Source of the DNA: Amoebophrya sp. A120 | Taxonomy: Eukaryota; Protista; Dinoflagellata | Reading direction: 5' to 3' | Assembly (NCBI GenBank): GCA_905178155.1 | Contig: CAJINV010000016.1 | Location: forward strand, 124,001-188,000 | DNA length: 64,000 nucleotides | Shown: piece by piece, positions 1 through 64,000 of the stretch | Layout of the letters: the number at the start of each line of letters is the position of its first letter | Position numbering within the stretch: the first letter of the stretch is position 1 | Notes under the pieces: model-generated | Seen by the model: the letters and a program-made list of their open reading frames with translations, nothing else | Databases searched by the model: none | Told to the model about the DNA's origin: nothing | Position numbers and translations under genes: made by a program

Positions 1-1460
1 TCAGCAGGCGCCGGAAGTCAAACAGCCCCTCGCAGTAGAGCGAGTCGGCGACGATCAAGTCGCAGTCCTGGCCCTGGAAAAGAAACTCCGCGATCCAGTG
101 GCCGAAGGCCTCCTCCCCGTAAATGTTGTCGAAACTCAGCCGCCGCTCCGCCAGCTTTTCCAGGATGTCTTGTTTCGCCTCGTGGCCCACGGGAATTGCT
201 TCGGAGTTGATGAACCGCTTCGGCGCAAGCCGCACGCCCGCCTGGTACAGCTTCTTCAGCACGCTCTTCGGCGGCGTGAAGTCCAGGGCCCGGTAGTCGA
301 GTTGCTCGTCGAGTATGGAGTTCTCAAATGTTACATTCTCAACTGTTGCATGAATTTGCAATGCATGAACGGCAAAAGCGAAAGGGGGACAATTGCGCCT
401 CTAGCATTACAAAATCCGCACAGATTTAAACGCTGTTTAGCCCTCCAGGAATTTGTCATGCGAAGTCGCTTCACCCGACCCTGTGGATGTTGATGTTGAT
501 TTTGCATGACAAATCGTGTGAGCAGTTGAGAATGTAACAGTTGAGAACGCCATATCGAACGCCAGGTCCTTGTGCCCCAGCGGGACCTGCAGCTTGGAGC
601 AGAAGGGGCTAGTTGCGTTCAAGGTGGAAAATTTCATGCGGTCGTTGAAGGTCAATGCGTCCACGTCTTCGGCAACGTAGAGGTTCTTGCCGCCAGTGTG
701 GTCCTCCCGAAGCACGAGTGTGCAGTAGTTGAAAGCGAAGGTTTATCCTGTGCAAAAGCAACATCTTCGCGGAGGTCGTAGTACAAATAAATTGCAATGA
801 TCCTGCAACAAGACAGATGTCTCTCGTATTAAAGGGAAATCAGTATCGTAGACGCCAGCGCCACTTTTCAGATTAGGAATAACAATAAAAACATTTTTCT
901 GTATGCAGTCGTTTCTATGTACTTACTACGAAGATAGCTGCGATGCTTCAACTTTTGCAATGCGTAAAACCACCTCGTACAGCAGGTACCCGTCCCGGTT
1001 CTTCTGGTTGGCCAGGTAAATCATCGCGTCGTATCAAATGCAAAAGTGTCTGGGTCTGGAATATTGCCGGGTTTGTCATGCATATTTTGCATGACCCAGG
1101 ATGTCTGCAATGCACGACCCAGCATCACAGATTTTTAGAGGGCCTTCTGCTGCCTACTCCGCATGACAAATGCCCTCCCCGCGTAGCACAAAATGACCTC
1201 CTCTTGCTGGTCATGCAATGCAGATTTTTCTAGAGTCTAAAGTTAGCGTCACAAGTTGCAACCTTCCAGACCCAGACATTTTTGTAGTTGATACGTCGTA
1301 AGCCTGAGACATCTCCGTCTTGGACGTGCTGAGAAACAGAATCCGGGTCGGTTCGATTTTTCGACTGTCCTTCCGGTCCGCCACATGAAAGGGCAGGGCG
1401 GCAAGGTCGTAGAAATCTGCGTCGGTGACGGTGGTCGGAGAATCGATGTGAGGGCCGTGC
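1..1460 (-). CDS. Hypothetical protein, partial; introner-interrupted and runs off the left edge
   Basis: Removing 1032-1293, 744-966 and 314-554 (each plus 5 nt) gives one open frame: ...KTEMSQAYD|AMIYLANQKNRDGYLLYEV|xFAFNYCTLVLRED...KDLAFD|EQLDYRALDFTPPKSVLKKLYQAG... The 5' end is unresolved and no family was recognised. Confidence 0.6.
314..554. mobile_element. Introner, family E (TATGG..TCTCAAA.GTTACA TIR)
   Basis: TAT...ATA ends; flanks TCGAG/TCGAA. Confidence 0.85.
744..966. mobile_element. Degenerate introner, family F
   Basis: Ends TATCCTGTGCAAAAG...CTTTTGCAATGCGTA. TSD eroded (AGGTT/AAACC), but removing element plus 5 nt keeps the frame. Confidence 0.6.
1032..1293. mobile_element. 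Introner, family A (TATCAAATGCAAAA.TGTCTGGGTCTGGAA TIR)
   Basis: About 30-bp TIR; TSD CGTCG. Confidence 0.9.
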
Positions 1461-1955
1461 TATAAGCGTGCACAACCACTCCTGATCTTGTTGTTTCCCC
1501 ACAACGATTTTTTTCTCATTTCTCATGCAAAACAACAAAGAATTGGGCTGTCAGCATCTGCGTACTTATTTCTATTGGTGGAGGCATCGTCCAGTTCTAC
1601 GCGACGCATGAAGCTGCTATGTAAGCGATACACGACTTCTGCGTTTGCCGCTGTTGCTGCTCATAGGTTTTTGAAATGAGAAAAAAGGAAAAATAAGTAT
1701 TGAAAAAGGTGGTAGTTGTGCCGTCTCATACTCCCGGGACCTTCTTGGGCTTTTGCTTTTTCTTGGCTTTGCTCAGCCTGTACTCGAAGGAATAATATGA
1801 GTGTGAAAAAGACTACTGAAGACTCTTTTACCGGATAATTTGGTGATGTAGTCAATGTCGTGCCTGACAAAATGCATCAAGATCTCGTCTGTGACAAGTT
1901 GTTTCAAGGGTTTGCTAGATGAACTTACTGGGCGGAAAAGGAAAACTGCACACCT

Positions 1956-4900
1956 TCATACTTCTTGCTCGCGCACGACCACATCACAAATCAGTCGGAG
2001 TCGTAGTTCTACTTTATTCTTAGAGGATAGAGCATCCTCGGAAGCCAGATCCTCGGCTCCCCTGCGCAAAGAGGCGGACCCGCGGCCACCCATCGACATG
2101 TTGGGCGCGAAGCTCGCGGCCCCCGGTGCAGCCATGGCCGCGCTCTCCGGGATGTCAAAGCTTTCCGGGGGCAGAAGCGGGATCACAGACTGCACCACCT
2201 CGTCGTCGTCGGTTGCAAAGCTGGCGGAAACCGGCCCGTCTTCCCGATCGCCAGACTTTATCAAGTGTAAAAATGTCTGGGTCTGAAAGAATGCAACTTG
2301 TCATGCTAAATCTGAAGCATGCAAAAATCTGTGTTGCATGATGGCCACAAGTCGTCAAGTTTTGACCAAGTCGGGAGGGAGCTTCTCATGCAGGATAGGC
2401 ATGAAGAGAGAGATCGCACAGGATCTGTCATGCTAGGCGCTGCATTCCAGACCTCATGGATCATGGAGAAGCTGCATGACAAATCGCGCACTCTTCCAGA
2501 CCCAGACACTTTTGCATTTGATAGACTTACTGCCCATGCCAAACATGGACATTAGTTTGTCCATGGTTATCCTATGTAAAAACGTCCCCACACGTTAGTC
2601 AAGATGGGGATTGGCTAGACAAATCCACAAGCTTTGGCTGTTTTGCATGACAAATTTGGACTCATAGTGTAGTGCTGTTTATTGAGGTAGTTCAGCAGCA
2701 TCAAAGATCTAGTATATGATCATTCGGATCGGAGCATAACAAATTCCAAAACACGACTAAAAGATCCTTCTCATGGGGATCCGCATGAGAAACATATTCC
2801 AGCATGCAGATTTGCATTTACAACTATACGGTGGGGACGTTTTTAAATACCATAATGGTACCCAGTTCCTCTTTGACTTCGCGCACGACCGCGCTGGGCA
2901 CCGTGGACACCGGCATCGTGCTGTACACCGGCATAGAGAGATATGCGGAGGGAGAATTCTTTTTCTACTGTACACGCTACGTTGTAGAAGTAGAGGCTGC
3001 AAAGAAATCAAGCATGCGCATGGCAAGACTGTCAACTTCAAGCTTAAACAAAAATGTAAAGTAAGCTGTCATGCTGGTACTTAAGCAAGACCTAGGCCTC
3101 TTGTCGTGCTGTCTTCCCCTGCTTGATTCTCTTTTCTACGTGCGGTACTGTAGAAAAATTAAAATTTTTTTTCCGTTGATAACTTCGGCGTCCTTGACTG
3201 GTAATCGCTCAAGAACTCGTGCACGGACACGCCCTGCGCGGCCCGATTCGGTTATGCATTGCAAATATGTCTGGATCCGGAAGACCGCAACTTGTCATGC
3301 TACATCTGGATCATGGAAAAATTTGTATTGCATGCTTACCAAAAGAGGTCCACTTTTGAGCAAATTCAAGGGCAGTTACTCATGCAAGAAAGGCATGATA
3401 GAGATCTCACAGAACCTGTCATGCTAGGCCGTGCAGGGCAGAGCGCGTGAGTCATGGAAAATCTGCATGACAAACCTAGCAATCTTCCAGACCCAGACAT
3501 TTTTGCATTTGATATCAGTCGCGCTTGTTCAAAATCGTCAAACGCCCCCGCTTCCAGGCCGAACATCGATTCATCGCCCGCCGCCATGGCGTTGGCCGTC
3601 CGGTAGCGGCTCGGTGCGTTATGAATGTGCACAACTCCCCCTCCCCCTCATTTGTATAGCAACATGAACGGCAATACAAGCATCAGCAAGAGTGCCGGTT
3701 TTTGCATGACAAATTTGCACTGGATTATAGTGCTATTCGGGCTACCACAGGAGCTTGTCATGCAAACAATGCCAAGAGGTAAAGGGTGAGTTGGGTATTT
3801 TGCATGACAATTGAGGAGGAGGGGGAGTTGTGCACTGTCATATGCGTTAGCGGGCCGGTACTTGCGCTTCGGCTCCATCCGGTGCAGCACCTGCATGAAG
3901 AACAGAAGAGTGCTATCCTGAGTAAAAACGCACCCACACTAGAGTCAGGATGGGGATTCTGCAACACAAACCTAGAAGCTTTGTAAGTCACGCATGACAA
4001 GTTGCGCTATGCAGTGTCGTGCAGGTTAGCAAGTGCAGCCGCGCCACAGATTCGTCTGCTCATCCTGTTCACAGCATCACAAATTCCAAAACACGATTGG
4101 AAATGGCTCTCATGGGGATGCGCATTACAAGTCTTCCAGTCTTTGCAAATCTGCATTACAACTCTGGTGTGGGTACGTTTTTACTCAGGATAAATGCCAA
4201 GAAACCCCACCACGCACACCAAAATCGTCAGCCCCACGTCGGTGGAGCAGCTGCATTTGTCCCAGTTGTTCCCCCCGTTTGGAAGCAAGTCCGCGACCCT
4301 GGTGGAAACGGAAGAGGTGACGAGGGGTGACGTGCCGTGGCGATAGGAAAAAGTCCTTTCTGGTTGCTCGTCATCTCTGGCAAAATTCTCGTCAGCGGGG
4401 GCAGAAGCAGCGGCGCGAGGATCATTTTGCGTTTGTTCTTGCGGATCACCATCATGATCTTGGTCGTCGCCGTGATCGAGAAGAACTCCGCCGTGGACCT
4501 CTTGTCCTGCGTGGGCGGCTTGCTGCTGCTGCAAGGCGATGTTTTCGTCGTCGTCGTTAGGTGCATTCGGTGCTCCTGCAGCTGAACCTCGTCTCCTCGG
4601 CTGCGGCTGCTGATTGCTGCGGACCTGCAGGAATTGTTTCGGGGAGGTGTTGAACTTCAGCTTGCGCGGACGGACGTATTGCTCGAAAAAGTTCGATGCC
4701 GTGTTTGCCGTGGTCTCCAGGAAATGCTGCACGGGCGATATTGCAGTGAAAAATGCCCCCACCCCCAAAGTTGCAAAAATTTGTGACGCGAAGTTTCCAA
4801 ATGGAAACTTTTTGTCATGCATGAAAGGAGTATGAATCTTTCTGATGCAGAGTCTAGGCGTGTATCGCAGCGATTACATGACAAGCGCCGCTCTTGCTGG

Positions 4901-5150
4901 GGTCTTTTGCACTACAAATTTTTGCTATTCACGATTCGAAACCTGCGATGCTGGTAGATGGAAGAGGGCGAGTGTTTCATTTGGAAAGGTTTGCAACACA
5001 AATCTCCCAAGTTCGGGGGTGGGGGCATTTTTCATTGTAGTAGGCGAGTGGTAGGCCGCGGAGCTTACGGAGGAGCCGGGCGTTGTGTGGGGGGAATGGG
5101 AATCAACGTCTGTAGTTGCTGCTGGGTGGGAGTTGTGCTGGTTTATTTCG
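1956..5150 (-). CDS. Single-pass membrane protein, paralog of 32571-33976; 6 introners
   Basis: Spliced: ...KCSCSTDVGLTILVCVVGFLG|xLLFFMQVLHRMEPKRKYRPANA|PSRYR...SDYQSRTP...MPVYSTMPVSTVPSAVVREVKEELGTM|DKLMSMFGMGSKS|GDRED... The junction at about 2965-3185 and both ends are uncertain. Confidence 0.6.
2259..2523. mobile_element. Introner, family A
   Basis: TIR; TSD GACTT. Confidence 0.9.
2568..2854. mobile_element. Introner, family B (TATC....GTAAAAACGTCCCCAC TIR)
   Basis: TIR; TSD ATGGT. Confidence 0.9.
3253..3514. mobile_element. Introner, family A
   Basis: TIR; flanks TCGGT/TCAGT. Confidence 0.85.
3620..3842. mobile_element. Introner, family C (TATGA..GTGCACAACTCCCCCTCC TIR)
   Basis: TIR; TSD TGCGT; inverted copy at 38424. 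Confidence 0.9.
3914..4192. mobile_element. Introner, family B
   Basis: TIR TATCCTGAGTAAAAACG; flanks AGTGC/AATGC. Confidence 0.85.
4739..5042. mobile_element. Introner, family D (TA.T.CA.TGAAAAATGCCCCCACCCCC TIR)
   Basis: TIR; TSD GGCGA; right end is GTA. Confidence 0.85.
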
Positions 5151-5739
5151 GCAACTTCCAGCGGTGTTTATGGTGTGGAAAATCACCACAAGAACTTTGC
5201 TTTCTTTGCTCAACTTGCATGTAATGACTGCACTGAGGTGGAAGAGGATGCATGTGGTTGCACACGCAGGCGCACATTTCATGAAAATTATACTTGAGAA
5301 TGCAAAAAGTTTTGGAATTCAACAACGTGTTGTGTAGTCACATACATACAAATTCAGGGTAAATAAATATGATGCAAGTGATGTGATTCTCCAACATCTC
5401 GGGATACCTGCCCGGAGGTGTCCACTTCTTCTGCCATGTTTCCAGCGACGTCAGCTTTCATTCAGATTTGCGCAAGAACGAGAGTGAAATTTGTTCTGCT
5501 ACTGCTTAAAAACCAAATAAAAGGAGTAACGGAAGTACAACAACTCATCGGAAGGTTTAATATCAAGAAGTATGAAAATCTTCAGCACATTCACATATTA
5601 GTTGACAATCCCAGAAAATAGACCGTGTGAGGAGAAGCGCAACAGCTACGCGTGTCGTGCCCTGAACCGGGTGTGGCTCAAGTAGAGTACAGCGAGCTGC
5701 TTTTCAAGACTTCGCAACCTAACTGGGAGGTGGGTCACG

Positions 5740-6750
5740 GTCCATCGACTTCTGCGTAATGTCACTGTTTTTTTTTCTTCTTCGCAAATAGTGTGAGCAG
5801 TCTTGATTTGTATAAGAATTGACAGACACTTCGACGTGATGCACTGGCACTGGCTTTGTCCCGAAAACAATTCAGATGTAAAAAAATGCCATCCACGAAG
5901 ACACCAAGTACGCGACAACTCGACCGCGTACCTACAACCGAAAAAGCTTTTCAATGTCTGAAACCAGAAGTAGCAAAGAACCGATAGTACTGAAATATGA
6001 AAGAATACTCGCAAAGCAACGGATGTAATGTTGTTGACCGACCACCGAGAAAATGTAAAAACTGCTCCTGAGTAGAGGACGCGCTCAAGAATCACGTTGT
6101 CACAGAAACACGACGACCGCGACCGATACCGTCCTCCTTCTTTCATGTGCGAAATACATGCAGTGGCGGGTGACTATCAGAACGACGACCGAAAATGCTC
6201 GAGCTCTAACACCACGAGGACCGAACAAGAATAAACAGGAATACAAGCACGACCAGCAGCTGCTCCTGTGCTACATTTTTATCGGCTTCGGCAGTTAGAG
6301 ATCACAACGGAATTATGGTCTTCAACATCGACGACAACTAGTGCCACCGCCAGTCCAAGCAAAAATCAAAGATGCTGCAGTAGCGAACCACGCTCGTACG
6401 TGGATGCTGATATCAGCGGGTTTTTCTTCTTTCACCTGTGGACTTTTGCTAATATTTCACAGGCAGCAGCAGGTTTCCACGCCTGTACGAAAGCACAAGC
6501 AACAGCTGCAGGCTTTCTTTACATAACTACACGAGCTGCAGCAGCTGAGTCCCACTTTGACGGCAGAAAATAACTTTTGGGGCGCCGGACCTAAGGACCA
6601 CCCGGCCGGGTGGTCCATAAGTCCGGCGCGGACCTAGTACGGATTAGGTTTGTGACCGTCCTCTAATCCCTGCGAAATATTTTGTGGCGCTTTGCTCTAG
6701 CTCAAGCTCAGCTGTGAAGCGAACCCAGTAGGAGAACCAGCTCGCTTTTT
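5740..6750. repeat. Segmental duplicate of about 16012-16805 (upstream region of array gene A)
   Basis: Long shared stretches such as AAAGCTTTTCAATGTCTGAAACCAGAAGTAGCAAAGAACCGATAGTACTG and CTCTAGCTCAAGCTCAGC. Confidence 0.85.
6582..6629. repeat. 48-bp near-perfect palindrome
   Basis: GCGCCGGACCTAAGGACCACCCGG|CCGGGTGGTCCATAAGTCCGGCGC. Confidence 0.85.
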
Positions 6751-6839
6751 ACCATTTCTTTTGAAGAGCAACTGATTTGATGACAAATCGTGTCTCTACT
6801 AGACAAAACTGCGCTCCTTTCCCGAAGCAAGTGTGCCAA

Positions 6840-9800
6840 ACATCAATGATCTTTGGCACTCAATGCAAATTGTAGGTAGGGCCCCGCAAGGCTAGGAGCA
6901 AGATCAAGACGTGCTATATTAGAGCTTGGACGCCCATTAGTTTTAAGGCCGGCGAGTTTGCAGTGATTTTTGACGGCGGTCCTGTGTCGCCATTTGTCTT
7001 TTAGGGTAGTCGTGGTCTGCGAAATGGGGGGCAAAAATAAACAGAAGTCGCCCCGCCCTCAGGCTGCCGGCCCCGGGCAAGCTACCCAGTTTGAAACTGG
7101 CGTAAAAAAGCATTAACGTAAAAGCAGAAAGGCGGGCAGGGGAATACGCAAAAGCGACGGCGGGAAAGCCTAGAGGATAGACACGGCACACGGCCAACAC
7201 AGCCAGGGGGCGAACGCAGGAAGTGGCCAGGGCCGCGCGAGGACAACCGGGGCCGGCTACCCCCGACCCCATCGCGCCCCTGCCTTCTGCGCCAGATCGC
7301 GAAGCGGAACCGGGGACCGAAGCGGAATGGATGGAGCGAGGAGGCCCCAATGGCCCGGGCAAATATAGGCAACACTGGGAACGGCGCTGGCACAACGCCA
7401 ACCGGGAATCAGAAGCAAAATCCGCCAAGGATCAAGAGGAGACAACGCAAGGGCCCGGCGGGCTGCGCCGAAAAAACCTAGATCGCAAAAACGGCGCCCA
7501 AAACCAAAAGCCCCGGGCCCCCCGGATCTCGCCCAACCCACCCCCAAAAAGTTGCAGCCTTTTCTGCTTTCTCCAGCTTGGGTCTCCGGTGTGGTTAGTG
7601 GTTTAGTTCATTTCTAATTTTTGTTTAATTGGCGGTTTAGTTTTGCATTAAAATTTGCATTAATTTGCTTCCAAGGCGCTTCCTTCCCGAAAACGCCTAT
7701 GAAGTAAATTAGTGCAATTTTATTGCACAAATTATTGCGCCAATTAATGCGATCACTAATCCGCGACCATCCTCCGCGGATGGTCGCGGAGGGATTAATC
7801 CGGAAAAGGTGGGACGCTGGCGGACGACAAGCTCTGCAATCCGGGCGGAAACTCGCGGAGCGAAGACTCGGGGCCCTGCACATGAACGACCGGCAAGAGA
7901 ACCCCGATAAGGCTGCACGCCCCCGCCAAGCCAAAGGGAGAGAACAACCACCCCAAGCGCCGCCCATAAGACAACCAGGCGGCAGAACAACTCGAAAAGG
8001 AGCAAGGCGGCCCGAGAGGGAGTTGGGCCGCGAAAGCGGCGCTCCTTCTGTTGGACAACACACGAAGCGGCGCCCATGCTGGGAAAATAGGGGAAAATAT
8101 ACAAAGGACCCGGTGGACGGGGGGCCAAAAACACGAACACCGAGCGCACCACCTCCCCCGGGGAAACCGAGGCCGGGGCGCCTTTCCGGGTTACCGAAAA
8201 CAAAAGCGCCCGGGCAGACCAAGAAAAAGGACCCAGGCCAAAAAGTCCGCGCGCTTTGAGATTACTGCTTTTATTTTGATGCCGATTCTAATCATCGAAA
8301 TTTGCCAGGGCCTGGCTGCCTGGCCGCCCGTTGTGCTCCCCGGCGTGGATCGCTCCGCGTGGATGAAAATCCTCGCCGCGCAACACCCTTGGCAGGCCCC
8401 AACTTTTCTTGTTCTCTTTTGTTGAATTTGGGTCGTTTGGTGGCATCATGACTTTGAAGAATTCAACTTCACCGCCCAGCTTCAGCGTCTCAATTTTGGG
8501 CAAGAAAAACAAATGGAAAACAGCAATACCATCGGGAAAGGGCTGGCTTTGAAAGCCAATCACCGTCATGCTATGGCGATGATGATTCTTTCGTGAAAAA
8601 TCATCGATGCGTAGCGCCATGCTGTTTGGCGCCAAAAACCCGCTTAAAAGGACCCCCGTTCTCGATGGTATGCTGCGACCGGTGAGCTTGGCGGTGAATT
8701 TAAAAACGGGATGCCGCTGAATTTAGGAAATCGCGGGCGCCCGATGAGTTTAGGTTTCACCGAACTGATTCTGGATTCCAGGCAGACCATCCAAAAACCA
8801 GCATGCGTTTTGCCTTTCGTTTCTAAATTCACCGGAGCCGGAAAACCAAATCCAAAACGACTGCCGCGCATTTGCTTCAGAAAATGCCGAACCTTTGGCG
8901 CAGTCGCGCACAAATACGAAAGCAGCAAAATCCAAAGACGTCACAAGGTCGCGCGAGGCATTGAACTTCTATGATAGATTTGCCGAAGCAGAAGGCATCT
9001 GGAAGATCCAGACCCCCGAACCCGACCAACCACCCGAAGCACTCAGAAAACCGAAAGAACCACGCGAAGCTACTTCGCAACTCATCAGCCTAGGGGTAGG
9101 GCGCTGACAATGCAGCTAGACACTGCGGCGCCCCATCCCGCTTGTTTTTTTTGCTTGAAAAATTCCGCCACAACCGGAAGCCTGTTGGAATTTAAGTCCC
9201 TACGGCTTGCCCGTCGGGTGGATGTCGATACTTCCGGGAGGAAATATTCGCAGAACCACTTGCCAAATTCTTGCAGACCCCTAAAATCACTTGAAATTCA
9301 CCGTCCGCAGAGAAATCTAATGGCCATCCAAGCTGTAAGTGCTATATAATCTGCATAGCGCGATAAATTCAAATATGATGAATGTATTCTGTTCGACGTT
9401 ATCGAATTCCCTTTTTCGACCTCTCAGATAAATTTAAATAGAAATGAAGATGAAGTATTGAGAGATACAGATTTTTTTTTTGAAAGAGCGTTGTTGTCAG
9501 TGAAGCCAAAAATAATAAAACGTCCGTTCGTGATCGTATACATATTTCAGCTTCTTGATTTTCAGCAGGTCCAGGTCGTAGTGATGAGGGCTATAGCGCC
9601 GCAGTTCTTATTATTATTTTCGCATGGGCGTGTCTTCGTTCCCATGTGCGTGCCTTCGTTCCCCCCCCCACACACGCCTCGACATCTTTCATACTCCCCT
9701 GCGCGAGTATGAGAAACAGAAAGGGGGGGTGGGTGCCTCCCATAGGCAAAGAACCTGGGCCGTGCGAGGTGCCATCGCCCGTGCCGGGAGGCGCTGCTCA

Positions 9801-11200
9801 CAGGTGGACAAGGACCGGGAAGACGGCCTCGCCGCCGGCAAGCCCCGCCCCTAGGCATCGGTGGCGGCAGGTCGCTAGCCTACGGGAGCCGCCCTGCTGC
9901 GACATGCAGATGGCTGCGAGCGCCCTCGGGAGACTGGCTGCCCCTATGTCGGGAGACGGTGCCTGGGAGCCGGCGCAGGGCAATCCCAGCCGAAACATCT
10001 GCGCCACTGCGGCCCCAAACACTTGAAACGCGAGTGGAGTCGCCCCACCCAAAAATCGAAGCACCGACGGTCGCTCGGCCCTGGCCCGTGCGGCGATTTA
10101 CCTGCGCAACTTTCTAGGCGGGCCACCGAACGGGCCGCGGGGGGGCCGCCTGGTCAGTCGGTGCGCAAGGCCTTGGGCGCAGGCCCAAATCGCAGCCGGG
10201 GCGGGGCGCGAGGGTTGGGACAGACCAGGACAGGCAGGGCGGGATGGAAAGCATCGAACGCGGCGGCCGCGGCACATACAAATATATAGCGCCGCGCTTC
10301 TGCGCGCCATTACAGAGCAAGGGGCCAACAGACGCGCCTGGGCGGGCGAATGGTCGGCAGCGAGCTGCAAGCACGCGCGGCACACGTCTGCGCTGCTGTG
10401 AGGAGGCGTCTGCCATCGCCCTCGGCCTGCCTCGACCGGATATCGCCAAAGAAAAACGCAAAAAATGAGGCCGATTCTTAAAAATTTGCGAGAGTCCTGC
10501 CCCTGTTTTTCATCAAAAATCACAAAAGAAAACGGCACTTCGGCTAAGTCCAACAATTCCGCCGCCGCAAAACATCGCGCTTTTGCGCACTTTCCTATTG
10601 CAACCTTGAAGCAACGCAGCGAAGCAGGAGCAAAGAGAAGTAGTAGGCCGAGGGCAGTAGATAGAAGCAGTTCTAGTTTCTCTTTTCTATAGTTGGCAAC
10701 TATTTCTCTAAGCGCTGAGAGCTTTTTTTTGACTCCTTCAGGTTTCACCCTGTCAAACGGGATCGCCAGCAGCAAACTCCTGGCGCGTGTCTTAATGTGG
10801 TCGCGCATGAAGTACGCTGAGGAGCGAACAGAAAAAGCTACGCAGACATACATACCCAACACACAAACCAAGTCCCAAAGTAAAATCGCAACGCACAACA
10901 CGCAAGGACTGTGGGCGAAGTTGCGAGGGGACCAACGCGAGGACCAGGCGGAACTGCAAAACATGATGGGCCAAGGCGATGCCTGCAGGGAGAGGGCGTC
11001 TCGAATGCATACGATAGAGAATTCGCGGCCACCACATTCGTCGACGCATTCAGAATCCGCCTCTCCTGATTCTATCCATAAGCTTGACTCTAGTATCTTG
11101 ATTCTACTCATTATTCTGATTCCACTATACCGAAACCGGTTCCACTTGTAGTCTGATTCCATTAGTCTGCTTCCGTTTACTAGGTCTGATTCCCTCTCTT
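6840..11200. other. Unresolved GC-rich, homopolymer-rich segment; possibly a decayed mobile element or low-quality assembly
   Basis: Composition shift, no introners, fragmented ORFs with no recognisable domain. Confidence 0.25.
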
Positions 11201-12129
11201 GCCATTATTTCCCACCACTACAGTCGATTCCATTTTCCATCTGCTGAAGATGTTTTTCCGATACCGACAGCCTAAGCACCGGGAGCCAGTTTTTACCTTT
11301 CGCGGCTTCGGTATGGGTGTGCCAGGATTGAAATCGACAAACGTGAAATAACTTGCAATGCATAAAATGGATTAAAGTTGTGACCCAGTTTCCAAGTGGC
11401 GCATGACATAAACAGACTGTGCTACTGCGGGCGAGACATTGCGTATCAGGTGAATTGATCAACCCGAAGACGCCGCCTCCCCGGGCCCTACGGACCTGGC
11501 ACTCCCAACTACAAATTTGGGTAGAACCGAAATCCAGGTTGCCATGGTGTTTGGGTAAGGGCGACGCCTTTTGTCATGCTACTTGAGCAGCTCAGTTTCT
11601 TTTTCTACCCCTCAACAGGCTTGCAATTTGCCTCACTTGCCTACTCTGGAACACAGGCACTTTCTTTGTGGGCTGCATTTTATGCATGGCAAACTATCAA
11701 CATCAACTCTGACAATTTCAATCCTGACTCTCCCATATTCGGTTTCCGAGTGCCCAGTCACTGATGTGGCTGAGAGTGAACGATGGACGAGGTGCGGCAC
11801 TCTTGGGTGATCCATACCCGCCCCGCCTTTGCCATAGAGTCCCTGGAAATTCCGAATGAACTTGTCTCTGTATGATTGTATTTTGCGAAGGTCCTCTATC
11901 GTGAGAAAAAAGCGTAATACGGTTACACACTCTGATAGGAGAGGACAAGTAAGACAGACCACCTCTGTCATGGAAGACCAGAAAATAATGCTTGCCAACC
12001 TCATTTCATGATGCGTGTTTTCCCTTATAGTCCTCTGCTCATCTACTTCACAGGTTTTCTTTGGCATGCCGAGCAAGAACTTTGTGATGCAGGAAGTCCA
12101 ACTACAAATGTGTAACTGTTACAGCACTT

Positions 12130-15100
12130 TTATCCTGTGATATCCTCTTCTGTGCGTTCGCGCTGAGGTTTCTTCTCCAACGAGCACACCAGACGGAACA
12201 GCATCGGCTGTTCTTCAAACCGCGTCTGCTGCATTTTGGGCTCTAACGTTTGCTCGATGTAAGTTTTTCCATTTTTCGGATTCGAAAACTCTGTGGCGGA
12301 GTTCCCAACGCTCCGACCTGTCAGATTCGTCCACCAGCGCGATTTCACATATCAAAAGGAAAAATCCCCCCTCCCCATATTGACGAGGCACGTTTTTGAA
12401 AATTTGCGTTGCTGATTTGTGATCACGAATCGTCTCTGTGTTGTATGAAGGCAACTCCACAGGCTCCGCCGCATTCTTTAGGCGGTTTGTCATGCTGTTG
12501 CACCTACAGCGTAGACGTCTATCATGCGAAGCGCCTAGGCCAAAACCTGTCTACTCAGGCTTGATATGGGCCTGCAGTCCTCGCCAGCAAGACAAATCTG
12601 ATTTGTGTACACAAATCCAGCATCAGAAACTTCGTTTTGATATGGGGCGGGGGCTTTTTTCACTTTGATATCACACTCACATTCACCACCTTCTGGTCTT
12701 GCGTTGAAAAGGCCTCGAGCAGCTTGTTGACGAAAGTTTGGCAATTATTTCCACCGGGTGCGAGGGCACTGTAGTTCGTGTGATCGAAGCCAATTGCATC
12801 GGCGACCTCGAGAGCGAGCTTCCTCACATCCTCCAGGGATGTAAATCCCTTCGCCTGTATCTCAAAATCCGGCATAGGCTCCTCTTCGGGATCTCGATTT
12901 TTGAGTGCGGGATCAGGATTCGAAGGTCCGGGCAGGTTGTGATCACGCAAGAACTTCGGCGTTCCGAGGCGAGTCTTTTCCAACAACTTAGTCGTGCTCT
13001 GCAACTTTATTTCTGCCAACTTCCTCCTTGCGATTGCCGCGCCTCTTTGTCTCAGGAGAGAAGCTTTTCTTGTTAGGCTTTGCAGCAGGCCCTGTTTACT
13101 TACACTTTCCAGTTTTTTCCCAATCTCTTCCTCCTCCTTCGTCGCTTCTTCAATCGTTTCTTCTAAGTCGAGTTTTTTTTTCCAGTTTTTCCCGAACAAA
13201 GACAGCACCTTGAAGCAAACAAGTGACTTCATGGGCGACGGAACTGGGTCCGGTATCCGCAGTGTCATCCCCCCCCAGTATGTGTAGTTTCTCGACAACA
13301 TCTTCGGAACACTTCCCCCGACGAGGTTAGTGTAGAGGGATTTATCATCTTCTTCGGTTTCCGGTTCGCCAGTTGCTAAGCCTGTTGCCACAAACCCGTC
13401 ATGATACATAGCTGCGAAAAAGCGGAAGTCGTCTTCCCAGAGTATTTCTGTTTCAGATGATTCAGAGTAAATTTCCGGGCCACCGCCCGCATTATATTCG
13501 ACTACGATATCTGCAGTTGCCCCCGGTAGTCGAAAAGTGACGAAGTAGTGCTCGATCGGTATCTGTATCAATGTGACAAAAATGCGCCCACTTTCGCACA
13601 TGCAAGTCACGCACTGACTCGCAACAGAGCTTCTGGATGCGAGGATAGTGCTCGTTTATCAAGAAACCTCATCTACTCTCAACTCCGTCTATTTACTTTC
13701 TGAGGCCCGAGCCCGAGCGCGACACTCCCACGAGCCACGGTGTTGCGGCCTGCCACTTTCTACAGTACTGTGTAAAGATAATGGCCCCTTTCGATGTGCA
13801 GCGTCCCGCCTCGCTTTGAAAGTGCGGGAAGATGGAACAAATAGCTCAGAGACAGAGAGGCGGTCGCATCTAATCTAAAAACAACCAGTCATCCTGCTCG
13901 CTCACTAAGATGGGAAAATAGACTTGAAACTCTCGAAATTGATTCCACGGCCCTGCCGGTACCACTATGACAAGAAAAAGCCGAAAGTCAGTGGTCTACG
14001 TCTACTAGGTCTATGCACGTAACATATCATCAGGTTGAGAACAGCAGACTGTCTACTGAAAACATTGCTTTGAATCATGGCGAAAGTGGGTGCTGTCGCC
14101 GATGAGCTTTCATCTTCGTAACTCCCGCAATGGAAGCCATGAGACAACGACGAATACGGATTTTCGTCGTGGTCATACCCATCGGTTGCACAGGGGCGGG
14201 CTGAGGTGATTCAGTAGAATTCCCCGCACCTCCCGGTGCATCAAGCTCCAGCAGGGGAATCACGTGACTCTCAAGGATTTTTTTCCTAAGTTCCAAATAC
14301 TGGAGCTGCTTTTCCTTGTTCTGGAAGCGGCGTTGCTCTGCGTTTTCCCTCATTCGACCATAAGCTTCTTTTGCGCGACCCAGTGCCTGCGCGGCGCGGC
14401 TAGTTGCCCATTGCATGGAGGAGCGCGGAAAAATGTCCAAAAGCGTGGTTGTGTTTGTGGTCTCCGACAAAGCTTTCTGGTCCGGAACACCGCCAGTGAC
14501 GTGCTTTTTCTCCTGCAGCACCACCTGCATAGGGATGAGAAGTTTATGTGTCTTAGTCTTTGTTCGTTGGTATCATGATGATCAGTCGTACAACTATCTT
14601 TCGTTCCTGAATAAAATTGAAGTTCTCCAATTGCACATGCTGCACTGGCAAATTAAGAACATTGGAAATACTTAAGTAAGTAGTGCCTACCGGTGAAGAT
14701 TTTGCCGCCGCGTCCTTGTTGCTGCTCGCCTCCGCAGCTGTTTCAGTTTTGACAGCCTGCGCTTTGTTCGCATTGTCCGCCATGCTCTCGTCCTCACCGA
14801 CTGAGCCAGAGACCAGCGGGTCCTCTAGTACTTGGCGGCCTTCTTGTTGTTTTTCTTGCTCGATGAAAGTGGAGCTCGCGGACGTCGTTCCAGACGCAGC
14901 ATCCTGCTCGCGAGAACCAATCACACCAGTCGCCTCCTCTTGATCAACGTCCTGCTCCCCGTCCTCCAGGCTCGTGGTTCCTGGCGAAACAAGCGCATCG
15001 GTAATATCAGAAAGGTTAAGGTCGGCGCTCGCGTTATGTTCGTCCGTGTTTTGGAGAACGGAGCCCGGCAGCGCCAGCGGCTCCGTCGTGCTGCCGCCGA

Positions 15101-15926
15101 GATGATTTTTCCCTTCAGGAGCCGCTGCAGATGAACCAGCCTGCCCCATGATCCACCGGCCCTTGGAACTACCTGCTTTGTGTTGAGGCGAGGCGCCGGG
15201 ATGAAGTTCAGTAGGTGCAGCTGCGCCTCGGGGAGACAACGACGCTGGAGTTGCTGGTGTGGAATATTACCATGAAAAATCCCCCCACCCCATACTCAAA
15301 GGGAGATTTGTATAGCATGATTTGTGATCACAAATCGCGTTGTCATGCTAGAAGGGAAGAGATGCAGACTTCAGACTGAAGTCTGCATCTCTTCCCCCAG
15401 CCAGCACTGACAGTGCTGGCTGGGGTGGGAAAGCTTTGCGTCTTCAGCATGACAGGAAGCAACTGGAAAGGGGAAACAGCATGACAAATTTCCTGCGAAC
15501 GAAGAAACAGCCGCGTCTTTTGGCCTTCTAGCAATACAAGTAGATTTGTGGTCACAAATCAGCATCACAAATTTCCTTTTTGATATGGGGAGGGGGGATT
15601 TTTCGTTTTATTGATATGGAAGCTTCAGAATTCTTCTCCCCACTTCCACTCGTCGTGGAGGAAAATGCTTGCCCGAGATCCCGATCCCACGCTCCTTTCC
15701 CGAAAAGCCGATCCCACACCGCGATTGCGGGTAGAGGGCCATCGCAGGCAAGCAGGCCGAGAAGCATGTTCGTCACCACCGCACGAGGATGAGCGGACGG
15801 GGGCTGCGACGGGGCTTTCCTCTGTGAAAACCGGACAGTACTAGCTCGCAGTCTACTCATCGAGCTGGTAGAAGATGCTCGTCCTGGCGAGGAGATTGAC
15901 TGATGAGGAGTCGTTGGCCTCGTCAT
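12130..15926 (-). CDS. Array gene A: putative secreted protein with permuted papain-fold (PPPDE/LRAT-like) domain
   Basis: Leader NMLLGLLACDGPLPAIAVWDRLFGKGAWD; IEHYFVTF...IVVEY and NYSALAPGGNNCQTFVN motifs; introners 15265-15616 and 12350-12670; GT-AG intron about 14525-14690. Other junctions and the 3' end are uncertain. Confidence 0.65.
12350..12670. mobile_element. Introner, family I (TATCAAA.G.AAAAA.CCCC..CCCCATAT TIR)
   Basis: TSD TCACA; removal gives VNVSV|KSRWW. Confidence 0.85.
15265..15616. mobile_element. Introner, family I-like
   Basis: TSD TGGAA; absent at the equivalent position of paralogs B and C. Confidence 0.85.
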
Positions 15927-16011
15927 GATTGATTCTTGATTTTTGATTGGGGAAAACAAAAAAAATTCAAGTTTTCAGCTTTTCAAGACTAAACCGAAAT
16001 GGGCGAGTCCC

Positions 16012-16805
16012 GGTCCATCGAGTTCTGCTTGATGTCACTGTTATTTTTTCTTCTCCGCAAACGATGTGAGCAATCACAATCTTGATTTGTTAAGAATTAT
16101 ATTAACAAACAATTCGACGTGATGCATTGGCACTGGCTTTGTCCCGAAAATAATTCAGATGTTAAAAAATGCCAACCACGACGACACCGACAAGGAAAAC
16201 GACAAATTGACCGCGTACATAAAACCGAAAAAGCTTTTCAATGTCTGAAACCAGAAGTAGCAAAGAACCGATAGTACTGGAATATGAATACTCGCAAAGT
16301 AACGGATGTTGTTGACCGTCGAGAAAATGTAAAAACTGCTCCTGAGTAGAGGATGCATTCAAGAATCATGTTGTCCATGTGACCGATAGAAACACGACGA
16401 TCACGACCGATAACTTCCTGCTTCTGTCGTGATGGTGCGACAGACGGCAATTAGACTGTCAGAACGAGGACCGAAAGCGCTCGCGCTCTACCATGAGGAC
16501 CGAAGAATTATAGAAGTATTTAATATTGGCTGTGCTGCAGCATTTATTTATCGACAGTCGAAGACCTTCACAGCGGAATGGTCTTCAGCATCGACAGCCC
16601 GGGCGAGAAACAAAGATGCTGCAGTAGCGAACCGCGCTTGAAGGTCGATACCAATAGCAATAGCGCGTTTTTTCACAGCGTGTGGACTACTTCTACTAAT
16701 CTTTCAAAAGCTGCAGCAGGTTTGTTCCTGTGAACTATTTCGTTTCGCTATGCTCTAGCTCAAGCTCAGCCCTGCGAAGCGGACCCAGCAGGAGAGCCGG
16801 CTTCT
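16012..16805. repeat. Upstream block duplicated at 5740-6750
   Basis: Direct sequence similarity. Confidence 0.85.
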
Positions 16806-16879
16806 ACTTGTTCTTTTGTTTTTTTCTTGAAGAGTAGTAGACCATTGTGATTGATAATTCGATATTTGAGACTTATTTC

Positions 16880-17700
16880 GGGAAAGGCGGGGGTGGACAC
16901 AGAATAGCAGGAGATGGAGAAAGCAAACACAAAGACTCAAAAAAAAATGGTGAAAAATATTGATGTTACATAGAGAAGCGACAGAGGAAACTCTGTATAG
17001 CGATATGAGGCAAAAGATGAGAAAAAACAAAAGTGCAAGAACTGTCAGTCAATTATGTTGATAGATACTGGTAAAAATGGTAAAAAAAGGTAATACAGCT
17101 CAACGGCGTCATCAAATTCAGATTCGAGCGAGTTCTTTGGCAGGTCGTCGTTGTTTGTTGTAAAAAATGCAAATCGGTATGGCCCTACAAGGTCAGTAAC
17201 AAGCACATCTGATGTGCTTTATATGTATAGCACGCGCTTATAAGTGATAGATTGTGGTGAAGAAAATGCAGATGAAGTCATAAACTAGAATACAGCAAAA
17301 AACGTTTGAAGAAAAGAAAGCTGCCGTGAATGAAAGTCAAAATCTCAATGTCAGCTCGTGCTCGTTAGATATTTCAGATGAAAGTAATAGCTTCTTTATT
17401 TTTTTCAGCAGGCTGGAGGCGTCAATGAGGGCTATTGCAGCTGCTGTTTATTGCCCTTAGTGTTGAGCTTGGGACAAGTACATCATTTACAGTTAGTCAA
17501 TGAGTAGCGATGAAAGCGAGTACATCATATCCGAGGTCGAGGAGTGATAACAGATACGAAAAATCTTTGCCGGCGGTTGCAAATGTTTCATCAGAGCGGA
17601 CAACAAAAAAAAGAAAGCGGAGAAGCGAGATGCTGAAAACAAAAATTTGAAAAAAAAGTCTTCACATGAGAGAGTGTACTTACCTCGCCTACGTAGCGTT
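16880..17700. repeat. Downstream flank of gene B, similar to about 22140-22690 (flank of gene C)
   Basis: Shared AGATGGAGAAAGCAAACAC, AAATTCAGATTC.AGCGAGTTCTTT and CTTAGTGTTGA.CTTG. Confidence 0.75.
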
Positions 17701-17756
17701 AACAGAAACAGTAAAGATAATTAAAACGCACATATACAAATTGTTCCTCCCCACCG

Positions 17757-20700
17757 TCACTTCCCCAGCGCCGATTCCGCTTTCGGCACGGCTGCAGGCA
17801 CAAAGTCGAGTGCTTTAAGGCCTCCATCTTGCAATTATTTTTCGTCCTTTTGCTGACCGCCACCTTCTTCCTCGTTGCAAACAATGGTAGCCGCGCCAGC
17901 TCCTGTACTAATTTGTTCGCGGGTCTTTTCATCCAAGCCGGAGCCAAGTGTTCTGCCCAAAAGAAAATTCGTCATCCTCGTGCGTTTCCGAGCCTTAGGA
18001 GTGTTGTCCTTCCCACTTCCTTGCTTTTCTTCTTCCGGCAGTAAGTCTAAATACTGCTTCAACTTACTTCGATTTTGCTCGAATTGGGCTGTGTACTGTG
18101 CGATATCGCTTGCGGTCTCTTTTTTTCGGTCTTCATCATTGTGTCTGTCTTTGGCTGCCAGCTTCTTCAACGAGCACACCAGACGATGCAACAGCTTCTG
18201 CTCCGTCACGAGCTTTTCGCGAATATCGGGCAGCAGCTTCTCGCTTATGTACGCTTCTGCATTGTCCAGATTCGAAAATGTCTTAGCACCCAAGCCGCCT
18301 GGCGACTGACCAGTTAACCGGCGGGAGTGCGCTCTGAAATTCACCTTCTTTTCTTGCGTCCGGGGCTATTGAAAGGAAGACATGTCTGGGTCTGGGAGGA
18401 GAAACAAAAAGAAGTGCTTTACTAAAACAATAAGCGACTGCGACAATAATGTTATACATACATTTTTCACCATTATTATGGGCATCATGATAAGTACGAA
18501 CTTTTTATTGCTTGGTCGGCGCTAAGCAAAATGGTGAGTCGAATCGCGTACGCGTTTATTTCATCTTTCGCTTTCCACACGACTGTATATGAAAATCAAA
18601 ATAAGAATAACTCGAACTCCAGGCAGAAGCATCAAAAGAGCAGCACCCAGACGCCTCAAATTGCAGACACGGAGACGGACCTCCACTCAGACATACTTAG
18701 TTTGCGACCCATAGCACCACGTTGGTGATATCATTGGCAAACGTTTGGCAGTTGTACCCGTAGGGCTGGAACGCACTGTAACCTTCCCTAGTGAAGCCTT
18801 TCCCTCTGGCAACATCGTCCGCGAATTTCGTCACATCGTGCACGTCTTTGAACCCTCGTAGTTGTAGCACAAAGTTGTCCGAAGGTTCTTGGCCCTCGGG
18901 TTTTTTCAGATTGAGCTTCTGTATTAGAGTTTTTGCGTCAGTCACCTGCCTTTGGGCTTTGACGAGCTCCTTGCCTCCATCTTCCATAACCATTCCAAGT
19001 CTCGGTCCTGCGCTCCGCAATTTTTTATCCGCGATACTCCATTTCGTGGCAGCCTTCAGAGCTGTCTCAAGCACTTGCAAACAAACCTTGGACTTCATTC
19101 TTCCGCTGCGGGCCTCGTCGAATCCTAGTTCTTTCAGAACCTGCTTTGTTGTGGGGTCGACCATTTCCTTCGGATAGTCCCCCTCCTCGTAAACATTAAC
19201 ACCAGTTTCCGTCCCTTCGATCCCGCCTCCATATTCTACAACAATCTCCTTGGGTTCGTGTTGCTGTTGGTCCGGTAGTTCGAAGGTAACGTAGTAGTGC
19301 TCTATTGGTATCCCAATTTGTATGGAGGAGAAAGATGGTGTGCTAGCACACCTCAAGCCGCAATTAGGCAGCTTCTTTCGTTGTGTTTTGTTTTCGCGGA
19401 GCTGCACTGTCGACCACAGTGGCAAGAATCCCCAATGAGCTGGTGGTCTGTGCTCGAATTGTTCATGCATCCATGCAAAGGAGAAGTGGCAGACATCATT
19501 TCGCTTGCTTTTGAAAAAACCTCCGAAGGGTGTATAGAAATAACTAACGAAATTTTAAAGAAGCTCTCTCGGCTGGGAGGTGTGCCTGGCACGGGATGTG
19601 CGCTCGTCTGCCATGATACATCCAAGACTTCCAAAATTGAAGCTCCAGTCCACGCCAACGCCATTCAAGTTGAAGCTGTCTACTGAGGCGAAGAGGCACT
19701 TCCTGACACGGAAAAGCGTGGTCTTCTCGCCTTTTTCAGTGGTCTCTTTGTCTTTCCCATCAACGCCAATAACGTGCTTCCGCAGTATGTCCACTCGCTT
19801 TTCCAGCCACTCCCTTTCACGCTTTAGCTTGGCAATTTGCTGTTTTTCGGCCGCGTGGAGACCCTTTCTTCCAACCTTTGCAATCCCTTGTTGTATCTCT
19901 CCTTTTTTGAGATCATCAATGAGCTCACTGCCGACCTCTTTTGCGCCCTTCCACGCCGAGGAATTTACAACTCCCTTTCTCGTCGCTTTGGCGAAGTTTT
20001 TGGCGCCCCGGAGTGCTTCCATAGTTGTCCTGGCCGCAGAGGTAGCTGCTTGTTTTGCTAGGGCCCTCTTGCTGACGGGTAGTTGTGGCAGGGGCCCTGC
20101 TGGTAAGCCGGCCGGCGGAGCACGCTGGCCGTGGTGCAAAACCTGGTGTCGATTTATTTGAGCGAAGGAGGAACTTGTCCCCGACGTACCCTTCTCCATC
20201 TCCGTCACCCCCGGCAGCTTTTTGTTCATGTTCTTCTCCTCGACCTCGTCGCCTTCACCACCTTTCTTCGCGACGAACGAACTGGAAGCGGATGAGGGTG
20301 AGGTTGATGTGGCCACCGATTCTTGATGTTCGGGTTGTGCTGCCGTCGCCGTGTTTGTTTTTTCTTTCAAAACCACCTGCATCAGAAGTGTGGTTTATCT
20401 TTTTCTTGACAGTATCACATTCGTAAACAAGAACAAGAAGTAAAAAAAGGACCTAGAGAGTATCAACACCATCTTCTTTCGTTCATCAATAAAATTGAGG
20501 TTGCGGATCTTCCAATTCATTGCACTTGGTTGCTGCACTGGGAATAGGTGGACATGTAAAAAAATAATAGTTGTTCCTACCGTTGAAGATGATTTTTCCG
20601 CCGCGTCCTTGTTGCTGCTCGTCTCCGCAGCTGTTTCAGTTTTCACAGCCTCCTCTTTGTTCGCACTGTTCACCATGCTCTCCTCACCGACTGAGCCAGA

Positions 20701-21429
20701 GACGAGCGGATCGTGAAGATCTTGTTTTTTTTCTTGCGCGATCATGAAAGAGCTTGCTGACGTCGTCCCAGAAGGGTGAGCATCACGTGGACCAGTCGCA
20801 CCAGCAGTTGTCTCCTCCTGCTGCTGCTGCTCGTCGAGGCTCGTGGTCCCTGGCGAGAGCGGCTCGGCATCCGAAAGATCGGCGCTGGCGTTATTTTCGT
20901 CCTTTTGCAGAGCGGAGCTCGGCGGGGGCTGCGAGTCCTTCTCCATGTTCGACGTCGTGGTCGTGCTGCCGACTTGATTTTCCCCCACGGCCACTCCAGA
21001 CGAACCAGAGCCAGACGCAAAGCGAGCCTTGGAACCCCGGAGCCGGTATTTGTGTTGAGGCGGAGCTACGGGATGAACTTCTTCAGTCGGTGCAGGTGCT
21101 GCTGCGCTCCGGGGAGATAACGACGGCGTGGCAGCTCCAGTGTTCTTCTCCTCGCTTCCACTTGTCGTGGAGGAAAACACCTGCCCGAGATCCCGATCCC
21201 ACGCTCCTTTCCCGAAAAGCCGATCCCACACTGCGATTGCGGGTAGGGGGCCATCGCAGGCGAGCAGGCCAAGGAGCATGTTCGTCACCACAGCACGATG
21301 GGCGGGCGGGGGGTGCGAGGGGACTTTCCGCTGTGAAAAGCGGACAGTAGCTCGCAGTCTCATGGGGCTGGTGGATGTTGCCGGGGAGGACGAGATTGAT
21401 TGATGAGGAGTGGAGGTTGTCCTCGTCAT
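17757..21429 (-). CDS. Array gene B: paralog with PPPDE/LRAT-like domain
   Basis: Same leader; IEHYYVTF...IVVEY; GYSAFQPYGYNCQTFAN; LLHRLVCSL; GT-AG intron about 20377-20581. In-frame TAA at 17835 precedes a conserved tail. Confidence 0.65.
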
Positions 21430-22140
21430 GATTGAAGATGCTGGGGGAAAACAAAAAAAGAAATCAAATCTATGTTTAATCGAGTACAGTGCTCCTTTAT
21501 AATTTCGGGAGGGGATGACGAAAACAGGCAGAGCTCAAAAAACAACTACAATGGATGTAAACTTACATGTATAGTGAAATAATTCTCGGTTGAGTGTGTC
21601 TTCGTGGTCTCAATCTCCTGTGACCACTGCGGTGAAATTTAATTGGAAAAAACTGAAAATACTCGACTAGGACTAGAATCTCGTGATGCATGCTTCAAAC
21701 GGATGTTGATGTCCTAGACGGAACGGATTCTTCAACAAAGCAAAATATCGCTCAAGATGCAATCAATATCAAACTTCTATCCACAGATTTTGTTCTACGC
21801 TCAAGATATTCCAACTGGCATACTGCCTCACCGAGCCGTACGAAAAAGTAAGTAGCCACCGACTCCATCACACCACAAGAACTCAACCGATGTACGTTGT
21901 GTGAAAAATAAGCAATGCAACGATACGTCGTCGACATGAAACACGAATGAGACACACACGACATCAACCGACTTCTACGAAATGAACCGACCAGATTTCA
22001 ATTAGCTCATTCCGAAGTAGAAGTAGAAAATTTAGAAAAAACCGAGGAGAAGATAAAGGCTCAGGAGATTTATTTCGCGGACGGAAAGAACCGATGCAGC
22101 TGCTACAACGACGTCACCGACAGCGAAAGTCAACGAATTT
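21430..22140. repeat. Upstream block of gene B, duplicated at about 25940-26665 (upstream of gene C)
   Basis: Shared TCTACGCTCAAGATATTCCAACTGGCA and CCGATGCAGCTGCTACAACGACGTCACCGA. Confidence 0.85.
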
Positions 22141-22742
22141 CGGCTGAGGGGGGTGACACATGTCAGAAGAAGATGGAGAAAGCAAACACTACAAAAATGG
22201 TGAAAAATCTTCTTGACGTTAAAGGAGCGACAGAGGAAAATGTGTGTAGCGATGAGAAAAAAAAATATAACATAGCACAAGTACAAGAACCGTCTGTCAG
22301 TGATACATACTGGGAAACTAGAAGAAAGGAAATCTACAGCTCAGCGGCGTCATCAAATACAAATTCAGATTCAAGCGAGTTCTTTAGATGGTTGTTGTTG
22401 TTTGTTCGTAAAAAATGCAAATAGATTAAACTTACTTACTCTCTTTATTTTCAGCAGGCTAGCGTCGATGAACGGCTTTTATTGCCGCTGCTGCGACTCC
22501 TTAGTGTTGACCTTGAGACAAGCACATCCCGTAGCGCCACTTTGAAATGAGCGAAAACAGACACGAAAAATCTTTCTTGCTGGTTACAAATACTTCATCA
22601 GGGCGGAGAACTGAAAAACAAGGCGGAGAAGAAAGATACTGGAAGCAAAATTTGGAAAAAATAGCCCCGGGCGTACGTACTCTTACTCTAGGTCTAACAG
22701 GAACATAAAACTCGCAAAAATAGTACAAGTGCCTCCTCCCCG

Positions 22743-25700
22743 TCACTTCTCCAGCACCGATTCCATTTTCGGCACGGCTGCAGGCACAAAGTCGAGCGCA
22801 GAACCCTTCTCGCCGTCAGCTTTGGGCGCAAGGTTGTTGCCTTTGTTTGCCGGCGCTGCAATCTCGTTGTACCCGAGGGATCGCTCGTTGGTCTGCGCGA
22901 TGAAGGTAGTTGACTGCGTTTTCATACTAGTATTACTGTCTGCTAGCGAATTTTGCTGCAGAAAAGAGGTCCCTGTCGCAGGCCCAGCAGTCCCTGGCAT
23001 CGCCTGGGGAGCCGGACATTCAAATTCCGGCATGTTCTCGGGCGAGGGTGCGGCGTCAAAGCTTGAGGTCAGAGCACTCATGGCTCTCATGAGCCGACCT
23101 TCCGTCTTCGTCGCCCCCATCGCACTGTCTTGGGGAGCAGGTGCGGCTTGCGATGACTTTTTACTGAGGTTCTCGATTTTGCTCTGGTTCCGGCTGAAGG
23201 CCATTCGATGTGATTCTGATTGAAGCGCGTCTCCTCCTTCATCCTTCAACTCGCATACCAAAGTCTGTAGGGTCTTCTGCGTTCGCAGAAGCGTTGCTTT
23301 CATCTGCGGCCTGATCACGTTAGCCAAATAATCGTCTGCGTTTGCTGGGTTCGAAAAAAGTTCGCTCCCAGCTGTTTGGGAATGCGAGTTGCCAAGCCCG
23401 TAGTCCCATTTTTTTCCACCAAAAACCCCCGCCCTAACATCAGTGATCCAGCTACTGATTTGGCTCACATCCAGCTTATGCTCGTCTTGCGTCCGTAGAG
23501 TGTTCGCGACCTCGTTCACGAAGTTCTGGCAGTTACGCCGTACCGCGTTATAGTTATTGGGTTGGAAGTTCTTCACCTCTCCGATTTTGAGTGCGAATTC
23601 ATTCACCTTCTCGAAAGTGTGTCGAGCCCTGTCACTTTTATCGTGAAACCCGCAATGGGTTCCGGCTCGGGATCCCGAAATCTACCGTGCCTCTCGTCAA
23701 TAGGATTTGGATTGGCAGATGGAGGACCGGGCAACTTCTTTTCTTTTAGGAATTCTGGAGTACCGAGGCGAAGCTGTTCCAACTTCCACTCTGCATAAGT
23801 CTTCTCCATTTCTTGGTACTTTAACTGCGCACGTAAATGCAGAGACGCGAATGCTCCTCCCGGTTCTTTACCTTCTGCTGCTGCTTTATCGGCTGCGTTA
23901 GTGATTTCTTTTTCCAGTTTCTGCATCTTCGCTTCCGCAACCACTTTTTCTTTCCAGGCAGTGCCAAGCTGTCCCAGCAGACCACCCACGCACACCTTGG
24001 ACCTGATCATCAGCTTCGTTTCGGTCATATCAAGAAGGTCGAACCTGCTTGCCAACTTGGTCCCTTCCAGAGTCAGTTTTTGCTTCAGAGTATTCATCAC
24101 ATTCGCATACCCGTTCTCGCTTGTGGTCCAAGTAATATTTTCGAATTCGTAGACTCCAATCCCACCAGCGTGATACTCAACTACGATAGTCTCCTCGTCC
24201 CTACCCGGCGGTTGGAAAGTCACGAAGTAATGATCGATTGTTTGATACCAGTATATCCACGTGAAGAAATGCGCACCCATGCCAACACAAGACTGATTTC
24301 AGTTCCTTTGCAATAAGAAGTCAGGCTTCGCGACAACAGCAATACGTCAAAAAAGTATTTTCATCACCGTTAGAAAAAAAGTAAAGTCCCGCATACTAAA
24401 TGAAGAGACAGAGACAGTGCAGCCTCAAGCGAGCCATGCGAGTCACCAGACACTGCATATATAATCTTCAAAAAAAACATACGAGCTGGAGCATGATATG
24501 CGATACCCCTCAGACGACCGTCTGCACCATGACCATCGTCCACCAATATATCGTGAGTTGCACACGACTTTATCTCCTTTCTTGTGCCATATCAACATCT
24601 TATTTGTTTTCGAATAGAGGTGGATGAACTGTTACTCACTATTTTCAAGGCAACATCTACAACTTGCAAATAATCACTTTTGCTGTGTCCAGTTGTCCAG
24701 GTACATCGATCTACGATGGCAGTGGGTGCCTCTAATCTACTTCGGAATCCATCGTAGCCGCGAAGCCGATTACACACCGACGAATGCGGATCGTGCTGGC
24801 AGCGGTGGAAAGGCTTTGTGCACTGTCGAGGGGTGCGACGTGGTGTTCAATGATTTCAGTCCGCATCTCCAATTCCCGCCTTATTGCGTTTTGTTCCTTA
24901 AGTAGCTTCTGTGCTACTGTTTTCTTGCCCGAGTTCGCTGCGCCAACAGCGAGCTCCTTAGCCTTGGTAGCCACCGCACTTCCAAATCCAACTGCGGCCC
25001 CTTTTAGTTGCGACATTAAATTTGAAGCTGCTGCTCCTGCATGATGTTGTTCACTTTGCAACAAAAACGACGTCGCAACAGGATCGGTCTCGCTTTCGTC
25101 CCCCAGTTTTCTGGCCGTATCGGGACGCTTTCGTTTAGCGGCAAACGAGCTGGAGGTCGTTGCCGGGCTGGTCGACACCGGGGAAGGAGTCGATGCTTCT
25201 TCTGCTACTTCTGGTACTGGACCACCCAAGGTTTCATCTGTTCCCCCGGCTGTGCCGCCGGAATACGCGCCGTTTTGTTGCGCGAAGGCACGAGGTTCCC
25301 GGATCGTGGCTTTCTGTGTAACCGGTTCGGCGGTCAGAGTCGGTGAAGAAGAAGATGCATCAGAAATTATATCCTCCCGAGCCGCTTCGGCTTCCTTGCT
25401 TTCAGCGATAAAGGAACTCTTCGTACCATCCGTCTGCTCGTACTCCACTTTGGGAGGTTCCTGCTTCCCTAGTACTTCTTGCGATTTTTCTCCAGATGAA
25501 CCACTACCGGCAGAAGAAGCTGCCCTGCGCTTCGATCCCCGCAAACGGTGCTTTTTGTTCTCAACACGCGGTGGACTTGTGAGAACAGCCTCCGCTGCAG
25601 CCGCCGCGTTGTTGGGAGACGACGACGGTGCGGGTTCGGAATCGGTGGCATAATTACCGTTGCTTTCCCCTCCCTCACTGGTGGAGAAAACGTGTCCCAA

Positions 25701-25937
25701 ATCGCGATCCCAGGCTCCCTTCCCGAACAGCCGATCCCACACCGCGATGGCGCGCAGCGGTCCTTCGCAGGCAAGGAGGCGGAGGAGCATGTTCGTCACT
25801 CGTGCCCGGTGGGGGGAGTAGTGCGAGGCAGTTTTCCTCTGCAGTGAAAAGCGGACAGTAGCTCGCAGCCTCATCGAGCTGGTGGATGCCGGGGAGGACG
25901 AGATTGATTGATGAGGAGCAGTGGTTGTCCTCGTCAT
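22743..25937 (-). pseudogene. Array gene C: paralog with PPPDE/LRAT-like domain and a frameshift near 23615 (pseudogene or assembly error)
   Basis: IDHYFVTF...IVVEY; NYNAVRRNCQNFVN. ORFs 23603-24280 and 22743-23606 join if one AC dinucleotide is removed. Confidence 0.55.
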
Positions 25938-28547
25938 GATTGGGTCTTGATTGATGGGGGAAAACAAATATTTCAAATCTATGTAGTTTAATCGAGTACA
26001 ATTTTCCTTTGTTTCGAGAGGGGATGACGAAAACACTCTGAGCTGAAAAAACAACGACAGTGCATGTAAGTGAAATAGTTATCGGTTGGTTGTGTCTGCG
26101 TGGTCTTTATCTCCTGTGACCACTACGGTGAAAATGAAAATTGGAAAAAACTGAAGATGCTCAACTAGGACTACAATCTCTTCATGCATGCTTCAAACGG
26201 ATACGGAAGCTGCTGTCCTAGAAGGAACGGGCTCAACAAAGCGAAATATCGCCAAAGTAGAAGATGCAATCTTCAAACTTCTATCTACAGATTCTCTACG
26301 CTCAAGATATTCCAACTGGCACACGCCTTCAGCGAGCCCTACGAAAAGAAAGCCACCGACTCCATCGCAACGCAACAACTCAACCGAGGACTTGTTCAAA
26401 CGTAACTAATACGTAGTTTGAGAAATAAGCAACGATAGTACGTCGACATGAATTATCAGTGACACACACACGACATCAACCGACTTCTACGAGATGAAGA
26501 ACCGAGCAGATGTCAATAAGCTCATTCCGAAGTACAAGTAGAGAATTTAGAAAAAACCGAGGAGAAGATAAAGGTTTAGGAGATTAATGTTGCGGACGGA
26601 AAGATGAACCGATGCAGCTGCTACAACGACGTCACCGAGAGCGAAAGCGAAAGTCAACGAATTCGAGAAGAATCAAAAATAAAGCATCTTCTCGCACTTC
26701 AAACATTCGCGCTTGCTGAGCGCGCGTTCTTTCCCGCTTGGTGCTGCTGGAGGTACTGTTGCACTTTGATGAAAAAAACTACACACATCAATACCGCATC
26801 ATTCTCTCAGTGGCGCCCTCCAAGTATTTTTCTTGTGACGTTTTGCGTATGCGTGAAGCGGTAACTGTAGCCTTGTTTTTAATGTAGCAGGTGATACAGA
26901 CAGAGTGAAAATGCAGTATCTAAGTGTAAACAAAATTAAAAATAAAAGCAATCAAGTCAATTATCGATCGTCAATTATGGTGCAAATTAAAAATGCATGG
27001 TAAAAACACGCCTGGCAATACCACACAACAAAGTCATTAGAAGATTCAGTTAGTTTTACATGATGAAATATGAATGCTACAAATAGGAACCAAATACCGA
27101 AAGCAATGAAATTAATTGGAAATGAAAATGAATAGAAAACAGTGGTAATAATGTAAGCATGAAAAATAACAAACCATGATAAACTTAAACATAAGGTACA
27201 ATTCGCAAAAATAGACACTAAACGTTGAATACAATTGAGCAGAAGTTTTACTTTTATCCCTTCGCTGGACCAGGACCAGCGACTCTTAACGACAAAATCA
27301 CCACAATGTCGCGCGGTCGTGGCCGTACGAGCCATCTACTTTGACCTGATATCTTTGCCAACATGTGCATTCGGAGTCGGCCACAAGGACCGAATCCGAT
27401 TCCGATCCATGCATCCATGTTCAACATGCATCAAGCGGTGACAAAGGGTGGACAAAGAAAATTGTGTACACAAAATCTAGTTCTAGTCGGATGATGAATA
27501 AAACAAAATTTCAACAAAACGCCCATAGCAAAAATCACAGCTAAAAAGCTGGAACGCCGTGCGAAGAACCTTCCTCCCCGTGGAGAGAGACCGAGTCTTC
27601 CTCGTCTTCGACGGAGCGCGACAAGTGTGCGCTGCGGTGCTGACCATGATGGTACCTAGGAGCAGCCGCTCTTCTTGGTTCACCGGAAAAGTCATCGTGC
27701 CGCCCCCTCGTCGCCATGCCACGATGGTACTGATGCAGGTCGTGGTCGTGCGACGACCCGTGCGCATGGTAGTAGTCAGCCGATTATGAAACTGAAAAAG
27801 AAGCCTCATCTACTCGACAGTACTACAGGCAGCTTGCGGAAATTCTTGACTGGAAGGTGATCAAGATGCACAAAATGAAGTCCTTTCGTGCCGAGCCAAT
27901 GAATAAGTAAATTTGAATACGAGCTTGATCATGATGTTGCTGAATCTTCGCACGAAGTGAAGATGCACAAATGAAGTTGTTGCATTGCATGCAACGAGAG
28001 TCGGCCGCGGCCGGGCTCGGCGGAGCTATAAGTGAAACGATATCAGATTTCTCGTATCTCTTTTCTCTCATCAAGTAGTAAGTCTTGCTGGAAAACGGCC
28101 GCTTTTCAGTCCCGTATCTTGTTTGTCCGGTGATTCTGCACGGTCCGACCGCTTCGATGGTTGTTCCGCTCGTTGTGGTGAAGCAACTCCGTGAAGCCCG
28201 TTGTCGCCGCCGCAGTGTGGGAATGCTGGTGCATGTTCCTGGTTTCCGGGATGGGGATGAAAAATTGCTGTCACGCTGGCTTGTGCTGACGGAGGACCGA
28301 ACGACTTCATCTTCATCAACTTGTTCGGGCGGTACAAATATAACCATGTCTACTATGTATTCATACCACCTTTGGTGCATACTTACCCGTCTTCAATGGC
28401 TGCAATGGGCCTCCTTACATCAAACCCAGAGTCTAGTGTAACGACATGCATCCGTTACGGAAAAATTGTGAACGCCGACTCTTTTTTTACTCGAGATAGA
28501 AAATTGTAGTGTCCACTTGTGGACACGGATCGAGTTGTGCAGTGCAT

Positions 28548-31146
28548 TTACATGCAAATGCATCGTTTTCGAGCTGCACCCCCTATACAAACCATGAATT
28601 CCACCCCGAGATGAAGATGAAAGCCCGGAGCTAGTAGCAGCAGCAGGACGGCCGAGCGCGCACGAGTTCTTTTAGATACTTGCAACACGTCGATTTTCCA
28701 AAAAGGAAAAAGAAGCGGCAGAGCTTTTACGTCGCCCCTGCCGGTTGCCTTTTGGTGGTCGTGAATGATAACCGCGCTCCGATTGATGGAAAGCAGCTGA
28801 ACCAGGTTGATTTCTTCGCGTTCTTCGTCGCGTGTGCTCCTGCTGCTTCTGCGCGAGGCTTGCGCGCTGTCGCTGTCGTCCTCGTAAATTTCCAGCGCCG
28901 TCGTGCTTTGGACGATAGTCCGCTTGAGTACCCGGAGGTCCCCGTGCGTTTCTTGGCGACAAGCCACTTTTCGAAGCAGGTGCGAGGAATGCAGAAGCAT
29001 CCTCGTCGTGTTCTTGCTCCTGTCCGGGTCCACCTGGACCTGCTGCGTCTTCATCCAGCGAAGTAGCTGACAGATCTGGATTTAGATGTTGATTGCGGCT
29101 GTTGTAGTTGTTGATGCCCCTGCTGCTTCCCGCTCCGTACGCGTAAGATCCAGCAGGGACGCCGCCCTCACCTGCTCCACCGTGGTGGTTCCTTCTTGCC
29201 GTGTTGCGATGGGCGCCAGGTCCTCCACCTCGCTTCGTTCCCCGGCCCCTTCGCTTCGCTGGTACGCGGTTCTGCGCAAGAAAGGCACTAGAAGAAGAGG
29301 AGGGTTTTTTCCTGCGATGCTGATGTTGATGAGCTCCTGCTTTTCTTGACAATTTTTGCTGGTGTCCATGATAATTTTCTTGATAATTGGGATCATTCAC
29401 ATTCTCTGGCTCAGCCATTTCTTTCCTTGTAGCGCCGAAGACATTGGCATTGCCCGAGGTTTGCTGTTGTTCCCCATCATCGCCAGCAACATCGCCGTTT
29501 TCCAGCTGTTTCCGGCCTCCTCGTCTCCGCGCTGCCATGTTGTTTTCCACGAAAGCGGCTGCCTCATCGGAAGTGCCCGACATGTTGGTCCCCTGCTGTT
29601 CGCGTTCGCCAGCTGAGGTGTCCAGAAACTCGTCATTTTTCTTTCGCGAGGACGCCACTCTTTGCTCCGCTTCCGTGAAGTTCGTGCTAGAAGAGTCTGC
29701 TGGGGGAGCAACAGGAATTCCATCCTCGTAACGCATGGAGGAATCTTCTCTCGTCGACGGGAAAGCAGATGGAGGTGGAGAGGGTGTATTTTCAGAAATG
29801 ACAGATGTCGGCCCATCGCTTGACTCTTTTTGAAGCACACTGGTCGTGTAGTTCTTGACGGGTCTCTTATTGTTGTGCCTCGTCGTCTTGTGGGATCGTT
29901 CTGCGTGCTCCTTCCTTGTGCCGGAGTGAGACGAGGTACTCGGCGCTGTCTTGCGTTTTTCGACATCATCTACTTCCAGTTGTCTTGCACGGCTTAGTTT
30001 ATTACCGTCCGTGCTCTCACCATCACCTGCGCCTACGAGTCCGTCCGAGGCTCGATTCTTTCCCTGCGTAAACGTAGCAGGGCGCGAGGACGCGATGTGC
30101 GGTCCCCGCTCACCAGCGCGCTCCATGGGCACCGAGGAGGTCGATGCATCAGAAGTTGCAAGACCATCCTCCACTGTCTGTTCACGATCTTGTTTTTGGA
30201 GGGCGGCGGCGGCTACAACGGGTTCGCTGTTCATCAGCGCCTTGTAGTTTCTTGTTGTGTCGGAGTCAAGATTTATTTCTTCCCCGCGTGCGACCTCCAT
30301 AGGCGCCGCCGGGGTACTACTAGTCGATTCAGAGATTGGCCGCGGCCTGCCCTCCGAAATTCCGCTTTCTCGTGGTCCCGCGTCGGGACTTGCCGCTCCC
30401 AGCCTGCTGCCACTGCTCTCGTTCTGCTCTCCGGCTCCCGTGGTCACAGACCCGGGGACAGTGCCAGCACTTCTTCTACTCTCTGTTTTTCCTTGCGTGA
30501 AAGTGCTAGGACGAGCAGCCGCGACCTTGACTTGCACCTCGTGAAGATGCGCAGCCGGCTCGCTGGTAGTTGCAGATGTCGTTACTGAAGATGCGCCGTC
30601 AGAAAAATCTTGCTCATGCGACTCCTTTCCATTTTCTAGGAAGGAGGTCGTGGCTGAGTCTTTTCCTCTTGCATGCTGGTCTTCAGCTTGATTTGTTCCT
30701 GTTCGTGTTCCCGCTTGTAGTCGACGTTGTTCCTCCGCAGCTTGTTCTTGGGCCAAACGGTGCTTCCGCCTGGACCCCCGCAACCGATACCGCTTAGGGG
30801 GCTCCTCAACCGACGGCGGGGAGGCTGTGAGATCTCCTGCTCCTGTTGAGGAGGAAGCGGAGGTTGACGATGGCGAAGATCCCGACTCGGCTTGGTTCGC
30901 GGAGTAGAACATTTGCCCCAGCTGATCCCAGACTCCTTTCCCAAACGACCCGTCCCAAAACGCAAAGGCTTGCAGAGGACCTTGCTCGCAAACTAGGAGA
31001 GTGAGGAGTAGCAGTTTCGCAAAAGAAGCGGTAGGTCGGAATCTTGTCAACATCTTCCTCGCCCTCGGTGTTGGTGAAGTTCTTGGGGACCACCCAGAGG
31101 CAGTCTCTTGTTCGCCGCGAGGATTGTTTCGCAACCTTGTCAACAT
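28548..31146 (-). CDS. Array gene D: divergent paralog with related leader and long low-complexity body; no catalytic motif seen
   Basis: LLLLTLLVCEQGPLQAFAFWDGSFGKGVWDQLGQMF and KRYRLRGS match A-C. The C-terminus may switch to frame 28548-29054 (LLRKVAC resembles LLHRLVC). Confidence 0.55.
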
Positions 31147-32570
31147 CGTAGCTGCGAATGAAGATGAAAGCGGTGATTTGATAATTACAATGCGCTCGGC
31201 GTAGCACTGCGTGCAGGTCCCTCCTCTGACCCGAAGAAATGCACTCGTGCACGCAATTCAAGTGGGAAATAAAGAAAAATTGTTCATTTGATTCTACTTT
31301 GGGTTTGAAAAGTCAAAAGCTTAGAGGTGAATAATGGATTTGGGCAAAAAATAGAGATCGTCCTTATCGCCGATGGACACTGTGGAGTTGGTAGTGGTGA
31401 GTTTACAACTACATGCTCGACTCGTTTCTTGTTCTCAAGAGAAGATGAAAATGAGCTCTTACGAGAAAAAGCAAACATGATATCATCTTGCAGCACGAAC
31501 CACCGACAGCAACCGGGACACGGCGATTTTTTTCAAAAACGATGTTGATAAAGCTGCTGGGCAGCCATATCAACGTACGGCACCGAGAAGTAGAGTCCAC
31601 TGCTCCACCGAGATGCGGATGCAGGAAGGGCAACGCAAAAAACCGAAGAACTCTGAAGTTCAAAGATTTCTCTCAACCGATTCAAATGTTGTGATAGATG
31701 ACGTAGAGTACGAAAAAATAAACTCACACGGTTTAGCATTTGGTGTTCGAAGCACCACTTAATGCACGACTGGAACCGAAATTATTATTCGCCATCCATG
31801 GGGCTATCATGTGGAGATGTACTTTTGCACGACCAAGACCGAGAGCAGAAGGGCCGAATTACCGTCCTTTCTGATGAGCCGTAATCATCAAGAACTACTA
31901 CCTAGAACCAGCAAGAAACAAAACAGAAAAAACGCCGCGGAAGTCCAGACCTGCCTCCTCTGTATACGGAGTGAGCCTGAGCGTTGAGCTTCCCCCGTAG
32001 CCGTGCCGATAAGTAAGTAGTGTATGAGAGAATTAGTCGAGGTTGATATTGAGATTGTTTGACACACTTTCCGGAAAACTAAAACTTTGATGATATGAAA
32101 ACGATTCAAACTACATACATGAAAAGCATAATAGAAACTCGAGAAAGCAGATAAGTACTTGCAGTGCTTACTCCCAGCAAAGCGTGTAGTGCATCATCTT
32201 CTTCCCTACCTATCATGTGGCCGGTGCATAAGTACAGGCAACGAGAACCACATCCAGTAGTCGCGTATTAATGTTGTCTTCCGCTGGCTTCGCTTCAATA
32301 GAGAGACGAGACAATAAAATTTGATGCGTACATGATCATGTAAAAGTAAATATGTAATAAGTGTGCTGTAGAACAATTGAAACGAAATAAAAGCAAGCTG
32401 ACTTCTTGTGGTCGTGCTGGAAACTACATCTACAAATGTTCTAGCTTAAAGCTATACGGAGCCGTGCTTTTGTTCCATCTCCCTTCACGACCACGAGAAA
32501 GTAAATCAATACCACTGCGTAACAAAGTTTGTCCTCGTGCAGTTCCTTTCGCTTTCCCCTGAAGATCTCC

Positions 32571-33976
32571 TCAGGCTGGCGGTCCTCCAAACGAAATCAG
32601 TTGTTGATCCATCGACCCGAGTTCTTGCCGTGCTTTCTCGACGACACTGTTACGAACGTCAGAAACGGGCATCGTTGAGTAGACCGGCGTGGAGTGCGGT
32701 CCAGCGGTGGCGGGCATTTGCGATGCGTAGTCGGTTGGGATGTTGTGCTTTCGGTCTTTCATCATGTTTTCCGCGAACTTTTCGAAACCGGCGTCGTACA
32801 GCAGTGGCTCTCCGTGACTGTCCAGTTGCAGGGCGTAATTGGGTACGGATTTCATCGGGTTCGGGTCGGACGGAATGGATTCGGAGCCAATTTGGAAAGA
32901 ACTGCCCATCGCGCTCCCGGTGCTCGAGAAAAAGTTGTGCAAGTACGTGTTTCCGAAATGCACCGTCGATTGCTTCTTCTTCAACGTCGGACCCGCGGCT
33001 CCGGTTTCGTCGCTGTCCCCTGCATATCCTGTGCAAAAGTATCGCACTCGTATATTAAATGCAAATCTTGCATTACAAATCTTGTTCCCAAGGCAAATCT
33101 GCATTACAAATTTTATTTCTCACGCTCCTGAGGAAATTTGTAATGCATTTATATATACGAGTGCGATGCCTTTGCAATTCATACAGCAGCTACGGAAAAA
33201 TTCGCCGTTGAACCCGCGATCATCGTCGTTTTGTTCGCTTTCGAGCTTTATGAAGTGCAAAAATGTCTGGGTCTGGAAGGTTGGAACTTGTGATGCTAAC
33301 TTTGGACTCTAAAAAAATCTGTATTGCATGACCAGCAAGAGGAGTCTAGTTTGTGCTACGCTGGGAGGGCATTTGTCATGCTTAGTAGGCATCAGGAGGC
33401 CTTCTAAAGATCTGTGATGCTAGGTCGTGCATTACAGACATCCTGTTCCTGGGTCATGCAAAATATGCATGACAAACCCGGCAACATTCCAGACCCAGAC
33501 ATTTTTACATTTGATAAGCTTTTTGTCCCACCTCCTGCGGATTGTTGACCACTCTTCGGGGTGGACACTGAAGTCGTTGCCGGCGTCGCGAGCAACTGTC
33601 GTTTCGGTTCGAGCTTTTGCAGCATGTAGGCGAACGCGATGATGAGCAGCAAAATCGTGGTGGTGCAGAAGAGAATCGTTAAAGACAGATTCGTCGTGCA
33701 CTCGCATTTCCTCGCTGATTCGGCTTTGGTGCCGACAGAGTGTGAGTGCTCGAGGAAGCTGTTGGACGACGAGGCTTTGGGCAAATTGGAACTCACGTAG
33801 TAGAGGAAATCGGAAGCGGCGGAGGTGGTGGCGGTGATGGAGGAAGCAGCTGCTATGACACCCGTGGTTTCAGCAGCTGCGTCGCTGCTGCTCGTCCATC
33901 CGCCCCAAGAAGAGGAACTCGAGGATGCTTGTGGGGAGCTGACGTCGCCGCCGCTACCCAGAATCAGCTCAAGCAT
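32571..33976 (-). CDS. Single-pass membrane protein, paralog of 1956-5150; 2 introners
   Basis: KCECTTNLSLTILFCTTTILLLIIAFAYMLQKLEPKR...GGTKS|SKANK...VAA|GDSDE...PVYSTMPVSDVRNSVVEKARQELGSMD. Confidence 0.7.
33025..33183. mobile_element. Introner, family F (TAT....TGCAAAAGTATCG.ACT.GTA TIR, about 150 bp)
   Basis: TIR; flanks CTGCA/CAGCA. Confidence 0.85.
33249..33516. mobile_element. Introner, family A
   Basis: TIR; TSD AGCTT. Confidence 0.9.
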
Positions 33977-34974
33977 GGCGGTCCGTGTGTAAGTAGAAGT
34001 CCTCCTGGTGTGCAGTTAGTACTACTTCTATACTAGAGCGCTGCTTTGGTTTTTGAATCAAGTCTGGGGATGAACAGAAGTGAAGTCAAGTTGTAGTTCG
34101 CGCGGGCATGATAATGAAGATTTTTCATGTTTTTTCGGTCGTACGGAAGTATTTTTTTCGGTCGTAGGGCGCAAAGATTGATATCTTAGCCTGTGCAGAA
34201 GTAAAAGTAAAGCATTGAAAAACTACGCTAGCAAATAATTTGCACTAAAGATCCAGACGAGCCTATCCCTATCAGTGCAGCCGCGACGATACTTGCATGC
34301 AGAACAGGGGTGCGAAAGATTACCGAGGATTTCAAATCAAGTTCAAGACCACGCTATGAGTTGTCGTGTGGTCAACAAACCGAACAAAGTTCTTTTCATT
34401 TGAGTTCTATTTGAGCAGACCGACATCAGTAGGCAGCTGTTCCACATTGACCGACAAGTTAGCAGACGAAGCAAGGACTAGGAGAAGCTAGTACGGCAAG
34501 AATACGATGACCAAATTCTTCGCGGACGAGCTGACGGTGACCGAAAGGTCCTCCGCGAGGACGTGGACATAAAACCGAACTTTTCATCAGTATTGAAAAC
34601 GAACAAAACAATGGGCCTCGCAGGTCGTGCTGAAGAAGAGGCAAAATATCACTTGAAAAGCGAAAAATACACCGACCTTTCAGCAGAATAGCTGAGAGTG
34701 GTTGTTGATGAAAAGCGCTAACATTTTTTCACTTTCATGATCGTGTTGAATGATATATGCAATTCGAGCAAAACCAAAAAAAGAAAATGGGTGTCTTTCT
34801 GCTCTTGTCAACAACAACACATCTTCATGGCTGTGCGCATATGTCGTTCATCGTTTCATTATTGGCTGCTACGTGTCGTTTTGACCTCGATTTTTTGCGA
34901 AGATTTGCCGTATCAGTATCGTAATTCTCAATTGCCAGCATCCAACACCTTTCAACATTCACGTTGAGTATCTA

Positions 34975-37900
34975 TCATGTCGTCCCAACATATTCCAGCA
35001 ACATCGGCAAATGATCCGACACCGCAGCGCCCCGGTAGACTCGCGGTCGCCAATTTTGTTTGAACGAGTTCTCGAAGTCAACATTGCTACTGGTACTATC
35101 GACCACCACCGGCCTCACATAATAATAATCCACCCGCGCGGTTGACCACACAGTCATCTTCGGCGGTTGCAAATCACACAAATCAAAGCAGTCTCGGAAC
35201 CCCGTGTCCCCCTTTTCCAAAAACTCACACACGTTACTGTTGAACGGCTTCGGGAATCTGGCAAGCCGGTCGGCGTCGTACTCGCATTTTTCCTTGTTTT
35301 CAAGAGCTATCAAATGTAAAAATGTCTGGGTCTGGAAGAGTCATGCTGTTTTTGCATGACACAGAAGGTCTGGCATGGAAGCTCTAGCATCACAGGTTTC
35401 GAGAACCTTCCGCAATGCCGAATCCGCATGACAAGTCCCCTATTTTGCTGACAAAAAGTTGGAGCTTTTGCTAGGTAAGCATGAGAGACTTTTCTGTGTT
35501 CTGAAATACGCATTACAAGCAGTGGATGACTGTGAACGCAGCTGGATGACTGTGACCTGGCTCGTCTTCGATGGGCAGGCGGATGACTGTGACCTGTCTC
35601 GCCCATCAAGATCCCTAATCCGTAGCCCCTAGACGTTGCCTGGCCCGCGAATGACTCCACGGCAGCCGGATGTCCGTGACCTGGTTATAAAGGGCTTCGT
35701 CGATCGATTGTGCCACTAGGGCCTTGTGTTCCGGCTACTCCGGATCGCAATCGATGGAGGGCGGGACCTGCACCGGCGACAGGCGCTATCCAACCAACCA
35801 ACTAACAAGTTGCAATCTTCCAGACCCAGACATTTTTGCATTTGATAAGAACCCGCAGCGCGTTCAAATCGCCACAAAGGATGTCGAGGGTGGTTGCTGT
35901 AGATGTAGTTCCGGTGGACTTCTTTTCTGCATCGGAAGTTCTTGTTCCAGATGACGTTCTACTTGATGAAACTGCTGGTTTTGATATCCCTTTGTCCAAC
36001 CTCCCGACGATCTGCTTCGCCTGTTCCAAAGCCACCTTTCCCTCCAAATCCCAAATTTCCAGATGCGTGCCAGTCACTCGCAGATTCAAATCCTCCGTGA
36101 TTTTCACAAACCCGGTCGATACCGCGGACCGGTCCTCGTGCGGCCGGTAGTTTCTCGCGCCTGCCATGTGCAGAATGAAGGGCGAATTCGGTAGTTCCTG
36201 ACCGTTTGTATCAATATCACCACCAAACTGCATCTTCCTCCTGGACAAAATCACGTTTCCGAAAAACGCGCCCCGCAACTTCATGTGCCAATCCCATTTT
36301 GTGGTGTTCCCGTACAGGAAAAATTCGTAGCCGCAATCCTCCCGCATTTTTTTCTCGAAGTTCTGTTTCGTCAAGTACGGCCATAACAGCATGGCTTCGT
36401 TCAACACCAAAATGTTGCAGTCCAGTAGCTTGATCTCGTTGATGATTTTCTGAATGTCCAGCTGCCCGTGAACCGTGTGCCAAAATTGAATGTTCCACAC
36501 ACCTAAGCGGAATTTCGCTTTTCCCCTCGCGGTTTGCAGGTCCAGCGGAGAGGTGTAGTAGATTTCATCGGTTTGCTTTGTATTTTCCTTTGAACCTTCA
36601 CCTTCACCTTCTGCATCACAAGTTTCGCTGGGCGAAAGTGACCCCGACTGGTTTTCTGCCACGAACCTCAAAAACTCCTCCGTTAGTTCCTTTCTCCCCC
36701 GTATTTTCGGCGCCCACGGACCGTCGTAGAGCCGGATTCGCAAAATCCCAATAATCTCCACCTTCGAGTTGTCGTAACACACGTAAATCGGGCACTCCCG
36801 GCCCTCGGATCTTGGTGTGAAATTCGCGGTTGTAACGCCGGTCACGTGGGATGATGAACAGGATTCGTGATCCGCTTTCAGCAAACAGACAAACACCCAG
36901 CCTTCGCCGGAAAAGCAACTCGCGGCGTCAATGTCGGAGGCGAAGTACGTGACCTTCCCGATCTGCCCCAGTTTGGGCTTGAAAAAACCGGATTCTTTGT
37001 TGTTTTGGAGGATGGACCAGCAGGTAGACACGGACGTGCCGTGGAAGGCGATGGTGTGGCTTGGAGAAGAGGTACTAAATTCTGTTCCTGTTTCCGCATC
37101 ACAACTTTCATCTGTTCCGAGGCTACTACTTGATGGTAAGGCTACAATTCCTGCTCTCCCCTTCCAATCCTTCACCATGTAAACCTCTTGGATCCGCTCC
37201 AGCGTGCCGTCCGGATCAGCGGTGGAGAGGAAGCCTTGCTTTCTTGGGCCGAACCCGCTTTGGAGGAAGGTTAACGCGGGTGCAGAAGTGCTGGTGTTTT
37301 TTTCTTTCTCGTTTTCTTCTTGCGTAGTTTCAGTTTCTCTTGCTGGTGGCGCTGCGGTTCGAGCGACTTTGACCACGAAGGGCCTCAATCCGAAGAAGAT
37401 CATGGGCGCCACGTGCTCACCGACGAAGAGGAGGAGGTGTCCCAGGTAGAACGCACGCCAGATGATGAAAACAGCGGTGAGGCCTGGAAGAAATTAGATT
37501 TTTAGAAAATTTGAAAAGTACGACGTTCTTTCATTTTTGATACTTGGTAGTAGTACAGCAGCGGCAGCGCTCTGTATCACGGAAACATGATGAAACAAAA
37601 TCCAATACAGAACCATAAGTATGAAGCGCAGCACAAAAATGAGCTCTACCGCTTCCCCCCGTCGCGAACAGTTCCCCTAGAAAAACCTTCCCGATCAACG
37701 TGTACAGCCAGCAGACACCAATGGTCACGTCGTGCATAAACCGCTGCCTGCGGAAGGACCGCTGCTCGAACAGGGTCAAGAAAAACCACATGTACAGCCG
37801 GTCGAGGACGTTGAACAGCAACAATCCGTACACGATGAAGAGCCAGGAGTTCCGATCCCTTCTGTCCACGAGTAAAAAGGGGTAAATCAGGTTGTAGAGG

Positions 37901-39363
37901 GTAAATCCGAAAATCTTCGGACCTCTCGTCTCAACCGACAATTGTGGGATGGAATGAAGGAGTGTCGCGAGGTCCTTATCTGCGTCTGGGAGCTGTTTAT
38001 TTGAGGAGGCATTTTTACCCGTAGTCATTCCGTCGGTGTTACTGCTCGTCAAAAACGCTTTCTGCAAGTATTCGTCCACGTCTTTTTGTATTTTCCTCGC
38101 ATCCTTTGCGGAGAACTGCCCGGTTTCTGCCACCTTCTTCATGTAATCCCGGATGACATGTTCTTGATTCTGACCGATGGCACCATCTGTAGTAGTTGAG
38201 CCTCCCTGGTGCATACCAGAAACAGATCCGGGTGGCAGGTCCACCATTTCCCGCCACAATTTCTCTTCCCCAATCACCTCCGATCGGTTAAAAACGCGCT
38301 CGAAAACCGCGCTTTTCTCTTCCAAAATCTTCCTGCCCAACTCCTCCGGCAAAACCTTCTCGTCGTTTTTCGCAGCAGTGTTTTCGTGCCCGTGAGTCCG
38401 CCCGAGAAAGTTCGCGATGTTCGTATGATAGTGCACAACTCCCCCTCCCCCTCATTTGTCATGCAAAATACCCAATCCACCCTTTGCCTCTTGGCACTGT
38501 GTGCATGACAAGTTCTGGTAGCCCAAATAGCACTATACTCCAGCGCAAATCTGTCATGCAAAACCGGCACTCTTGCTGATGCTTGTATTGCCGTTCGTGC
38601 TACACAAATGAGGGGGAGGGGGAGTTGTGCACTGTCATAGTTCGCCGGTAGGATGCTGAAAGCCGGGCAGGCGAAGGCCGCGAGGTTCTCGATATGCCAT
38701 GTAAATTTCCCGTATATGTACAAAATGCATGACAATTTTCGCTAACTTGCGGTGTCCAACTTGTCATGCTAGACCAGGATTGAAGGCAAGTTTTGTCATG
38801 CAGAGACTGCATTTGTACGTGTACTTACGGGAAATTTACTGTGGATACTCGAGGCCCATCTTCACCGGGAAGTGCTGCTGCACCAGGCCGAAAAAGGTCA
38901 AGGCGTAGATGGTCGTGACAAGCAACGAGTCGCGCTCGGGGGAACTGGTGGCAAGCACGATTAAACCGTAGGTCGGGAGGAGGAGGAAAATGTTGAAGTA
39001 CAGTTGTGAGATGCCAGCGACAAGGTTTAGGTAGCTGCTTGAAGACGACTTTGCTGTCGGTCGTGTCGGGTGCTTTGATGCTGGCTTGTTCTTGGTCGTG
39101 TCACCTGCAGCTGGTGTGGAAGGTGCAGTCGCCACTTCATCTGCATGAAGATCACCTCCACCCACAGTCACGATCTCTTCTCTTTCGAAAATTGTCTTCC
39201 ACGCAACCATCGCCGTCGTCGTCAACACGAGCACCGCTAAAATATGCTCCGGCGCGGCGAGAAGTTCGTTGAAAAGCGATTTTAGGTGCGAGTCCCACAT
39301 ACTTGCCGCCAGCGCACCGTAGCAGCAGGTCGTGAGAAGGGTGGCACCGGGGAAGTCGCCCAT
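34975..39363 (-). CDS. Multi-TM protein fused to a PARP-like ADP-ribosyltransferase domain and an exonuclease/endonuclease/phosphatase (EEP) domain
   Basis: Joined through introners 38693-38847, 38424-38639, 35308-35847 and GT-AG intron 37484-37649. ART motifs: AFHGTS, GKVTYFA, IYVCYD. EEP motifs: GVWNI, LVLNEA, GNVILSR, GTHL, CGDLN, RVDY, SDHLP. Confidence 0.7.
35308..35847. mobile_element. Introner, family A, with a nested insertion
   Basis: TIR; flanks AGAGC/AGAAC; removal gives GDLNALRVL|ENKEK. Confidence 0.85.
35520..35804 (+). mobile_element. Nested SINE-like or truncated non-LTR insertion
   Basis: Flanked by duplicated ACAAG; internal GGATGACTGTGA repeats; ends in a CCAACCAACCAACTA tail. 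Confidence 0.55.
38424..38639. mobile_element. Introner, family C
   Basis: TIR; TSD GTTCG. Confidence 0.9.
38693..38847. mobile_element. Introner, family G (TAT....GTAAATTTCCCGTA TIR)
   Basis: TIR; TSD CTCGA. Confidence 0.85.
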
Positions 39364-39841
39364 TCTTATTCGTTGAGTTCAAACCAGATAAGGATGTGAA
39401 CGAACAAGGCAAAGGAACGAAGAGACCGTCTTTGTTGCTATGTGTTGATCCCGAATAACTACATCCGATGGCTTGTGCATCAGCGGTGAAATAGCGATGG
39501 AAGAAGTGGGACCGACTTAGTAGACTTACATTAGTGATTGAAGAAAAGACAAACTTCACATGAGAGGCTGCACAGTCACAGACTTACACATTATATTAGT
39601 GGCTGCATACGACCGCTCCACCCAAAAAACTCTCCGAAGACCTGCTCTATGAAGTTCCATCTATCTAACTCACTGACAGTGACTCGCTCGGCAGAAAAAA
39701 AAGATCTTGGGGACATCCAAAAAAAGTCTTTGGGTGTTGAAAGACACGACCTCCGGCAAACGCGGCCGAAAGCTGAAGCAAAATTCCGTCTTCGCAGAGG
39801 CAGAATGTAGCTGTACTCTTGCAATTCGTTTTAATATTTCG

Positions 39842-40423
39842 TCACAACCTCAGCAACCTGTGCATCAGCTGGTGCGAGCTTTGGTAGTGTGCCAAATCTA
39901 TATCACCTTTTTCGTCACTTTGCAAGGTAACCTCCAGAACGTCAAGGTGTTGCAAAGGTGCTACGTCGTTTGTGTTTGTGCTTACAGGTGGAAGAACTCC
40001 TTTTTCTGATGTTGCTGCAGAGTCTGGTATAGCATGACTCGAAACTCCATTGGTACCACCATCCGCTGCAACAGCAGCGAGCTCCTCAGGGGACAAAGAT
40101 CCTTCCACTCCAGCATCCACCGTAGAAGTTTGTGTTGATTTTTCTTCTTCTTTGACCGCGGCTGAACTCCCACTTGATTCCGCTTTCTGCGAGGTGCTGC
40201 TAGCTCCCGCGGCGACAGGAGCACTACTAGCGGTCGCAGACGATGTTGAGGGTATTGTAGAGCCTAGCTTCGGCGTTTTCAACCATTTCACGTCTAGGGA
40301 GTTTGGGTGCGCGACTTTTAGCCCCGGGACGAAAAAGTCGATAAAATCCCGCGCGACGGTGTTCTCCGGCGCGGTGCGGAAATGAAGCTTGGTTATCCGG
40401 GGCAGCAGGTACGGCATGCCCAT
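39842..40423 (-). CDS. Putative L51/S25/CI-B8-domain protein (mitoribosomal-like) with a low-complexity insert
   Basis: LPRITKLHFR...ARDFIDFFVPGLKVAHP and LEVTLQSDEKGDIDL...QLMHRLL resemble this fold; recognised by eye only. Confidence 0.45.
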   Translation of the reverse strand: MGMPYLLPRITKLHFRTAPENTVARDFIDFFVPGLKVAHPNSLDVKWLKTPKLGSTIPSTSSATASSAPVAAGASSTSQKAESSGSSAAVKEEEKSTQTSTVDAGVEGSLSPEELAAVAADGGTNGVSSHAIPDSAATSEKGVLPPVSTNTNDVAPLQHLDVLEVTLQSDEKGDIDLAHYQSSHQLMHRLLRL

Positions 40424-42596
40424 GATGGCGCGCTCTGAGGTATGCAGAGGGAAAGTTGCGCTTGCGTATGCTGCTTTCTTGCGGTATTAACGAGACAGAT
40501 AGAAGTTTAGCAGATCATTTGATACAAAGACGCCCCGTCGATGTGACGTCTTGGCTCGCGTACGAGCGCGGTGCAAAAGACAAGTGATTCCTATGAGATG
40601 CCCAAATGCATGCACGTCTGCCTCGAAGTACGTAGCAGAAGGATAACTAATTTGAGTCCAGGAAGGCAACATACGCAACAGAGTTTTCCCACAAGTAGAG
40701 GCGCCGGCTGGTTGGAATGGATACGGACATGATCAGGGGGCGGCCATGAGTTTAGTCTCTTCAAACGGGGTTTTCAACGTCCTCCTCTTCGGGATGGATG
40801 CTTTATTTCGTATGACTATGACAGTCAGCCCGCAATAAAACAAAAAGTAGCCAGTGCCAGAGCGTAAACGACTGCGAAAAACCAACCAAGAAGAGCGCAT
40901 CACATGGCACCGAAGGGGCAGGAAGCCGAGTTTGGGCGTGCGTTAGCAGTCCATGCATGCAGGAGCAAGAAAGCAAAGTGCTGGAGCGATTTTGTTTTTC
41001 TACTAGCTTCTTCTCGGCGAACACCACCACAAACCAAATTTTCCTCCCGGGGGCGGGTAGATCCGCTGCGACATGCCACAGATTGTGGCCACACGGCGCG
41101 CCCTTGCTGGTAAATTGCAAAAAGAAATTTCCAGTGACCTTGCGCGAGGCCACGGGCGGCAATATATACATCAGACGGGGGCGGCGACGCGCCATGCCCC
41201 ACTTCACTCCCGGCGCCGCCCGGGGGCCAGTACGTAGTAAGCCTAAAAGCCTGCGGCGCCAACAACGCGCAGGGCGCGCGGCCACCCGAGTTCGTCTTTT
41301 TCGGCGGCGCAGCGGTGCAAACAGAACAGAGATAAACCCCGGGGGCCCGGGGCCTTTCATGTCAGCCGCCGAAGTCTGGCGGGCCCCACCGAATGGGGCC
41401 ACAAATAACAGGCGCGGGCCTGCGCAGGCACAAGGCACCCGGCCCCTGCGCACGGAGGCGGCGGGCCGCGCAGGCAGCCTAGCTACAAATAAAAGGCGCG
41501 CCGGGAGGCGGGGGAGCGGGGGGGGCCCCAAGGCCCCGCCTGCCGCCGCGCGGCGGCGGGCCGGGTGCATACTGCGCACGCACAGACGCCCGCTGCCACG
41601 CTTAGAGTGGGCGGGGGGCTTGGCGGGAACCGGCGCGAAAGATTTGCAGCGGGCCCGCGAAAGAGCAACGCCACGCAAGCTGCTCCACACGGAGTGAGTG
41701 CGGGAGAGGTTCGGCTCATGCGTGGGGGCCGGCCCCACCCGCCGCCAACTTCCATCGCCGGCGAACTTACACGCAGGCCCGCGGGCCACCAGACGAGACC
41801 AAATAGTGGGCCGGGGGCCACGCCTTTGCTGGGCGGGCGGCCGTGGCGCAATGCCACACAGCGGGCGGCGGGCTCCTGCTATGGAAGGCCGCGCGTGCCC
41901 TGACCCCAAACAACGCGGGAGAGTGCGGGGCGGGGCGGCTCCGCCCCTGCTCTTGTCTCTTCCGCGGCAATCTTCTTGGCGCGCGACGTGGGCGCCCGGG
42001 TCGGGTGTGCAAAACACCACACCGCAACCACTGGCCGCGAATAAGGCCTGCGCCTGCCGCCTTCTGTCCACCCGATTGAATTTCAGAACTGCCATTTCCG
42101 TTGCCGTCAATAACACCACACGGAAGAACGCGGTGGCAGAATTACGCTATGTATTTGGAACACTTTACACGAACACGACTCTCCTATACGTGAACGGGAG
42201 CAGCCCCACCGTGACGTTCTGTGCTTTGACGCTCGTCTACGTCAAGTTCATTATCCTGAACGCAAAGAGCGTTTCCTCGTCGCAATGACAAAGGTCATTA
42301 TACCCGGTTCCCAATTCGTCAATGTACATTCACATTGGAAAATTTGATGTCGCATGGTCGCAACTTACTCGAGAAACAGAAGGTGGATCTATCACTTCAC
42401 TTTTGCCCCATCAAAAGAGTCGAACTAATTCGTACTAGACTCGCAATCGTCATCCTCAGTCGCTTCTACTATTCACGTAAAATTTGATTTTGAGCGGGAA
42501 AAGAACAAAGCGCTTCATCTATCGAGGACATATATTGGACGAACGCGTTCTTCCGATCTACTTCAAGACCTCCACTAAAAATCCTAAAACATCACA

Positions 42597-45500
42597 TCAC
42601 AGCGCGTCCTCCTTCTCCTCCCCACCGCCTCGCCTCCACTCGCCCATCACTTCGGTCATGATCTGCTGCTCCCACGTGTTTTTTAGTTCCCGCTTTTTGA
42701 AATGCCGTGGCTTGTCCGCAGTCTGCACAGTGAGGAAGTCCAAGCTATCCTCGCGGAAATCCACTCTTGTGATCAGCTCCACGCGTCGCAGCATCCCCCG
42801 TTTGTTCGGCTTCCGGCTTTGTCGCTCCTCCGCTAAAGCCTGCTGATGCTTTTTCTTGTTCGATTTTTGCTGCAAGACCTCTTTCGGAAGAAACGACTTC
42901 TCGTAGGCCTTCGCGCGCCGCTCATTCAGGTTCTTCGGCAGCCAAGTCGCGGACTTGCCGTTTCCTTTAGCGGTTGAATTCGCAGACGAATTGTAGTTGT
43001 TTTCAGCCAGGCCGTTCTGCACCTGGATCTGCTGGAATTGCTGGGCGGTGATCAGATTCATGGTGTCGGGGTCGTCTTGTCGCACTGGTCCAGCACCTCC
43101 TCGGGTAGCTGCGTTGTTTGTCGTCGTCTCTGCCCTCGTGCCATTCCGCACATTCACACCAATCCCCTGCTCTTGCATCTGCAGCTCCATCATCTCGATT
43201 TTCTCCAGCCATTCCAACCCCTTCTCCCTTTTCTCTACCTCCCATTCCGGCGTGAAATCTCCTATGCTGTGCAAAAGTATCGCACTCGTAGTAATTGCAG
43301 ATATGCGTGACAAATCTTCCTCCTAAGGTAAAACAGCAGTACAAATCCCACTTTTCTTCTTGCCAAAATTTGTAATGCAATTTATACTACTACGTTACTT
43401 TTGCAATGCATATCTCCGACGTAGTCGCAATCCAGCCACAAAAACTCGTTCCCACGGCCGGACACTATGAACTGCAAAAGTATCGTACTCGTACTAATTG
43501 GAGACATGCATGACAAATCGCCTTCCTTACCTAAAACAGCATTACAAATTTCATCTGTCATGCGAAGGAAATTTGTAATGCAATTTATACTAGAACTAGT
43601 ACGATGCTTTTGCAGTTCATAGACACTAACTCCTTGCGAAACTTTTTCCGCACCTCCAACACGTTCTCCGCGTGCTTTTTTCTCGCTTTGTCCAAATCCT
43701 GCAAGATCCGCATCGGGTAATTGTGGACCTGCAACACCATGATGTCAAACTTCGCCGGCGCCTCCCAGGGACAGTGAATGTACTCGATCGGGAAGCTGGC
43801 CAACTCCGGCAGCCACCGCTTCACGTAGTTTCCCTCGGGGTCACAAGACTTGGCCGCAAACACCGGGTGCATCACAAAGTTCCATTGGTCGAGGCCAGAA
43901 TGGCCCCCGTTCTGCCACATGTGGGCGTTAATGGAAACATCGGTGTCGATCAGCGTGTAGTCGAACCATTCGAAGCCGTGCTTCCAGTTCACATCCAAGT
44001 ACTCGATCAGAAATTGCGCCACCACGTGGCGAAGGTAATTCGGCATCCACCCGATCTTCCACAGCTGCACCATCGCTGCGTCTACTAAGGGGAACCCGGT
44101 TTTCCCCCGCTGCCACCGGCGTAATCTGTCTTTCGTCTCGAGAGAGCTGTTGTTGGTGAACCGGGATTTTAAACTCTCGTTGATCTTATTCGACGTTTGG
44201 TTTGCGTAGGACTGCTCTTTCAAAAGCTCTTTTTCCTGCTCGGAGGGACCGGTTTTATTCTGCTGCGATTTATTTCCTGTTATACCACCCGGTGCTGCTC
44301 CTGCTGCGCCAACCATGGAATTGTTATTTCCTTGTCCAGCAATATTGTTCGGACCTGTTCTTCCCGCGGGCGCAAAGGATCCGGTTAACTGCTGCTGTTG
44401 TATCGCCGCCGCCTATATCAACTGCAAAAGTGTCTGGGTCTGGAAGAGTGCCAGACTTGTCATGCAGGTTTTCCATGACCCATGAGGTCTGGTATGAAGG
44501 ACATAGCACGAGAGATTCTGTGAGAGTTCTATCATGCCTATCCTGCATGAGAAACTGCCTCTCGATAAGGTCAAAAGTGGACAGCTTTTGGTAATCATGC
44601 AGCACTGATTTTTACATGATTCAGATTTAGCATGACAACTTGCTTTGTTCCAGACCCAGACATTTTTACACTTGATAGCCTCCTTCTTCACGCTGAGCAA
44701 GGCGTTCGCACTGTCGTCCTTCTTCTTCCGAAAACGACTGCGGGTTTTGGCCTCGGCAGGAGCGTCTTCATCTTTATTTGTTGCAAAGCCGGAAGATGAT
44801 GTTGCAGCTTTTGATGTTGATGTTCCGCTCGTTTTAATATTTCCTGTAGCTGTTCCAGTTTCCTCCTCATCCTTCATCGTCCACCACTTCTGGTGCTCGT
44901 ACTGTCGCCTCAAACTCGTATCCGGTAAGTCCGGAAACCGCCACAAGCACCAATAGGCCAAATCTCGCCACAGAAACCGCCTCAGAAACGTCGCACGTAA
45001 TTGTCGCCACCCTTTTTCCGGTAGGTTGATCTCGCCTAAAACCAACGCTCCCCGCGCGAAGCACGTCCTGGCGGTTAACTCTCCGAACCGGACGTAGGGA
45101 CTCAACATCGCGGTGTACTCCCTATCCGCCCGGAATCGTTCTCTGCCCTCAAACAAGCCTTCAGCGAGAATCTCGTTGCAGAAAATCTCCAAGCGGTTCA
45201 ACCCTGCTTGCTCTCCCACCGTCCAAAACTTCTTCATTTCGTACGCCCAGTCCTGTTTCGCGGGATTGTCGTACTTCGGTTTGGGCTTGTTTAACACAGG
45301 AGGCGAGGGCTCAGCAACATCTTTCTCTTTGCTATTGCTTGTCGCGGCCGCAACAACAGCCATCGGTTTAAGATTTGTCTCCAAATACCGCGGATTGTAC
45401 TGCTTAAACCGACCGGAATTCCACTGCGGATGGTGCTTCATCCAGCCCGGTGCGTTCTTCGGCAGGTAGTTCAATTTTTCGTCCTCCATCATTTTCTCCG

Positions 45501-47400
45501 ATTTCTTCTTCGATACCGGCATGTTTTTCCCACACGTGTAGACATCGTAGCCCAAATCATCCAACGTAAAGGAAAAAATCGCATTCTGGTTCTTCAACCC
45601 GATAAGCTGTTTTATCCTGGGCAAAGGCTTCAAGTACTCTTCCAAATCCACAGCTGTTGTCTGCGCGGAGGCGGTCCGGCCGGTGCCGTTTTGCTGTTTG
45701 GTCGTGTAGTTCTGCCGAACGCCATTGTGATCTGCAGTACTATCGCTGTTCAGGTACTTAACCACCAAATGCTCCTGCGGGATGTTGCACACCGCTTTCT
45801 TGTACCACTGCACGCTACCGAACCCCCAGCCCTCAGCATTCACCTCCGGATCCGCTACCCACGGGGCGACCAGAAGCGATCCCGGGGTAACGTATAACCC
45901 GCTCAGGTGTTACAATTTCAAACGTTACAATAGAATATGGAAATCTGTGATGCAAGAGTGCATGATCTGGCCAATTCTCATGAGATTGCGCATGACAAGT
46001 TCCAGAGTCCCAAACCCCACTACAATCTGGCGACATTTGTATTGCAGAAAGTGGCGAACGCTCTGCGAGTCTGTCATGCTCATCAGGCAACATAAATCTC
46101 AGATTCTATTGTAACGTTTGAGATTGTAACGTTTGAGCAGGCCATATAACGTCGACCTGAATTTTGGACACGAAAACCAAGTCGAAAGGTGGTGTGCTTG
46201 AACTTGTGTTGCTGTCGTCGGTTGCAAGCAACTGGTTTTCTGCACTTGCATTTTCTTCCCCGGGTAGATACAGTATCCCAGCATCGATTAACTCCTGCTG
46301 GGTCTGGGGATCTAAATCGTCTGGGAAAGCAGGAGCGGGCGTGCTGCTGGCGGTCGTCGCGGTTGGGGTGGGCGTGTTTGGGTTGTTAGTTGTTGCCGCT
46401 GTGGCATGTTGGTTTCTTGTACCACCAGCCGTCCCAGATGCACTCGCTCCTCCACAGCTGTACTTATATTCTTCCCAGAATTCACTCGAACACTTCTCCG
46501 ACAGATTGTCACCCGGAATTATTTTCATAAGTTCCGCCCGCACCCAATCATCCTCGGAGACATACCAAGGCTCATACTATGCAATACAAACTTCCCGTAC
46601 ATGTACAAGATGCATCACAAATTTCCCCAATTTGGAGTGTGGAACTTGTCATGCTAAACTAGGATATAAAAGCTAAATTTTGCCATGCAGAGACCGCATT
46701 TGTACGTGTACGGGAAAGTTACTGTTGATAGGTACCTCTCGTTAAACACGACCCTCGTCGCTCCCGTTTCGGCGATGAGAGACAGCATCACGTCCAGCGG
46801 GTCGCCGGAGCGGATGATCAATTTCAGCCCGTATTTGGTCTGCAACTCCTCGGCGAAAGTTCTTAAGGATTTCCCCTTGTACCACAATCCCGCGCCGCGG
46901 AGGGGCCAGGGGGAGCAGTCCGCTGGGTTGTGGATGAACACGGGAAGGATCCGGCGGGTGACAGAAGTACTATTTTGTTGCTGCTTTGTGTTTTTCTGCT
47001 TGTTTGCAGTGCTGTTCGTATTCCCGGTACCGGATGAAGATGGCGCTTTACTGCCATAGAATCTCTGTTGCGACCCAACACCACCAGCATCAGATTTTAG
47101 ATGCGCGTCTGGCGGCTCGCCGTAGGCCAGTGCGTGGTTGTCGACAAAACGCATGTCGTCGCGCAGCCAGACGATGACGATCTCATCCTCTTGGGCTGCT
47201 GATGCGGTGTTCAAGCTTGCATTTTTTTCACCATTTGAAGATGTGCCTTGTTGCGGCAATTGTGTCGCTTGTGTCCTCGACGTCGTCGCTCTTCCGGGGT
47301 TCGAGTTCGTCGCATCACCCGCAACAGAGGTGGAACCAGCATCTTGGCCGACGTTTCTCCCCTGCTGCTGCTTGTTCCCTCCTCCTCGAGGGCGTGCCAT
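42597..47400 (-). CDS. Cryptochrome/DNA photolyase family protein; 5 introners
   Basis: IVWLRDDMRFVDNHAL, VFNERY|EPW, LSPYVRFGELTAR, WQRGKTGFPLVDAAMVQLWKIGWMPNYLRHVVAQFL, DPEGNYVKRWLPEL, IHCPW. Confidence 0.9.
43263..43412. mobile_element. Introner, family F
   Basis: TSD TCTCC. Confidence 0.88.
43466..43621. mobile_element. Introner, family F
   Basis: TSD GACAC. Confidence 0.9.
44416..44677. mobile_element. Introner, family A
   Basis: TIR; flanks GCCTA/GCCTC. Confidence 0.88.
45893..46146. mobile_element. Introner, family E-like
   Basis: TSD TAACG; removal gives QVDV|TPGSLLVAPW. Confidence 0.85.
46578..46730. mobile_element. Introner, family G
   Basis: TIR; flanks CATAC/GGTAC; removal restores FNERY-EPW. 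Confidence 0.8.
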
Positions 47401-50400
47401 GATAGTTGTTGGAGTTACGTATTTGTATTTTTCTGGCTAGACGTAAAGTAAACTACAAGTAGACGAAGAAATGAATAAATCCAAGTAAAATGTTACCGCT
47501 GTGCTGCGAATAAGTAGAGCTGAAAACTTCTACTTCACAAAGCTTTTAACAGCGCAATAAGCGGGTGGATTGGTGTATGAGCCAACACGACGAGAAGCAT
47601 GTATTTCGTCTTAAAATCTGCACACTTGGCAAACACCTTTAGTGCCACCGTACTTGCTTTATGCTGCAAGGGAGCGAGAGAGAAGGAGTCCATTTTCAAA
47701 AGTCTAAAAATGAGAGGCGTTCTTGGACTCACCAAATAAATGCTCCTGTTGTAAGTACTAACCGTGACTACTGCGCCAGCCGTTGCGTCGGCATACGCGC
47801 TAACGGTACTTGCCCTGTCACGCAAAGGCGGAAAAAAAAACCTAAAATCGATGCGGGTTTGGTTTCACTGAATCAGTGTTGGAACTGGTTGAAAGAGGTT
47901 CTTGCTAGGGTAGGCGGTAGAGGTACTATTTGGTCAGGCTTTGTAGAGGTGTGACGTGGTAGCTTTTCAAAAAGTAAAAGGGTGAGTGCGCCGGAAACAT
48001 ATATCAAGGGAACTGCATCTTGTGATAAAGAACGAACTTCAATCGATTTTGTTATTTTCCGGGGACAATCAGGGTGTTTTTTGTTTAGGGCAATCTGGTC
48101 CTGTGGGAGAAAATAGATCACGAATTCAAGGGGGAAACTTGAAATGACAAAGAAATAAAAACTCTCTTCATCGGCTGCAAGAACCCACACACAAATTGGT
48201 CTCGCTTGTGTGCTTGACGGAACTCACTAATACGAAAAGCATATACAACTTGTCTTGTTTCGCTCAATCAATAAGCACGGCATGTAGGCTAGCACGAATG
48301 TATGATGTGTAAGTGTATTATCATCTTCTCGTCATGGAAATAGAAGCGCCAATGCCAATCAGAGTCAATGAATAGAATCCGACATCATACGCAACATTGT
48401 ACCGAAATTATAAGCACTCAGACATAAATTAAAATGTTGAGGACCGACCATCCGGATCCTGTTCTCTCTTGTTCTTTAACGAAATTTTTAATTGAAGAAC
48501 AGGAACAATCTACAAGTTGATATGCCTCTGACGAGGACTGTGTAAAAGTTTGCTCGTCCTCCTTGTATTTTCTCGATAGTTTTTTTTCGCTTTTTGTGTT
48601 ATACCTTTCCACCTCCTTCAAAATGTGCACATTTTTCATCTTTTCGCAGCATCTCTGGTGCTTGAACTTGAAGATTTTGCTTCGGTATTTCTTTGTCGAA
48701 ATAAGTATCCAACATCTCCGTTCTTGTTGTTTTCATCGCAGTCTCGAGGCTGAAGACAAGCTGTCTCTGAATCGTAATGGTGTGTTGAGAGTTCTTTACG
48801 ATTTCTTCATCAATTCCTGGGTACAAAACTTCACCAATTCAACGATGAATGAATATCCGTGATTTACTCGTACTACACGACACACCACTAGACACCGCCG
48901 CTGTAGTCAAGACCAGTCTGCGACGCGAGCGTATAGAATTCGAGTTTCTTCGTGTGTCGAGATCCGGTATAATCAGTTGTACTAGCTTGTTGTCGCCGAC
49001 CATGGTCGCTCGATGCCGATGCGTTGGCCAAAAAAAATTTTGTTCATTGTCGCCGAGATAAGTAAATTCAAAGTAGCCGGAGGCCTTTTACTTTGAAGAA
49101 TAAATTTGGAAAGTTAAGATCAATCAGGTCAGGAGCCGTTGTAGAAACAATTTTTATGGTATGACATGTCATACTCGGCGCTTCTATCTTCTTGCCTTAT
49201 GAAGCTATAACTCCCTTGCATCAACATTTACATTTTTCCTCGAACGATAGCAAAGACACCAGGTGCGTGCGGGAGGACATCCACGTCTTCACACTGCAAC
49301 TCATCATGGACAATTCATAGGTCACAACCTTTTTCTTGCAGCCGAAAGGCGGGACGCTGTGGCTGTGGGTATAAAATCCTATTGTGAAGATGAAGAAGAA
49401 GTAGACACTATAGTTGTCCTATGATGTACAACAGCAGTGACTATCAGCAGTGACTATCAGCACTTAGAGCGAAATCCTGATAGTAGCTAGAGGTGTTTGA
49501 TGTTCTGAAAGTAAGAGACGACGACCATGCGTAAACGATGCATCATCAACAAAATCAGACTCAGACCTCACCAGTGTTATTGTCTTTATTTTTTTCTCGC
49601 TGTAGGTGGAGATGCGCTATCTTGGCATGAAATTGCACGTCGTACTATATTGAAAACTAAAATCCCAAAGGGAAGTTTGAAAATAAGCACTGTAGCATAG
49701 CGAACTGAACATAAATGTGTAAGCACATCCTGCGAGGGGTTTTTTGAAAATGAAGAAGGAAGCGACTACGTGAGTCCCTAGCTATAAAGGCCCAATTGGT
49801 GTTGTGCTGCAGCTGTTCTTTCTCTAGGCTCAACAATATTGTGTACATCTTCTTCTTCAGCACTGCAGCTTCTTATTCAACATCCTCTGTGGCGTTATCA
49901 TTATTCATCTATGACTTCTTCGTGTAGTCGTACAGCACTTGCTCGCTGAGTCGTGCCAGTGCTAGAGGGGCCTATAAGTGGCACCACAGTCCGAGAGAGT
50001 TCTTCAAGTTTATGTGTGGTTTTGGTTCAAGTTAGTAGGTGTACAGTGTACTATTCTTGCAATAAAGCTGCAGTCAGGATGACAAGTCGCTCTTCAAATC
50101 ATAATGTTGACATGATCTTCCTGACCACCCGGAACTTCTTCATCTGCCTACACTTTCAGAAATCCAGCAGACTTTTTTGCCTTCTTCTGATGCTTCCGTA
50201 AAAATTCGTATGTATCATCTATACGAAATTCAAGCCCAGTAGGTACGGAGTTCCTCTACCGAATATTCCTGTTCCTATTAATCGAGAGGGGTTACTTATG
50301 TTGTACGAGCTGCCACAAGAAAGATCATGATCAACGACCTCTGTTGACAAAAAAAAAACTGTGCGCCATACAGAATCTCTTTAGTCTTTGGAAATGTTGG

Positions 50401-52022
50401 TGGTTGCGAAAGAGACGATCCCGAGCGTATGATCGGTAAGAAGTTTTCATGTCCAGAAGTGTCGACCACCTTCATGTGGGCCACCGCAAATTCAACTACC
50501 TCTAGTATCGATTAAATAACAGCGTCTGAAATTTCGATGATGATGGTGTTGCGTAGAGCTAGAGTGGAAGATTATATTTTTCAAATGACCATGACAATGA
50601 CTATAGTCGTCTACTGCACAACAAGTACTTATCCGGTTCTTTCCTGCTCAGGTCTTGTCCGAAGATAATAGTACTTCACATCTCTATCTTTGCCCCCGCG
50701 TCAATAGGGGCGCGACCCCTACATGTCGCCTGAATATCAACATCTGCGGGGTCCTCGACACAAGAGAGTTCTTGTGTCGACGCATCAAATATTAGTAGGC
50801 CGCTAATACGGATGTAGAAGCTCTCTTTTATTTTCGGTCTTCGACCACGTCGTCGAGCGAGACAAGTTGCGAAGTAGTATTAGTGCGAAGTTTATGTTCT
50901 CGTCCTGCTTGTTGTTTAGAAGTACAACTAGAGCCTCTATCAATAAATTAGGAATAAGGACCGCGGTCGATGAAGATCATATCTATTTTTCATACTATGT
51001 AGACTAGCCATTGCCAGTTAGACACTACGGCACTATCCTTTTGAGAAGCCCGGGAAGATAATTAAAAAGAAGTCTGGTGACTCGTCGCAGTTCCAGCTGG
51101 ACTGCAGCGCAATTATAGCTAGTAGTCGCTTTTTTATATATCTTATTCCATAGTACCAAAATCTACTCAACTTCAAAATTTTGACAAAGAAGCCGGTATC
51201 TGTACGATATCTGCCGGAGCAGGAGCTCCATATTGTTTATACATAGTGCTTGCTGCAGCTGCGTCGACCGCCAAGAGGGTCGTCGAGCAACAAGCTTTAA
51301 TATCGGAGGTCCTCGCTTCATCCTCAATCTCAACATATATATAGATTGTGCTCATTGTCGTTCATCTTCATTGTCGTCGATACTATTCAACTTTGACGTT
51401 GTTCCATATTACCAGTCATACGGATCATTTTTCTCGGGCCGCATCCTCAAAAAAACAAGATGCGGCTTCGTTGTATTGGCTATACTCATTAATGACACTT
51501 CTAGGAGGTTTGTAGTTTTTTCTGGACACAAATAAACCTTTTGGAAACGATTTTACCCTGCCTTCTTTTTCTATTGTTTGTGACATAATAAATAAATAAA
51601 ATGCGACTATTAAACGAAAAGGATCATTGACATTGTTGTATTTGAATATTGAAAATGAACAGGAAAAGTCGATAAAAAATCAAAAAATAATTCATAAAAT
51701 CGTCTAAAAAATTGTTGAAGCGTTTTTCGGTTTTTTCAAATATTTTTGCCTTGAGGGCCTCGAAATCGTGCCGGAAGGGGGAATTTATTAGCAGGGCACC
51801 ACAGCTCGGGTGAAGATGATAGCGGGGTAAGTAAGTATTTCACAGAATGCGTCGCGTGTGGCTTTATTTGGAGCAGCCGGTAAGAGATCTAGGTCTACTG
51901 GGTTCATCTTGTTCTTGCCGCTATAGATTTAGCACCAGTCGTCCCTTTACGTTGTTGAAGGTTGGCAACTCCGTGATGCGGCGGGTACGGGTAGCAAAGA
52001 ACGCGAACCCAATAAAATGGAT

Positions 52023-55000
52023 TTATTCCCGATCTTCATCATGCTCTGCCAGCATCTCCTGCAGATTTTCTCCGTACTGGTCCGCAATACAGGCTTATGC
52101 AAGAAAAAAACTGTGCAAGGGTAAGTTTCTTGGAGGAATAGCATCACAAGTTTGCTCTGCATGACACAGAAATAAACCTGTCATGCGTAGCTAGTACTTG
52201 AAAACACGTACGGAAAAATTAGCCTCTGATGCATGTCCAGCAGGACAAGTGTAACAGTTTTGCATTTTCTGCAACACAAAGTTCTTACACTATAGACAGT
52301 TTTTTCCTTGCATAAGGCTTGCATCTGGTCCGCGAGCATCTCGGCACTCCACCATGCGCCCTCGACGGTCGCACACCCGCTTGCCCAGTCACCGCAAATT
52401 CCCAGCTTGTGCTCCTTATCCAGCCAGCAGTAGTCTTGCTTCTCCGCCCTGTTTGAGAAGCGTGGTTTCCATATTTCAATAATTGCAACAGAAATTACTC
52501 TCTCAATTTTGTCAGACCCGAAGATCGAATTTTCTTATGCAGGCCCACCAGGTACGAACAAATACAAAGCTGCGACCGTCTCTGTCCCGCATGTTGACTG
52601 CAAAAAGTATAATAGGAAACTGTGTAGTAGTATCTAGCGCGGGCGGTCGCTCCGCGACCGCCGGAAAGGTATGGAGTAGGCAAGAAAACGATGGGCCCGA
52701 TTTCCTACTAGGAAGGTTGCAGTCCTCGCGGGGAAGGGGAGGGGATTCTCCTGGGGGCGAAAACTCTACAGGCGCAGGGCTTCTCCGTCCGCCTGAACCC
52801 CCCGGAGAAAGACAGTAGGCGTGACAGCGGCCCACCCCAGCTCCCAGGAGCAGGAGAAGTTCTGGGAAACAGAAACCCAGGGCCACCCCAAGCTGAGAGG
52901 GGGCCAGCCTTCGGGGATGTTCCCAATGAATTTGCGAACGCCTCCGAAAGCTGCGAGCCTTGCGTGCGGCTGCTCGTCATTCTAGTTACGCCTCCAAGGC
53001 GGCAGGGCTGCTTTTGACGGGGCCCAGAGGGGCGCAGCTGTGGAAACTGCGCGACAAAGAACCTGGCCAGCCAGGCAGGTGCAACCAGCACAATGGGACT
53101 GGGCGCGCTGTGTGGAATAACCATTTAGGGCACTGAGAAAAGGCGCTTTTTTCTACGTGCAGGGCGGCGGGTGCATCCACACCAAGAGGGGGCCGCCCCC
53201 GCGAGGCAAAATGTGGCCACCCAAACAAAGCGCAAACCCCCTACCGGCACCCTGGCGGGGCCGGAGCTAGTTCGCCTGAACCTGCGGGCGCACCAGCGCG
53301 TAGCGCGCCACCCTCAGTCAGACAAATAAGTCCTTTCCCTCCCACGGCTGCGCCCCCTTATCCAGCCAGCAGTAGTCTTGCTTCTCCGCCCTGTTTCAGA
53401 TGAAGCATTTCCATTTTCGCATGTTGATAATTGCAAAAGAAATTAGTCTGTTAGTTTTGTCAGTAGACCCGAAGATCGAGGAGTTTTCTCATGCAGGCCC
53501 AGGTAAGAACAAATACAACGCTGTGACCGTCTCTGTCACTCACGCATGTTGACTGCAAAAACCATAATAGGAAGCTGTGTAGCTGTACTAGTAGTATCTA
53601 GCACGGGCGGTCCCTCCGCGACCGCCGGAGAGGTATGGAGGAGACAAGGATGCGATAGGCCCGCTTTCCTACGAGGAAGGTTGCAGACGCGGGGAAGAGG
53701 AGGATATTCTGGGGGCGAAAACCCTAAGCCCCCCGGAGAAAGACAGTAGGCGTGACAGCGGCCCGCCCCAGCCCCCAGGAGCAGGAGAAGCTCCGGGGGA
53801 AAGAAAGAACACCCGGGGCCACACCAGCGTGGAAAGAGGCGAGGCTTCTGGACGGTTCCCAATAAATTTGCGAGCACCCCCCAGGCTGCGAGTCTTGCGG
53901 GCGGCTGCTCGTCATTCTAGTTACGCCTCCAAGGCGGCAGGGCTGCTTTTGACGGGGCCCATAGGGGCGCAGCTGTGGAAACTGCGTGCGCGACAAAGAA
54001 CCTGGCCAGCCAGGCACGTGCAGCCAGCACAATGGGACTGGGCGCGCTGTGTGGAATAACCATTTTTTTCGGGCACCGAGAAAAGGCGCCTTTTTCTTCG
54101 TGCAGGGCGGCGAGAGCATCCACACCAAGAGGGGGGGCCGCCCCCGCGAGGCAAAACGTGGCGACCGAAACAAAGCGCAGAGCCATCCCTGGCACCGTGG
54201 CGGGGCCGGAGCTAGTTCGCCTGCACTTGCGGGCGCAGCAGCGCGCGCCGCACCACCCTCGGTCAGATAAAGAAGCCAGCTTGTGCTCCTTATCCAGCCA
54301 GCAGTAGTCTTGCTTCTCCGCCCTATTGAAGAAGAATGAATGTATTCGTTTGCCTTTGCATGCGAATAATTGCAACAGAAATTAATCGTTTACGTTTTAG
54401 TTTTTTCAGACCTCCCGAAGATCGAGTTTATTTCTCATGCAGACCCAGGTAAGAACAAATACAAAGCGAAAGCTGCGTCTCGGTGCTGCATGACTGCTAA
54501 AATTATAATAGGAAACTGTGTAGTAAAGTACCCTCTATTCGCTCCTGCCTTGCCCGGTCTGCCGATAACCTGGGCATACCTATCCAATGCAAATATGTCT
54601 GGGTCTGGAAGATGGCGAGGTTTGTCATGCTTGGCAGGCAGGAGTAGAGAAAAAAAAAACTGTAATGGATGCTGCCCTATAGTGCCTCTTTGTCTTTTGC
54701 GTCACGCAAAAATGCAGTTTGTCATGCAGTTTATGCAAGACGGAGTCGCTCAGAAACTTGTCTTGCGTGGTTCCGAAATGGAGCTTGCCTATTATTCGCA
54801 CATTAGCATCACAAGTTTCCAGACCCAGACATATTTGCAATGCATAATACCGCCACGCGTGCAGATCCGTGTACTCCAGACGGCGCATGTCAAACATGTA
54901 CTTCCATATGGGGTTCTCAAACGTTACACTTTCAACTGCTACATGATTTGTGATGCAAAATTGCCATCAGCCACACCACGATCAAGCTACTTCGCACGAC

Positions 55001-58000
55001 AAAGGCTAAACAGCATCGAAATCTGTGCCGAATTTGTAATGCAAAAAGCGCAAGCTTGCTCCCTTCACTGTGTGTGTTCTTGCATCACAAATCCATGTAA
55101 CAGTTGAGAATGTAATGTTTGAGAGTCCCATATTCCAGAAGTCAATTTTCGGGCGTGCGTAGTCCTTGTTTTCGGGTATCGGTACGTTGTATCGACTGTA
55201 AAAATGTCTGGGTCTGGAAGATTTGAACTTGTCATGCTAAATCTAAATGATGCAAAAATCTGTGTTGCGTGACCGTGAGTGTCAAAGCTGTCCGCTTTTG
55301 ACCAAGTTGAGAGGGAGTTTCTCATGCAGGAAAGGCATGATACAGACCTCAAAGAATCTGTCATGCTGGGTCTCGCATTTTAGACCTCATGGGTCATGGA
55401 AAATATGCATGACAAACCTGGCAATCTTCCAGACCCAGATATTTTTACATTTGATACGTTGGCAGACAGGAGTAACTCTCGCGCTTCCTTCAGCATGGGC
55501 TTAATCACGTTCGCACCACGGTAGGTGTAGTCGTTACCGGCACCCATCTGCTCCTCCATAATGAAGTGCTGCTCGGACCACTCGAAAGAGGCGAAAACCT
55601 AGTGATTTTTTGTGATGCGGTTTTCGGATGAACAAGAACCCTGGAGCGATATATTAGCGAACTACGCATGACAAACAATTACCGGAACCAGCACTAAAAC
55701 AACAACTGCAAGATGAAAAAGTAAATACGCAGACTGAGATCGTCTTGAGGCCAATCCGGTTTCGCTTCGCAACGCGACCAGGCTTGTTGCTGTCAATGAT
55801 CACGCAGCGGACCACCGGGTGGGCGACGCAGTCAATCGTGCTAGGGATTTCGGTCTCGTTGAGGGAGGCGGGGATTGAAAAACCTGTGGATGGAAGTTTT
55901 TAGCTCGGAAAGAACAAAGTTTGTCAAAGTAGTTCGAGCAAAATAGAAGTAGAACACAACAAATCAGAAAAAAATAAAAATACACCCAAAAATTATCAAC
56001 TTTCTATACCTAGCATGAGCACGTAGCAGCCCCGCATTTTGCTTTTCGCTTGAATTCTCGGAAATTTTTTCATGATGGGCAGTTCTTCGACCAGTTGCAT
56101 GGTCTGGGGACCGGGGAGACTAACCACGACATAGTCGAAGGGTCGAGAAGAAACCGGGGCGTTGGCGGGATTGGTGACCGCGTTGTAGGGTAATCGAGCG
56201 TGTTTTACCTTCCGCAGATCCCACTGCAGGTTAACACCTGGAGTTGTTCGTGATTTATATTTTGCATCACAATTTCGTCCATGTTGACTTCGGATTGCGT
56301 ACTGGAGATGAGACGAAGATGAAGCACTTTATTTGCATCACAAACACATGGACATGACAATGCTCCGCTAGGACTAAAAATATGCGAAGAGGATGGTGTG
56401 TTCCTCTTCTTGTGGACCACACGACCATCTTCTTGCTATCCTTATATCATTCTGAAATACCTTGAAGCCGCTCCTGGTCCGGGTTATTTTCTTTTTTTCT
56501 CACTTCTCCCTTTCTCGGCGGCGGCGGCCTTCTTGCAGAGTCGATTTTTCTCATCGGGTCAATTTCCCCTCTGACACCTCCCCGCGCGCCGCCCTCCGTG
56601 TCCCCGTCCGTACCCCCAGCACCCCCTAACAGTTGCTGCAGCCGCTCCTGTATGAACTGCAAAAGTAACGTACTAGTATGAATAGCATCACAAATTCCCT
56701 CAGCATTAGAAATATAAATTTGTAATGCTGTTTTTTTTACCTTAGGAAGAAAATTTGTCATGCATTTTTGCAATTAGTACGAGTACGATGCTTTTGCGGT
56801 TCATATCCTGTTCCTTCCGCTCCCGTTCCCGGATCATCAAGGGCACCGCCGGATCGTCTATCAAATGCAAACTTGTTTGGGTCTGGAAGATTCTGAGACT
56901 TGTCGCGCACGTTTTGCATGAGCCATGATGTCTCTGATGCATGCCCTAGCATCACATATTTTTTGAGGGCTTCTTGATGCCTATTCCGCATGACAAATGC
57001 CCTCTCCGTGTAGCAAAAAATGCGTTCCCTTTGCTGCTCATGCAATACAGATTTTTTTGGAATCAAAATGCAGCATCACAAGTTGCATTCTTCCAGACCC
57101 AGACATTTTTGCATTTGATATCGTCTTCCTCCGGGCAATTTGGATCGTGCATGTCGCCAGTGGCGAACCGCGAGTAAAGCTGCGCTTCCTGGTTGGAGGG
57201 TAACGCGGAAGCTTCCACGAAACGCACATCTGGGTCAAAAGGGAACTTATTGTTGCCTTCATTCTCATGTTCAGCGTGGGGGGGTAACTGAGTAGATACA
57301 ACTTGATGTCCGGACTGTTTGGGGTGCGGTTTCAGGTGCAGCGTCGAAGGTGGTGCGGCTTTTGAAGGAGCAGTAGAAACAGTTCCACCCGGTGGGGTGA
57401 TTTCTCGCCGCAGGCTTGGATTGGGGTTGGTATCCTCACCTCCTAGTAGAGAAGGCATGTCGTCGAACAGTGGTCCTTCGCCGGTTGAAGAATTCACGTT
57501 CTTGCTCGTATCTACCCTCACCCGCGGGGAGGGCGAAGGGGTGTAGAGCTTGTCCAAGATGCTTTCCGACACCTGTCGGCTGGATGCGCTGATCGACAAG
57601 TTTTCCGACAAGACGCCGGAGGTCTGCTATGAACTGCAAAAGTATCGTACTAGTAGTAAAAATCGCAGTCATGCATTACAAATCTCGATCCCAAGGCAAA
57701 ACAGCATGACAAACTCCATTTCTCATGCTGAGGGAATTTGTCGTGCGATTTCTACTACTAGTACGATACCGTTGCAATGCATATCTGCCGCCCCGCGCCG
57801 ACGTTCCGCGCCACCTCGGACTCGTCATCCGGACTGGAACTGCCGTCTGGACCATGTGATGTCCTGGTGGGGTCTTGGGGCAACGGGGTGTATCATTTGT
57901 AAAAACGTCCCCACACCTCCAGAGCCAAGATGGGAAATCTGCTAGACAAATCACACAGCTTTGGTTCTTGTTTGGCATGACAAGCTTGTCCTCGTAGTGT

Positions 58001-61000
58001 AATCCTGAAGCATGACAGATCTAGCATATCATGCTGATTCTAGCATCAAAAATTCCAAAACACGAATAGAAAATGCTTCTCATAGGGCTCCGCATGAGAA
58101 ACTTTTTTGGCATGCAGAATTGCATGACAACTCTGGTGTAGGGACGTTTTTACTCAGGATAGGGTGCTGTTGGTGTTCTGCAATGAAGGCGTTGTGTAGG
58201 GAACCGGGGACTCGGTCAATTGGAGGTGCTGCTTCTTGACAAGAACGCTGAGATTTTGATTTCCTCCTGTTGTGTTATGATTCACCGGCGTCGTGTCTTT
58301 AGAAGACGACTGTCCACCTTCGAGAAGATGTAGTTGACCTGCTCTACTATTGGGTTTTGTCTTCACCGGAAACAGCTTCCCGATTCTGCATCCCAGCCGG
58401 ACGTCCAGCTTGTTCCGCTTCGCTACCATTTTGCCAAGTTCGGACATTTTCGGCCAACCAACGAAGACCCGATTGTCTTGCAACTCCCGTTATGCATTGC
58501 AAATATGTCTGGGTCTGAATCTGGAAACTTGTGATGCAAGGAAGGGAATAGTGAGCGCACTGTAATGTGCTCCCCAGCATGACAAGTTTTTCTGTGGTTC
58601 AGAGTTGCGTACTCCGCATGAGAAACTGCGTGTTTGCATGACAGACAAGAGGAGCCCTTCGCGGGCACGCAATACAGAGTTCAGAGTCATGCCAGACTCG
58701 CATGACAAATCTCGCAATCTCCCAAAACCAGACATATTTGCAGTGCATACCCGTTCCGAACCGGTTTGCCCGTACATTTGCTCGCGGCTGATTAAATCCT
58801 CGCCTTGCACCTCATCGCGGTTCTGGTGCGTCTTCAAATGATTGTTCCCCCGTGGGGAGGATTTCAGATGATTCTCCCGGGGGGAACTCACTTTTGCGGC
58901 AGCAGATGCTTTGTTGCGATCCTCGTCTTCGGCATTTTTGTTATCCCTCGAAGTCGTGCCTTGGCCTTGCCCCTCTTTACGATCATCGCCCCCGTTTCTT
59001 GGTGAGGATTTTTTCTCCACACCCGAGCAGAGGTCAACATCATTTTTGCTGGAAGTGGGAGTCGTGGCAAGCAGAGTTGTGCCGTTAGACATTTTTCCCC
59101 CAGGAGCTGCACCACTCGCGGCCGTTGACGTTTTCATTTCTGCTAACAGTTCCTCCTTTCGGTTGAACTCCTTTAGAGCGTACAACCCGCATTCTAACTC
59201 GTGGGTCGCGGCTATTTCGTCGGAGGTGCGCTCCTCTGGAATCATATTGTTGTTTTTCACTTATGCACTGCAAAAGTATTATATTATATCGCACTTGTAC
59301 TAATTGCAGTCGTGCATCATGACCAGCCTCTTCCTTACTGTATTAAATCCGCATTACAACTTCCATTCATGTAGCATCAAATTTGTGAAACGCGATTACA
59401 ACTGCTAGTACGAAGATATTACTTGTGCAATTCCAATTCATAGCACTTTTCCTTTATCGATTTTGCAATCCTCGTCCGCGGCCGAGGCCACGCGACTTCG
59501 CGCACAGGCAGGAGCACCCCCACTCTTGCGATCGATGTTGAGGAAGTCGACATCGTAGCACCAGCAGTCGTACAGAATGGGGTTCTATGGATTGCAAATA
59601 TGTCTGGGTCTGGAAGGTTGGAACTTGTAATGCTGGCTTTCCATACCTAGAAAATCTGTATTGCATAACCAACAAAAGTCGCAGCCTCTTTTGTACATGC
59701 AATTTCGCAGGCTCGCATGCAGATTGCCTATGAGAAAGCGTTCTGGAAAGTTGTCATGCTGGGTCGCATTCGGAACTGTTTCCATCATCCACGCTTTAGC
59801 ATCACAAGTCTCCAGACCCAGACATTTTTGCATTTGATAGGTTCTTCCCGTTGCGCCACTCCACAGCGCCGACCTCATCTCGCGGCGCCTCTTCCTCGAT
59901 CACCGACCGGAGCTTGGAGGCGGTGGATGCCCAATTGTAACCAGCCGCGTCTCTGTCCGATCCCGGGTTTTCCCCCTTGTCACTGCTCTGCCCCCCCTGG
60001 GAAGCCGAGGTGTTGCCGACATCGCTGGTTGTGCTGGATTCGCCGTCTTCGTCACCCGCAGGGCTGGACGCAGATTCGCGGTCCTTCAGCATCCGCTTCT
60101 ATCATTTGTAAAAACGTCCCCACCCCAGAGTCAGGCTGGGGACTCTGCAACACAAACCTTGAAGTTTCCGGAACCACGCATGACAATAATGTAGGCTGTA
60201 ATGTAGTGCAGTTTAGTAAACAAAGCCGCATAACAAATCCATCTCCTCATCCTGTTTGCAGCATTACAAGTTCCAAAAAACAATTGGAAATGCCTCTCAT
60301 GGGGATGCGCATTACAAGCGCTCGTGTGCTTGCGGATCTGCATGACAACTCTGAGGTGGGGATGTTTTTACACAGGATAGCTTCTTATTGTTGTTCTCTT
60401 TCTCTTTCTCCGCCACCTCCTGGGAGTGCGTCCTCGTGCGTTCTTTATTGTTCACACCCCACCTGGGTTCGTGATCCTTCGGCAACCCCCACCGTCCGGT
60501 CTGCAAGCCGACGTCCTTGAGTTCCGCGGATTTCTCCTTCCCTTGCGAACTGTTTCGCTCGAAGGCGACCGTCTGCATCCAATCTTGGGACTGATAATTA
60601 TTTATTTCGATTTTTAGATACTCGAGGCTTTAATAGCTTCCACTTCGTGCAAGAATTTAACTTTAAGAACCACGATGCTGACAATCAAAGGGCTTAACCA
60701 AGCAAATCAATGAAAATAAAAACGAGGAAGGAAGATATCAAATTGCTAAAACAAAATAAACCAGACGACTTAATGAACTATATACGATCTGTCTGTCAAA
60801 TCCCCCGGATGGAAATTTCCCCAGGCCGCACGTTCTCTGTAGCCAGGCGTGAAAGTGCGGGTGCTTCACGCGGAAAAACGGCGCGCCAAAGTCGAACTGG
60901 TACCCGGTGGGGTCCGGCGCGCGGGTGTGCCGCGTGACTAATCTGCCCCCGCACGCGTTCGCTTTTTCAAAGATGATCACGCTATCAAGTGCAAAAGTGT

Positions 61001-64000
61001 CTGGGTCTGGAAGGATGTAACTTGTGATGCGAAGTTCAGAACACACAAAAATCTCTGATGCATAGGCAGCAAAAGCTGCTCAACTTCTGTCACCAAAATG
61101 AGGGATTTGTCATGCGGATTCAGCATTGCGGAAGCTTGTCGAAACCTGTGATGCTAGAGCTTCCATGCCAGACCTTCTGTGTCATGCCGAAACAGCATGA
61201 CTCTTCCAGACCCAGACATTTTTACATTTCATACACGCTGATCCGGGGCATTTTGATCGCGGTTTTCCGCTGGTTCTTGTTGACCGCAAAGGGGTTATCA
61301 AGAGCAAAAGTGTCTGGGTCTGGAGGAGTGTAGACTTGTCATGCAGATTTTCCATGGCCCATGAGGTCTGGAATGCGGGACTTAGCATGACAGACTCTGC
61401 GAGGTCCCTACCATCAACATCATGCCTATTCTGCATGATAAACTCCGTTCCAACTTGGTCAGAAGTGGACAGCTTTCGGCACTCAGGCAACACAGATTTT
61501 TGCATGCTTCAGATTTACCATGACAAGTTGCAATCTTCCAGACCCAGACATAATTTTTGCAATTCATAGGGGTTCTCGTTTTCGATCAGCATCCGCGACA
61601 TGCTCTTCAATCTCTCCGCAACATATCCACTGCAAAAGTATCGTACTCGTATGAATTGCAGGTATGCATGACAAATCTGATTTCCTACCTGAATCTGCAT
61701 TACAAGTTCCAATTTTCTTCTTGAAAAAATTTGTCATGCGATTTATGCTAGTACGATATTACTTTTGCAATGCATACAACATGCAGCCCGCTGATACCCG
61801 CACCCAAGACGGCGACCCGGATCTCGTTGGATTTCTCGCTCGTGTCCTGGACCTTCATCGAGGCTGAGGAGGTCGCGTTTGCGATTGTTATTTCGTTACC
61901 GCGATTGCCCCGACGAAGATCGTCCCCGGGGGTGGTTTATCCTGTGCAAAAGTATCGCGCTCGTATTGCAATCATGCATTACATATCCCTTTCTCAAGCT
62001 AAATCTGCATTACAAATTTTATTTCTCATGCTGCAGAAATAATTTGTATTGCATTTATACGAATGCGATACTTTTGCAATGCATATGGTTCTACTAGTTG
62101 TAGTACCAGCAGCAGCTCCAGCTCCTTGATCAGGAAGATTATCCTCCGTCGCGTGGATGCCTTCCACGAAGAAAGACCTGTCGCTCCTCATGTGGGGATA
62201 ATTTTCCACCGCTGCATATGGCGTTCTCAAACGTTACACTCTCAACTGTTACACGAAGTTGTGATGCAAAAACAGCAATAGGGAAAGGGGCAAGGTTGTA
62301 ACTCTTGCGTCACAAATTTGGCACAGATTTAGATGCTGTCCAGCCCTTCGATAATTTGTCACGCGAAGCAGCTTGATCGTCTGGCCGCTCATGTTCTTTT
62401 TGCATGGCAAATCATGTAACAGTTGAGAATTTGTAACGTTTGAGAATGCCATACTGCAGCCTCCGCTGCGCACGATGTTGAAAACGCAGATTCCCAACAC
62501 AGGTAAGAATCGTGCGGCCGCGTGTGACTGCTGTCACGGCCGAAAGTAGAGGAACAGTTGCTGGTAGCCTGCGAGTGATTGCTCGACACACTGCTTTTGC
62601 GGGACCGCGGAATGTCATTTTTGAAAAACCTGTCTCCGCTAGTTTCTTGTGCAATTGTCTGCTGGGAAGTTCTTGTGAAAGAACCTCCAGCAGGACCTCC
62701 AATTCGTCTGTCTCTGTGGCCGCTGTTGACGCTGTCGCCGGATTGTGATCTATTGCTCCTCCGGCGGGCGGGGGGAGCTCCAGCTCCAGCTGATGCAGTA
62801 GAACTACCTTTATTAGAGCAGGTACTGTAGTTCCCTGGTGTGCAGGGCGGCGCCCCTGAGCTCATTGGCGTCGATCTGTCGGTGGAGAAACTGCCGAGAT
62901 GTCGCAAAGGCAGCGGCGGGGGGGGAGGCGGTGGGGGTGGAGTCGGGGGCGCATGGTTTACTACTTCTCGAGTTCCAGGTTCTAGGCCGCCACCAGGCAA
63001 TTCTAGTTGTCGTCCTGGGAGCTTTGGAGGTCCTCGACTGTGGTAATCTCCCTTGCCATCTGTAGCTTTTGATTTCCCCGAAGAAGAAGTAGAGGCAGGT
63101 GCGGCTTCCACTTGCAGCTGCGCTTTGTCGAAAGAACTAGTATATCCTGTGTAAAAGTATCGTACTCGTAGTAATCGCAGTCATGCATCACAAATTGCTT
63201 TCTCAAGTGAAATCCGCATGACAAATTTTATTTCTCATGCTGAGGAAATTTGTCATGCGATTTATACTAGTACGATGCTTTTGCATTTCATATAGTAGCG
63301 AAGCTTTGTGCATCTTGCGCAACTACCGGCGTCCGTTCGCCCATGGAGAGGGACGACGTCGAAGATTTCCGCATCGCCTTTTTCCCCCCTTTCTGACAAG
63401 AAGAAGAATCTTGTTTACCGTGCCCTCCTTTATTAACCAACACACTCTGCATCTTATGCATTGCAAAAGTATCGTACTCGTAGTATTGCAATACAAATTA
63501 GCTCAGCATGACAAATGGAATTTCTCATGCTGAAATAGCTTGAAAAAGAAATTTGTGTTGCATGACTGCGATTAGTACGAGTACGATACTTTTGCACAGG
63601 ATACATCTGCTGCTGTTGCAATAATTGCAAGTCTCGCTGTTCCTGTTCCTGTTGCTGGTAATACCAGGTCACGCAGGAATTTTGATTGCTCTCGTGGTTG
63701 TTGTAGTGGCCGATTTGCTGTTGTTGGTGCGAAAGATGTTGGTCGTAACTATCGGACTTGGACCGCCAATTCCAATTTTTGCTGCCTGTGCCTATCTATC
63801 AAATGCAAAAGTGTCAGTCTGGCTCTGGAACAGTCATGCTGCTTTTGCATGACACACAAGGCCTTCGAGAAGCTTCCGCAATGCCGAATGTGCATGACAA
63901 ATGTCCCATTCTGGTGACAGAAAGCGGCCAGCTTTTGCTGCCTGTGCATGAGAGATTTTTATGGGTTGTCAAATGCGCATCACAAGTTTGCATTCTTCCA
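52023..64000 (-). CDS. Renalase-like FAD/NAD(P)-dependent oxidoreductase with a long low-complexity N-terminal extension; 20 introners plus several GT-AG introns; 5' end probably beyond the window
   Basis: Spliced motifs in order: VAVLGAGISGL, IFEKANACGGRLVTR, FDFGAPFF, VFVGWPKMSELGK, FDYVVVSLPGPQ, CYVLMLGF, DSNKPGR, EWSEQH, HAWRYAQ, LGICGDW...VEGAWWSA; stop at 52023. Continuity above about 62.1 kb was not fully checked. Confidence 0.85.
52096..52314. mobile_element. Introner, family H (TATGCAAG.AAAAAACTGT TIR)
   Basis: TSD AGGCT. Confidence 0.85.
52402..54525. repeat. Tandem repeat of an approximately 935-bp unit, about 2.3 copies
   Basis: CTTATCCAGCCAGCAGTAGTCTTGCTTCTCCGCCCT at 52415, 53357 and 54289. 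Confidence 0.9.
54581..54846. mobile_element. Introner, family A
   Basis: TSD ATACC. Confidence 0.9.
54907..55132. mobile_element. Introner, family E
   Basis: TSD TTCCA. Confidence 0.9.
55190..55456. mobile_element. Introner, family A
   Basis: TSD CGTTG. Confidence 0.9.
56651..56805. mobile_element. Introner, family F
   Basis: TSD TCCTG. Confidence 0.9.
56859..57120. mobile_element. Introner, family A
   Basis: TSD TCGTC. Confidence 0.9.
57628..57783. mobile_element. Introner, family F
   Basis: TSD TCTGC. Confidence 0.9.
57891..58161. mobile_element. Introner, family B
   Basis: TSD GGGTG. Confidence 0.9.
58491..58749. mobile_element. Introner, family A
   Basis: TSD CCCGT. Confidence 0.9.
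59262..59442. mobile_element. Degenerate introner, family F
   Basis: Flanks TCACT/GCACT; eroded TIR. Confidence 0.7.
59586..59839. mobile_element. Introner, family A
   Basis: TSD GGTTC. Confidence 0.9.
60100..60379. mobile_element. Introner, family B
   Basis: TSD GCTTC. Confidence 0.9.
60983..61233. mobile_element. Introner, family A
   Basis: TSD CACGC. Confidence 0.9.
61296..61568. mobile_element. Introner, family A
   Basis: TSD GGGGT. Confidence 0.9.
61624..61776. mobile_element. Introner, family F
   Basis: TSD CAACA; removal gives GISGLHV|AERLKS. Confidence 0.9.
61938..62085. mobile_element. Introner, family F
   Basis: TSD TGGTT. Confidence 0.9.
62217..62453. mobile_element. Introner, family E
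   Basis: TSD CTGCA. Confidence 0.9.
63143..63292. mobile_element. Introner, family F
   Basis: TSD TAGTA. Confidence 0.9.
63455..63603. mobile_element. Introner, family F (opposite orientation)
   Basis: TSD CATCT. Confidence 0.9.
63797..64000. mobile_element. Introner, family A, truncated by the window edge
   Basis: Left TIR TATCAAATGCAAAAGTGTC; interior matches the 35308 copy. Confidence 0.8.

What the first reader, a model, noticed from the sequence alone, without database searches (positions are those of the whole stretch)
314..64000. 41 TAT...ATA elements with 5-bp TSDs act as scarless non-GT-AG introns
Seen: 41 elements in about 9 TIR families; 31 of 40 complete copies have a perfect 5-bp TSD of unrelated sequence. 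Element ends are TAT/ATA, not GT/AG. At each junction translated, deleting the element plus exactly 5 nt restores conserved motifs in the photolyase, renalase-like and EEP proteins. Family C occurs in both orientations in minus-strand genes, so removal does not depend on orientation. Known: introners with inverted and direct repeats have been reported in Amoebophrya, with the splicing mechanism unresolved as far as I know. Inference: one rule (TAT..ATA plus 5 nt) covers all families and points to a structure-guided, possibly non-spliceosomal excision system.
Basis: partly seen in the sequence, partly recalled or inferred. Interest (0 to 1): 0.9.

Follow-up and report, generated by a model that had tools for sequence, protein, structure and literature searches.

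The report
Hairpin transposon introns of Amoebophrya
These are the already described transposon-derived introns of the marine parasite Amoebophrya A120, which lack the usual GT-AG signals and are missing from its assembled transcripts without a scar, and the new detail is that the cuts likely sit at a fixed distance from the element's folded-back ends, which would make the unknown splicing mechanism directly testable.

Summary
Real, and in substance already published. The window is Amoebophrya sp. A120: two annotated proteins match at 100%. The TAT-starting inverted-repeat elements are the introners of Farhat et al. 2021 (PMC7789003). I list 41 complete copies; 33 have a perfect 5-bp duplication. 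A related organism gives 260 of 359 perfect at 5 bp and none at 4 or 6. Transcript-like contigs lack element plus exactly 5 nt, while DNA-like contigs keep the elements. GT/GC-AG is possible for only 19 of 313. Not in the papers I read: a uniform 5-bp duplication and a cut register. One non-slidable junction fixes the intron as N-TAT...ATA-NNNN in transcript sense; two more RNA junctions and two protein comparisons agree but only bound it. That register puts U, A, U at +2 to +4, as in four of six host GT-AG donors. The chemistry is untested. The scan has notes on similar odd-ended introns in other genomes.

The parts
314..554 (.). introner, group A; repeat 4/5
   Evidence: no RNA evidence here
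1032..1293 (.). introner, family C; repeat 5/5
   Evidence: no RNA evidence here
2259..2523 (.). introner, family C (opposite orientation); 5/5
   Evidence: no RNA evidence here
2568..2854 (.). introner, group D; 5/5
   Evidence: no RNA evidence here
3253..3514 (.). introner, family C; 4/5
   Evidence: no RNA evidence here
3620..3842 (.). introner, group B; 5/5
   Evidence: no RNA evidence here
3914..4192 (.). introner, group D; 4/5
   Evidence: no RNA evidence here
4739..5042 (.). introner, singleton; one end TAC; 5/5
   Evidence: no RNA evidence here
11312..11737 (.). introner, singleton; 5/5
   Evidence: no RNA evidence here
11897..12142 (.). introner, singleton, decayed TIR; 5/5
   Evidence: (14/25 matches); fold z about 0
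12350..12670 (.). introner, singleton; 5/5
15265..15616 (.). introner, singleton; 5/5; absent from the paralogue near 21100
33025..33183 (.). introner, family F; 4/5
33249..33516 (.). introner, family C; 5/5
35308..35847 (.). introner, family C with about 300 nt of unrelated interior; 4/5
   Evidence: removed in annotated P0010, which keeps the upstream copy's second base
38424..38639 (.). introner, group B; 5/5
   Evidence: removed in P0010
38693..38847 (.). introner, group G; 5/5
   Evidence: removed in P0010
43263..43412 (.). introner, family F; 5/5
   Evidence: removed in P0001
43466..43621 (.). introner, family F; 5/5
   Evidence: removed in P0001
44416..44677 (.). introner, family C; 4/5; the downstream copy's first base would give a stop
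   Evidence: RNA piece begins at 44678 with no difference
45893..46146 (.). introner, singleton; 5/5
   Evidence: RNA contig skips 45888-46146 = element+5
46578..46730 (.). introner, group G; 3/5; the non-slidable junction that fixes the register
   Evidence: RNA contig skips 46574-46731 exactly; only one placement possible
52096..52314 (.). introner, singleton; 5/5
   Evidence: RNA piece ends 52090
54581..54846 (.). introner, group H (family-C-type TIR); 5/5; the one copy with a possible GT-AG placement
54907..55132 (.). introner, group A; 5/5
55190..55456 (.). introner, family C; 5/5
56651..56805 (.). introner, family F; 5/5
56859..57120 (.). introner, family C; 5/5
   Evidence: RNA piece begins 57120
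57628..57783 (.). introner, family F; 5/5
   Evidence: RNA offset 499 = 499 over three elements
57891..58161 (.). introner, group D; 5/5
   Evidence: same offset
58491..58749 (.). introner, group H; 5/5
   Evidence: same offset
59262..59442 (.). introner, family F, decayed TIR; 4/5
   Evidence: RNA piece ends 59257, keeping the downstream copy's fifth base; a DNA-like contig spans it whole
59586..59839 (.). introner, singleton with family-C-type TIR; 5/5
60100..60379 (.). introner, group D; 5/5
60983..61233 (.). introner, family C; 5/5
61296..61568 (.). introner, family C; 5/5
61624..61776 (.). introner, family F; 5/5
61938..62085 (.). introner, family F; 5/5
62217..62453 (.). introner, group A; 5/5
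   Evidence: RNA piece begins 62454
63143..63292 (.). introner, family F; 5/5
   Evidence: RNA piece ends 63137
63455..63603 (.). introner, family F; 5/5
63797..64000 (.). family-C-like element cut by the window end
42597..47400 (-). host gene: photolyase/cryptochrome family, 1267 aa, five introners
   Evidence: P0001 identical to the element+5 translation; PF00875 and PF03441
34975..39363 (-). host gene: 1098-aa protein, three introners and one GT-AG intron (37484-37649)
   Evidence: P0010
52023..64000 (-). host gene: long protein with weak FAD/NAD-oxidoreductase similarity; 19 complete introners and five GT-AG introns (52449-54531, 55599-55728, 55884-56009, 56238-56460, and a 195-nt one near 60590-60785; inferred)
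   Evidence: 11,338-nt contig of X3, offsets, Pfam weak

Best explanation
These are non-autonomous DNA-transposon (MITE-like) introners of Amoebophrya A120 that carry a 5-bp target duplication and are absent, with exactly one copy's worth of it, from assembled transcripts; they are likely cut 1 nt before the TAT and 4 nt after the ATA, likely by a relaxed U6-type spliceosome guided by the predicted terminal hairpin. Shown: the elements, the 5-bp duplication with no base preference, both orientations, loss of element+5 from transcript-like contigs, retention in DNA-like contigs, and the -1/+4 cut at one junction. Inferred: a shared transposase or integrase that reads TAT/ATA ends and the internal GCATnACAA repeats; pairing of the two ends in the pre-mRNA; generality of the register; and spliceosomal chemistry in which the element supplies U+2, A+3, U+4 of a donor, the first G and the terminal AG are no longer read, and the 3' cut is measured from the stem. 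My odds are 0.97 for identity as A120 introners, about 0.7 for a fixed register, and about 0.5 for spliceosomal chemistry.
For: Identity: P0001 and P0010 are 100% matches named Amoebophrya sp. A120. Farhat 2021 gives the A120 motif as TAT, seven variable nt, at least three A, as seen. Removal: X3 record 9 skips 45888-46146 (254+5) and 46574-46731 (153+5). The record 11 offset is 499 observed and 499 predicted over three elements; 14 more elements fit once five GT-AG introns are allowed. Register: at 46578 the copies differ at the fourth and fifth base, and the contig keeps the upstream fourth and the downstream fifth. 59262 keeps the downstream fifth and 44416 the upstream first. P0010 keeps the upstream second. 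The A120 orthologue of an L045 gene has the residue given by the downstream fifth (weak, indels nearby). Both stop-creating variants among 79 mismatches lie in the copy predicted to be discarded. Spliceosome: the six host GT-AG donors inferred here all begin GTA and four begin GTAT, one of those four being one of three frame-keeping candidates. A120 has U2, U4, U5, U6 and 83 of 89 proteins, with U1 snRNA undetected, while the GT-AG strain from Karlodinium has U1. In A25, with different introners, the repeat starts TTA and the top intron classes are TT-NN, again T at +2. Tunicate non-GT-AG introns are attributed to a changed spliceosome. Hairpin: 38 of 41 fold with z below -2, median -6.8.
Against: Only one junction fixes the register exactly; it comes from assembled contigs, which drop rare forms, and the tool marks X3 as RNA by guess. 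The raw RNA runs laid (X10, X11) did not cover the exons. All window genes tested are on one strand. TAT is equally conserved at both ends, which transposition alone explains. The host donor sample is six, and +5/+6 do not match between the two intron classes. No branch-point-like motif sits at a constant distance: sense GCATnACAA lies 39-49 nt from the 3' cut in 14 of 41 and is absent from 12 of 41. A stable stem would bury the donor-like bases. Farhat's Fig. 3 legend calls the splice position relative to the hairpin variable. The NT-/TT- pattern in their Table S4 may come from aligner tie-breaking, because annotated ends of the large families are a mixture. Mutation pattern in imperfect repeats gave no register signal.
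Confidence: 0.5

Rival explanations
1. Same elements and same -1/+4 geometry, but cut and joined by a non-spliceosomal, structure-reading nuclease and ligase, comparable to euglenid nonconventional introns.
For: No base preference at any of the five duplicated positions; AG at the 3' end in 29 of 313 against an exon background of 7%. Both orientations occur in coding context (family C 50:37, F 27:15, D 11:14). No constant branch-point or pyrimidine signal. In Euglena the rule is also an asymmetric spacing around a paired triplet, N3-CDG...CHG-N5-6, and the excised introns are circles without lariats.
Against: No such enzyme was looked for or found here. The register happens to reproduce U+2, A+3 of the host's own donors, in two strains with unrelated repeats. 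Farhat report the same repeat layout in 15% of A120 GT-AG introns, suggesting one continuum. The geometry is not a bulge-helix-bulge or IRE1 loop (recalled).
Confidence: 0.35
2. Removal is RNA splicing of element+5, but the cut slides within the duplication and the register seen at 46578 is local.
For: 33 of 41 junctions are slidable, so product sequence cannot tell. The published legend says the position is variable or unknown.
Against: All five informative cases agree with one register.
Confidence: 0.12
3. Programmed DNA excision (ciliate-IES-like), so that the element-free contigs are somatic DNA.
For: TA ends and precise loss; X3 is not on record as RNA.
Against: The X3 contig also lacks five GT-AG introns and has depth 0-0.4 inside the 2-kb intron. 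X1 contigs cross exon-element borders without differences at depth 39-46, like unique DNA, and one spans element 59262 whole.
Confidence: 0.02
4. Ordinary splicing at nearby GT/GC/GA-AG sites.
For: 5 of 41 have a placement compatible with GT-AG, GC-AG or GA-AG.
Against: 36 of 41 have none; 19 of 313 have GT/GC-AG at any register; the fixed junction reads CT-AT.
Confidence: 0.01

Closest known systems
Introner elements (IEs) of Amoebophrya sp. A120 (Farhat et al. 2021, PMC7789003; Gozashti et al. 2025, PMC12130899)
   Same: Same organism by protein identity; TAT + 7 nt + AAA inverted repeat; short direct repeats (their example is 5 bp); about 240 nt; RNA-supported non-canonical ends; no transposase inside.
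   Different: They give direct repeats of 3-5 nt (automated calls of 2-6 in the dataset rows I read) and leave the splice position variable or unknown. Here the repeat is uniformly 5 bp and the informative junctions give one register.
Euglenid nonconventional introns (Nomura et al. 2025, PMC12501133; review PMC11282704)
   Same: Paired ends, slidable direct repeats, no GT-AG, asymmetric spacing of cuts around a paired triplet, probable MITE origin.
   Different: Triplet CAG/CTG against TAT/ATA; spacing 3 and 5-6 against 1 and 4; purine preferred at the exon start there, no preference seen here; circles shown there, untested here.
Fritillaria borealis MITE-derived non-canonical introns (bioRxiv 2025.08.15.670264; review PMC11282704)
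   Same: TIR/TSD introns at genome scale attributed to an altered U2 spliceosome.
   Different: Preferred end dinucleotides (AG-AC, AG-AT) and a TAC target there; random target and no end dinucleotide here.
Micromonas, Aureococcus and Polarella introners
   Same: Repeated transposon-derived introns.
   Different: They carry or co-opt canonical-type splice sites (Aureococcus; the rest recalled); these mostly cannot.

Membership tests
Amoebophrya A120 introner elements | Host is A120 or an equivalent strain | tested here: met
   P0001 and P0010 100% identical and so named
Amoebophrya A120 introner elements | Inverted repeat starting TAT, 7 variable nt, then at least 3 A | tested here: met
   TAT at 81 of 82 ends; A at positions 11-13 in 33-39 of 41; 186 of 204 family-C ends anchored without asking for TAT
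Amoebophrya A120 introner elements | Direct repeat of 3-5 nt at the borders | tested here: met
   33 of 41 and 260 of 359 perfect at 5 nt
Amoebophrya A120 introner elements | Removed from RNA with non-GT-AG ends | tested here: met
   contigs only, RNA status inferred
Amoebophrya A120 introner elements | Repeated in families | tested here: met
MITE (non-autonomous TIR DNA transposon) | Short, TIRs, fixed-length TSD, no coding capacity, insertion polymorphism | tested here: met
   paralogue lacks 15265-15616, though a nearby 12-nt indel prevents measuring the duplication there
MITE (non-autonomous TIR DNA transposon) | Autonomous partner with the same ends | tested here: inconclusive
U2-type spliceosomal intron | GT/GC-AG ends | tested here: not met
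U2-type spliceosomal intron | Branch point and lariat | not testable with these tools
   Sequence scan found no constant branch-like motif; lariats need RNA experiments
Euglenid nonconventional intron | N3-CDG...CHG-N5-6 then purine | tested here: not met
   TAT/ATA, spacing 1 and 4, no purine bias
Ciliate-type IES (DNA excision) | Empty sites in somatic DNA | tested here: not met
   X1 contigs keep the elements; rare forms would be missed

The most novel reading that the evidence does not exclude
Amoebophrya A120 has a second, non-spliceosomal mRNA splicing system that reads no junction base at all and measures its two cuts (-1 and +4) from a TAT/ATA-closed stem. It would make any 5-bp-duplicating insertion of these transposons scarless in either orientation, and would have converged on the geometry of euglenid nonconventional introns.
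Probability: 0.3. Interest if true: 0.9.

Novelty: already known. Interest (0 to 1): 0.5.

Why it matters
More than 60% of introns in this parasite are non-canonical and how they are removed is an open question (PMC7789003). A single rule (5-bp duplication; cuts at -1 and +4 from the stem) would replace the published picture of variable splice motifs by one geometry. It would let the gene models be corrected, explain how thousands of insertions into coding exons are tolerated, and say where to look for lariat or circle ends. Either outcome matters: a spliceosome that ignores both G+1 and the terminal AG, or a new nuclease-ligase pathway for mRNA.

Tried and rejected
No whole genome was held, so no search for an autonomous element or for snRNAs. 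Raw RNA runs X10 and X11 did not cover the exons. Junctions in 1-16,000 and 33,000-43,700 have no read or contig evidence here. No exact TIR match in viral contigs. No Rfam family in 13,000-64,000. GCATnACAA as a branch point: rejected as a general signal. Reading frame cannot tell +5 from +2 (median 553 against 554 codons); only RNA lengths and P0001 do. Codon-likelihood test of the register on imperfect repeats: no signal. An apparent excess of synonymous mismatches at positions 1 and 5 (14 of 19) faded in the larger set (20 of 37 against 20 of 42). Pairing of the bases flanking the stem is at chance (24%). The search meant to find a full-length orthologue of the L056 gene returned only fragments. 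The empty-site paralogue does not measure the duplication length. PMC13149111 has no mention of Amoebophrya. Table S4 as independent proof of the register: set aside as confounded.


Full report
Observation. The elements are real. A scan that did not ask for TAT found 35 hairpin-ended segments flanked by 5-nt direct repeats, 29 starting TAT; shuffles gave no TAT hit. With I curated 41 complete copies (148-540 nt), plus one cut by the window end. 33 of 41 have a perfect 5-nt repeat. They fall into 15 whole-element groups, and the larger groups occur in both orientations. All lie in minus-strand reading frames. Removing element plus k nt, with neighbours removed at +5, gives the longest frame at k = 2 or 5 for 36 of 41, with a median of 553 codons against 177-218 for other k.

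Organism. An exon of the photolyase finds P0001 (100%, named Amoebophrya sp. A120) and orthologues at 52-53%. The element+5 translation equals P0001 at all 1267 residues, and the orthologues run through the junctions in conserved regions without a gap. A second gene matches A120 protein P0010, whose model drops three elements and one GT-AG intron.

RNA versus DNA. Contigs of run X3 skip 45888-46146 and 46574-46731, each element+5. In an 11,338-nt contig the distance across three elements is 499 nt, as predicted. Across eight more it fits after one 195-nt intron, for which three GT-AG candidates keep the frame. Across six more it fits after four introns summing to 2,562 nt: 6 of 31,122 combinations fit, one of them all-GT. 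So 5 elements are exact and 14 consistent. The tool only guesses that X3 is RNA. I take it as RNA because it also lacks GT-AG introns and has almost no depth inside the 2-kb intron. Run X1 keeps the elements: its contigs cross exon-element borders unchanged at single-copy depth, and one spans 59262-59442. Contigs drop rare forms. The raw RNA runs laid did not cover the exons.

Generality. An exact TIR search of metagenome contigs gave 125 loci, 520,750 nt. They come from a close relative of A120: one protein is 89% identical to its A120 orthologue. Of 359 unique strictly defined elements, 260 have a perfect 5-nt repeat, 48 have 4 of 5, 11 have 3 of 5, and 40 have two or fewer (probably mis-called inner ends; not inspected). 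None is perfect at 4 or 6 nt. Of 452 elements from a second scan, window included, 313 had a coding-like frame call; the model was trained on part of the same set. Only 19 of 313 allow GT/GC-AG at any register, and orientation is unbiased. The duplicated bases show no preference. TAT is conserved when ends are found by an inner anchor: 186 of 204 in family C. TIR positions 4-7 pair in only 44-71% of copies against 96-97% at positions 11-13, so the predicted RNA is a 3-bp cap, a loose loop and a long stem. 38 of 41 fold with z below -2.

The cut register. Most junctions slide within the repeat. At 46578 the two copies differ at bases 4 and 5 in transcript sense, and the contig keeps base 4 of the upstream copy and base 5 of the downstream copy; no other placement gives that product. 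The intron is then N-TAT...ATA-NNNN. 59262 keeps downstream base 5, 44416 upstream base 1, P0010 upstream base 2, and an orthologue comparison weakly favours downstream base 5. These four bound the cut; they do not fix it. Statistical tests on imperfect repeats added only two stop-creating variants, both in the discarded copy.

Mechanism. Insertion by a transposase or integrase making a 5-bp staggered cut is inferred from the anatomy; no autonomous element was found, and only elements up to 800 nt were scanned. For removal, the -1 cut gives U+2, A+3, U+4. The six host GT-AG donors inferred here all start GTA and four start GTAT. From recalled spliceosome structure, U6 contacts +2 to +6, while the 3' AG is read through pairing with G+1 and the branch A, so losing G+1 and AG together is coherent. 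A120 retains U2, U4, U5, U6 and 83 of 89 proteins, with U1 undetected. Against this: the sample is small, TAT symmetry needs no splicing explanation, and no branch signal is evident. Euglena offers a precedent for the same kind of asymmetric spacing with circular products. I give 0.5 to a relaxed spliceosome, 0.35 to a non-spliceosomal pathway, 0.12 to a sliding cut, and 0.03 to the rest.

What is known. Farhat et al. 2021 (PMC7789003; I saw the abstract, passages, sections 10 and 36, supplement legends and part 3 of 5; no figures) describe these elements in A120: the TAT motif, 3-5-nt direct repeats, RNA support, and an unresolved mechanism with splice position variable or unknown. Gozashti et al. 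2025 (PMC12130899; passages, a supplement search and part 16 of 33 of one dataset) class many A120 families as TIR DNA transposons with automated TSD calls of 2-6. I also saw passages of PMC12005148, PMC11282704, PMC11453091, PMC12501133 (abstract and passages) and bioRxiv 2025.08.15.670264; a term search of PMC13149111 found nothing. Five literature searches listed no paper whose title or abstract opening states a fixed register for Amoebophrya; subscription papers and figures were not visible. The scan's own notes (8 of 77 shown, all from other genomes) list similar odd-ended introns and did not change my reading; one search found none.

Verdict. Already known system, well confirmed. The added value is one 5-bp rule across families and two organisms, and a specific, testable cut geometry that rests on one exact junction. 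Interest 0.5.

Noticed in passing
window, inside elements: The motif GCAT(G/T/C)ACAA occurs 96 times on both strands, 87 of them inside the 9,938 nt of listed elements, across unrelated TIR families; likely a shared binding site of the mobilising protein.
   Followed up: partly
window 55599-55728 and 56238-56460: Two GT-AG introns carry the same motif, the first as an inverted pair, suggesting decayed introners that became canonical introns.
   Followed up: no
window 16000-33000: No element in 17 kb although it holds several long minus-strand ORFs and diverged paralogues of 14597-17813; elements cluster in some genes (up to 15 in 10 kb in L056).
   Followed up: no
window 35308-35847: A family-C copy with about 300 nt of unrelated, internally repeated sequence replacing its right interior is still removed in the annotated protein, so interior content seems not to matter.
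   Followed up: partly
window 59262-59442 and 11897-12142: Copies with decayed TIRs and no predicted stable fold (z about 0); 59262 is still absent from the RNA contig, which a strict hairpin model must explain.
   Followed up: partly
window 52414-54525: A tandem duplication of about 1.2 kb at 79% identity, including a copy of exon sequence, lies inside the inferred 2,083-nt GT-AG intron.
   Followed up: no
window 55190-55272: About 200 raw RNA reads of run X10 match only the first 83 nt of a family-C end at 95-99% and go on in unrelated sequence; that run does not cover the window's exons.
   Followed up: no
window 49757-52022: The long X3 contig continues 2.3 kb past the inferred stop codon, a long 3' UTR or read-through.
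   Followed up: no

What the first reader, a model, noticed from the sequence alone, without database searches (positions are those of the whole stretch)
314..64000. Shared GCAT(G/C/T)ACAA motif across otherwise unrelated introner families
Seen: families with different TIRs and lengths all carry several copies of GCATGACAA, GCATCACAA or GCATTACAA and their reverse complements. Inference: this is a binding site for a common trans-acting factor, either a transposase or a splicing protein. TAT..ATA ends with a 5-bp TSD do not match the DDE superfamily signatures I know (Transib CAC, Ginger TGT, hAT 8 bp, Tc1 TA), so the mobilising enzyme may be unclassified. No autonomous partner is visible in this window.
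Basis: partly seen in the sequence, partly recalled or inferred. Interest (0 to 1): 0.7.

Follow-up and report, generated by a model that had tools for sequence, protein, structure and literature searches.

The report
Shared DNA motif in parasite introners
Unrelated families of intron-making jumping elements, in what is likely the marine parasite Amoebophrya, all carry the same short motif in both orientations, often as pairs three DNA turns apart; it is likely the docking site of the still unidentified protein that moves them, and it gives a bait for catching that protein.

Summary
Observation confirmed. All 42 TAT..ATA elements (5-bp target duplication) carry GCAT[G/C/T]ACAA: 89 hits in 10.1 kb inside against 7 in 53.9 kb outside. 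330 of 352 more elements from a metagenome assembly carry it too. With the motif and 15-bp ends masked, the ten largest family clusters share no interior similarity. The elements match the published Amoebophrya A120 introners. RNA-type contigs drop each element plus one duplication copy. The motif shows no strand bias against transcription (370:412), recurs as direct pairs 31-33 bp apart in 15 of 19 families, and is conserved. It therefore behaves as a double-stranded DNA site, not an RNA splicing-factor site. Best reading: subterminal binding sites for one shared transposition complex. The enzyme guess is not new: IS3EU/GingerRoot have TA..TA ends, and Gozashti 2025 lists an A120 introner as 'Ginger, 5-bp TSD, TA/TA termini'. 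No autonomous element was found. Not found in my searches: the motif, its spacing, a 1-nt/4-nt splice register, and intact motifs in 16 of 94 predicted GT-AG introns without inverted ends (about 30-fold over intergenic DNA). That last point keeps a host intron-marking role open.

The parts
314..554 (.). introner, family D (cluster 5), TAT..ATA, duplication with 1 mismatch
744..966 (.). decayed family-B-like introner, ends kept, no exact motif
   Evidence: removal in the 1/4 register is one of the ORF-restoring solutions
1032..1293 (.). introner, family A (cluster 0)
1461..1730 (.). decayed introner, no exact motif
1796..2029 (.). decayed introner, no exact motif
2259..2523 (.). introner, family A, opposite orientation to 1032
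2568..2854 (.). introner, family C (cluster 3)
2942..3181 (.). decayed introner, no exact motif
3253..3514 (.). introner, family A
3620..3842 (.). introner, family E (cluster 4)
3914..4192 (.). introner, family C; direct motif copies at 48, 79, 161, 209, 240
4739..5041 (.). introner with a damaged right end
11312..11737 (.). introner, 426 bp
11897..12142 (.). introner (cluster 2)
12350..12670 (.). introner (cluster 6)
15265..15616 (.). introner (cluster 7)
33025..33183 (.). introner, family B (about 150 bp)
33249..33516 (.). introner, family A
35308..35847 (.). introner, family A, with an inner insertion of about 300 bp
38424..38639 (.). introner, family E
38693..38847 (.). introner, family F
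43263..43412 (.). introner, family B, in photolyase gene
43466..43621 (.). introner, family B, in photolyase gene
44416..44677 (.). introner, family A; its duplication mismatch agrees with the splice register
45893..46146 (.). introner (cluster 8), skipped with one duplication copy in RNA-type contigs
46578..46730 (.). introner, family F; RNA-type contigs skip exactly 46574-46731, which fixes the register (1 nt before TAT, 4 nt after ATA in transcript sense)
52096..52314 (.). introner (cluster 2)
54581..54846 (.). introner, family A2 (cluster 0)
54907..55132 (.). introner, family D
55190..55456 (.). introner, family A
55599..55728 (-). GT-AG intron without recognisable inverted ends, two exact motif copies (55610, 55666), inside a single-copy contig
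56238..56460 (-). GT-AG intron without recognisable inverted ends, two exact motif copies (56264, 56335), inside a single-copy contig
56651..56805 (.). introner, family B, reverse orientation
56859..57120 (.). introner, family A; motif copies in one orientation only at up to 1 mismatch
57628..57783 (.). introner, family B, removed in RNA-type contig (length check)
57891..58161 (.). introner, family C, removed in RNA-type contig (length check)
58491..58749 (.). introner, family A2, removed in RNA-type contig (length check)
59262..59442 (.). introner, B-like; its duplication mismatch agrees with the register
59586..59839 (.). introner, family A2
60100..60379 (.). introner, family C; six direct copies at 48, 79, 129, 162, 210, 241, none reversed
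60983..61233 (.). introner, family A; copies in the reverse orientation only
61296..61568 (.). introner, family A
61624..61776 (.). introner, family B
61938..62085 (.). introner, family B
62217..62453 (.). introner, family D
63143..63292 (.). introner, family B
63455..63603 (.). introner, family B, reverse orientation
63797..64000 (.). introner, family A, cut by the window end

Best explanation
The motif GCAT[G/C/T]ACAA(A/G)T is shared by otherwise unrelated non-autonomous TAT..ATA introner families and is likely a double-stranded-DNA binding site for one common transposition complex, probably an integrase-related (IS3EU/GingerRoot/Ginger-like) transposase or its DNA-bending partner. Shown: elements sit in coding sequence in either orientation, flanked by a 5-bp duplication with no base preference. 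They carry about four motif copies, the outermost mostly 36-38 or 45-47 bp from the end, often as direct pairs 31-32 bp apart. RNA-type contigs lose the element plus five bases. Inferred: the protein loads on the repeated sites, positions the catalytic domain on TAT(C/G)..A-run ends and makes a 5-bp staggered insertion. Families that keep the sites keep spreading, which is why unrelated interiors share them. Splicing is then likely read from the paired ends (cut 1 nt before TAT and 4 nt after ATA), not from the motif.
For: Enrichment 67-fold in the window; in metagenome loci 9.1/kb in called elements against 0.14/kb outside elements and their homologues, with 330 of 352 elements positive. With the motif and 15 terminal bases masked, only 1 of 45 pairs among the ten largest clusters gave a BLAST hit, and it lay in the inverted end. 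Strand symmetry: 370 sense against 412 antisense in 366 of 393 elements with an assigned strand, p=0.14; 22 have sense-only and 28 antisense-only copies. One-orientation elements 60100 and 60983 lie in a group whose removal fits the RNA-type contig length. Direct pairs 31-33 bp apart occur in 15 of 19 families with any direct pair; the 31-32 share is 0.21 against 0.05 in jitter nulls (0 of 2000); the 10.5-bp phase score is 0.33 and the 11-bp score -0.02. Changes shared between copies: 0.85/100 at motif columns against 4.46/100 elsewhere. Four decayed TAT introns in the window and 8 predicted ones (one overlapping a window case) have no exact copy. TA..TA ends fit IS3EU/GingerRoot. A120 family 38 has an integrase-like ORF, TA/TA ends and a 5-bp duplication. 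Repeated subterminal transposase sites are a known design.
Against: No transposase or autonomous element was found: none in 47 window frames or 102 locus frames, none among long TAT..ATA pairs. Farhat 2021 reports no transposase in A120. Whether family 38 carries this motif could not be checked. Motif direction relative to the end differs between families (outward in A and D, inward in B and F, all one way in C), which is loose for a transpososome. Beyond the 31-32 bp pair, helical phasing is only borderline (0.16, p=0.05; 12 of 18 families positive). Private changes at motif sites are about half those elsewhere (2.35 against 4.16/100). In the unbiased ranking they do not rise with the duplication-mismatch clock (2.1, 2.8, 1.8% against 0.9, 3.1, 3.7%; 12-17 events per class), which could mean selection after insertion. 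Intact motifs occur in 16 of 94 GT-AG introns without inverted ends.
Confidence: 0.55

Rival explanations
1. The motif is the site of a host (or domesticated transposase-derived) double-stranded DNA-binding protein that marks introns on the chromosome and recruits or paces the splicing machinery during transcription, in a cell where U1 snRNA was not found. Elements keep it because marked insertions are spliced and tolerated.
For: 20 exact copies in 18.5 kb of unique predicted GT-AG introns (1.08/kb) against 3 in 101 kb of intergenic/UTR DNA; letter-permuted motifs average 0.5. Exact to one-mismatch-excess ratio is 21:23, as in young elements; neutral decay of 20% predicts an exact share of 0.26 (p=0.001). 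Two such introns lie in one single-copy contig of depth 42. Motif private changes do not track the duplication clock. U1 and a transposase were not detected in A120.
Against: 78 of 94 such introns have no exact copy; 22 of 352 elements have none; old TAT introns have none. 13 of 16 motif-bearing GT-AG introns begin GTAT against 27 of 78 others (p=0.0008, but not significant with a PWM cut-off, 10 of 19 against 30 of 75), which fits relics of G+TAT introners. At 10% decay the freshness test is borderline (p=0.05). Elements with a duplication mismatch show more motif changes (3.5 against 2.4%). The introns are model predictions, and four motif-bearing ones were moved into the unique set by hand.
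Confidence: 0.3
2. The motif is an RNA signal: a binding site for a splicing protein, or complementary copies that zip the pre-mRNA into a hairpin.
For: The elements are removed from RNA-type contigs. In predicted folds, 36 of 87 exact sites pair with another exact site and the TAT/ATA ends pair in 34 of 41 elements.
Against: No strand bias, and 50 of 366 elements have one orientation only. Family C copies are all direct, so they cannot pair with each other. Spacing fits 10.5 bp and not 11.
Confidence: 0.08
3. The motif has no function: it is a relic of common ancestry or of sequence exchange between families.
For: Terminal 14-mers are shared between families, so families exchange or share ends.
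Against: No interior similarity remains after masking. Motif columns change five times less between subfamilies, while the free middle base changes like other sites (4.86/100). The same 31-33 bp spacing recurs in 15 of 19 families.
Confidence: 0.05

Closest known systems
Amoebophrya sp. A120 introner elements (Farhat et al. 2021, PMC7789003)
   Same: Inverted ends starting TAT, seven variable bases, then three or more A; 3-5 nt direct repeats (5 bp in Fig. S19 legend); non-canonical introns of about 240 nt; no transposase inside; some canonical introns share the layout.
   Different: The text I could read describes no shared internal motif or spacing, and says the border position is unknown. 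Here the register is 1 nt before TAT and 4 nt after ATA (exact in one case, consistent in two).
Amoebophrya A120 introner family 38 (Gozashti et al. 2025, PMC12130899, text and dataset file 8)
   Same: [quoted passage not shown]
   Different: No motif analysis; the motif string is absent from the 12 of 14 supplements searched.
IS3EU / GingerRoot (PMC10045372, PMC6839031, PMC12730594)
   Same: TA..TA (TAY..RTA) ends; integrase-related DDE transposase; no target-sequence preference.
   Different: Usually a 6-bp duplication and, in GingerRoot, 100-150 bp inverted repeats; here strictly 5 bp, short imperfect repeats, and use as introns.
IS481EU (PMC10045372)
   Same: TNT..AYA ends, inverted repeats under 50 bp, non-autonomous families.
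   Different: Duplications of about 4, 15 or 25 bp; reported from parabasalids only.
Subterminal transposase-binding repeats (piggyBac/piggyBat, Tol2, Tag1, Ac; PMC11707139 passages)
   Same: Arrays of short repeated sites inside the ends that aid end pairing.
   Different: Here one motif is shared by many unrelated families, fills the whole element and appears in ordinary introns.
Euglenid non-conventional introns and Fritillaria MITE-derived introns (review PMC11282704)
   Same: Transposon-derived, non-GT-AG introns whose ends are brought together by inverted repeats.
   Different: Different end motifs; no internal repeated DNA motif described in the passage seen.

Membership tests
Amoebophrya A120-type introner | Inverted ends TAT + 7 variable + 3 or more A | tested here: met
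   82 ends: T81 A81 T82 at positions 1-3; A 67-74 of 82 at positions 11-13
Amoebophrya A120-type introner | 3-5 nt direct repeat at the exon/intron border | tested here: met
   5 bp
Amoebophrya A120-type introner | Removed from mRNA with non-canonical borders | tested here: met
   RNA-type contigs (RNA status is the tool's guess) skip element + 5 nt; ORFs restored; no GT/AG bias in 365 flanks
Amoebophrya A120-type introner | Repeated in families, no transposase inside | tested here: met
   28 clusters among 393 elements; no Pfam transposase in the two frames tested from the longest element; other long elements hold only short frames, not scanned
IS3EU/GingerRoot | TA..TA termini | tested here: met
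IS3EU/GingerRoot | Usually a 6-bp target duplication | tested here: not met
   TAT ends appear at k=5 (29 of 46) and not at k=6
IS3EU/GingerRoot | Integrase-related DDE transposase in an autonomous copy | not testable with these tools
   No genome held; no autonomous element in the window or 146 loci
Ginger2/TDD | 4-5 bp duplication | tested here: met
   5 bp; definition
Ginger2/TDD | TG..CA termini | tested here: not met
   ends are TAT..ATA; definition
IS481EU | TNT..AYA termini | tested here: met
IS481EU | Duplication of about 4, 15 or 25 bp | tested here: inconclusive
   5 bp here; one IS481EU-7 copy has 5 bp; lengths above 9 not searched
Subterminal transposase-binding repeat | Repeated, strand-symmetric, conserved, fixed spacing | tested here: met
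   wider helical phasing only borderline
Subterminal transposase-binding repeat | Bound by the transposase and needed for transposition | not testable with these tools
   needs the protein and an assay

The most novel reading that the evidence does not exclude
One DNA-binding protein, from or borrowed by an unclassified integrase-like transposase with TAT ends and a 5-bp duplication, both drives the spread of hundreds of unrelated introner families and marks introns on double-stranded DNA. It would help a spliceosome with no detected U1 cut at a fixed 1-nt/4-nt offset from the paired ends, and would stay under selection after introners turn into ordinary GT-AG introns.
Probability: 0.2. Interest if true: 0.88.

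Novelty: new variant of a known kind. Interest (0 to 1): 0.56.

Why it matters
A120 carries about 30,000 introners, yet no transposase and no U1 snRNA were found (Farhat 2021), so how they move and how they are spliced are open questions. A shared, conserved, spaced DNA motif points to one common factor. It gives a bait for pull-down and a filter for finding the autonomous element. The fixed splice register gives an exact rule for gene annotation and reporter tests. If the motif is also kept in ordinary introns for a host purpose, it would link transposon end recognition to intron definition.

Tried and rejected
No whole genome is held, and the metagenome contigs cannot be searched as records, so a genome-wide hunt for the autonomous element was not possible. 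Three end patterns found nothing in viral contigs. Long TAT..ATA candidates were ordinary elements with inserts (L005, L048, L047, window 35308), chance pairings of separate elements, or a 1,104-bp element with a repeat-rich interior and no Pfam match (L017). The Pfam scan covered 102 of 359 locus frames of 180 aa or more (mostly the longest on the host strand) and found no transposase. The idea that the inverted end is itself a motif copy got weak support only (column correlation 0.47 at offset 4) and is not used. The first tercile test suggested clean neutrality after insertion, but it ranked on the sites it measured; the unbiased repeat is ambiguous, so that claim was dropped. General 10.5-bp phasing shrank to borderline once the 31-32 bp pair was set aside. 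Selection for GT/AG in the duplication: none seen. No read-level view of the borders of the GT-AG introns at 55.6-56.5 kb or of the decayed introns was obtained; they rest on ORF restoration, a gene model and one contig-length check. 2026 raw RNA run X10 covered only one element fragment and was not used. Earlier-findings look-ups gave nothing relevant. One search compared two parts of the photolyase and was uninformative. Recalled and untested: the reverse motif with flanks, TTGT-N-ATGC-(A/T), resembles the animal Sox-Oct composite site, and GCAUG is the RBFOX word; neither is used as evidence.


Full report
What is there. An unbiased search for short direct repeats around inverted ends shows TAT ends only with a 5-bp repeat. 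Curation gives 41 whole elements of 148-540 bp and one cut by the window end. They interrupt genes that all read on the minus strand. Removing each element plus five bases restores long frames, for example a 1,279-codon photolyase frame across five elements and frames of 551 and 774 codons in the last gene. Contigs of two runs that the tool guesses to be RNA skip 45888-46146 and 46574-46731. Between 57622 and 58750 they hold 426 bases, exactly what is left after three elements and their duplications are removed. Two larger stretches fit as well once GT-AG introns are allowed (195 nt; 223+126+130+2,083 nt). Where the two duplication copies differ, the contigs show which is kept. At 46578 the cut is exact: 1 nt before TAT and 4 nt after ATA in transcript sense. 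The cases at 44416 and 59262 agree. This rests on three cases. The end signature, repeat and family lengths match the published Amoebophrya A120 introners, so the organism is inferred, not given.

The motif is real. All 42 elements carry GCAT[G/C/T]ACAA; 89 of 96 window hits fall in 16% of the sequence; shuffles give 0.8. The fuller form is GCATBACAA(A/G)T, about four copies per element at up to one mismatch. They yielded 352 more elements, 330 with an exact copy. Density is 9.1/kb in called elements, 7.8/kb in homologous fragments and 0.14/kb elsewhere. This set is biased towards family A, and no locus overlaps the window outside elements. With the motif and 15 terminal bases masked, the ten largest clusters share no interior similarity; cluster 1 is a chained, mixed group. 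So the families are unrelated except for the motif and the shared TAT(C/G)..A-run ends.

DNA or RNA. Host strand could be assigned for 366 of 393 elements. The motif reads sense 370 times and antisense 412 times (p=0.14); 22 elements have only sense and 28 only antisense copies. Subfamilies insert in both orientations. Direct pairs peak at 31-32 bp, three turns of B-DNA. Such a pair (31-33 bp) occurs in 15 of 19 families with any direct pair, and the family-weighted phase score peaks at 10.5 bp and vanishes at 11. Without that pair the phasing is borderline (p=0.05). The outermost outward-pointing site lies mostly 36-38 or 45-47 bp from the end. In 19 subfamilies (158 copies), motif columns show 0.85 shared changes per 100 against 4.46 elsewhere, while the free middle base behaves like other sites. 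These points favour a protein that reads double-stranded DNA. Against a purely DNA view: 36 of 87 exact sites pair with another site in predicted RNA folds, as expected when copies are inverted.

Mobility or host function. This is not settled. Private changes at motif sites run near 2%, about half the rate at other sites and close to the duplication mismatch rate of about 2.5% (195 elements with three or more close relatives). That is compatible with neutral decay after insertion. But the rate does not rise with element age in the unbiased ranking, while it is higher in the 24 elements with a mismatched duplication. Four decayed TAT introns in the first gene can be removed in the same register to restore the frame (the first of 36 ORF-restoring combinations) and have no exact motif. 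Neither do 8 predicted unique TAT introns. So non-canonical splicing likely does not need the motif. On the other side, a gene model that recovered the window's five contig-checked GT-AG donors predicted 163 GT-AG introns. Of these, 119 were unique and lacked inverted ends (114 plus 5 reclassified by hand), and 94 passed filters for length and AT content (25 dropped). Sixteen of 94 carry the motif, 20 copies, 1.08/kb against 0.03/kb in intergenic/UTR DNA. The copies look fresh. Thirteen of the 16 begin GTAT, which suggests converted G+TAT introners, though this is not significant with a PWM cut-off. Several clear elements can be read as G-TAT..ATA-G, a GT-AG intron three bases shorter than the non-canonical one, which offers a frame-neutral route to conversion (predicted only).

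The enzyme. None was found, and no genome is held. IS3EU/GingerRoot have TA..TA with usually 6 bp, IS481EU has TNT..AYA with 4, 15 or 25 bp, and Ginger2 has 4-5 bp but TG..CA. These elements work like that integrase-related group but fail a defining feature of the first and last, so they are not filed as members. Gozashti 2025 already notes an A120 introner with an integrase-like ORF, '5-bp TSD, TA/TA Termini', as Ginger-like and of unknown mechanism.

Literature seen. PMC7789003: abstract, passages, section 16, supplement text searches; figures (S19, S25 logos) are not held and might show the motif. PMC10045372, PMC12730594, PMC6839031, PMC12005148, PMC11282704, PMC11707139 and bioRxiv 2020.10.14.339549: passages only. 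The motif strings gave one unrelated paper and no hit in the two supplements. Searches listed no paper whose title or abstract start points to it. Subscription papers are not covered.

Verdict. The elements are known and the enzyme gap is published. The shared spaced motif, the splice register and the motif's presence in ordinary introns appear undescribed. Most likely it is a transposition site on DNA (0.55); a host intron mark is the main rival (0.3). Novelty: new variant of a known kind. Interest 0.56.

Noticed in passing
window 46574-46731, 59257-59262, 44678-44682: Mismatched duplications fix the splice register: the intron starts 1 nt before TAT and ends 4 nt after ATA in transcript sense, with no preference in those bases. 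The published work leaves the border unknown.
   Followed up: partly
L043 103-275, L050 1803-1958 and others: Elements readable as G-TAT..ATA-G, a GT-AG intron exactly 3 nt shorter than the non-canonical cut; a possible frame-neutral path from non-canonical to canonical intron.
   Followed up: partly
window 52340-54570: About 1-kb tandem duplications of a 3' splice site and exon fragment inside a 2,083-nt intron; the RNA-type contig length fits use of the most distal acceptor.
   Followed up: partly
window 12660-31260: Tandem array of related intron-poor genes (shared motif such as 'WDRLFGKG'), one with a weak PPPDE peptidase match (22746-23681); almost free of introners, unlike its neighbours.
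   Followed up: no
window 42600-47436 (-): 1,279-codon photolyase/cryptochrome-family frame split by five introners.
   Followed up: partly
window 35308-35847; L005 13473-14727; L048 3862-4492; L047 571-1051: Family A elements carrying 220-1,000 bp inserts of other sequence (L005 and L048 look related); introners act as landing sites for other elements.
   Followed up: no
L017 505-1608: 1,104-bp TAT..ATA element with a perfect duplication, 28/30 inverted ends, motif copies at the left end only and a GC-rich repeat interior; no Pfam match in two frames tested.
   Followed up: partly
window 5650-6800 and 16000-16800; 6900-10500; 40700-42200: A duplicated non-coding stretch and two GC-rich regions without Pfam matches, possibly other repeats.
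   Followed up: no
all elements, bases 4-10 of each end: The same terminal 14-mers recur in different families and differ between the two ends of one element; private change rate there is higher (5%) than at bases 16-30 (2.7%), suggesting end exchange.
   Followed up: partly
motif with flanks: Reverse form (A)A(T/C)TTGTNATGC(A/T) resembles the animal Sox-Oct composite site (recalled, untested); may hint at an HMG-box-type DNA-bending partner.
   Followed up: no

Follow-up and report, generated by a model that had tools for sequence, protein, structure and literature searches.

A predicted membrane protein of Amoebophrya sp. A120 that joins a PARP-like domain to an EEP domain

Legionella SidE carries an R-S-E-type ADP-ribosyltransferase (ART) and an HD-fold phosphodiesterase in one chain, and the two act sequentially on ubiquitin. 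Among PARP-like (ARTD-type) enzymes, human PARP16/ARTD15, a mono-ADP-ribosyltransferase of the ER, has one C-terminal tail anchor and a Tyr as predicted catalytic residue, and the text available to us of a 2012 article calls it the sole ARTD with a transmembrane domain (PMC3372510). The available text of a eukaryote-wide PARP survey contains 0 occurrences of endonuclease, phosphatase or transmembrane partners; it describes PARP10 as an active mono-transferase with an H-Y-I triad and includes inactive members in the family (PMC2964712). The units that make up the fish antiviral protein Gig2, also PARP-like, are described as soluble, arranged in tandem and equipped with a C-terminal part of their own (PMC3617106).

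Here we describe a gene in a 64,000-nt stretch of the Amoebophrya sp. A120 genome (the window; contig CAJINV010000016.1, positions 124,001 to 188,000) whose product runs from a predicted multi-pass membrane part through a PARP-like domain to an EEP domain. Like PARP16, it has a membrane-attached (as predicted) ARTD-type domain that lacks the catalytic Glu, but its hydrophobic segments precede the ART, an Ile occupies the third catalytic position and an EEP domain follows; neither the C-terminal tail anchor nor the third-position Tyr of PARP16 orthologs is present. It shares the H-Y-aliphatic triad of PARP10/PARP15-type mono-ARTs, but here a compact catalytic domain is fused to the membrane part and EEP, and Pfam found no RRM, macrodomain or WWE. 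The short spacing from H-G-T to Y recalls Gig2; apart from family members, no other ART stood among the 150 matches listed (E 4.1e-6 for Gig2); the Gig2 match is confined to the N-terminal half (positions 35-96 of 164 of the family ART profile) and leaves the Gig2 C-terminal part unmatched, and a long branch separates Gig2 from the fusion family in the ART tree. A profile comparison with Gig2 was discounted as circular, since the alignment behind it already contained that protein. With SidE the protein has in common an ART and a putative phosphodiesterase in one chain, but both folds differ, and the residues here are those of an H-Y-I ART and an EEP.

One spliced gene of five exons

The gene occupies 34975-39363 on the minus strand, from a start ATG at 39363 to a stop at 34975. 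Its five exons join into a coding frame of 3297 nt with one stop, and the 1098-aa product is letter-for-letter the same as database protein P0001, the NCBI gene model of Amoebophrya A120. Thus, the protein is not hidden by introns, as a sequence-only reading of the window had proposed: the full model was already in NCBI, merely without a name. That reading had also joined three ORFs in frame; the joining was right but the count was not, because there are four ORF pieces plus a micro-exon.

Exon 1 (38848..39363, minus strand like all features below; aa 1-172) holds the start codon, N-terminal hydrophobic segments at about 41-59 and 121-139, and the first part of a conserved membrane module. Exon 2 (38640..38687; aa 173-188) is the 48-nt micro-exon, lies within a motif conserved among orthologs, and is supported by a 48-nt gap in a contig record, by the frame, by identity to P0001 and by the alignment. 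A variable soluble loop and the second part of the membrane module are encoded by exon 3 (37650..38418; aa 189-444), the last hydrophobic segment, the ART domain and most of the EEP domain by exon 4 (35847..37483; aa 445-990), and the C-terminal part of the EEP domain, with the stop, by exon 5 (34975..35301; aa 991-1098).

As far as contigs reach, the transcribed span including UTRs is 34708..39453, defined by spliced contigs from runs X1 (34724-39453) and X2 (from 34708). The X1 contig (3641 nt) lacks all four introns: its blocks are 34724-35301, 35847-37482, 37649-38418 and 38848-39453, and an unlisted 48-nt gap matches the exon at 38640-38687. The 'RNA' type of X1 is the tool's guess, and none of the runs listed as carrying the sequence is recorded as RNA, but the contig itself is spliced. 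In run X2, made from the same sample, the four joints are divided between two overlapping contigs, two in each; the RNA support for the gene comes from this one sample. A contig from run X5 is continuous over 35823-38453 and retains the intron at 37484-37649, as expected of DNA. Raw reads of run X8, under the same species label, fell on introner repeats only, and the supplements of PMC7789003, PMC9478091 and PMC6176090, in copies that may be incomplete, gave no expression values under the gene's identifier (GSA120T00019338001). No A120 paralog appeared among the best 150 listed protein-search matches (44 weaker ones lie beyond). The gene is a single spliced transcript for one 1098-aa protein, and the proposed continuity across 37484-37649 was borne out by the X1 contig.

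Three of the four introns are introners, with inverted ends, direct repeats of 5 nt (introners have 3-5 nt), repeated copies and removal by splicing. Intron 1 (38688..38847, 160 nt) consists of a 155-nt element with inverted ends and a 5-nt target-site repeat, and none of six equivalent placements is GT-AG. Intron 2 (38419..38639, 221 nt) is a 216-nt element with 36-nt inverted ends and a 5-nt repeat (0/6 placements GT-AG). The element of intron 4 (35302..35846, 545 nt) measures 540 nt, double what is usual for its family, and has 32-nt inverted ends and a repeat in which 4/5 letters match (0/5 placements GT-AG); its family gave 19 end matches against 0 expected. Intron 3 (37484..37649, 166 nt, GC 0.37) is canonical GT-AG. 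Amoebophrya introners with inverted ends, direct repeats at their boundaries and non-canonical splice sites are already known from Farhat et al. 2021, and introns 1, 2 and 4 do not differ in kind from what the part of that paper available to us describes (PMC7789003).

A PARP-like domain between a predicted membrane part and an EEP domain

Hydropathy alone, the basis of the topology, predicts a multi-TM region, as the sequence-only reading had it, with six hydrophobic segments at a threshold of at least 1.4 and three at at least 1.6. The loops at 403-420 and 477-495 contain four K/R each, consistent with a cytosolic C-terminal side. This part matched nothing in Pfam, NCBIfam, PADLOC, PHROGs or the Atlas; conserved polar residues are kept within it, and with these buried it is probably more than an anchor. 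The protein likely sits in one of the inner membranes of the parasite itself, with both domains facing the cytosol.

The PARP-like domain (36705..37229; about aa 530-704) contains the motifs HGT (H592; 37043), YFA (Y624; 36947) and PIYVCYD (676-682), together with F635 and E674. H592-G-T and Y624 align with PARP16 and PARP15, giving the NAD-binding H-G-[ST] motif and the Tyr of the second motif. The catalytic-Glu slot is I677 (36788), because E fills the same alignment column in an EEP-less relative. The triad is thus H-Y-I, in agreement with the H-Y-non-E assignment made from the sequence, and the catalytic Glu of the H-Y-E triad of PARP1-type poly(ADP-ribose) polymerases is absent. The slot is non-acidic in 7/7 fusions, and an acidic residue stands three positions ahead of it in six of the seven.

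The A120 protein scores 13.9-15.3 bits with Pfam PF00644 against a gathering score of 26.7, and its homolog P0151 passes (29.9). Of the solved ARTs, PARP15 gave a family ART profile its best match (E about 1e-4), the single domain alone had PARP16 as its top sequence match (E 0.68), and the first Atlas match was a PARP (0.96, 183/256 features). The domain model (pLDDT 65, pTM 0.58, medium confidence) came closest to PARP16 (Z 8.2, a value that the comparison tool itself remarks is common near 8; rmsd 3.0, 101 residues aligned), and the top rows are ART folds, several of them within 1 of that Z. Foldseek with this model gave PARP-family proteins in 39/41 matches listed (best E 3.8e-3), none at E 0.001 or better. 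By profile and by this medium-confidence fold, the middle domain is PARP-like; neither separate transcripts nor a middle domain of another fold, either of which would have undone the original proposal, was encountered.

The EEP module (34990..36704; aa 705-1093), with intron 4 inside it, comprises a lead-in helix and the residues N775, E807, N854, H918, D983, N985, D1048 and S1085-D1086-H1087. The catalytic set (N, E, N, H, D-x-N, D, S-D-H) is invariant at all ten checked positions in 6/6 fusions, so the description of this EEP domain as complete holds. With Pfam PF03372 (gathering 24.5 bits), exon 4 alone scores 11.7 and the full A120 protein gives no row, while homologs reach 24.8 and 41.5; P0151 exceeds the Pfam cut-offs for both ART and EEP. 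The three Amoebophrya proteins had no match in NCBIfam.

In a quick tree of 132 rows, which took the six fused domains long enough to test and left out 19/151 rows (outside 200-420 aa or near-duplicates), these six lie together to one side of a branch with an SH-aLRT of 99. A profile of 35 single-domain relatives matches them at E 1e-43 to 1e-61. With the uncharacterised subfamily of these relatives the fusions share the full catalytic set and the lead-in helix, but most of its members have a single domain or are fused to ankyrin, and 0 carry this ART. Some single-domain members are metagenomic and some belong to Babeliales/Dependentiae, intracellular bacteria of protists. The nearest solved EEPs, 3teb and 4ruw, are both uncharacterised and thus name no substrate, and the subfamily profile matched nocturnin, nSMase, TDP2, ExoIII and ANGEL2 with similar E (1e-13 to 1e-9). 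The EEP is very probably an active phosphoesterase of the Mg2+ type.

Membrane part, ART and EEP follow one another in this order in five full-length proteins: that of A120, two from other Amoebophrya, one from the transcriptome of Abedinium folium, a free-living lineage (its single-cell library may carry parasite or prey RNA), and one from a further contig. The A. folium lineage is placed as sister to core dinoflagellates plus Noctilucales in the available text of PMC9802342. ART and EEP occur together in 7/151 stored EEP-matching proteins (two of the seven are N-terminal fragments), a count made with profiles built from those same proteins. The EEP-less relative, a cluster of four members (P0154), has an H-Y-E triad, the only Glu in this slot; the ART thus has no need of the EEP, and the membrane part also occurs without it. 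Support in the ART tree (61/45) is too low to order EEP gain against loss. Among the three Amoebophrya, identity is 69-74% in the ART core, 58-66% in the membrane parts, 49-67% in the EEP and 25-40% in the N-terminus and loop; this conservation of the ART core points to selection on a ligand site.

Pattern scans of viral contigs and prokaryote genomes, which detect close relatives only, and tblastn of phages gave no relatives, and locus L001, considered as one, was a chance match inside an unrelated bacterial gene. The full-length AlphaFold model, built from 3 sequences, had a pLDDT of 30.5, too low for use, and predictions of an ART-EEP domain complex, made with alignments unused, scored 0.24, 0.32 and 0.21 against a mark of 0.34. 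Literature searches, one of them weak because its phrase is printed with slashes in papers, found no paper describing such a fusion. The architecture is a new combination of known folds, an undescribed pairing.

A possible shared target for the two domains

What might such a pairing do? We tentatively propose a membrane-bound mono-ADP-ribosyltransferase and a metal-dependent phosphoesterase that share one target inside the cell, as a writer-editor pair. The H-Y-I domain would move single ADP-ribose units from NAD+ to an acceptor, capping a phosphate- or carboxylate-bearing group held close to the membrane, and the EEP would make, remove or cut a phosphate link on that same acceptor. EEP enzymes act on phosphate ends. 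A terminal phosphate is also required by nucleic-acid-modifying ARTDs, according to the available part of PMC8053099. That the ART is an active mono-transferase, and no polymerase, is a view we lean towards by a little.

The main rival would make the PARP-like domain a non-catalytic sensor of NAD+ or ADP-ribose that regulates the membrane-bound EEP, the sole enzyme. Inactive members of the PARP family exist, the Glu slot is non-acidic in every fusion as against Glu in the EEP-less form, and in the Abedinium copy His is replaced by Tyr and Tyr by Leu while the EEP site is intact, which makes ART catalysis dispensable in at least one fusion. However, 4/5 full-length fusions retain H, G, Y and the stacking aromatic, active H-Y-I enzymes are known, PARP10 among them (PMC2964712, in the text available), and the acidic residue three before the slot (E674) could stand in for the Glu; we regard a pure sensor as possible, yet unlikely. 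The conserved polar residues of the hydrophobic part and the predicted membrane attachment would also suit a lipid phosphodiesterase, sphingomyelinase- or CWH43/PGAP2IP-like, to which the membrane part presents lipid while the ART modifies separate proteins: the single-domain profile matches sphingomyelinases at E about 1e-10, and a PGAP2IP-type Pfam row appears in 5/37 scanned relatives, once above cut-off. But ExoIII, TDP2, nocturnin and ANGEL2 score about equally, the membrane part exists without EEP, and two strong hydrophobic segments occur in only 2/144 EEP relatives outside the fusions, which makes most of the subfamily soluble; this reading seems rather improbable.

A reason for fusing the two domains would be at hand if the EEP were an NADP(H) 2'-phosphatase that feeds NAD+ to the adjacent ART or adjusts the NAD/NADP pool nearby, as nocturnin, an enzyme of the EEP fold, converts NADP+ to NAD+ (PMC6542800, in its accessible part). 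The subfamily profile does match nocturnin (E 6.5e-10), but no better than it matches unrelated EEP activities, and we give this idea little credence. Host manipulation, raised in the sequence-only reading, has lost ground: conservation in three parasitic Amoebophrya and the Babeliales/Dependentiae relatives of the EEP would suit an effector directed at the algal host, but a predicted multi-pass protein with cytosolic domains and a copy in the Abedinium transcriptome, with the caveat on its library given above, make it very unlikely. A highly speculative version of the shared-target reading has the ART add ADP-ribose by way of E674 as a shifted acid, after which the EEP would cut the ADP-ribose pyrophosphate, so that a phosphoribosyl link is left behind or passed on at the membrane. 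If this were true, early dinoflagellates would have rebuilt SidE-like chemistry from a different pair of folds, with a membrane sensor of a new kind as its trigger.

As read from sequence, the finding is at present an architecture rather than a pathway. Amoebophrya, a marine parasite of algae, controls algal blooms. The family offers a natural series, from H-Y-E without EEP, through H-Y-I/T with EEP, to a decayed ART with EEP, in which a change in the job of the ART after fusion may be compared. The fusion of a multi-pass ART with a phosphoesterase would represent a new type of ADP-ribosylation unit.

Splicing of the gene

The gene lies on the minus strand at 34975–39363 and encodes, in this order, a predicted membrane part, an ADP-ribosyltransferase (ART) domain and an EEP (phosphoesterase/nuclease-type) domain. 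The sequence-only reading had joined three ORFs in frame. The joining holds, giving 1098 aa with a single stop, but the number does not: the ORF listing contains four frames (38836–39378, 37531–38451, 35802–37493 and 34975–35340, all minus strand), to which a 48-nt micro-exon is added. Between these frames lie three inverted-repeat elements and one AT-rich GT-AG intron (intron 3, 37484–37649). No GT-AG placement was possible for introns 1 (38688–38847), 2 (38419–38639) and 4 (35302–35846), and none of the four lengths is divisible by three.

All four introns are absent from a single 3641-nt contig of the public sequencing run X1 that spans 34724–39453; its alignment has a 48-nt gap, which a micro-exon at 38640–38687 fits. 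X2, a run from the same sample, has the same joints spread over two overlapping contigs, and a contig of a further run, X5, retains intron 3. A sequence that lacks four introns exactly and regains its reading frame is what spliced mRNA yields; thus, the gene is transcribed as one mRNA, where X1 and X2 count as RNA by the tool's guess and contigs give neither expression level nor strand. The X1 contig skips intron 3 together with the other three, confirming a single transcript across 37484–37649.

The product is identical to P0001, the NCBI protein CAD7969178.1 (GSA120T00019338001, Amoebophrya sp. A120), labelled "unnamed protein product". Introners, intron-forming repeat elements, are already described for this parasite in the available text of PMC7789003, and the introns of the A120 gene match that description. 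Thus, splicing of this kind was already known, and the introns did not hide the gene, contrary to what had been supposed; its domains lack annotation because the A120 protein scores under the Pfam cut-offs. Both orthologs lack a 6-residue insertion that the A120 protein carries exactly at the intron-4 site (aa 988–995, window 35290–35870).

The intron-4 introner measures 540 nt, whereas the window's seven further paired copies of this family have 251–268 nt, and 35519 is joined to 35816 in contigs of X1, X2 and X5. It therefore probably carries a nested insert of ~296 nt. The family's end motif has 19 matches between 1032 and 61233, eight of them paired, with 5-nt target repeats (six perfect, two with 4/5 letters). 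Another introner (44416–44677) interrupts a minus-strand photolyase/cryptochrome gene (PF00875, PF03441; 43585–47436). Elsewhere in the window, a minus-strand ORF at 22743–23681 matches PPPDE peptidase (PF05903) below threshold, and 40001–42000 is a GC-rich block (0.605, surroundings ~0.49) in which both strands carry long frames that overlap.

Three parts of the protein

The middle domain is PARP-like, as proposed: Pfam PARP rows were found in all three Amoebophrya orthologs (E 0.003–0.039), the fusion homolog P0151 exceeds the Pfam PARP cut-off, the Atlas match to PARP was 0.96, and the family profile matches PARP15 (E about 1e-4). A model of the domain (pLDDT 65, about one third at low confidence) matched PARP16 best among 48,161 chains (Z 8.2, rmsd 3.0 over 101 residues), and further ART folds scored equally or nearly as well; Foldseek with this model gave no match reaching E 0.001. 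The triad is H592-Y624-I677, the predicted H-Y-non-E pattern. All seven fusions have a residue other than Glu in the catalytic-Glu slot (I, I, T, T, T, V and M), where the EEP-less form has E; the register to the PARP1 Glu motif is presumed, with the EEP-less relative as guide. An acidic residue stands three places before the slot in 6/7 fusions and is absent from the EEP-less form. The ART core is the best-conserved region among Amoebophrya orthologs, yet the Abedinium copy has lost the triad His and Tyr.

The EEP domain proved complete, each catalytic position being invariant in 6/6 fusions. Its relatives (P0008–P0150) form a large uncharacterised subfamily with a shared lead-in helix, mostly metagenomic and in some cases ankyrin-fused; two of the ten clusters looked up carry names, both Babeliales/Dependentiae. 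The multi-TM region is predicted from six hydrophobic segments of moderate strength within a variable N-terminus and two blocks (58–66% identical among orthologs). Conserved family-wide in this part are the polar residues D145, R195, D394, R395, R454, H460 and H468, and it had no match in the domain and family libraries searched. Basic loops suggest that ART and EEP face the cytosol.

Distribution of the fusion

Orthologs in Amoebophrya A25 and AT5.2 share the domain order at 47–50% identity. HMMER against 1.84 billion representatives gave 194 matches at E 0.001 (27 at 1e-10, 7 at 1e-30), the best 150 of which we examined. Among the matches listed and their cluster members were (i) a compact fusion of 728 aa (P0151) and a fusion of 673 aa (P0006, from an Abedinium folium transcriptome); (ii) two fragments holding the ART end and EEP (P0004, P0026); and (iii) a cluster with membrane part and ART but no EEP, whose four members share one end point (P0154, 389 aa, intact H-Y-E triad). 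ART and EEP occur together in 7/151 stored EEP-matching proteins. The six testable fused EEPs cluster as one group in a quick tree (SH-aLRT 99; the same fusions supplied the search profile), consistent with one origin. In P0151 and P0006, the helix just C-terminal of ART corresponds in the alignment to the lead-in helix found in the single-domain relatives of the EEP, placing the module boundary near aa 705.

Possible function

What does the fusion do? It differs from SidE. The available text of PMC3372510 presents PARP16 as a similarly membrane-bound ART without the catalytic Glu, but the A120 fusion lacks PARP16's defining anchor and triad. A polymerase identity for the ART and a Gig2 identity for the fusion (Gig2 per the accessible part of PMC3617106) were rejected. 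Our literature search, confined to search listings and with most subscription papers outside its scope, found no paper on a membrane-ART-EEP fusion, and term searches in PMC2964712, PMC9503650 and PMC12005148 returned nothing on an EEP partner or on PARP in Amoebophrya. The fusion is real, transcribed and conserved, and its architecture is apparently undescribed so far: by sequence, two known folds and a membrane module matching no library searched, with a putative function.

The ART could be an NAD sensor, which we consider rather unlikely. For the EEP, the nearest solved structures are uncharacterised proteins, with no close solved member, and ExoIII, sphingomyelinase, TDP2, nocturnin and ANGEL2 rank next with similar scores. 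A lipid phosphodiesterase is improbable, and an NADP phosphatase feeding the ART (compare the available text of PMC6542800) more improbable still. Least of all do we expect an effector directed at the host.

The reading we prefer, tentatively, is a membrane-bound pair of writer and editor in the parasite's own cell, with ART and EEP on one acceptor. The H-Y-I domain would transfer single ADP-ribose units in the manner of PARP10, an H-Y-I mono-ADP-ribosyltransferase (available part of PMC2964712), and the EEP would hydrolyse a phosphoester on the acceptor that ART modifies. This acceptor may be phosphate-ended, an attractive option because nucleic-acid-modifying ARTDs require a phosphate end (PMC8053099, available text).

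What the first reader, a model, noticed from the sequence alone, without database searches (positions are those of the whole stretch)
44411..46735. Mutated TSDs place the splice junction inside the 5-bp duplication
Seen: at 44416-44677 the transcript-upstream copy is GAGGC and the downstream copy is TAGGC; using the downstream first base creates an in-frame TAG, so position 1 must come from the upstream copy. At 46578-46730 the copies are GTACC and GTATG; the family-typical YEPW needs position 5 from the downstream copy (otherwise YQPW). Inference: if all elements share one register, the cut falls between TSD positions 1 and 5 on both sides of the TIR stem. Such staggered cuts recall stem-directed endonuclease plus ligase splicing (tRNA-endonuclease or IRE1/RtcB type).
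Basis: inference. Interest (0 to 1): 0.8.

Follow-up and report, generated by a model that had tools for sequence, protein, structure and literature searches.

The report
Transposon introns cut at fixed register
In a marine parasite whose genes are riddled with small transposons that lack normal intron signals, transcript-derived sequence shows one of them removed with the joint inside its 5-letter flanking duplication (four letters from the first copy, one from the second); this position is likely shared by the whole class and gives exact ends for testing how it is spliced.

Summary
The window is Amoebophrya sp. A120 DNA. The elements are its known introners: TAT...ATA inverted repeats with a 5-bp duplication (TSD).

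RNA-type contigs keep four bases of the upstream TSD copy and one of the downstream copy at 46578, a joint with no microhomology. Three more elements give one-sided bounds (upstream bases kept, k: >=1, >=2, >=4). An annotated protein (59262) and an orthologue comparison (L004) give k<=4. Only k=4 fits all six; 4 of 9 imperfect elements stayed unread. The original paper calls these borders variable or unknown.

The bulge-helix-bulge and IRE1 motifs fail, and a stagger follows from keeping one TSD's worth of bases. The 4|1 register puts the element's TAT at intron +2..+4, matching the host's canonical GTA(T) donors. This favours a relaxed spliceosome with a fixed-distance 3' end (about 0.5) over an endonuclease plus ligase (about 0.3). 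The chemistry is untested.

The scan noted a similar signal-less transposon intron in another dinoflagellate genome (e1-7625078).

The parts
42597..47400 (-). Host gene: photolyase/cryptochrome-family protein, 1267 aa, interrupted by five introner elements
   Evidence: Pfam PF00875 and PF03441; deposited A120 protein P0002, 100% over the first exon; exon map; RNA-type contigs of 4.3 and 4.7 kb
46574..46731 (-). Intron as removed (158 nt): upstream TSD base 5 + element 46578-46730 + downstream TSD bases 1-4; the only fully bracketed joint
   Evidence: Joint 46573|46732 in X3 record 6; X1 record 3 gives the same start 46732 and matching length; only k=4 fits
46731..46735 (-). Upstream TSD copy GTACC; first four bases kept in the transcript
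46573..46577 (-). Downstream TSD copy GTATG; only the last base kept
44416..44677 (.). 262-nt element with long TIR stem; inferred intron 44412-44678; a GC-AG placement at k=3 also fits here
   Evidence: fold z -6.1; joint allows k=1-5
44678..44682 (-). Upstream TSD copy GAGGC; base 1 kept
44411..44415 (-). Downstream TSD copy TAGGC; base 1 not kept
45893..46146 (.). Element with perfect TSD, removed; uninformative on register
43466..43621 (.). Element with perfect TSD, removed
43263..43412 (.). Element with perfect TSD, removed
33025..33183 (.). Imperfect-TSD element in another minus-strand gene; k>=4
   Evidence: X3 record 4 ends at 33019; rests on the tool's leftmost placement and length bookkeeping of a hidden piece
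35308..35847 (.). Imperfect-TSD element; k>=2
   Evidence: X1 record 1, joint 35301|35847
59262..59442 (.). Imperfect-TSD element; k<=4 by the deposited protein (K, not Q)
   Evidence: annotation, not reads

Best explanation
These are MITE-like introner elements of Amoebophrya A120 that are absent from the transcript contigs, with the one fully readable joint lying between bases 4 and 5 of the 5-bp duplication; this register is likely common to the class and is likely set by a relaxed spliceosome that would read N|UAU as a 5' splice site and would place the AG-less 3' site four bases past the inverted repeat. Shown: precise removal; 4+1 at 46578; compatible bounds at three more elements; no base preference at either inferred intron end; related elements in both orientations within minus-strand genes. 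Inferred: a single genome-wide register; 5' site choice through the UA(U) at +2..+4; the stem holding the two ends together and acting as a ruler. Untested: who cuts, whether a lariat forms, and where any branch point is.
For: Register.: 46578 k=4; 33025 k=4-5; 35308 k=2-5; 44416 k=1-5; 59262 k<=4 (annotation); in L004 (a relative, 88-91% aa identity) the A120 orthologue has G, the residue given by downstream base 5 (k<=4; indirect). Published Table S4: 9 of 9 predominant A120 non-canonical motifs have T at +2 with any first base; simulated on 172 perfect-TSD elements these motifs take 17% at k=4, 12% at k=1, <=3% at k=2-3 and 0% at k=0 or 5. Spliceosome. At k=4, intron +2..+4 is TAT in 40 of 42 and TAC in 2. 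The 6 canonical introns seen in the window start GTATAT, GTATTT, GTATAG, GTATTT, GTACTT, GTAGAG (GTA 6 of 6, GTAT 4 of 6); only 1 of the 6 registers gives this match. In strain A25, whose repeats start TTA, the 9 top motifs are TT-NN, again TA at +2,+3. A120 keeps U2, U4, U5, U6 and 83 of 89 spliceosomal proteins while U1 was not detected; a relative with canonical introns has U1.
Against: Only one element is bracketed on both sides by reads; 4 of 9 imperfect elements are unread; contigs hide rare isoforms and the joint table was swamped by X5 (636 rows not shown). X1 and X3 are RNA by the tool's guess and come from one study; raw-read run X8 did not cover the stretch. All element-bearing genes here are on the minus strand, so a mirrored register on + genes, or a register tied to element orientation (k=1 in some), was not excluded. 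Table S4 depends on an aligner whose tie-breaking I could not see, and fits a k=1/k=4 mix. No GT-AG at k=4 (0 of 42); first base A15/C11/G9/T7, last base C14/G12/T8/A8: freer than the signals summarised for other introner hosts. A 3' site four bases from a long stem leaves little room for a branch helix (own knowledge). TAT may be kept for transposition only: TA..TA termini occur in IS3EU/GingerRoot, and my catalogue was selected on TA ends. The canonical-donor sample is 6. Five of 42 elements allow GT/GC/GA-AG at k=1 or 3 and could be exceptions.
Confidence: 0.5

Rival explanations
1. A dedicated structure-measuring endonuclease would cut 1 nt before and 4 nt after the TIR stem, and an RNA ligase would join the exons (the reader's idea, but with an enzyme of a new specificity, as proposed for euglenid nonconventional introns).
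For: Intron end bases are free; families lie in both orientations (e.g. 35308/60983, 3620/38424, 44416/55190); long stems (z -4.2 and -6.1); euglenid stem-closed introns are reported to leave as circles, not lariats (review passage), and an endonuclease was proposed for them.
Against: BHB helix and IRE1 loop fail; TSD halves do not pair more than chance (26% at N1:N5 and N2:N4 in 172 TSDs); terminal pairs are poorly predicted at three informative elements (probability 0.28 at 46578, 0.02 at 33025, 0 at 59262); no candidate enzyme was examined; it does not explain the match to GTA(T) donors.
Confidence: 0.3
2. The register is not fixed: sites slide within the duplication from element to element, or follow nearby GT/GC/GA-AG pairs, and 4|1 is only the commonest outcome.
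For: The original paper reports variable splice-site positions relative to the hairpin; 5 of 42 elements allow semi-canonical ends at k=1 or 3, including 44416; only one element is fully bracketed.
Against: Six informative elements from five genes and two organisms all admit k=4, and no other single value; aligner placement is ambiguous at perfect repeats, which can explain the reported variability.
Confidence: 0.12
3. The 4+1 joint is an artefact: reverse-transcriptase template switching across the hairpin, RNA editing of one base, or a strain difference between the RNA runs and the window.
For: Hairpins flanked by short direct repeats are the classic setting for RT jumps (recalled); possible editing at 2-4% of intron boundaries is reported.
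Against: At 46578 a jump within the shared GTA would give GTATG, not the observed GTACG; removal is needed for the 1267-aa protein conserved in relatives; the listed exon pieces of the gene differ from the window at 0-1 letters; 59262 and L004 point the same way.
Confidence: 0.05

Closest known systems
Amoebophrya A120 introner elements / non-canonical introns (Farhat et al. 2021, PMC7789003)
   Same: Same organism and same elements: IR starting TAT-N7-AAA, 3-5 nt direct repeats at the borders, non-GT-AG ends, hairpin.
   Different: The paper leaves the border variable or unknown (IR 1-5 nt from the splice sites). Here the TSD is uniformly 5 bp and mismatches fix the joint at 4|1, which puts TAT at +2..+4.
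Euglenid nonconventional introns (PMC3935182; PMC11170887; review PMC11282704)
   Same: MITE-like origin, terminal pairing, non-canonical ends, repeats at the borders, fixed offset of stem from splice sites with the longer overhang at the 3' end.
   Different: Conserved CA/TG at +4,+5/-7,-6 (offset 2) and a pyrimidine|purine border tendency; here +2 pairs with -5 (offset 3) and border bases are free.
Fritillaria borealis non-canonical introns; Micromonas/Aureococcus introners (as summarised in PMC11282704 and PMC7789003)
   Same: TIR/TSD elements turned into introns, with a splice site drawn from the TSD, handled by the spliceosome.
   Different: Those keep specific end dinucleotides (AG-AC/AT, or GY-AG); here no terminal dinucleotide is conserved except T at +2.
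tRNA splicing endonuclease (BHB) and IRE1 substrates
   Same: Two cuts at defined places relative to RNA structure, exons joined; no GT-AG needed.
   Different: No 4-bp central helix between bulges; no separate 7-nt loops with C1/G3/G6.

Membership tests
Amoebophrya A120 introner element | A120 genome | tested here: met
   P0001 and P0002, named A120 by their source, match window exons at 100%
Amoebophrya A120 introner element | Terminal IR starting TAT, then about 7 looser bases, then AAA | tested here: met
   End profile of 80 ends against the paper
Amoebophrya A120 introner element | 3-5 nt direct repeat overlapping the borders | tested here: met
   5 bp; 33 of 42 and 172 of 206 perfect
Amoebophrya A120 introner element | Removed from RNA with non-canonical ends | tested here: met
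   (runs are RNA by the tool's guess)
U2 spliceosomal intron | GT/GC donor and AG acceptor | tested here: not met
   0 of 42 GT-AG at k=4
U2 spliceosomal intron | Donor bases +2..+4 like the host's canonical introns | tested here: met
   TAT 40 of 42 against GTA 6 of 6, GTAT 4 of 6; small sample, selection on TA
U2 spliceosomal intron | Branch point and lariat; snRNP dependence | not testable with these tools
   needs lariat sequencing or inhibition
tRNA splicing endonuclease (BHB) substrate | Two 3-nt bulges separated by a 4-bp exon-intron helix (PMC6379350) | tested here: not met
   pairs of 4: mean 1.38; 1 of 42 with 4, 3 with 3 (cut placement within the bulge recalled)
tRNA splicing endonuclease (BHB) substrate | Cyclic-phosphate ends; enzyme and ligase present | not testable with these tools
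   no genome held
IRE1 substrate | 7-nt loop, C1, G3, G6, cut after base 3, at both sites (PMC549064) | tested here: not met
   At the 5' cut, loop base 6 would be the A of TAT in 42 of 42; the stricter CNG|CNG gave 0 of 42 at either cut
Euglenid nonconventional intron | Stem joining both ends | tested here: met
   outer pairs weak in some elements
Euglenid nonconventional intron | CA/TG at +4,+5/-7,-6 | tested here: not met
   N-TAT start, pairing offset 3
Euglenid nonconventional intron | Excised as full-length circle | not testable with these tools
   no raw reads covered the stretch
MITE (non-autonomous TIR transposon) | TIR, fixed-length TSD, dispersed short copies | tested here: met
MITE (non-autonomous TIR transposon) | Cognate autonomous transposase | not tested
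   the paper found none in A120

The most novel reading that the evidence does not exclude
Tens of thousands of A120 mRNA introns are removed by a ruler: cuts one base before and four bases after the transposon's inverted repeat, blind to the end bases and to element orientation, made by a non-spliceosomal nuclease-ligase pathway matched to the 5-bp TSD, so that any new insertion is excised without a scar.
Probability: 0.25. Interest if true: 0.92.

Novelty: new variant of a known kind. Interest (0 to 1): 0.62.

Why it matters
About 65% of A120 introns are non-canonical and their splicing mechanism is an open question (PMC7789003). A fixed 4|1 register turns 'variable, unknown borders' into one rule (N|TAT...ATA NNNN|). 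It would correct tens of thousands of gene-model boundaries and predicts exact intron ends for lariat, circle and end-chemistry assays. It also explains how such insertions can be harmless at any site and in either orientation. Either outcome is unusual: a spliceosome that needs neither G+1 nor AG, or a second, genome-wide mRNA splicing pathway.

Tried and rejected
No whole genome is held, so there was no genome-wide count and no search for RtcB, Trl1, TSEN or IRE1. No holder on record as RNA was listed; X1-X4 are guessed RNA. Raw-read run X8 gave 7 reads, all in repeats. Elements 314, 744, 3253 and 3914 could not be read. Related loci: 28 elements with 1-2 mismatches printed (of 34 imperfect among 206) gave no stop-codon discrimination in their best frame, and Pfam anchored only 4 of 94 flanking pieces, none decisively; L004 alone was followed up. 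The 6 elements with 0 or 2 matching TSD bases may be mis-paired ends and were not examined as such. Rfam gave no match in 42000-48000. Palindromic TSD pairing was rejected. A literature search for RtcB + dinoflagellate + tRNA splicing gave 0 papers. Searches for a published register found none in the passages read; figures (Fig. 3, S19-S23 of PMC7789003) are not held as images and may show it, and Roy 2023, Henriet 2019 and Guminska 2021 were not read. The scan's notes held nothing near this place.

Full report
Identity. Exons of two window genes match deposited proteins named Amoebophrya sp. A120 at 100%. The region 42597-47400 (minus strand) encodes a 1267-aa photolyase-family protein. The window holds 42 catalogued elements with TA(T)...(A)TA ends; the ORFs restored by their removal are on the minus strand. 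They fit the A120 introner elements of Farhat et al. 2021 (PMC7789003; I read the abstract, sections 10, 11, 16, 32, passages, and supplement part 3 plus figure legends).

Observation. The repeat is exactly 5 bp: positions 1-5 match in 38-40 of 42 window elements and in 191-198 of 206 elements from 151 metagenome loci of a close relative, chosen without regard to the TSD, against 34-69 of 206 at neighbouring positions.

Reading the joints. Let k be the number of TSD bases taken from the transcript-upstream copy. I laid four of ten listed runs on 32000-48000. X1 and X3 (RNA by the tool's guess, one study) gave multi-exon contigs that lack the elements. X5 behaves as DNA and crosses the TSD copies of 44416 and 46578 unchanged. 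X8 did not cover the stretch. The tool places ambiguous joints leftmost, as seen at the perfect-TSD elements. Reconstruction: 46578 k=4 only; 33025 k=4-5 (middle piece hidden, length checked); 35308 k=2-5; 44416 k=1-5. At 46578 the transcript carries GTACG, which is in neither copy, and the joint has no microhomology; this argues against a reverse-transcriptase jump. The deposited protein over 59262 reads K rather than Q, so k<=4 (annotation, not reads). In locus L004 the upstream copy would give E and the downstream copy G; the A120 orthologue has G, indirect support for k<=4. Only k=4 fits all six. Four imperfect elements (314, 744, 3253, 3914) remain unread, and minor isoforms could not be seen.

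Published numbers. The paper says splice sites are variable relative to the hairpin and the border unknown, with IRs 1-5 nt from splice sites. Its Table S4 lists 9 predominant A120 non-canonical motifs, all with T at +2 and 8 with A at -2. On 172 perfect-TSD elements these motifs take 17% of introns at k=4, 12% at k=1 (the same joint read on the other strand), at most 3% at k=2-3, and none at k=0 or 5. This is suggestive only: the aligner's tie-breaking is unknown to me, and the table cannot separate k=4 from k=1.

Anatomy under 4|1. The intron is N5-TAT...ATA-N1N2N3N4. All four bases occur at the first and last positions and 0 of 42 are GT-AG; 5 of 42 allow GT/GC/GA-AG at k=1 or 3. Related elements lie in both orientations in minus-strand genes. 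Oppositely oriented relatives (55190/61296, 56651/57628) are both absent from the annotated protein P0001. TIR positions 1-3 pair almost always (partly by my selection), positions 4-7 loosely (35-80% Watson-Crick), and positions 8 onward mostly. The whole elements fold well (z -6.1 and -4.2), but terminal pairs are weak at 46578, 33025 and 59262.

Mechanism. The BHB motif (PMC6379350, passages) needs a 4-bp exon-intron helix; the mean here is 1.4 of 4, and TSD halves pair at chance. The IRE1 loop (PMC549064, passages) needs G at loop base 6, where these elements have the A of TAT. The register instead aligns TAT with +2..+4, and the six canonical introns I could place start GTA, four of them GTAT. 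In A25, repeats start TTA and the top motifs are TT-NN. U2, U4, U5 and U6 are present in A120 and U1 was not detected, while a relative with canonical introns has U1 (PMC12005148, passages). I therefore put a relaxed spliceosome with a stem-set 3' site at about 0.5. Against it: no AG, free end bases, little room for a branch helix (own knowledge), a small donor sample, and the possibility that TA termini serve transposition only (PMC10045372, passages). A new nuclease-ligase pathway stays at about 0.3, by analogy with euglenid introns (PMC3935182, PMC11170887, PMC11282704; passages). PMC12130899 and PMC13326754 (passages) say nothing on this register.

Novelty. The elements are known. I found no statement of a fixed register in the texts read after searches; figures and three subscription papers were not seen. 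I class this as a new variant of a known kind: a positional rule for a known but mechanistically open intron class, resting on one fully bracketed joint and five one-sided ones. Interest 0.62.

Noticed in passing
all elements; window-wide: A 9-nt motif GCA[TA][GCT]ACA[AG] occurs 126 times in 10,161 element bases against 15 times in 53,839 other bases, in both orientations and in 41 of 42 elements: a candidate transposase or splicing-factor binding site.
   Followed up: partly
55599-55728 and 56238-56460: Two canonical GT-AG introns carry two copies each of that motif; they may be decayed elements turned canonical.
   Followed up: no
744-966: Odd element: ends GTA, lacks the 9-nt motif, and its flanks share only 1 of 5 bases, yet removing length+5 restores a 239-aa frame. 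It would test a ruler without TSD similarity.
   Followed up: partly
52415-54288: The deposited model P0001 skips 1874 nt between two near-identical copies of its 3' region: a likely tandem duplication or annotation quirk.
   Followed up: no
about 14500-31300: Several paralogous minus-strand ORFs share a FWD/VWD...FGKG.WD motif; one copy holds element 15265-15616 while other copies appear to lack it, a possible empty-site comparison.
   Followed up: no
L001-L151: An environmental relative (88-91% aa identity to A120 in the one gene compared) carries the same element families with 5-bp TSDs.
   Followed up: partly
nine imperfect TSDs in the window: Under 4|1 the intron-side base is C in 8 of 13 mismatches; unexplained, possibly chance.
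   Followed up: no
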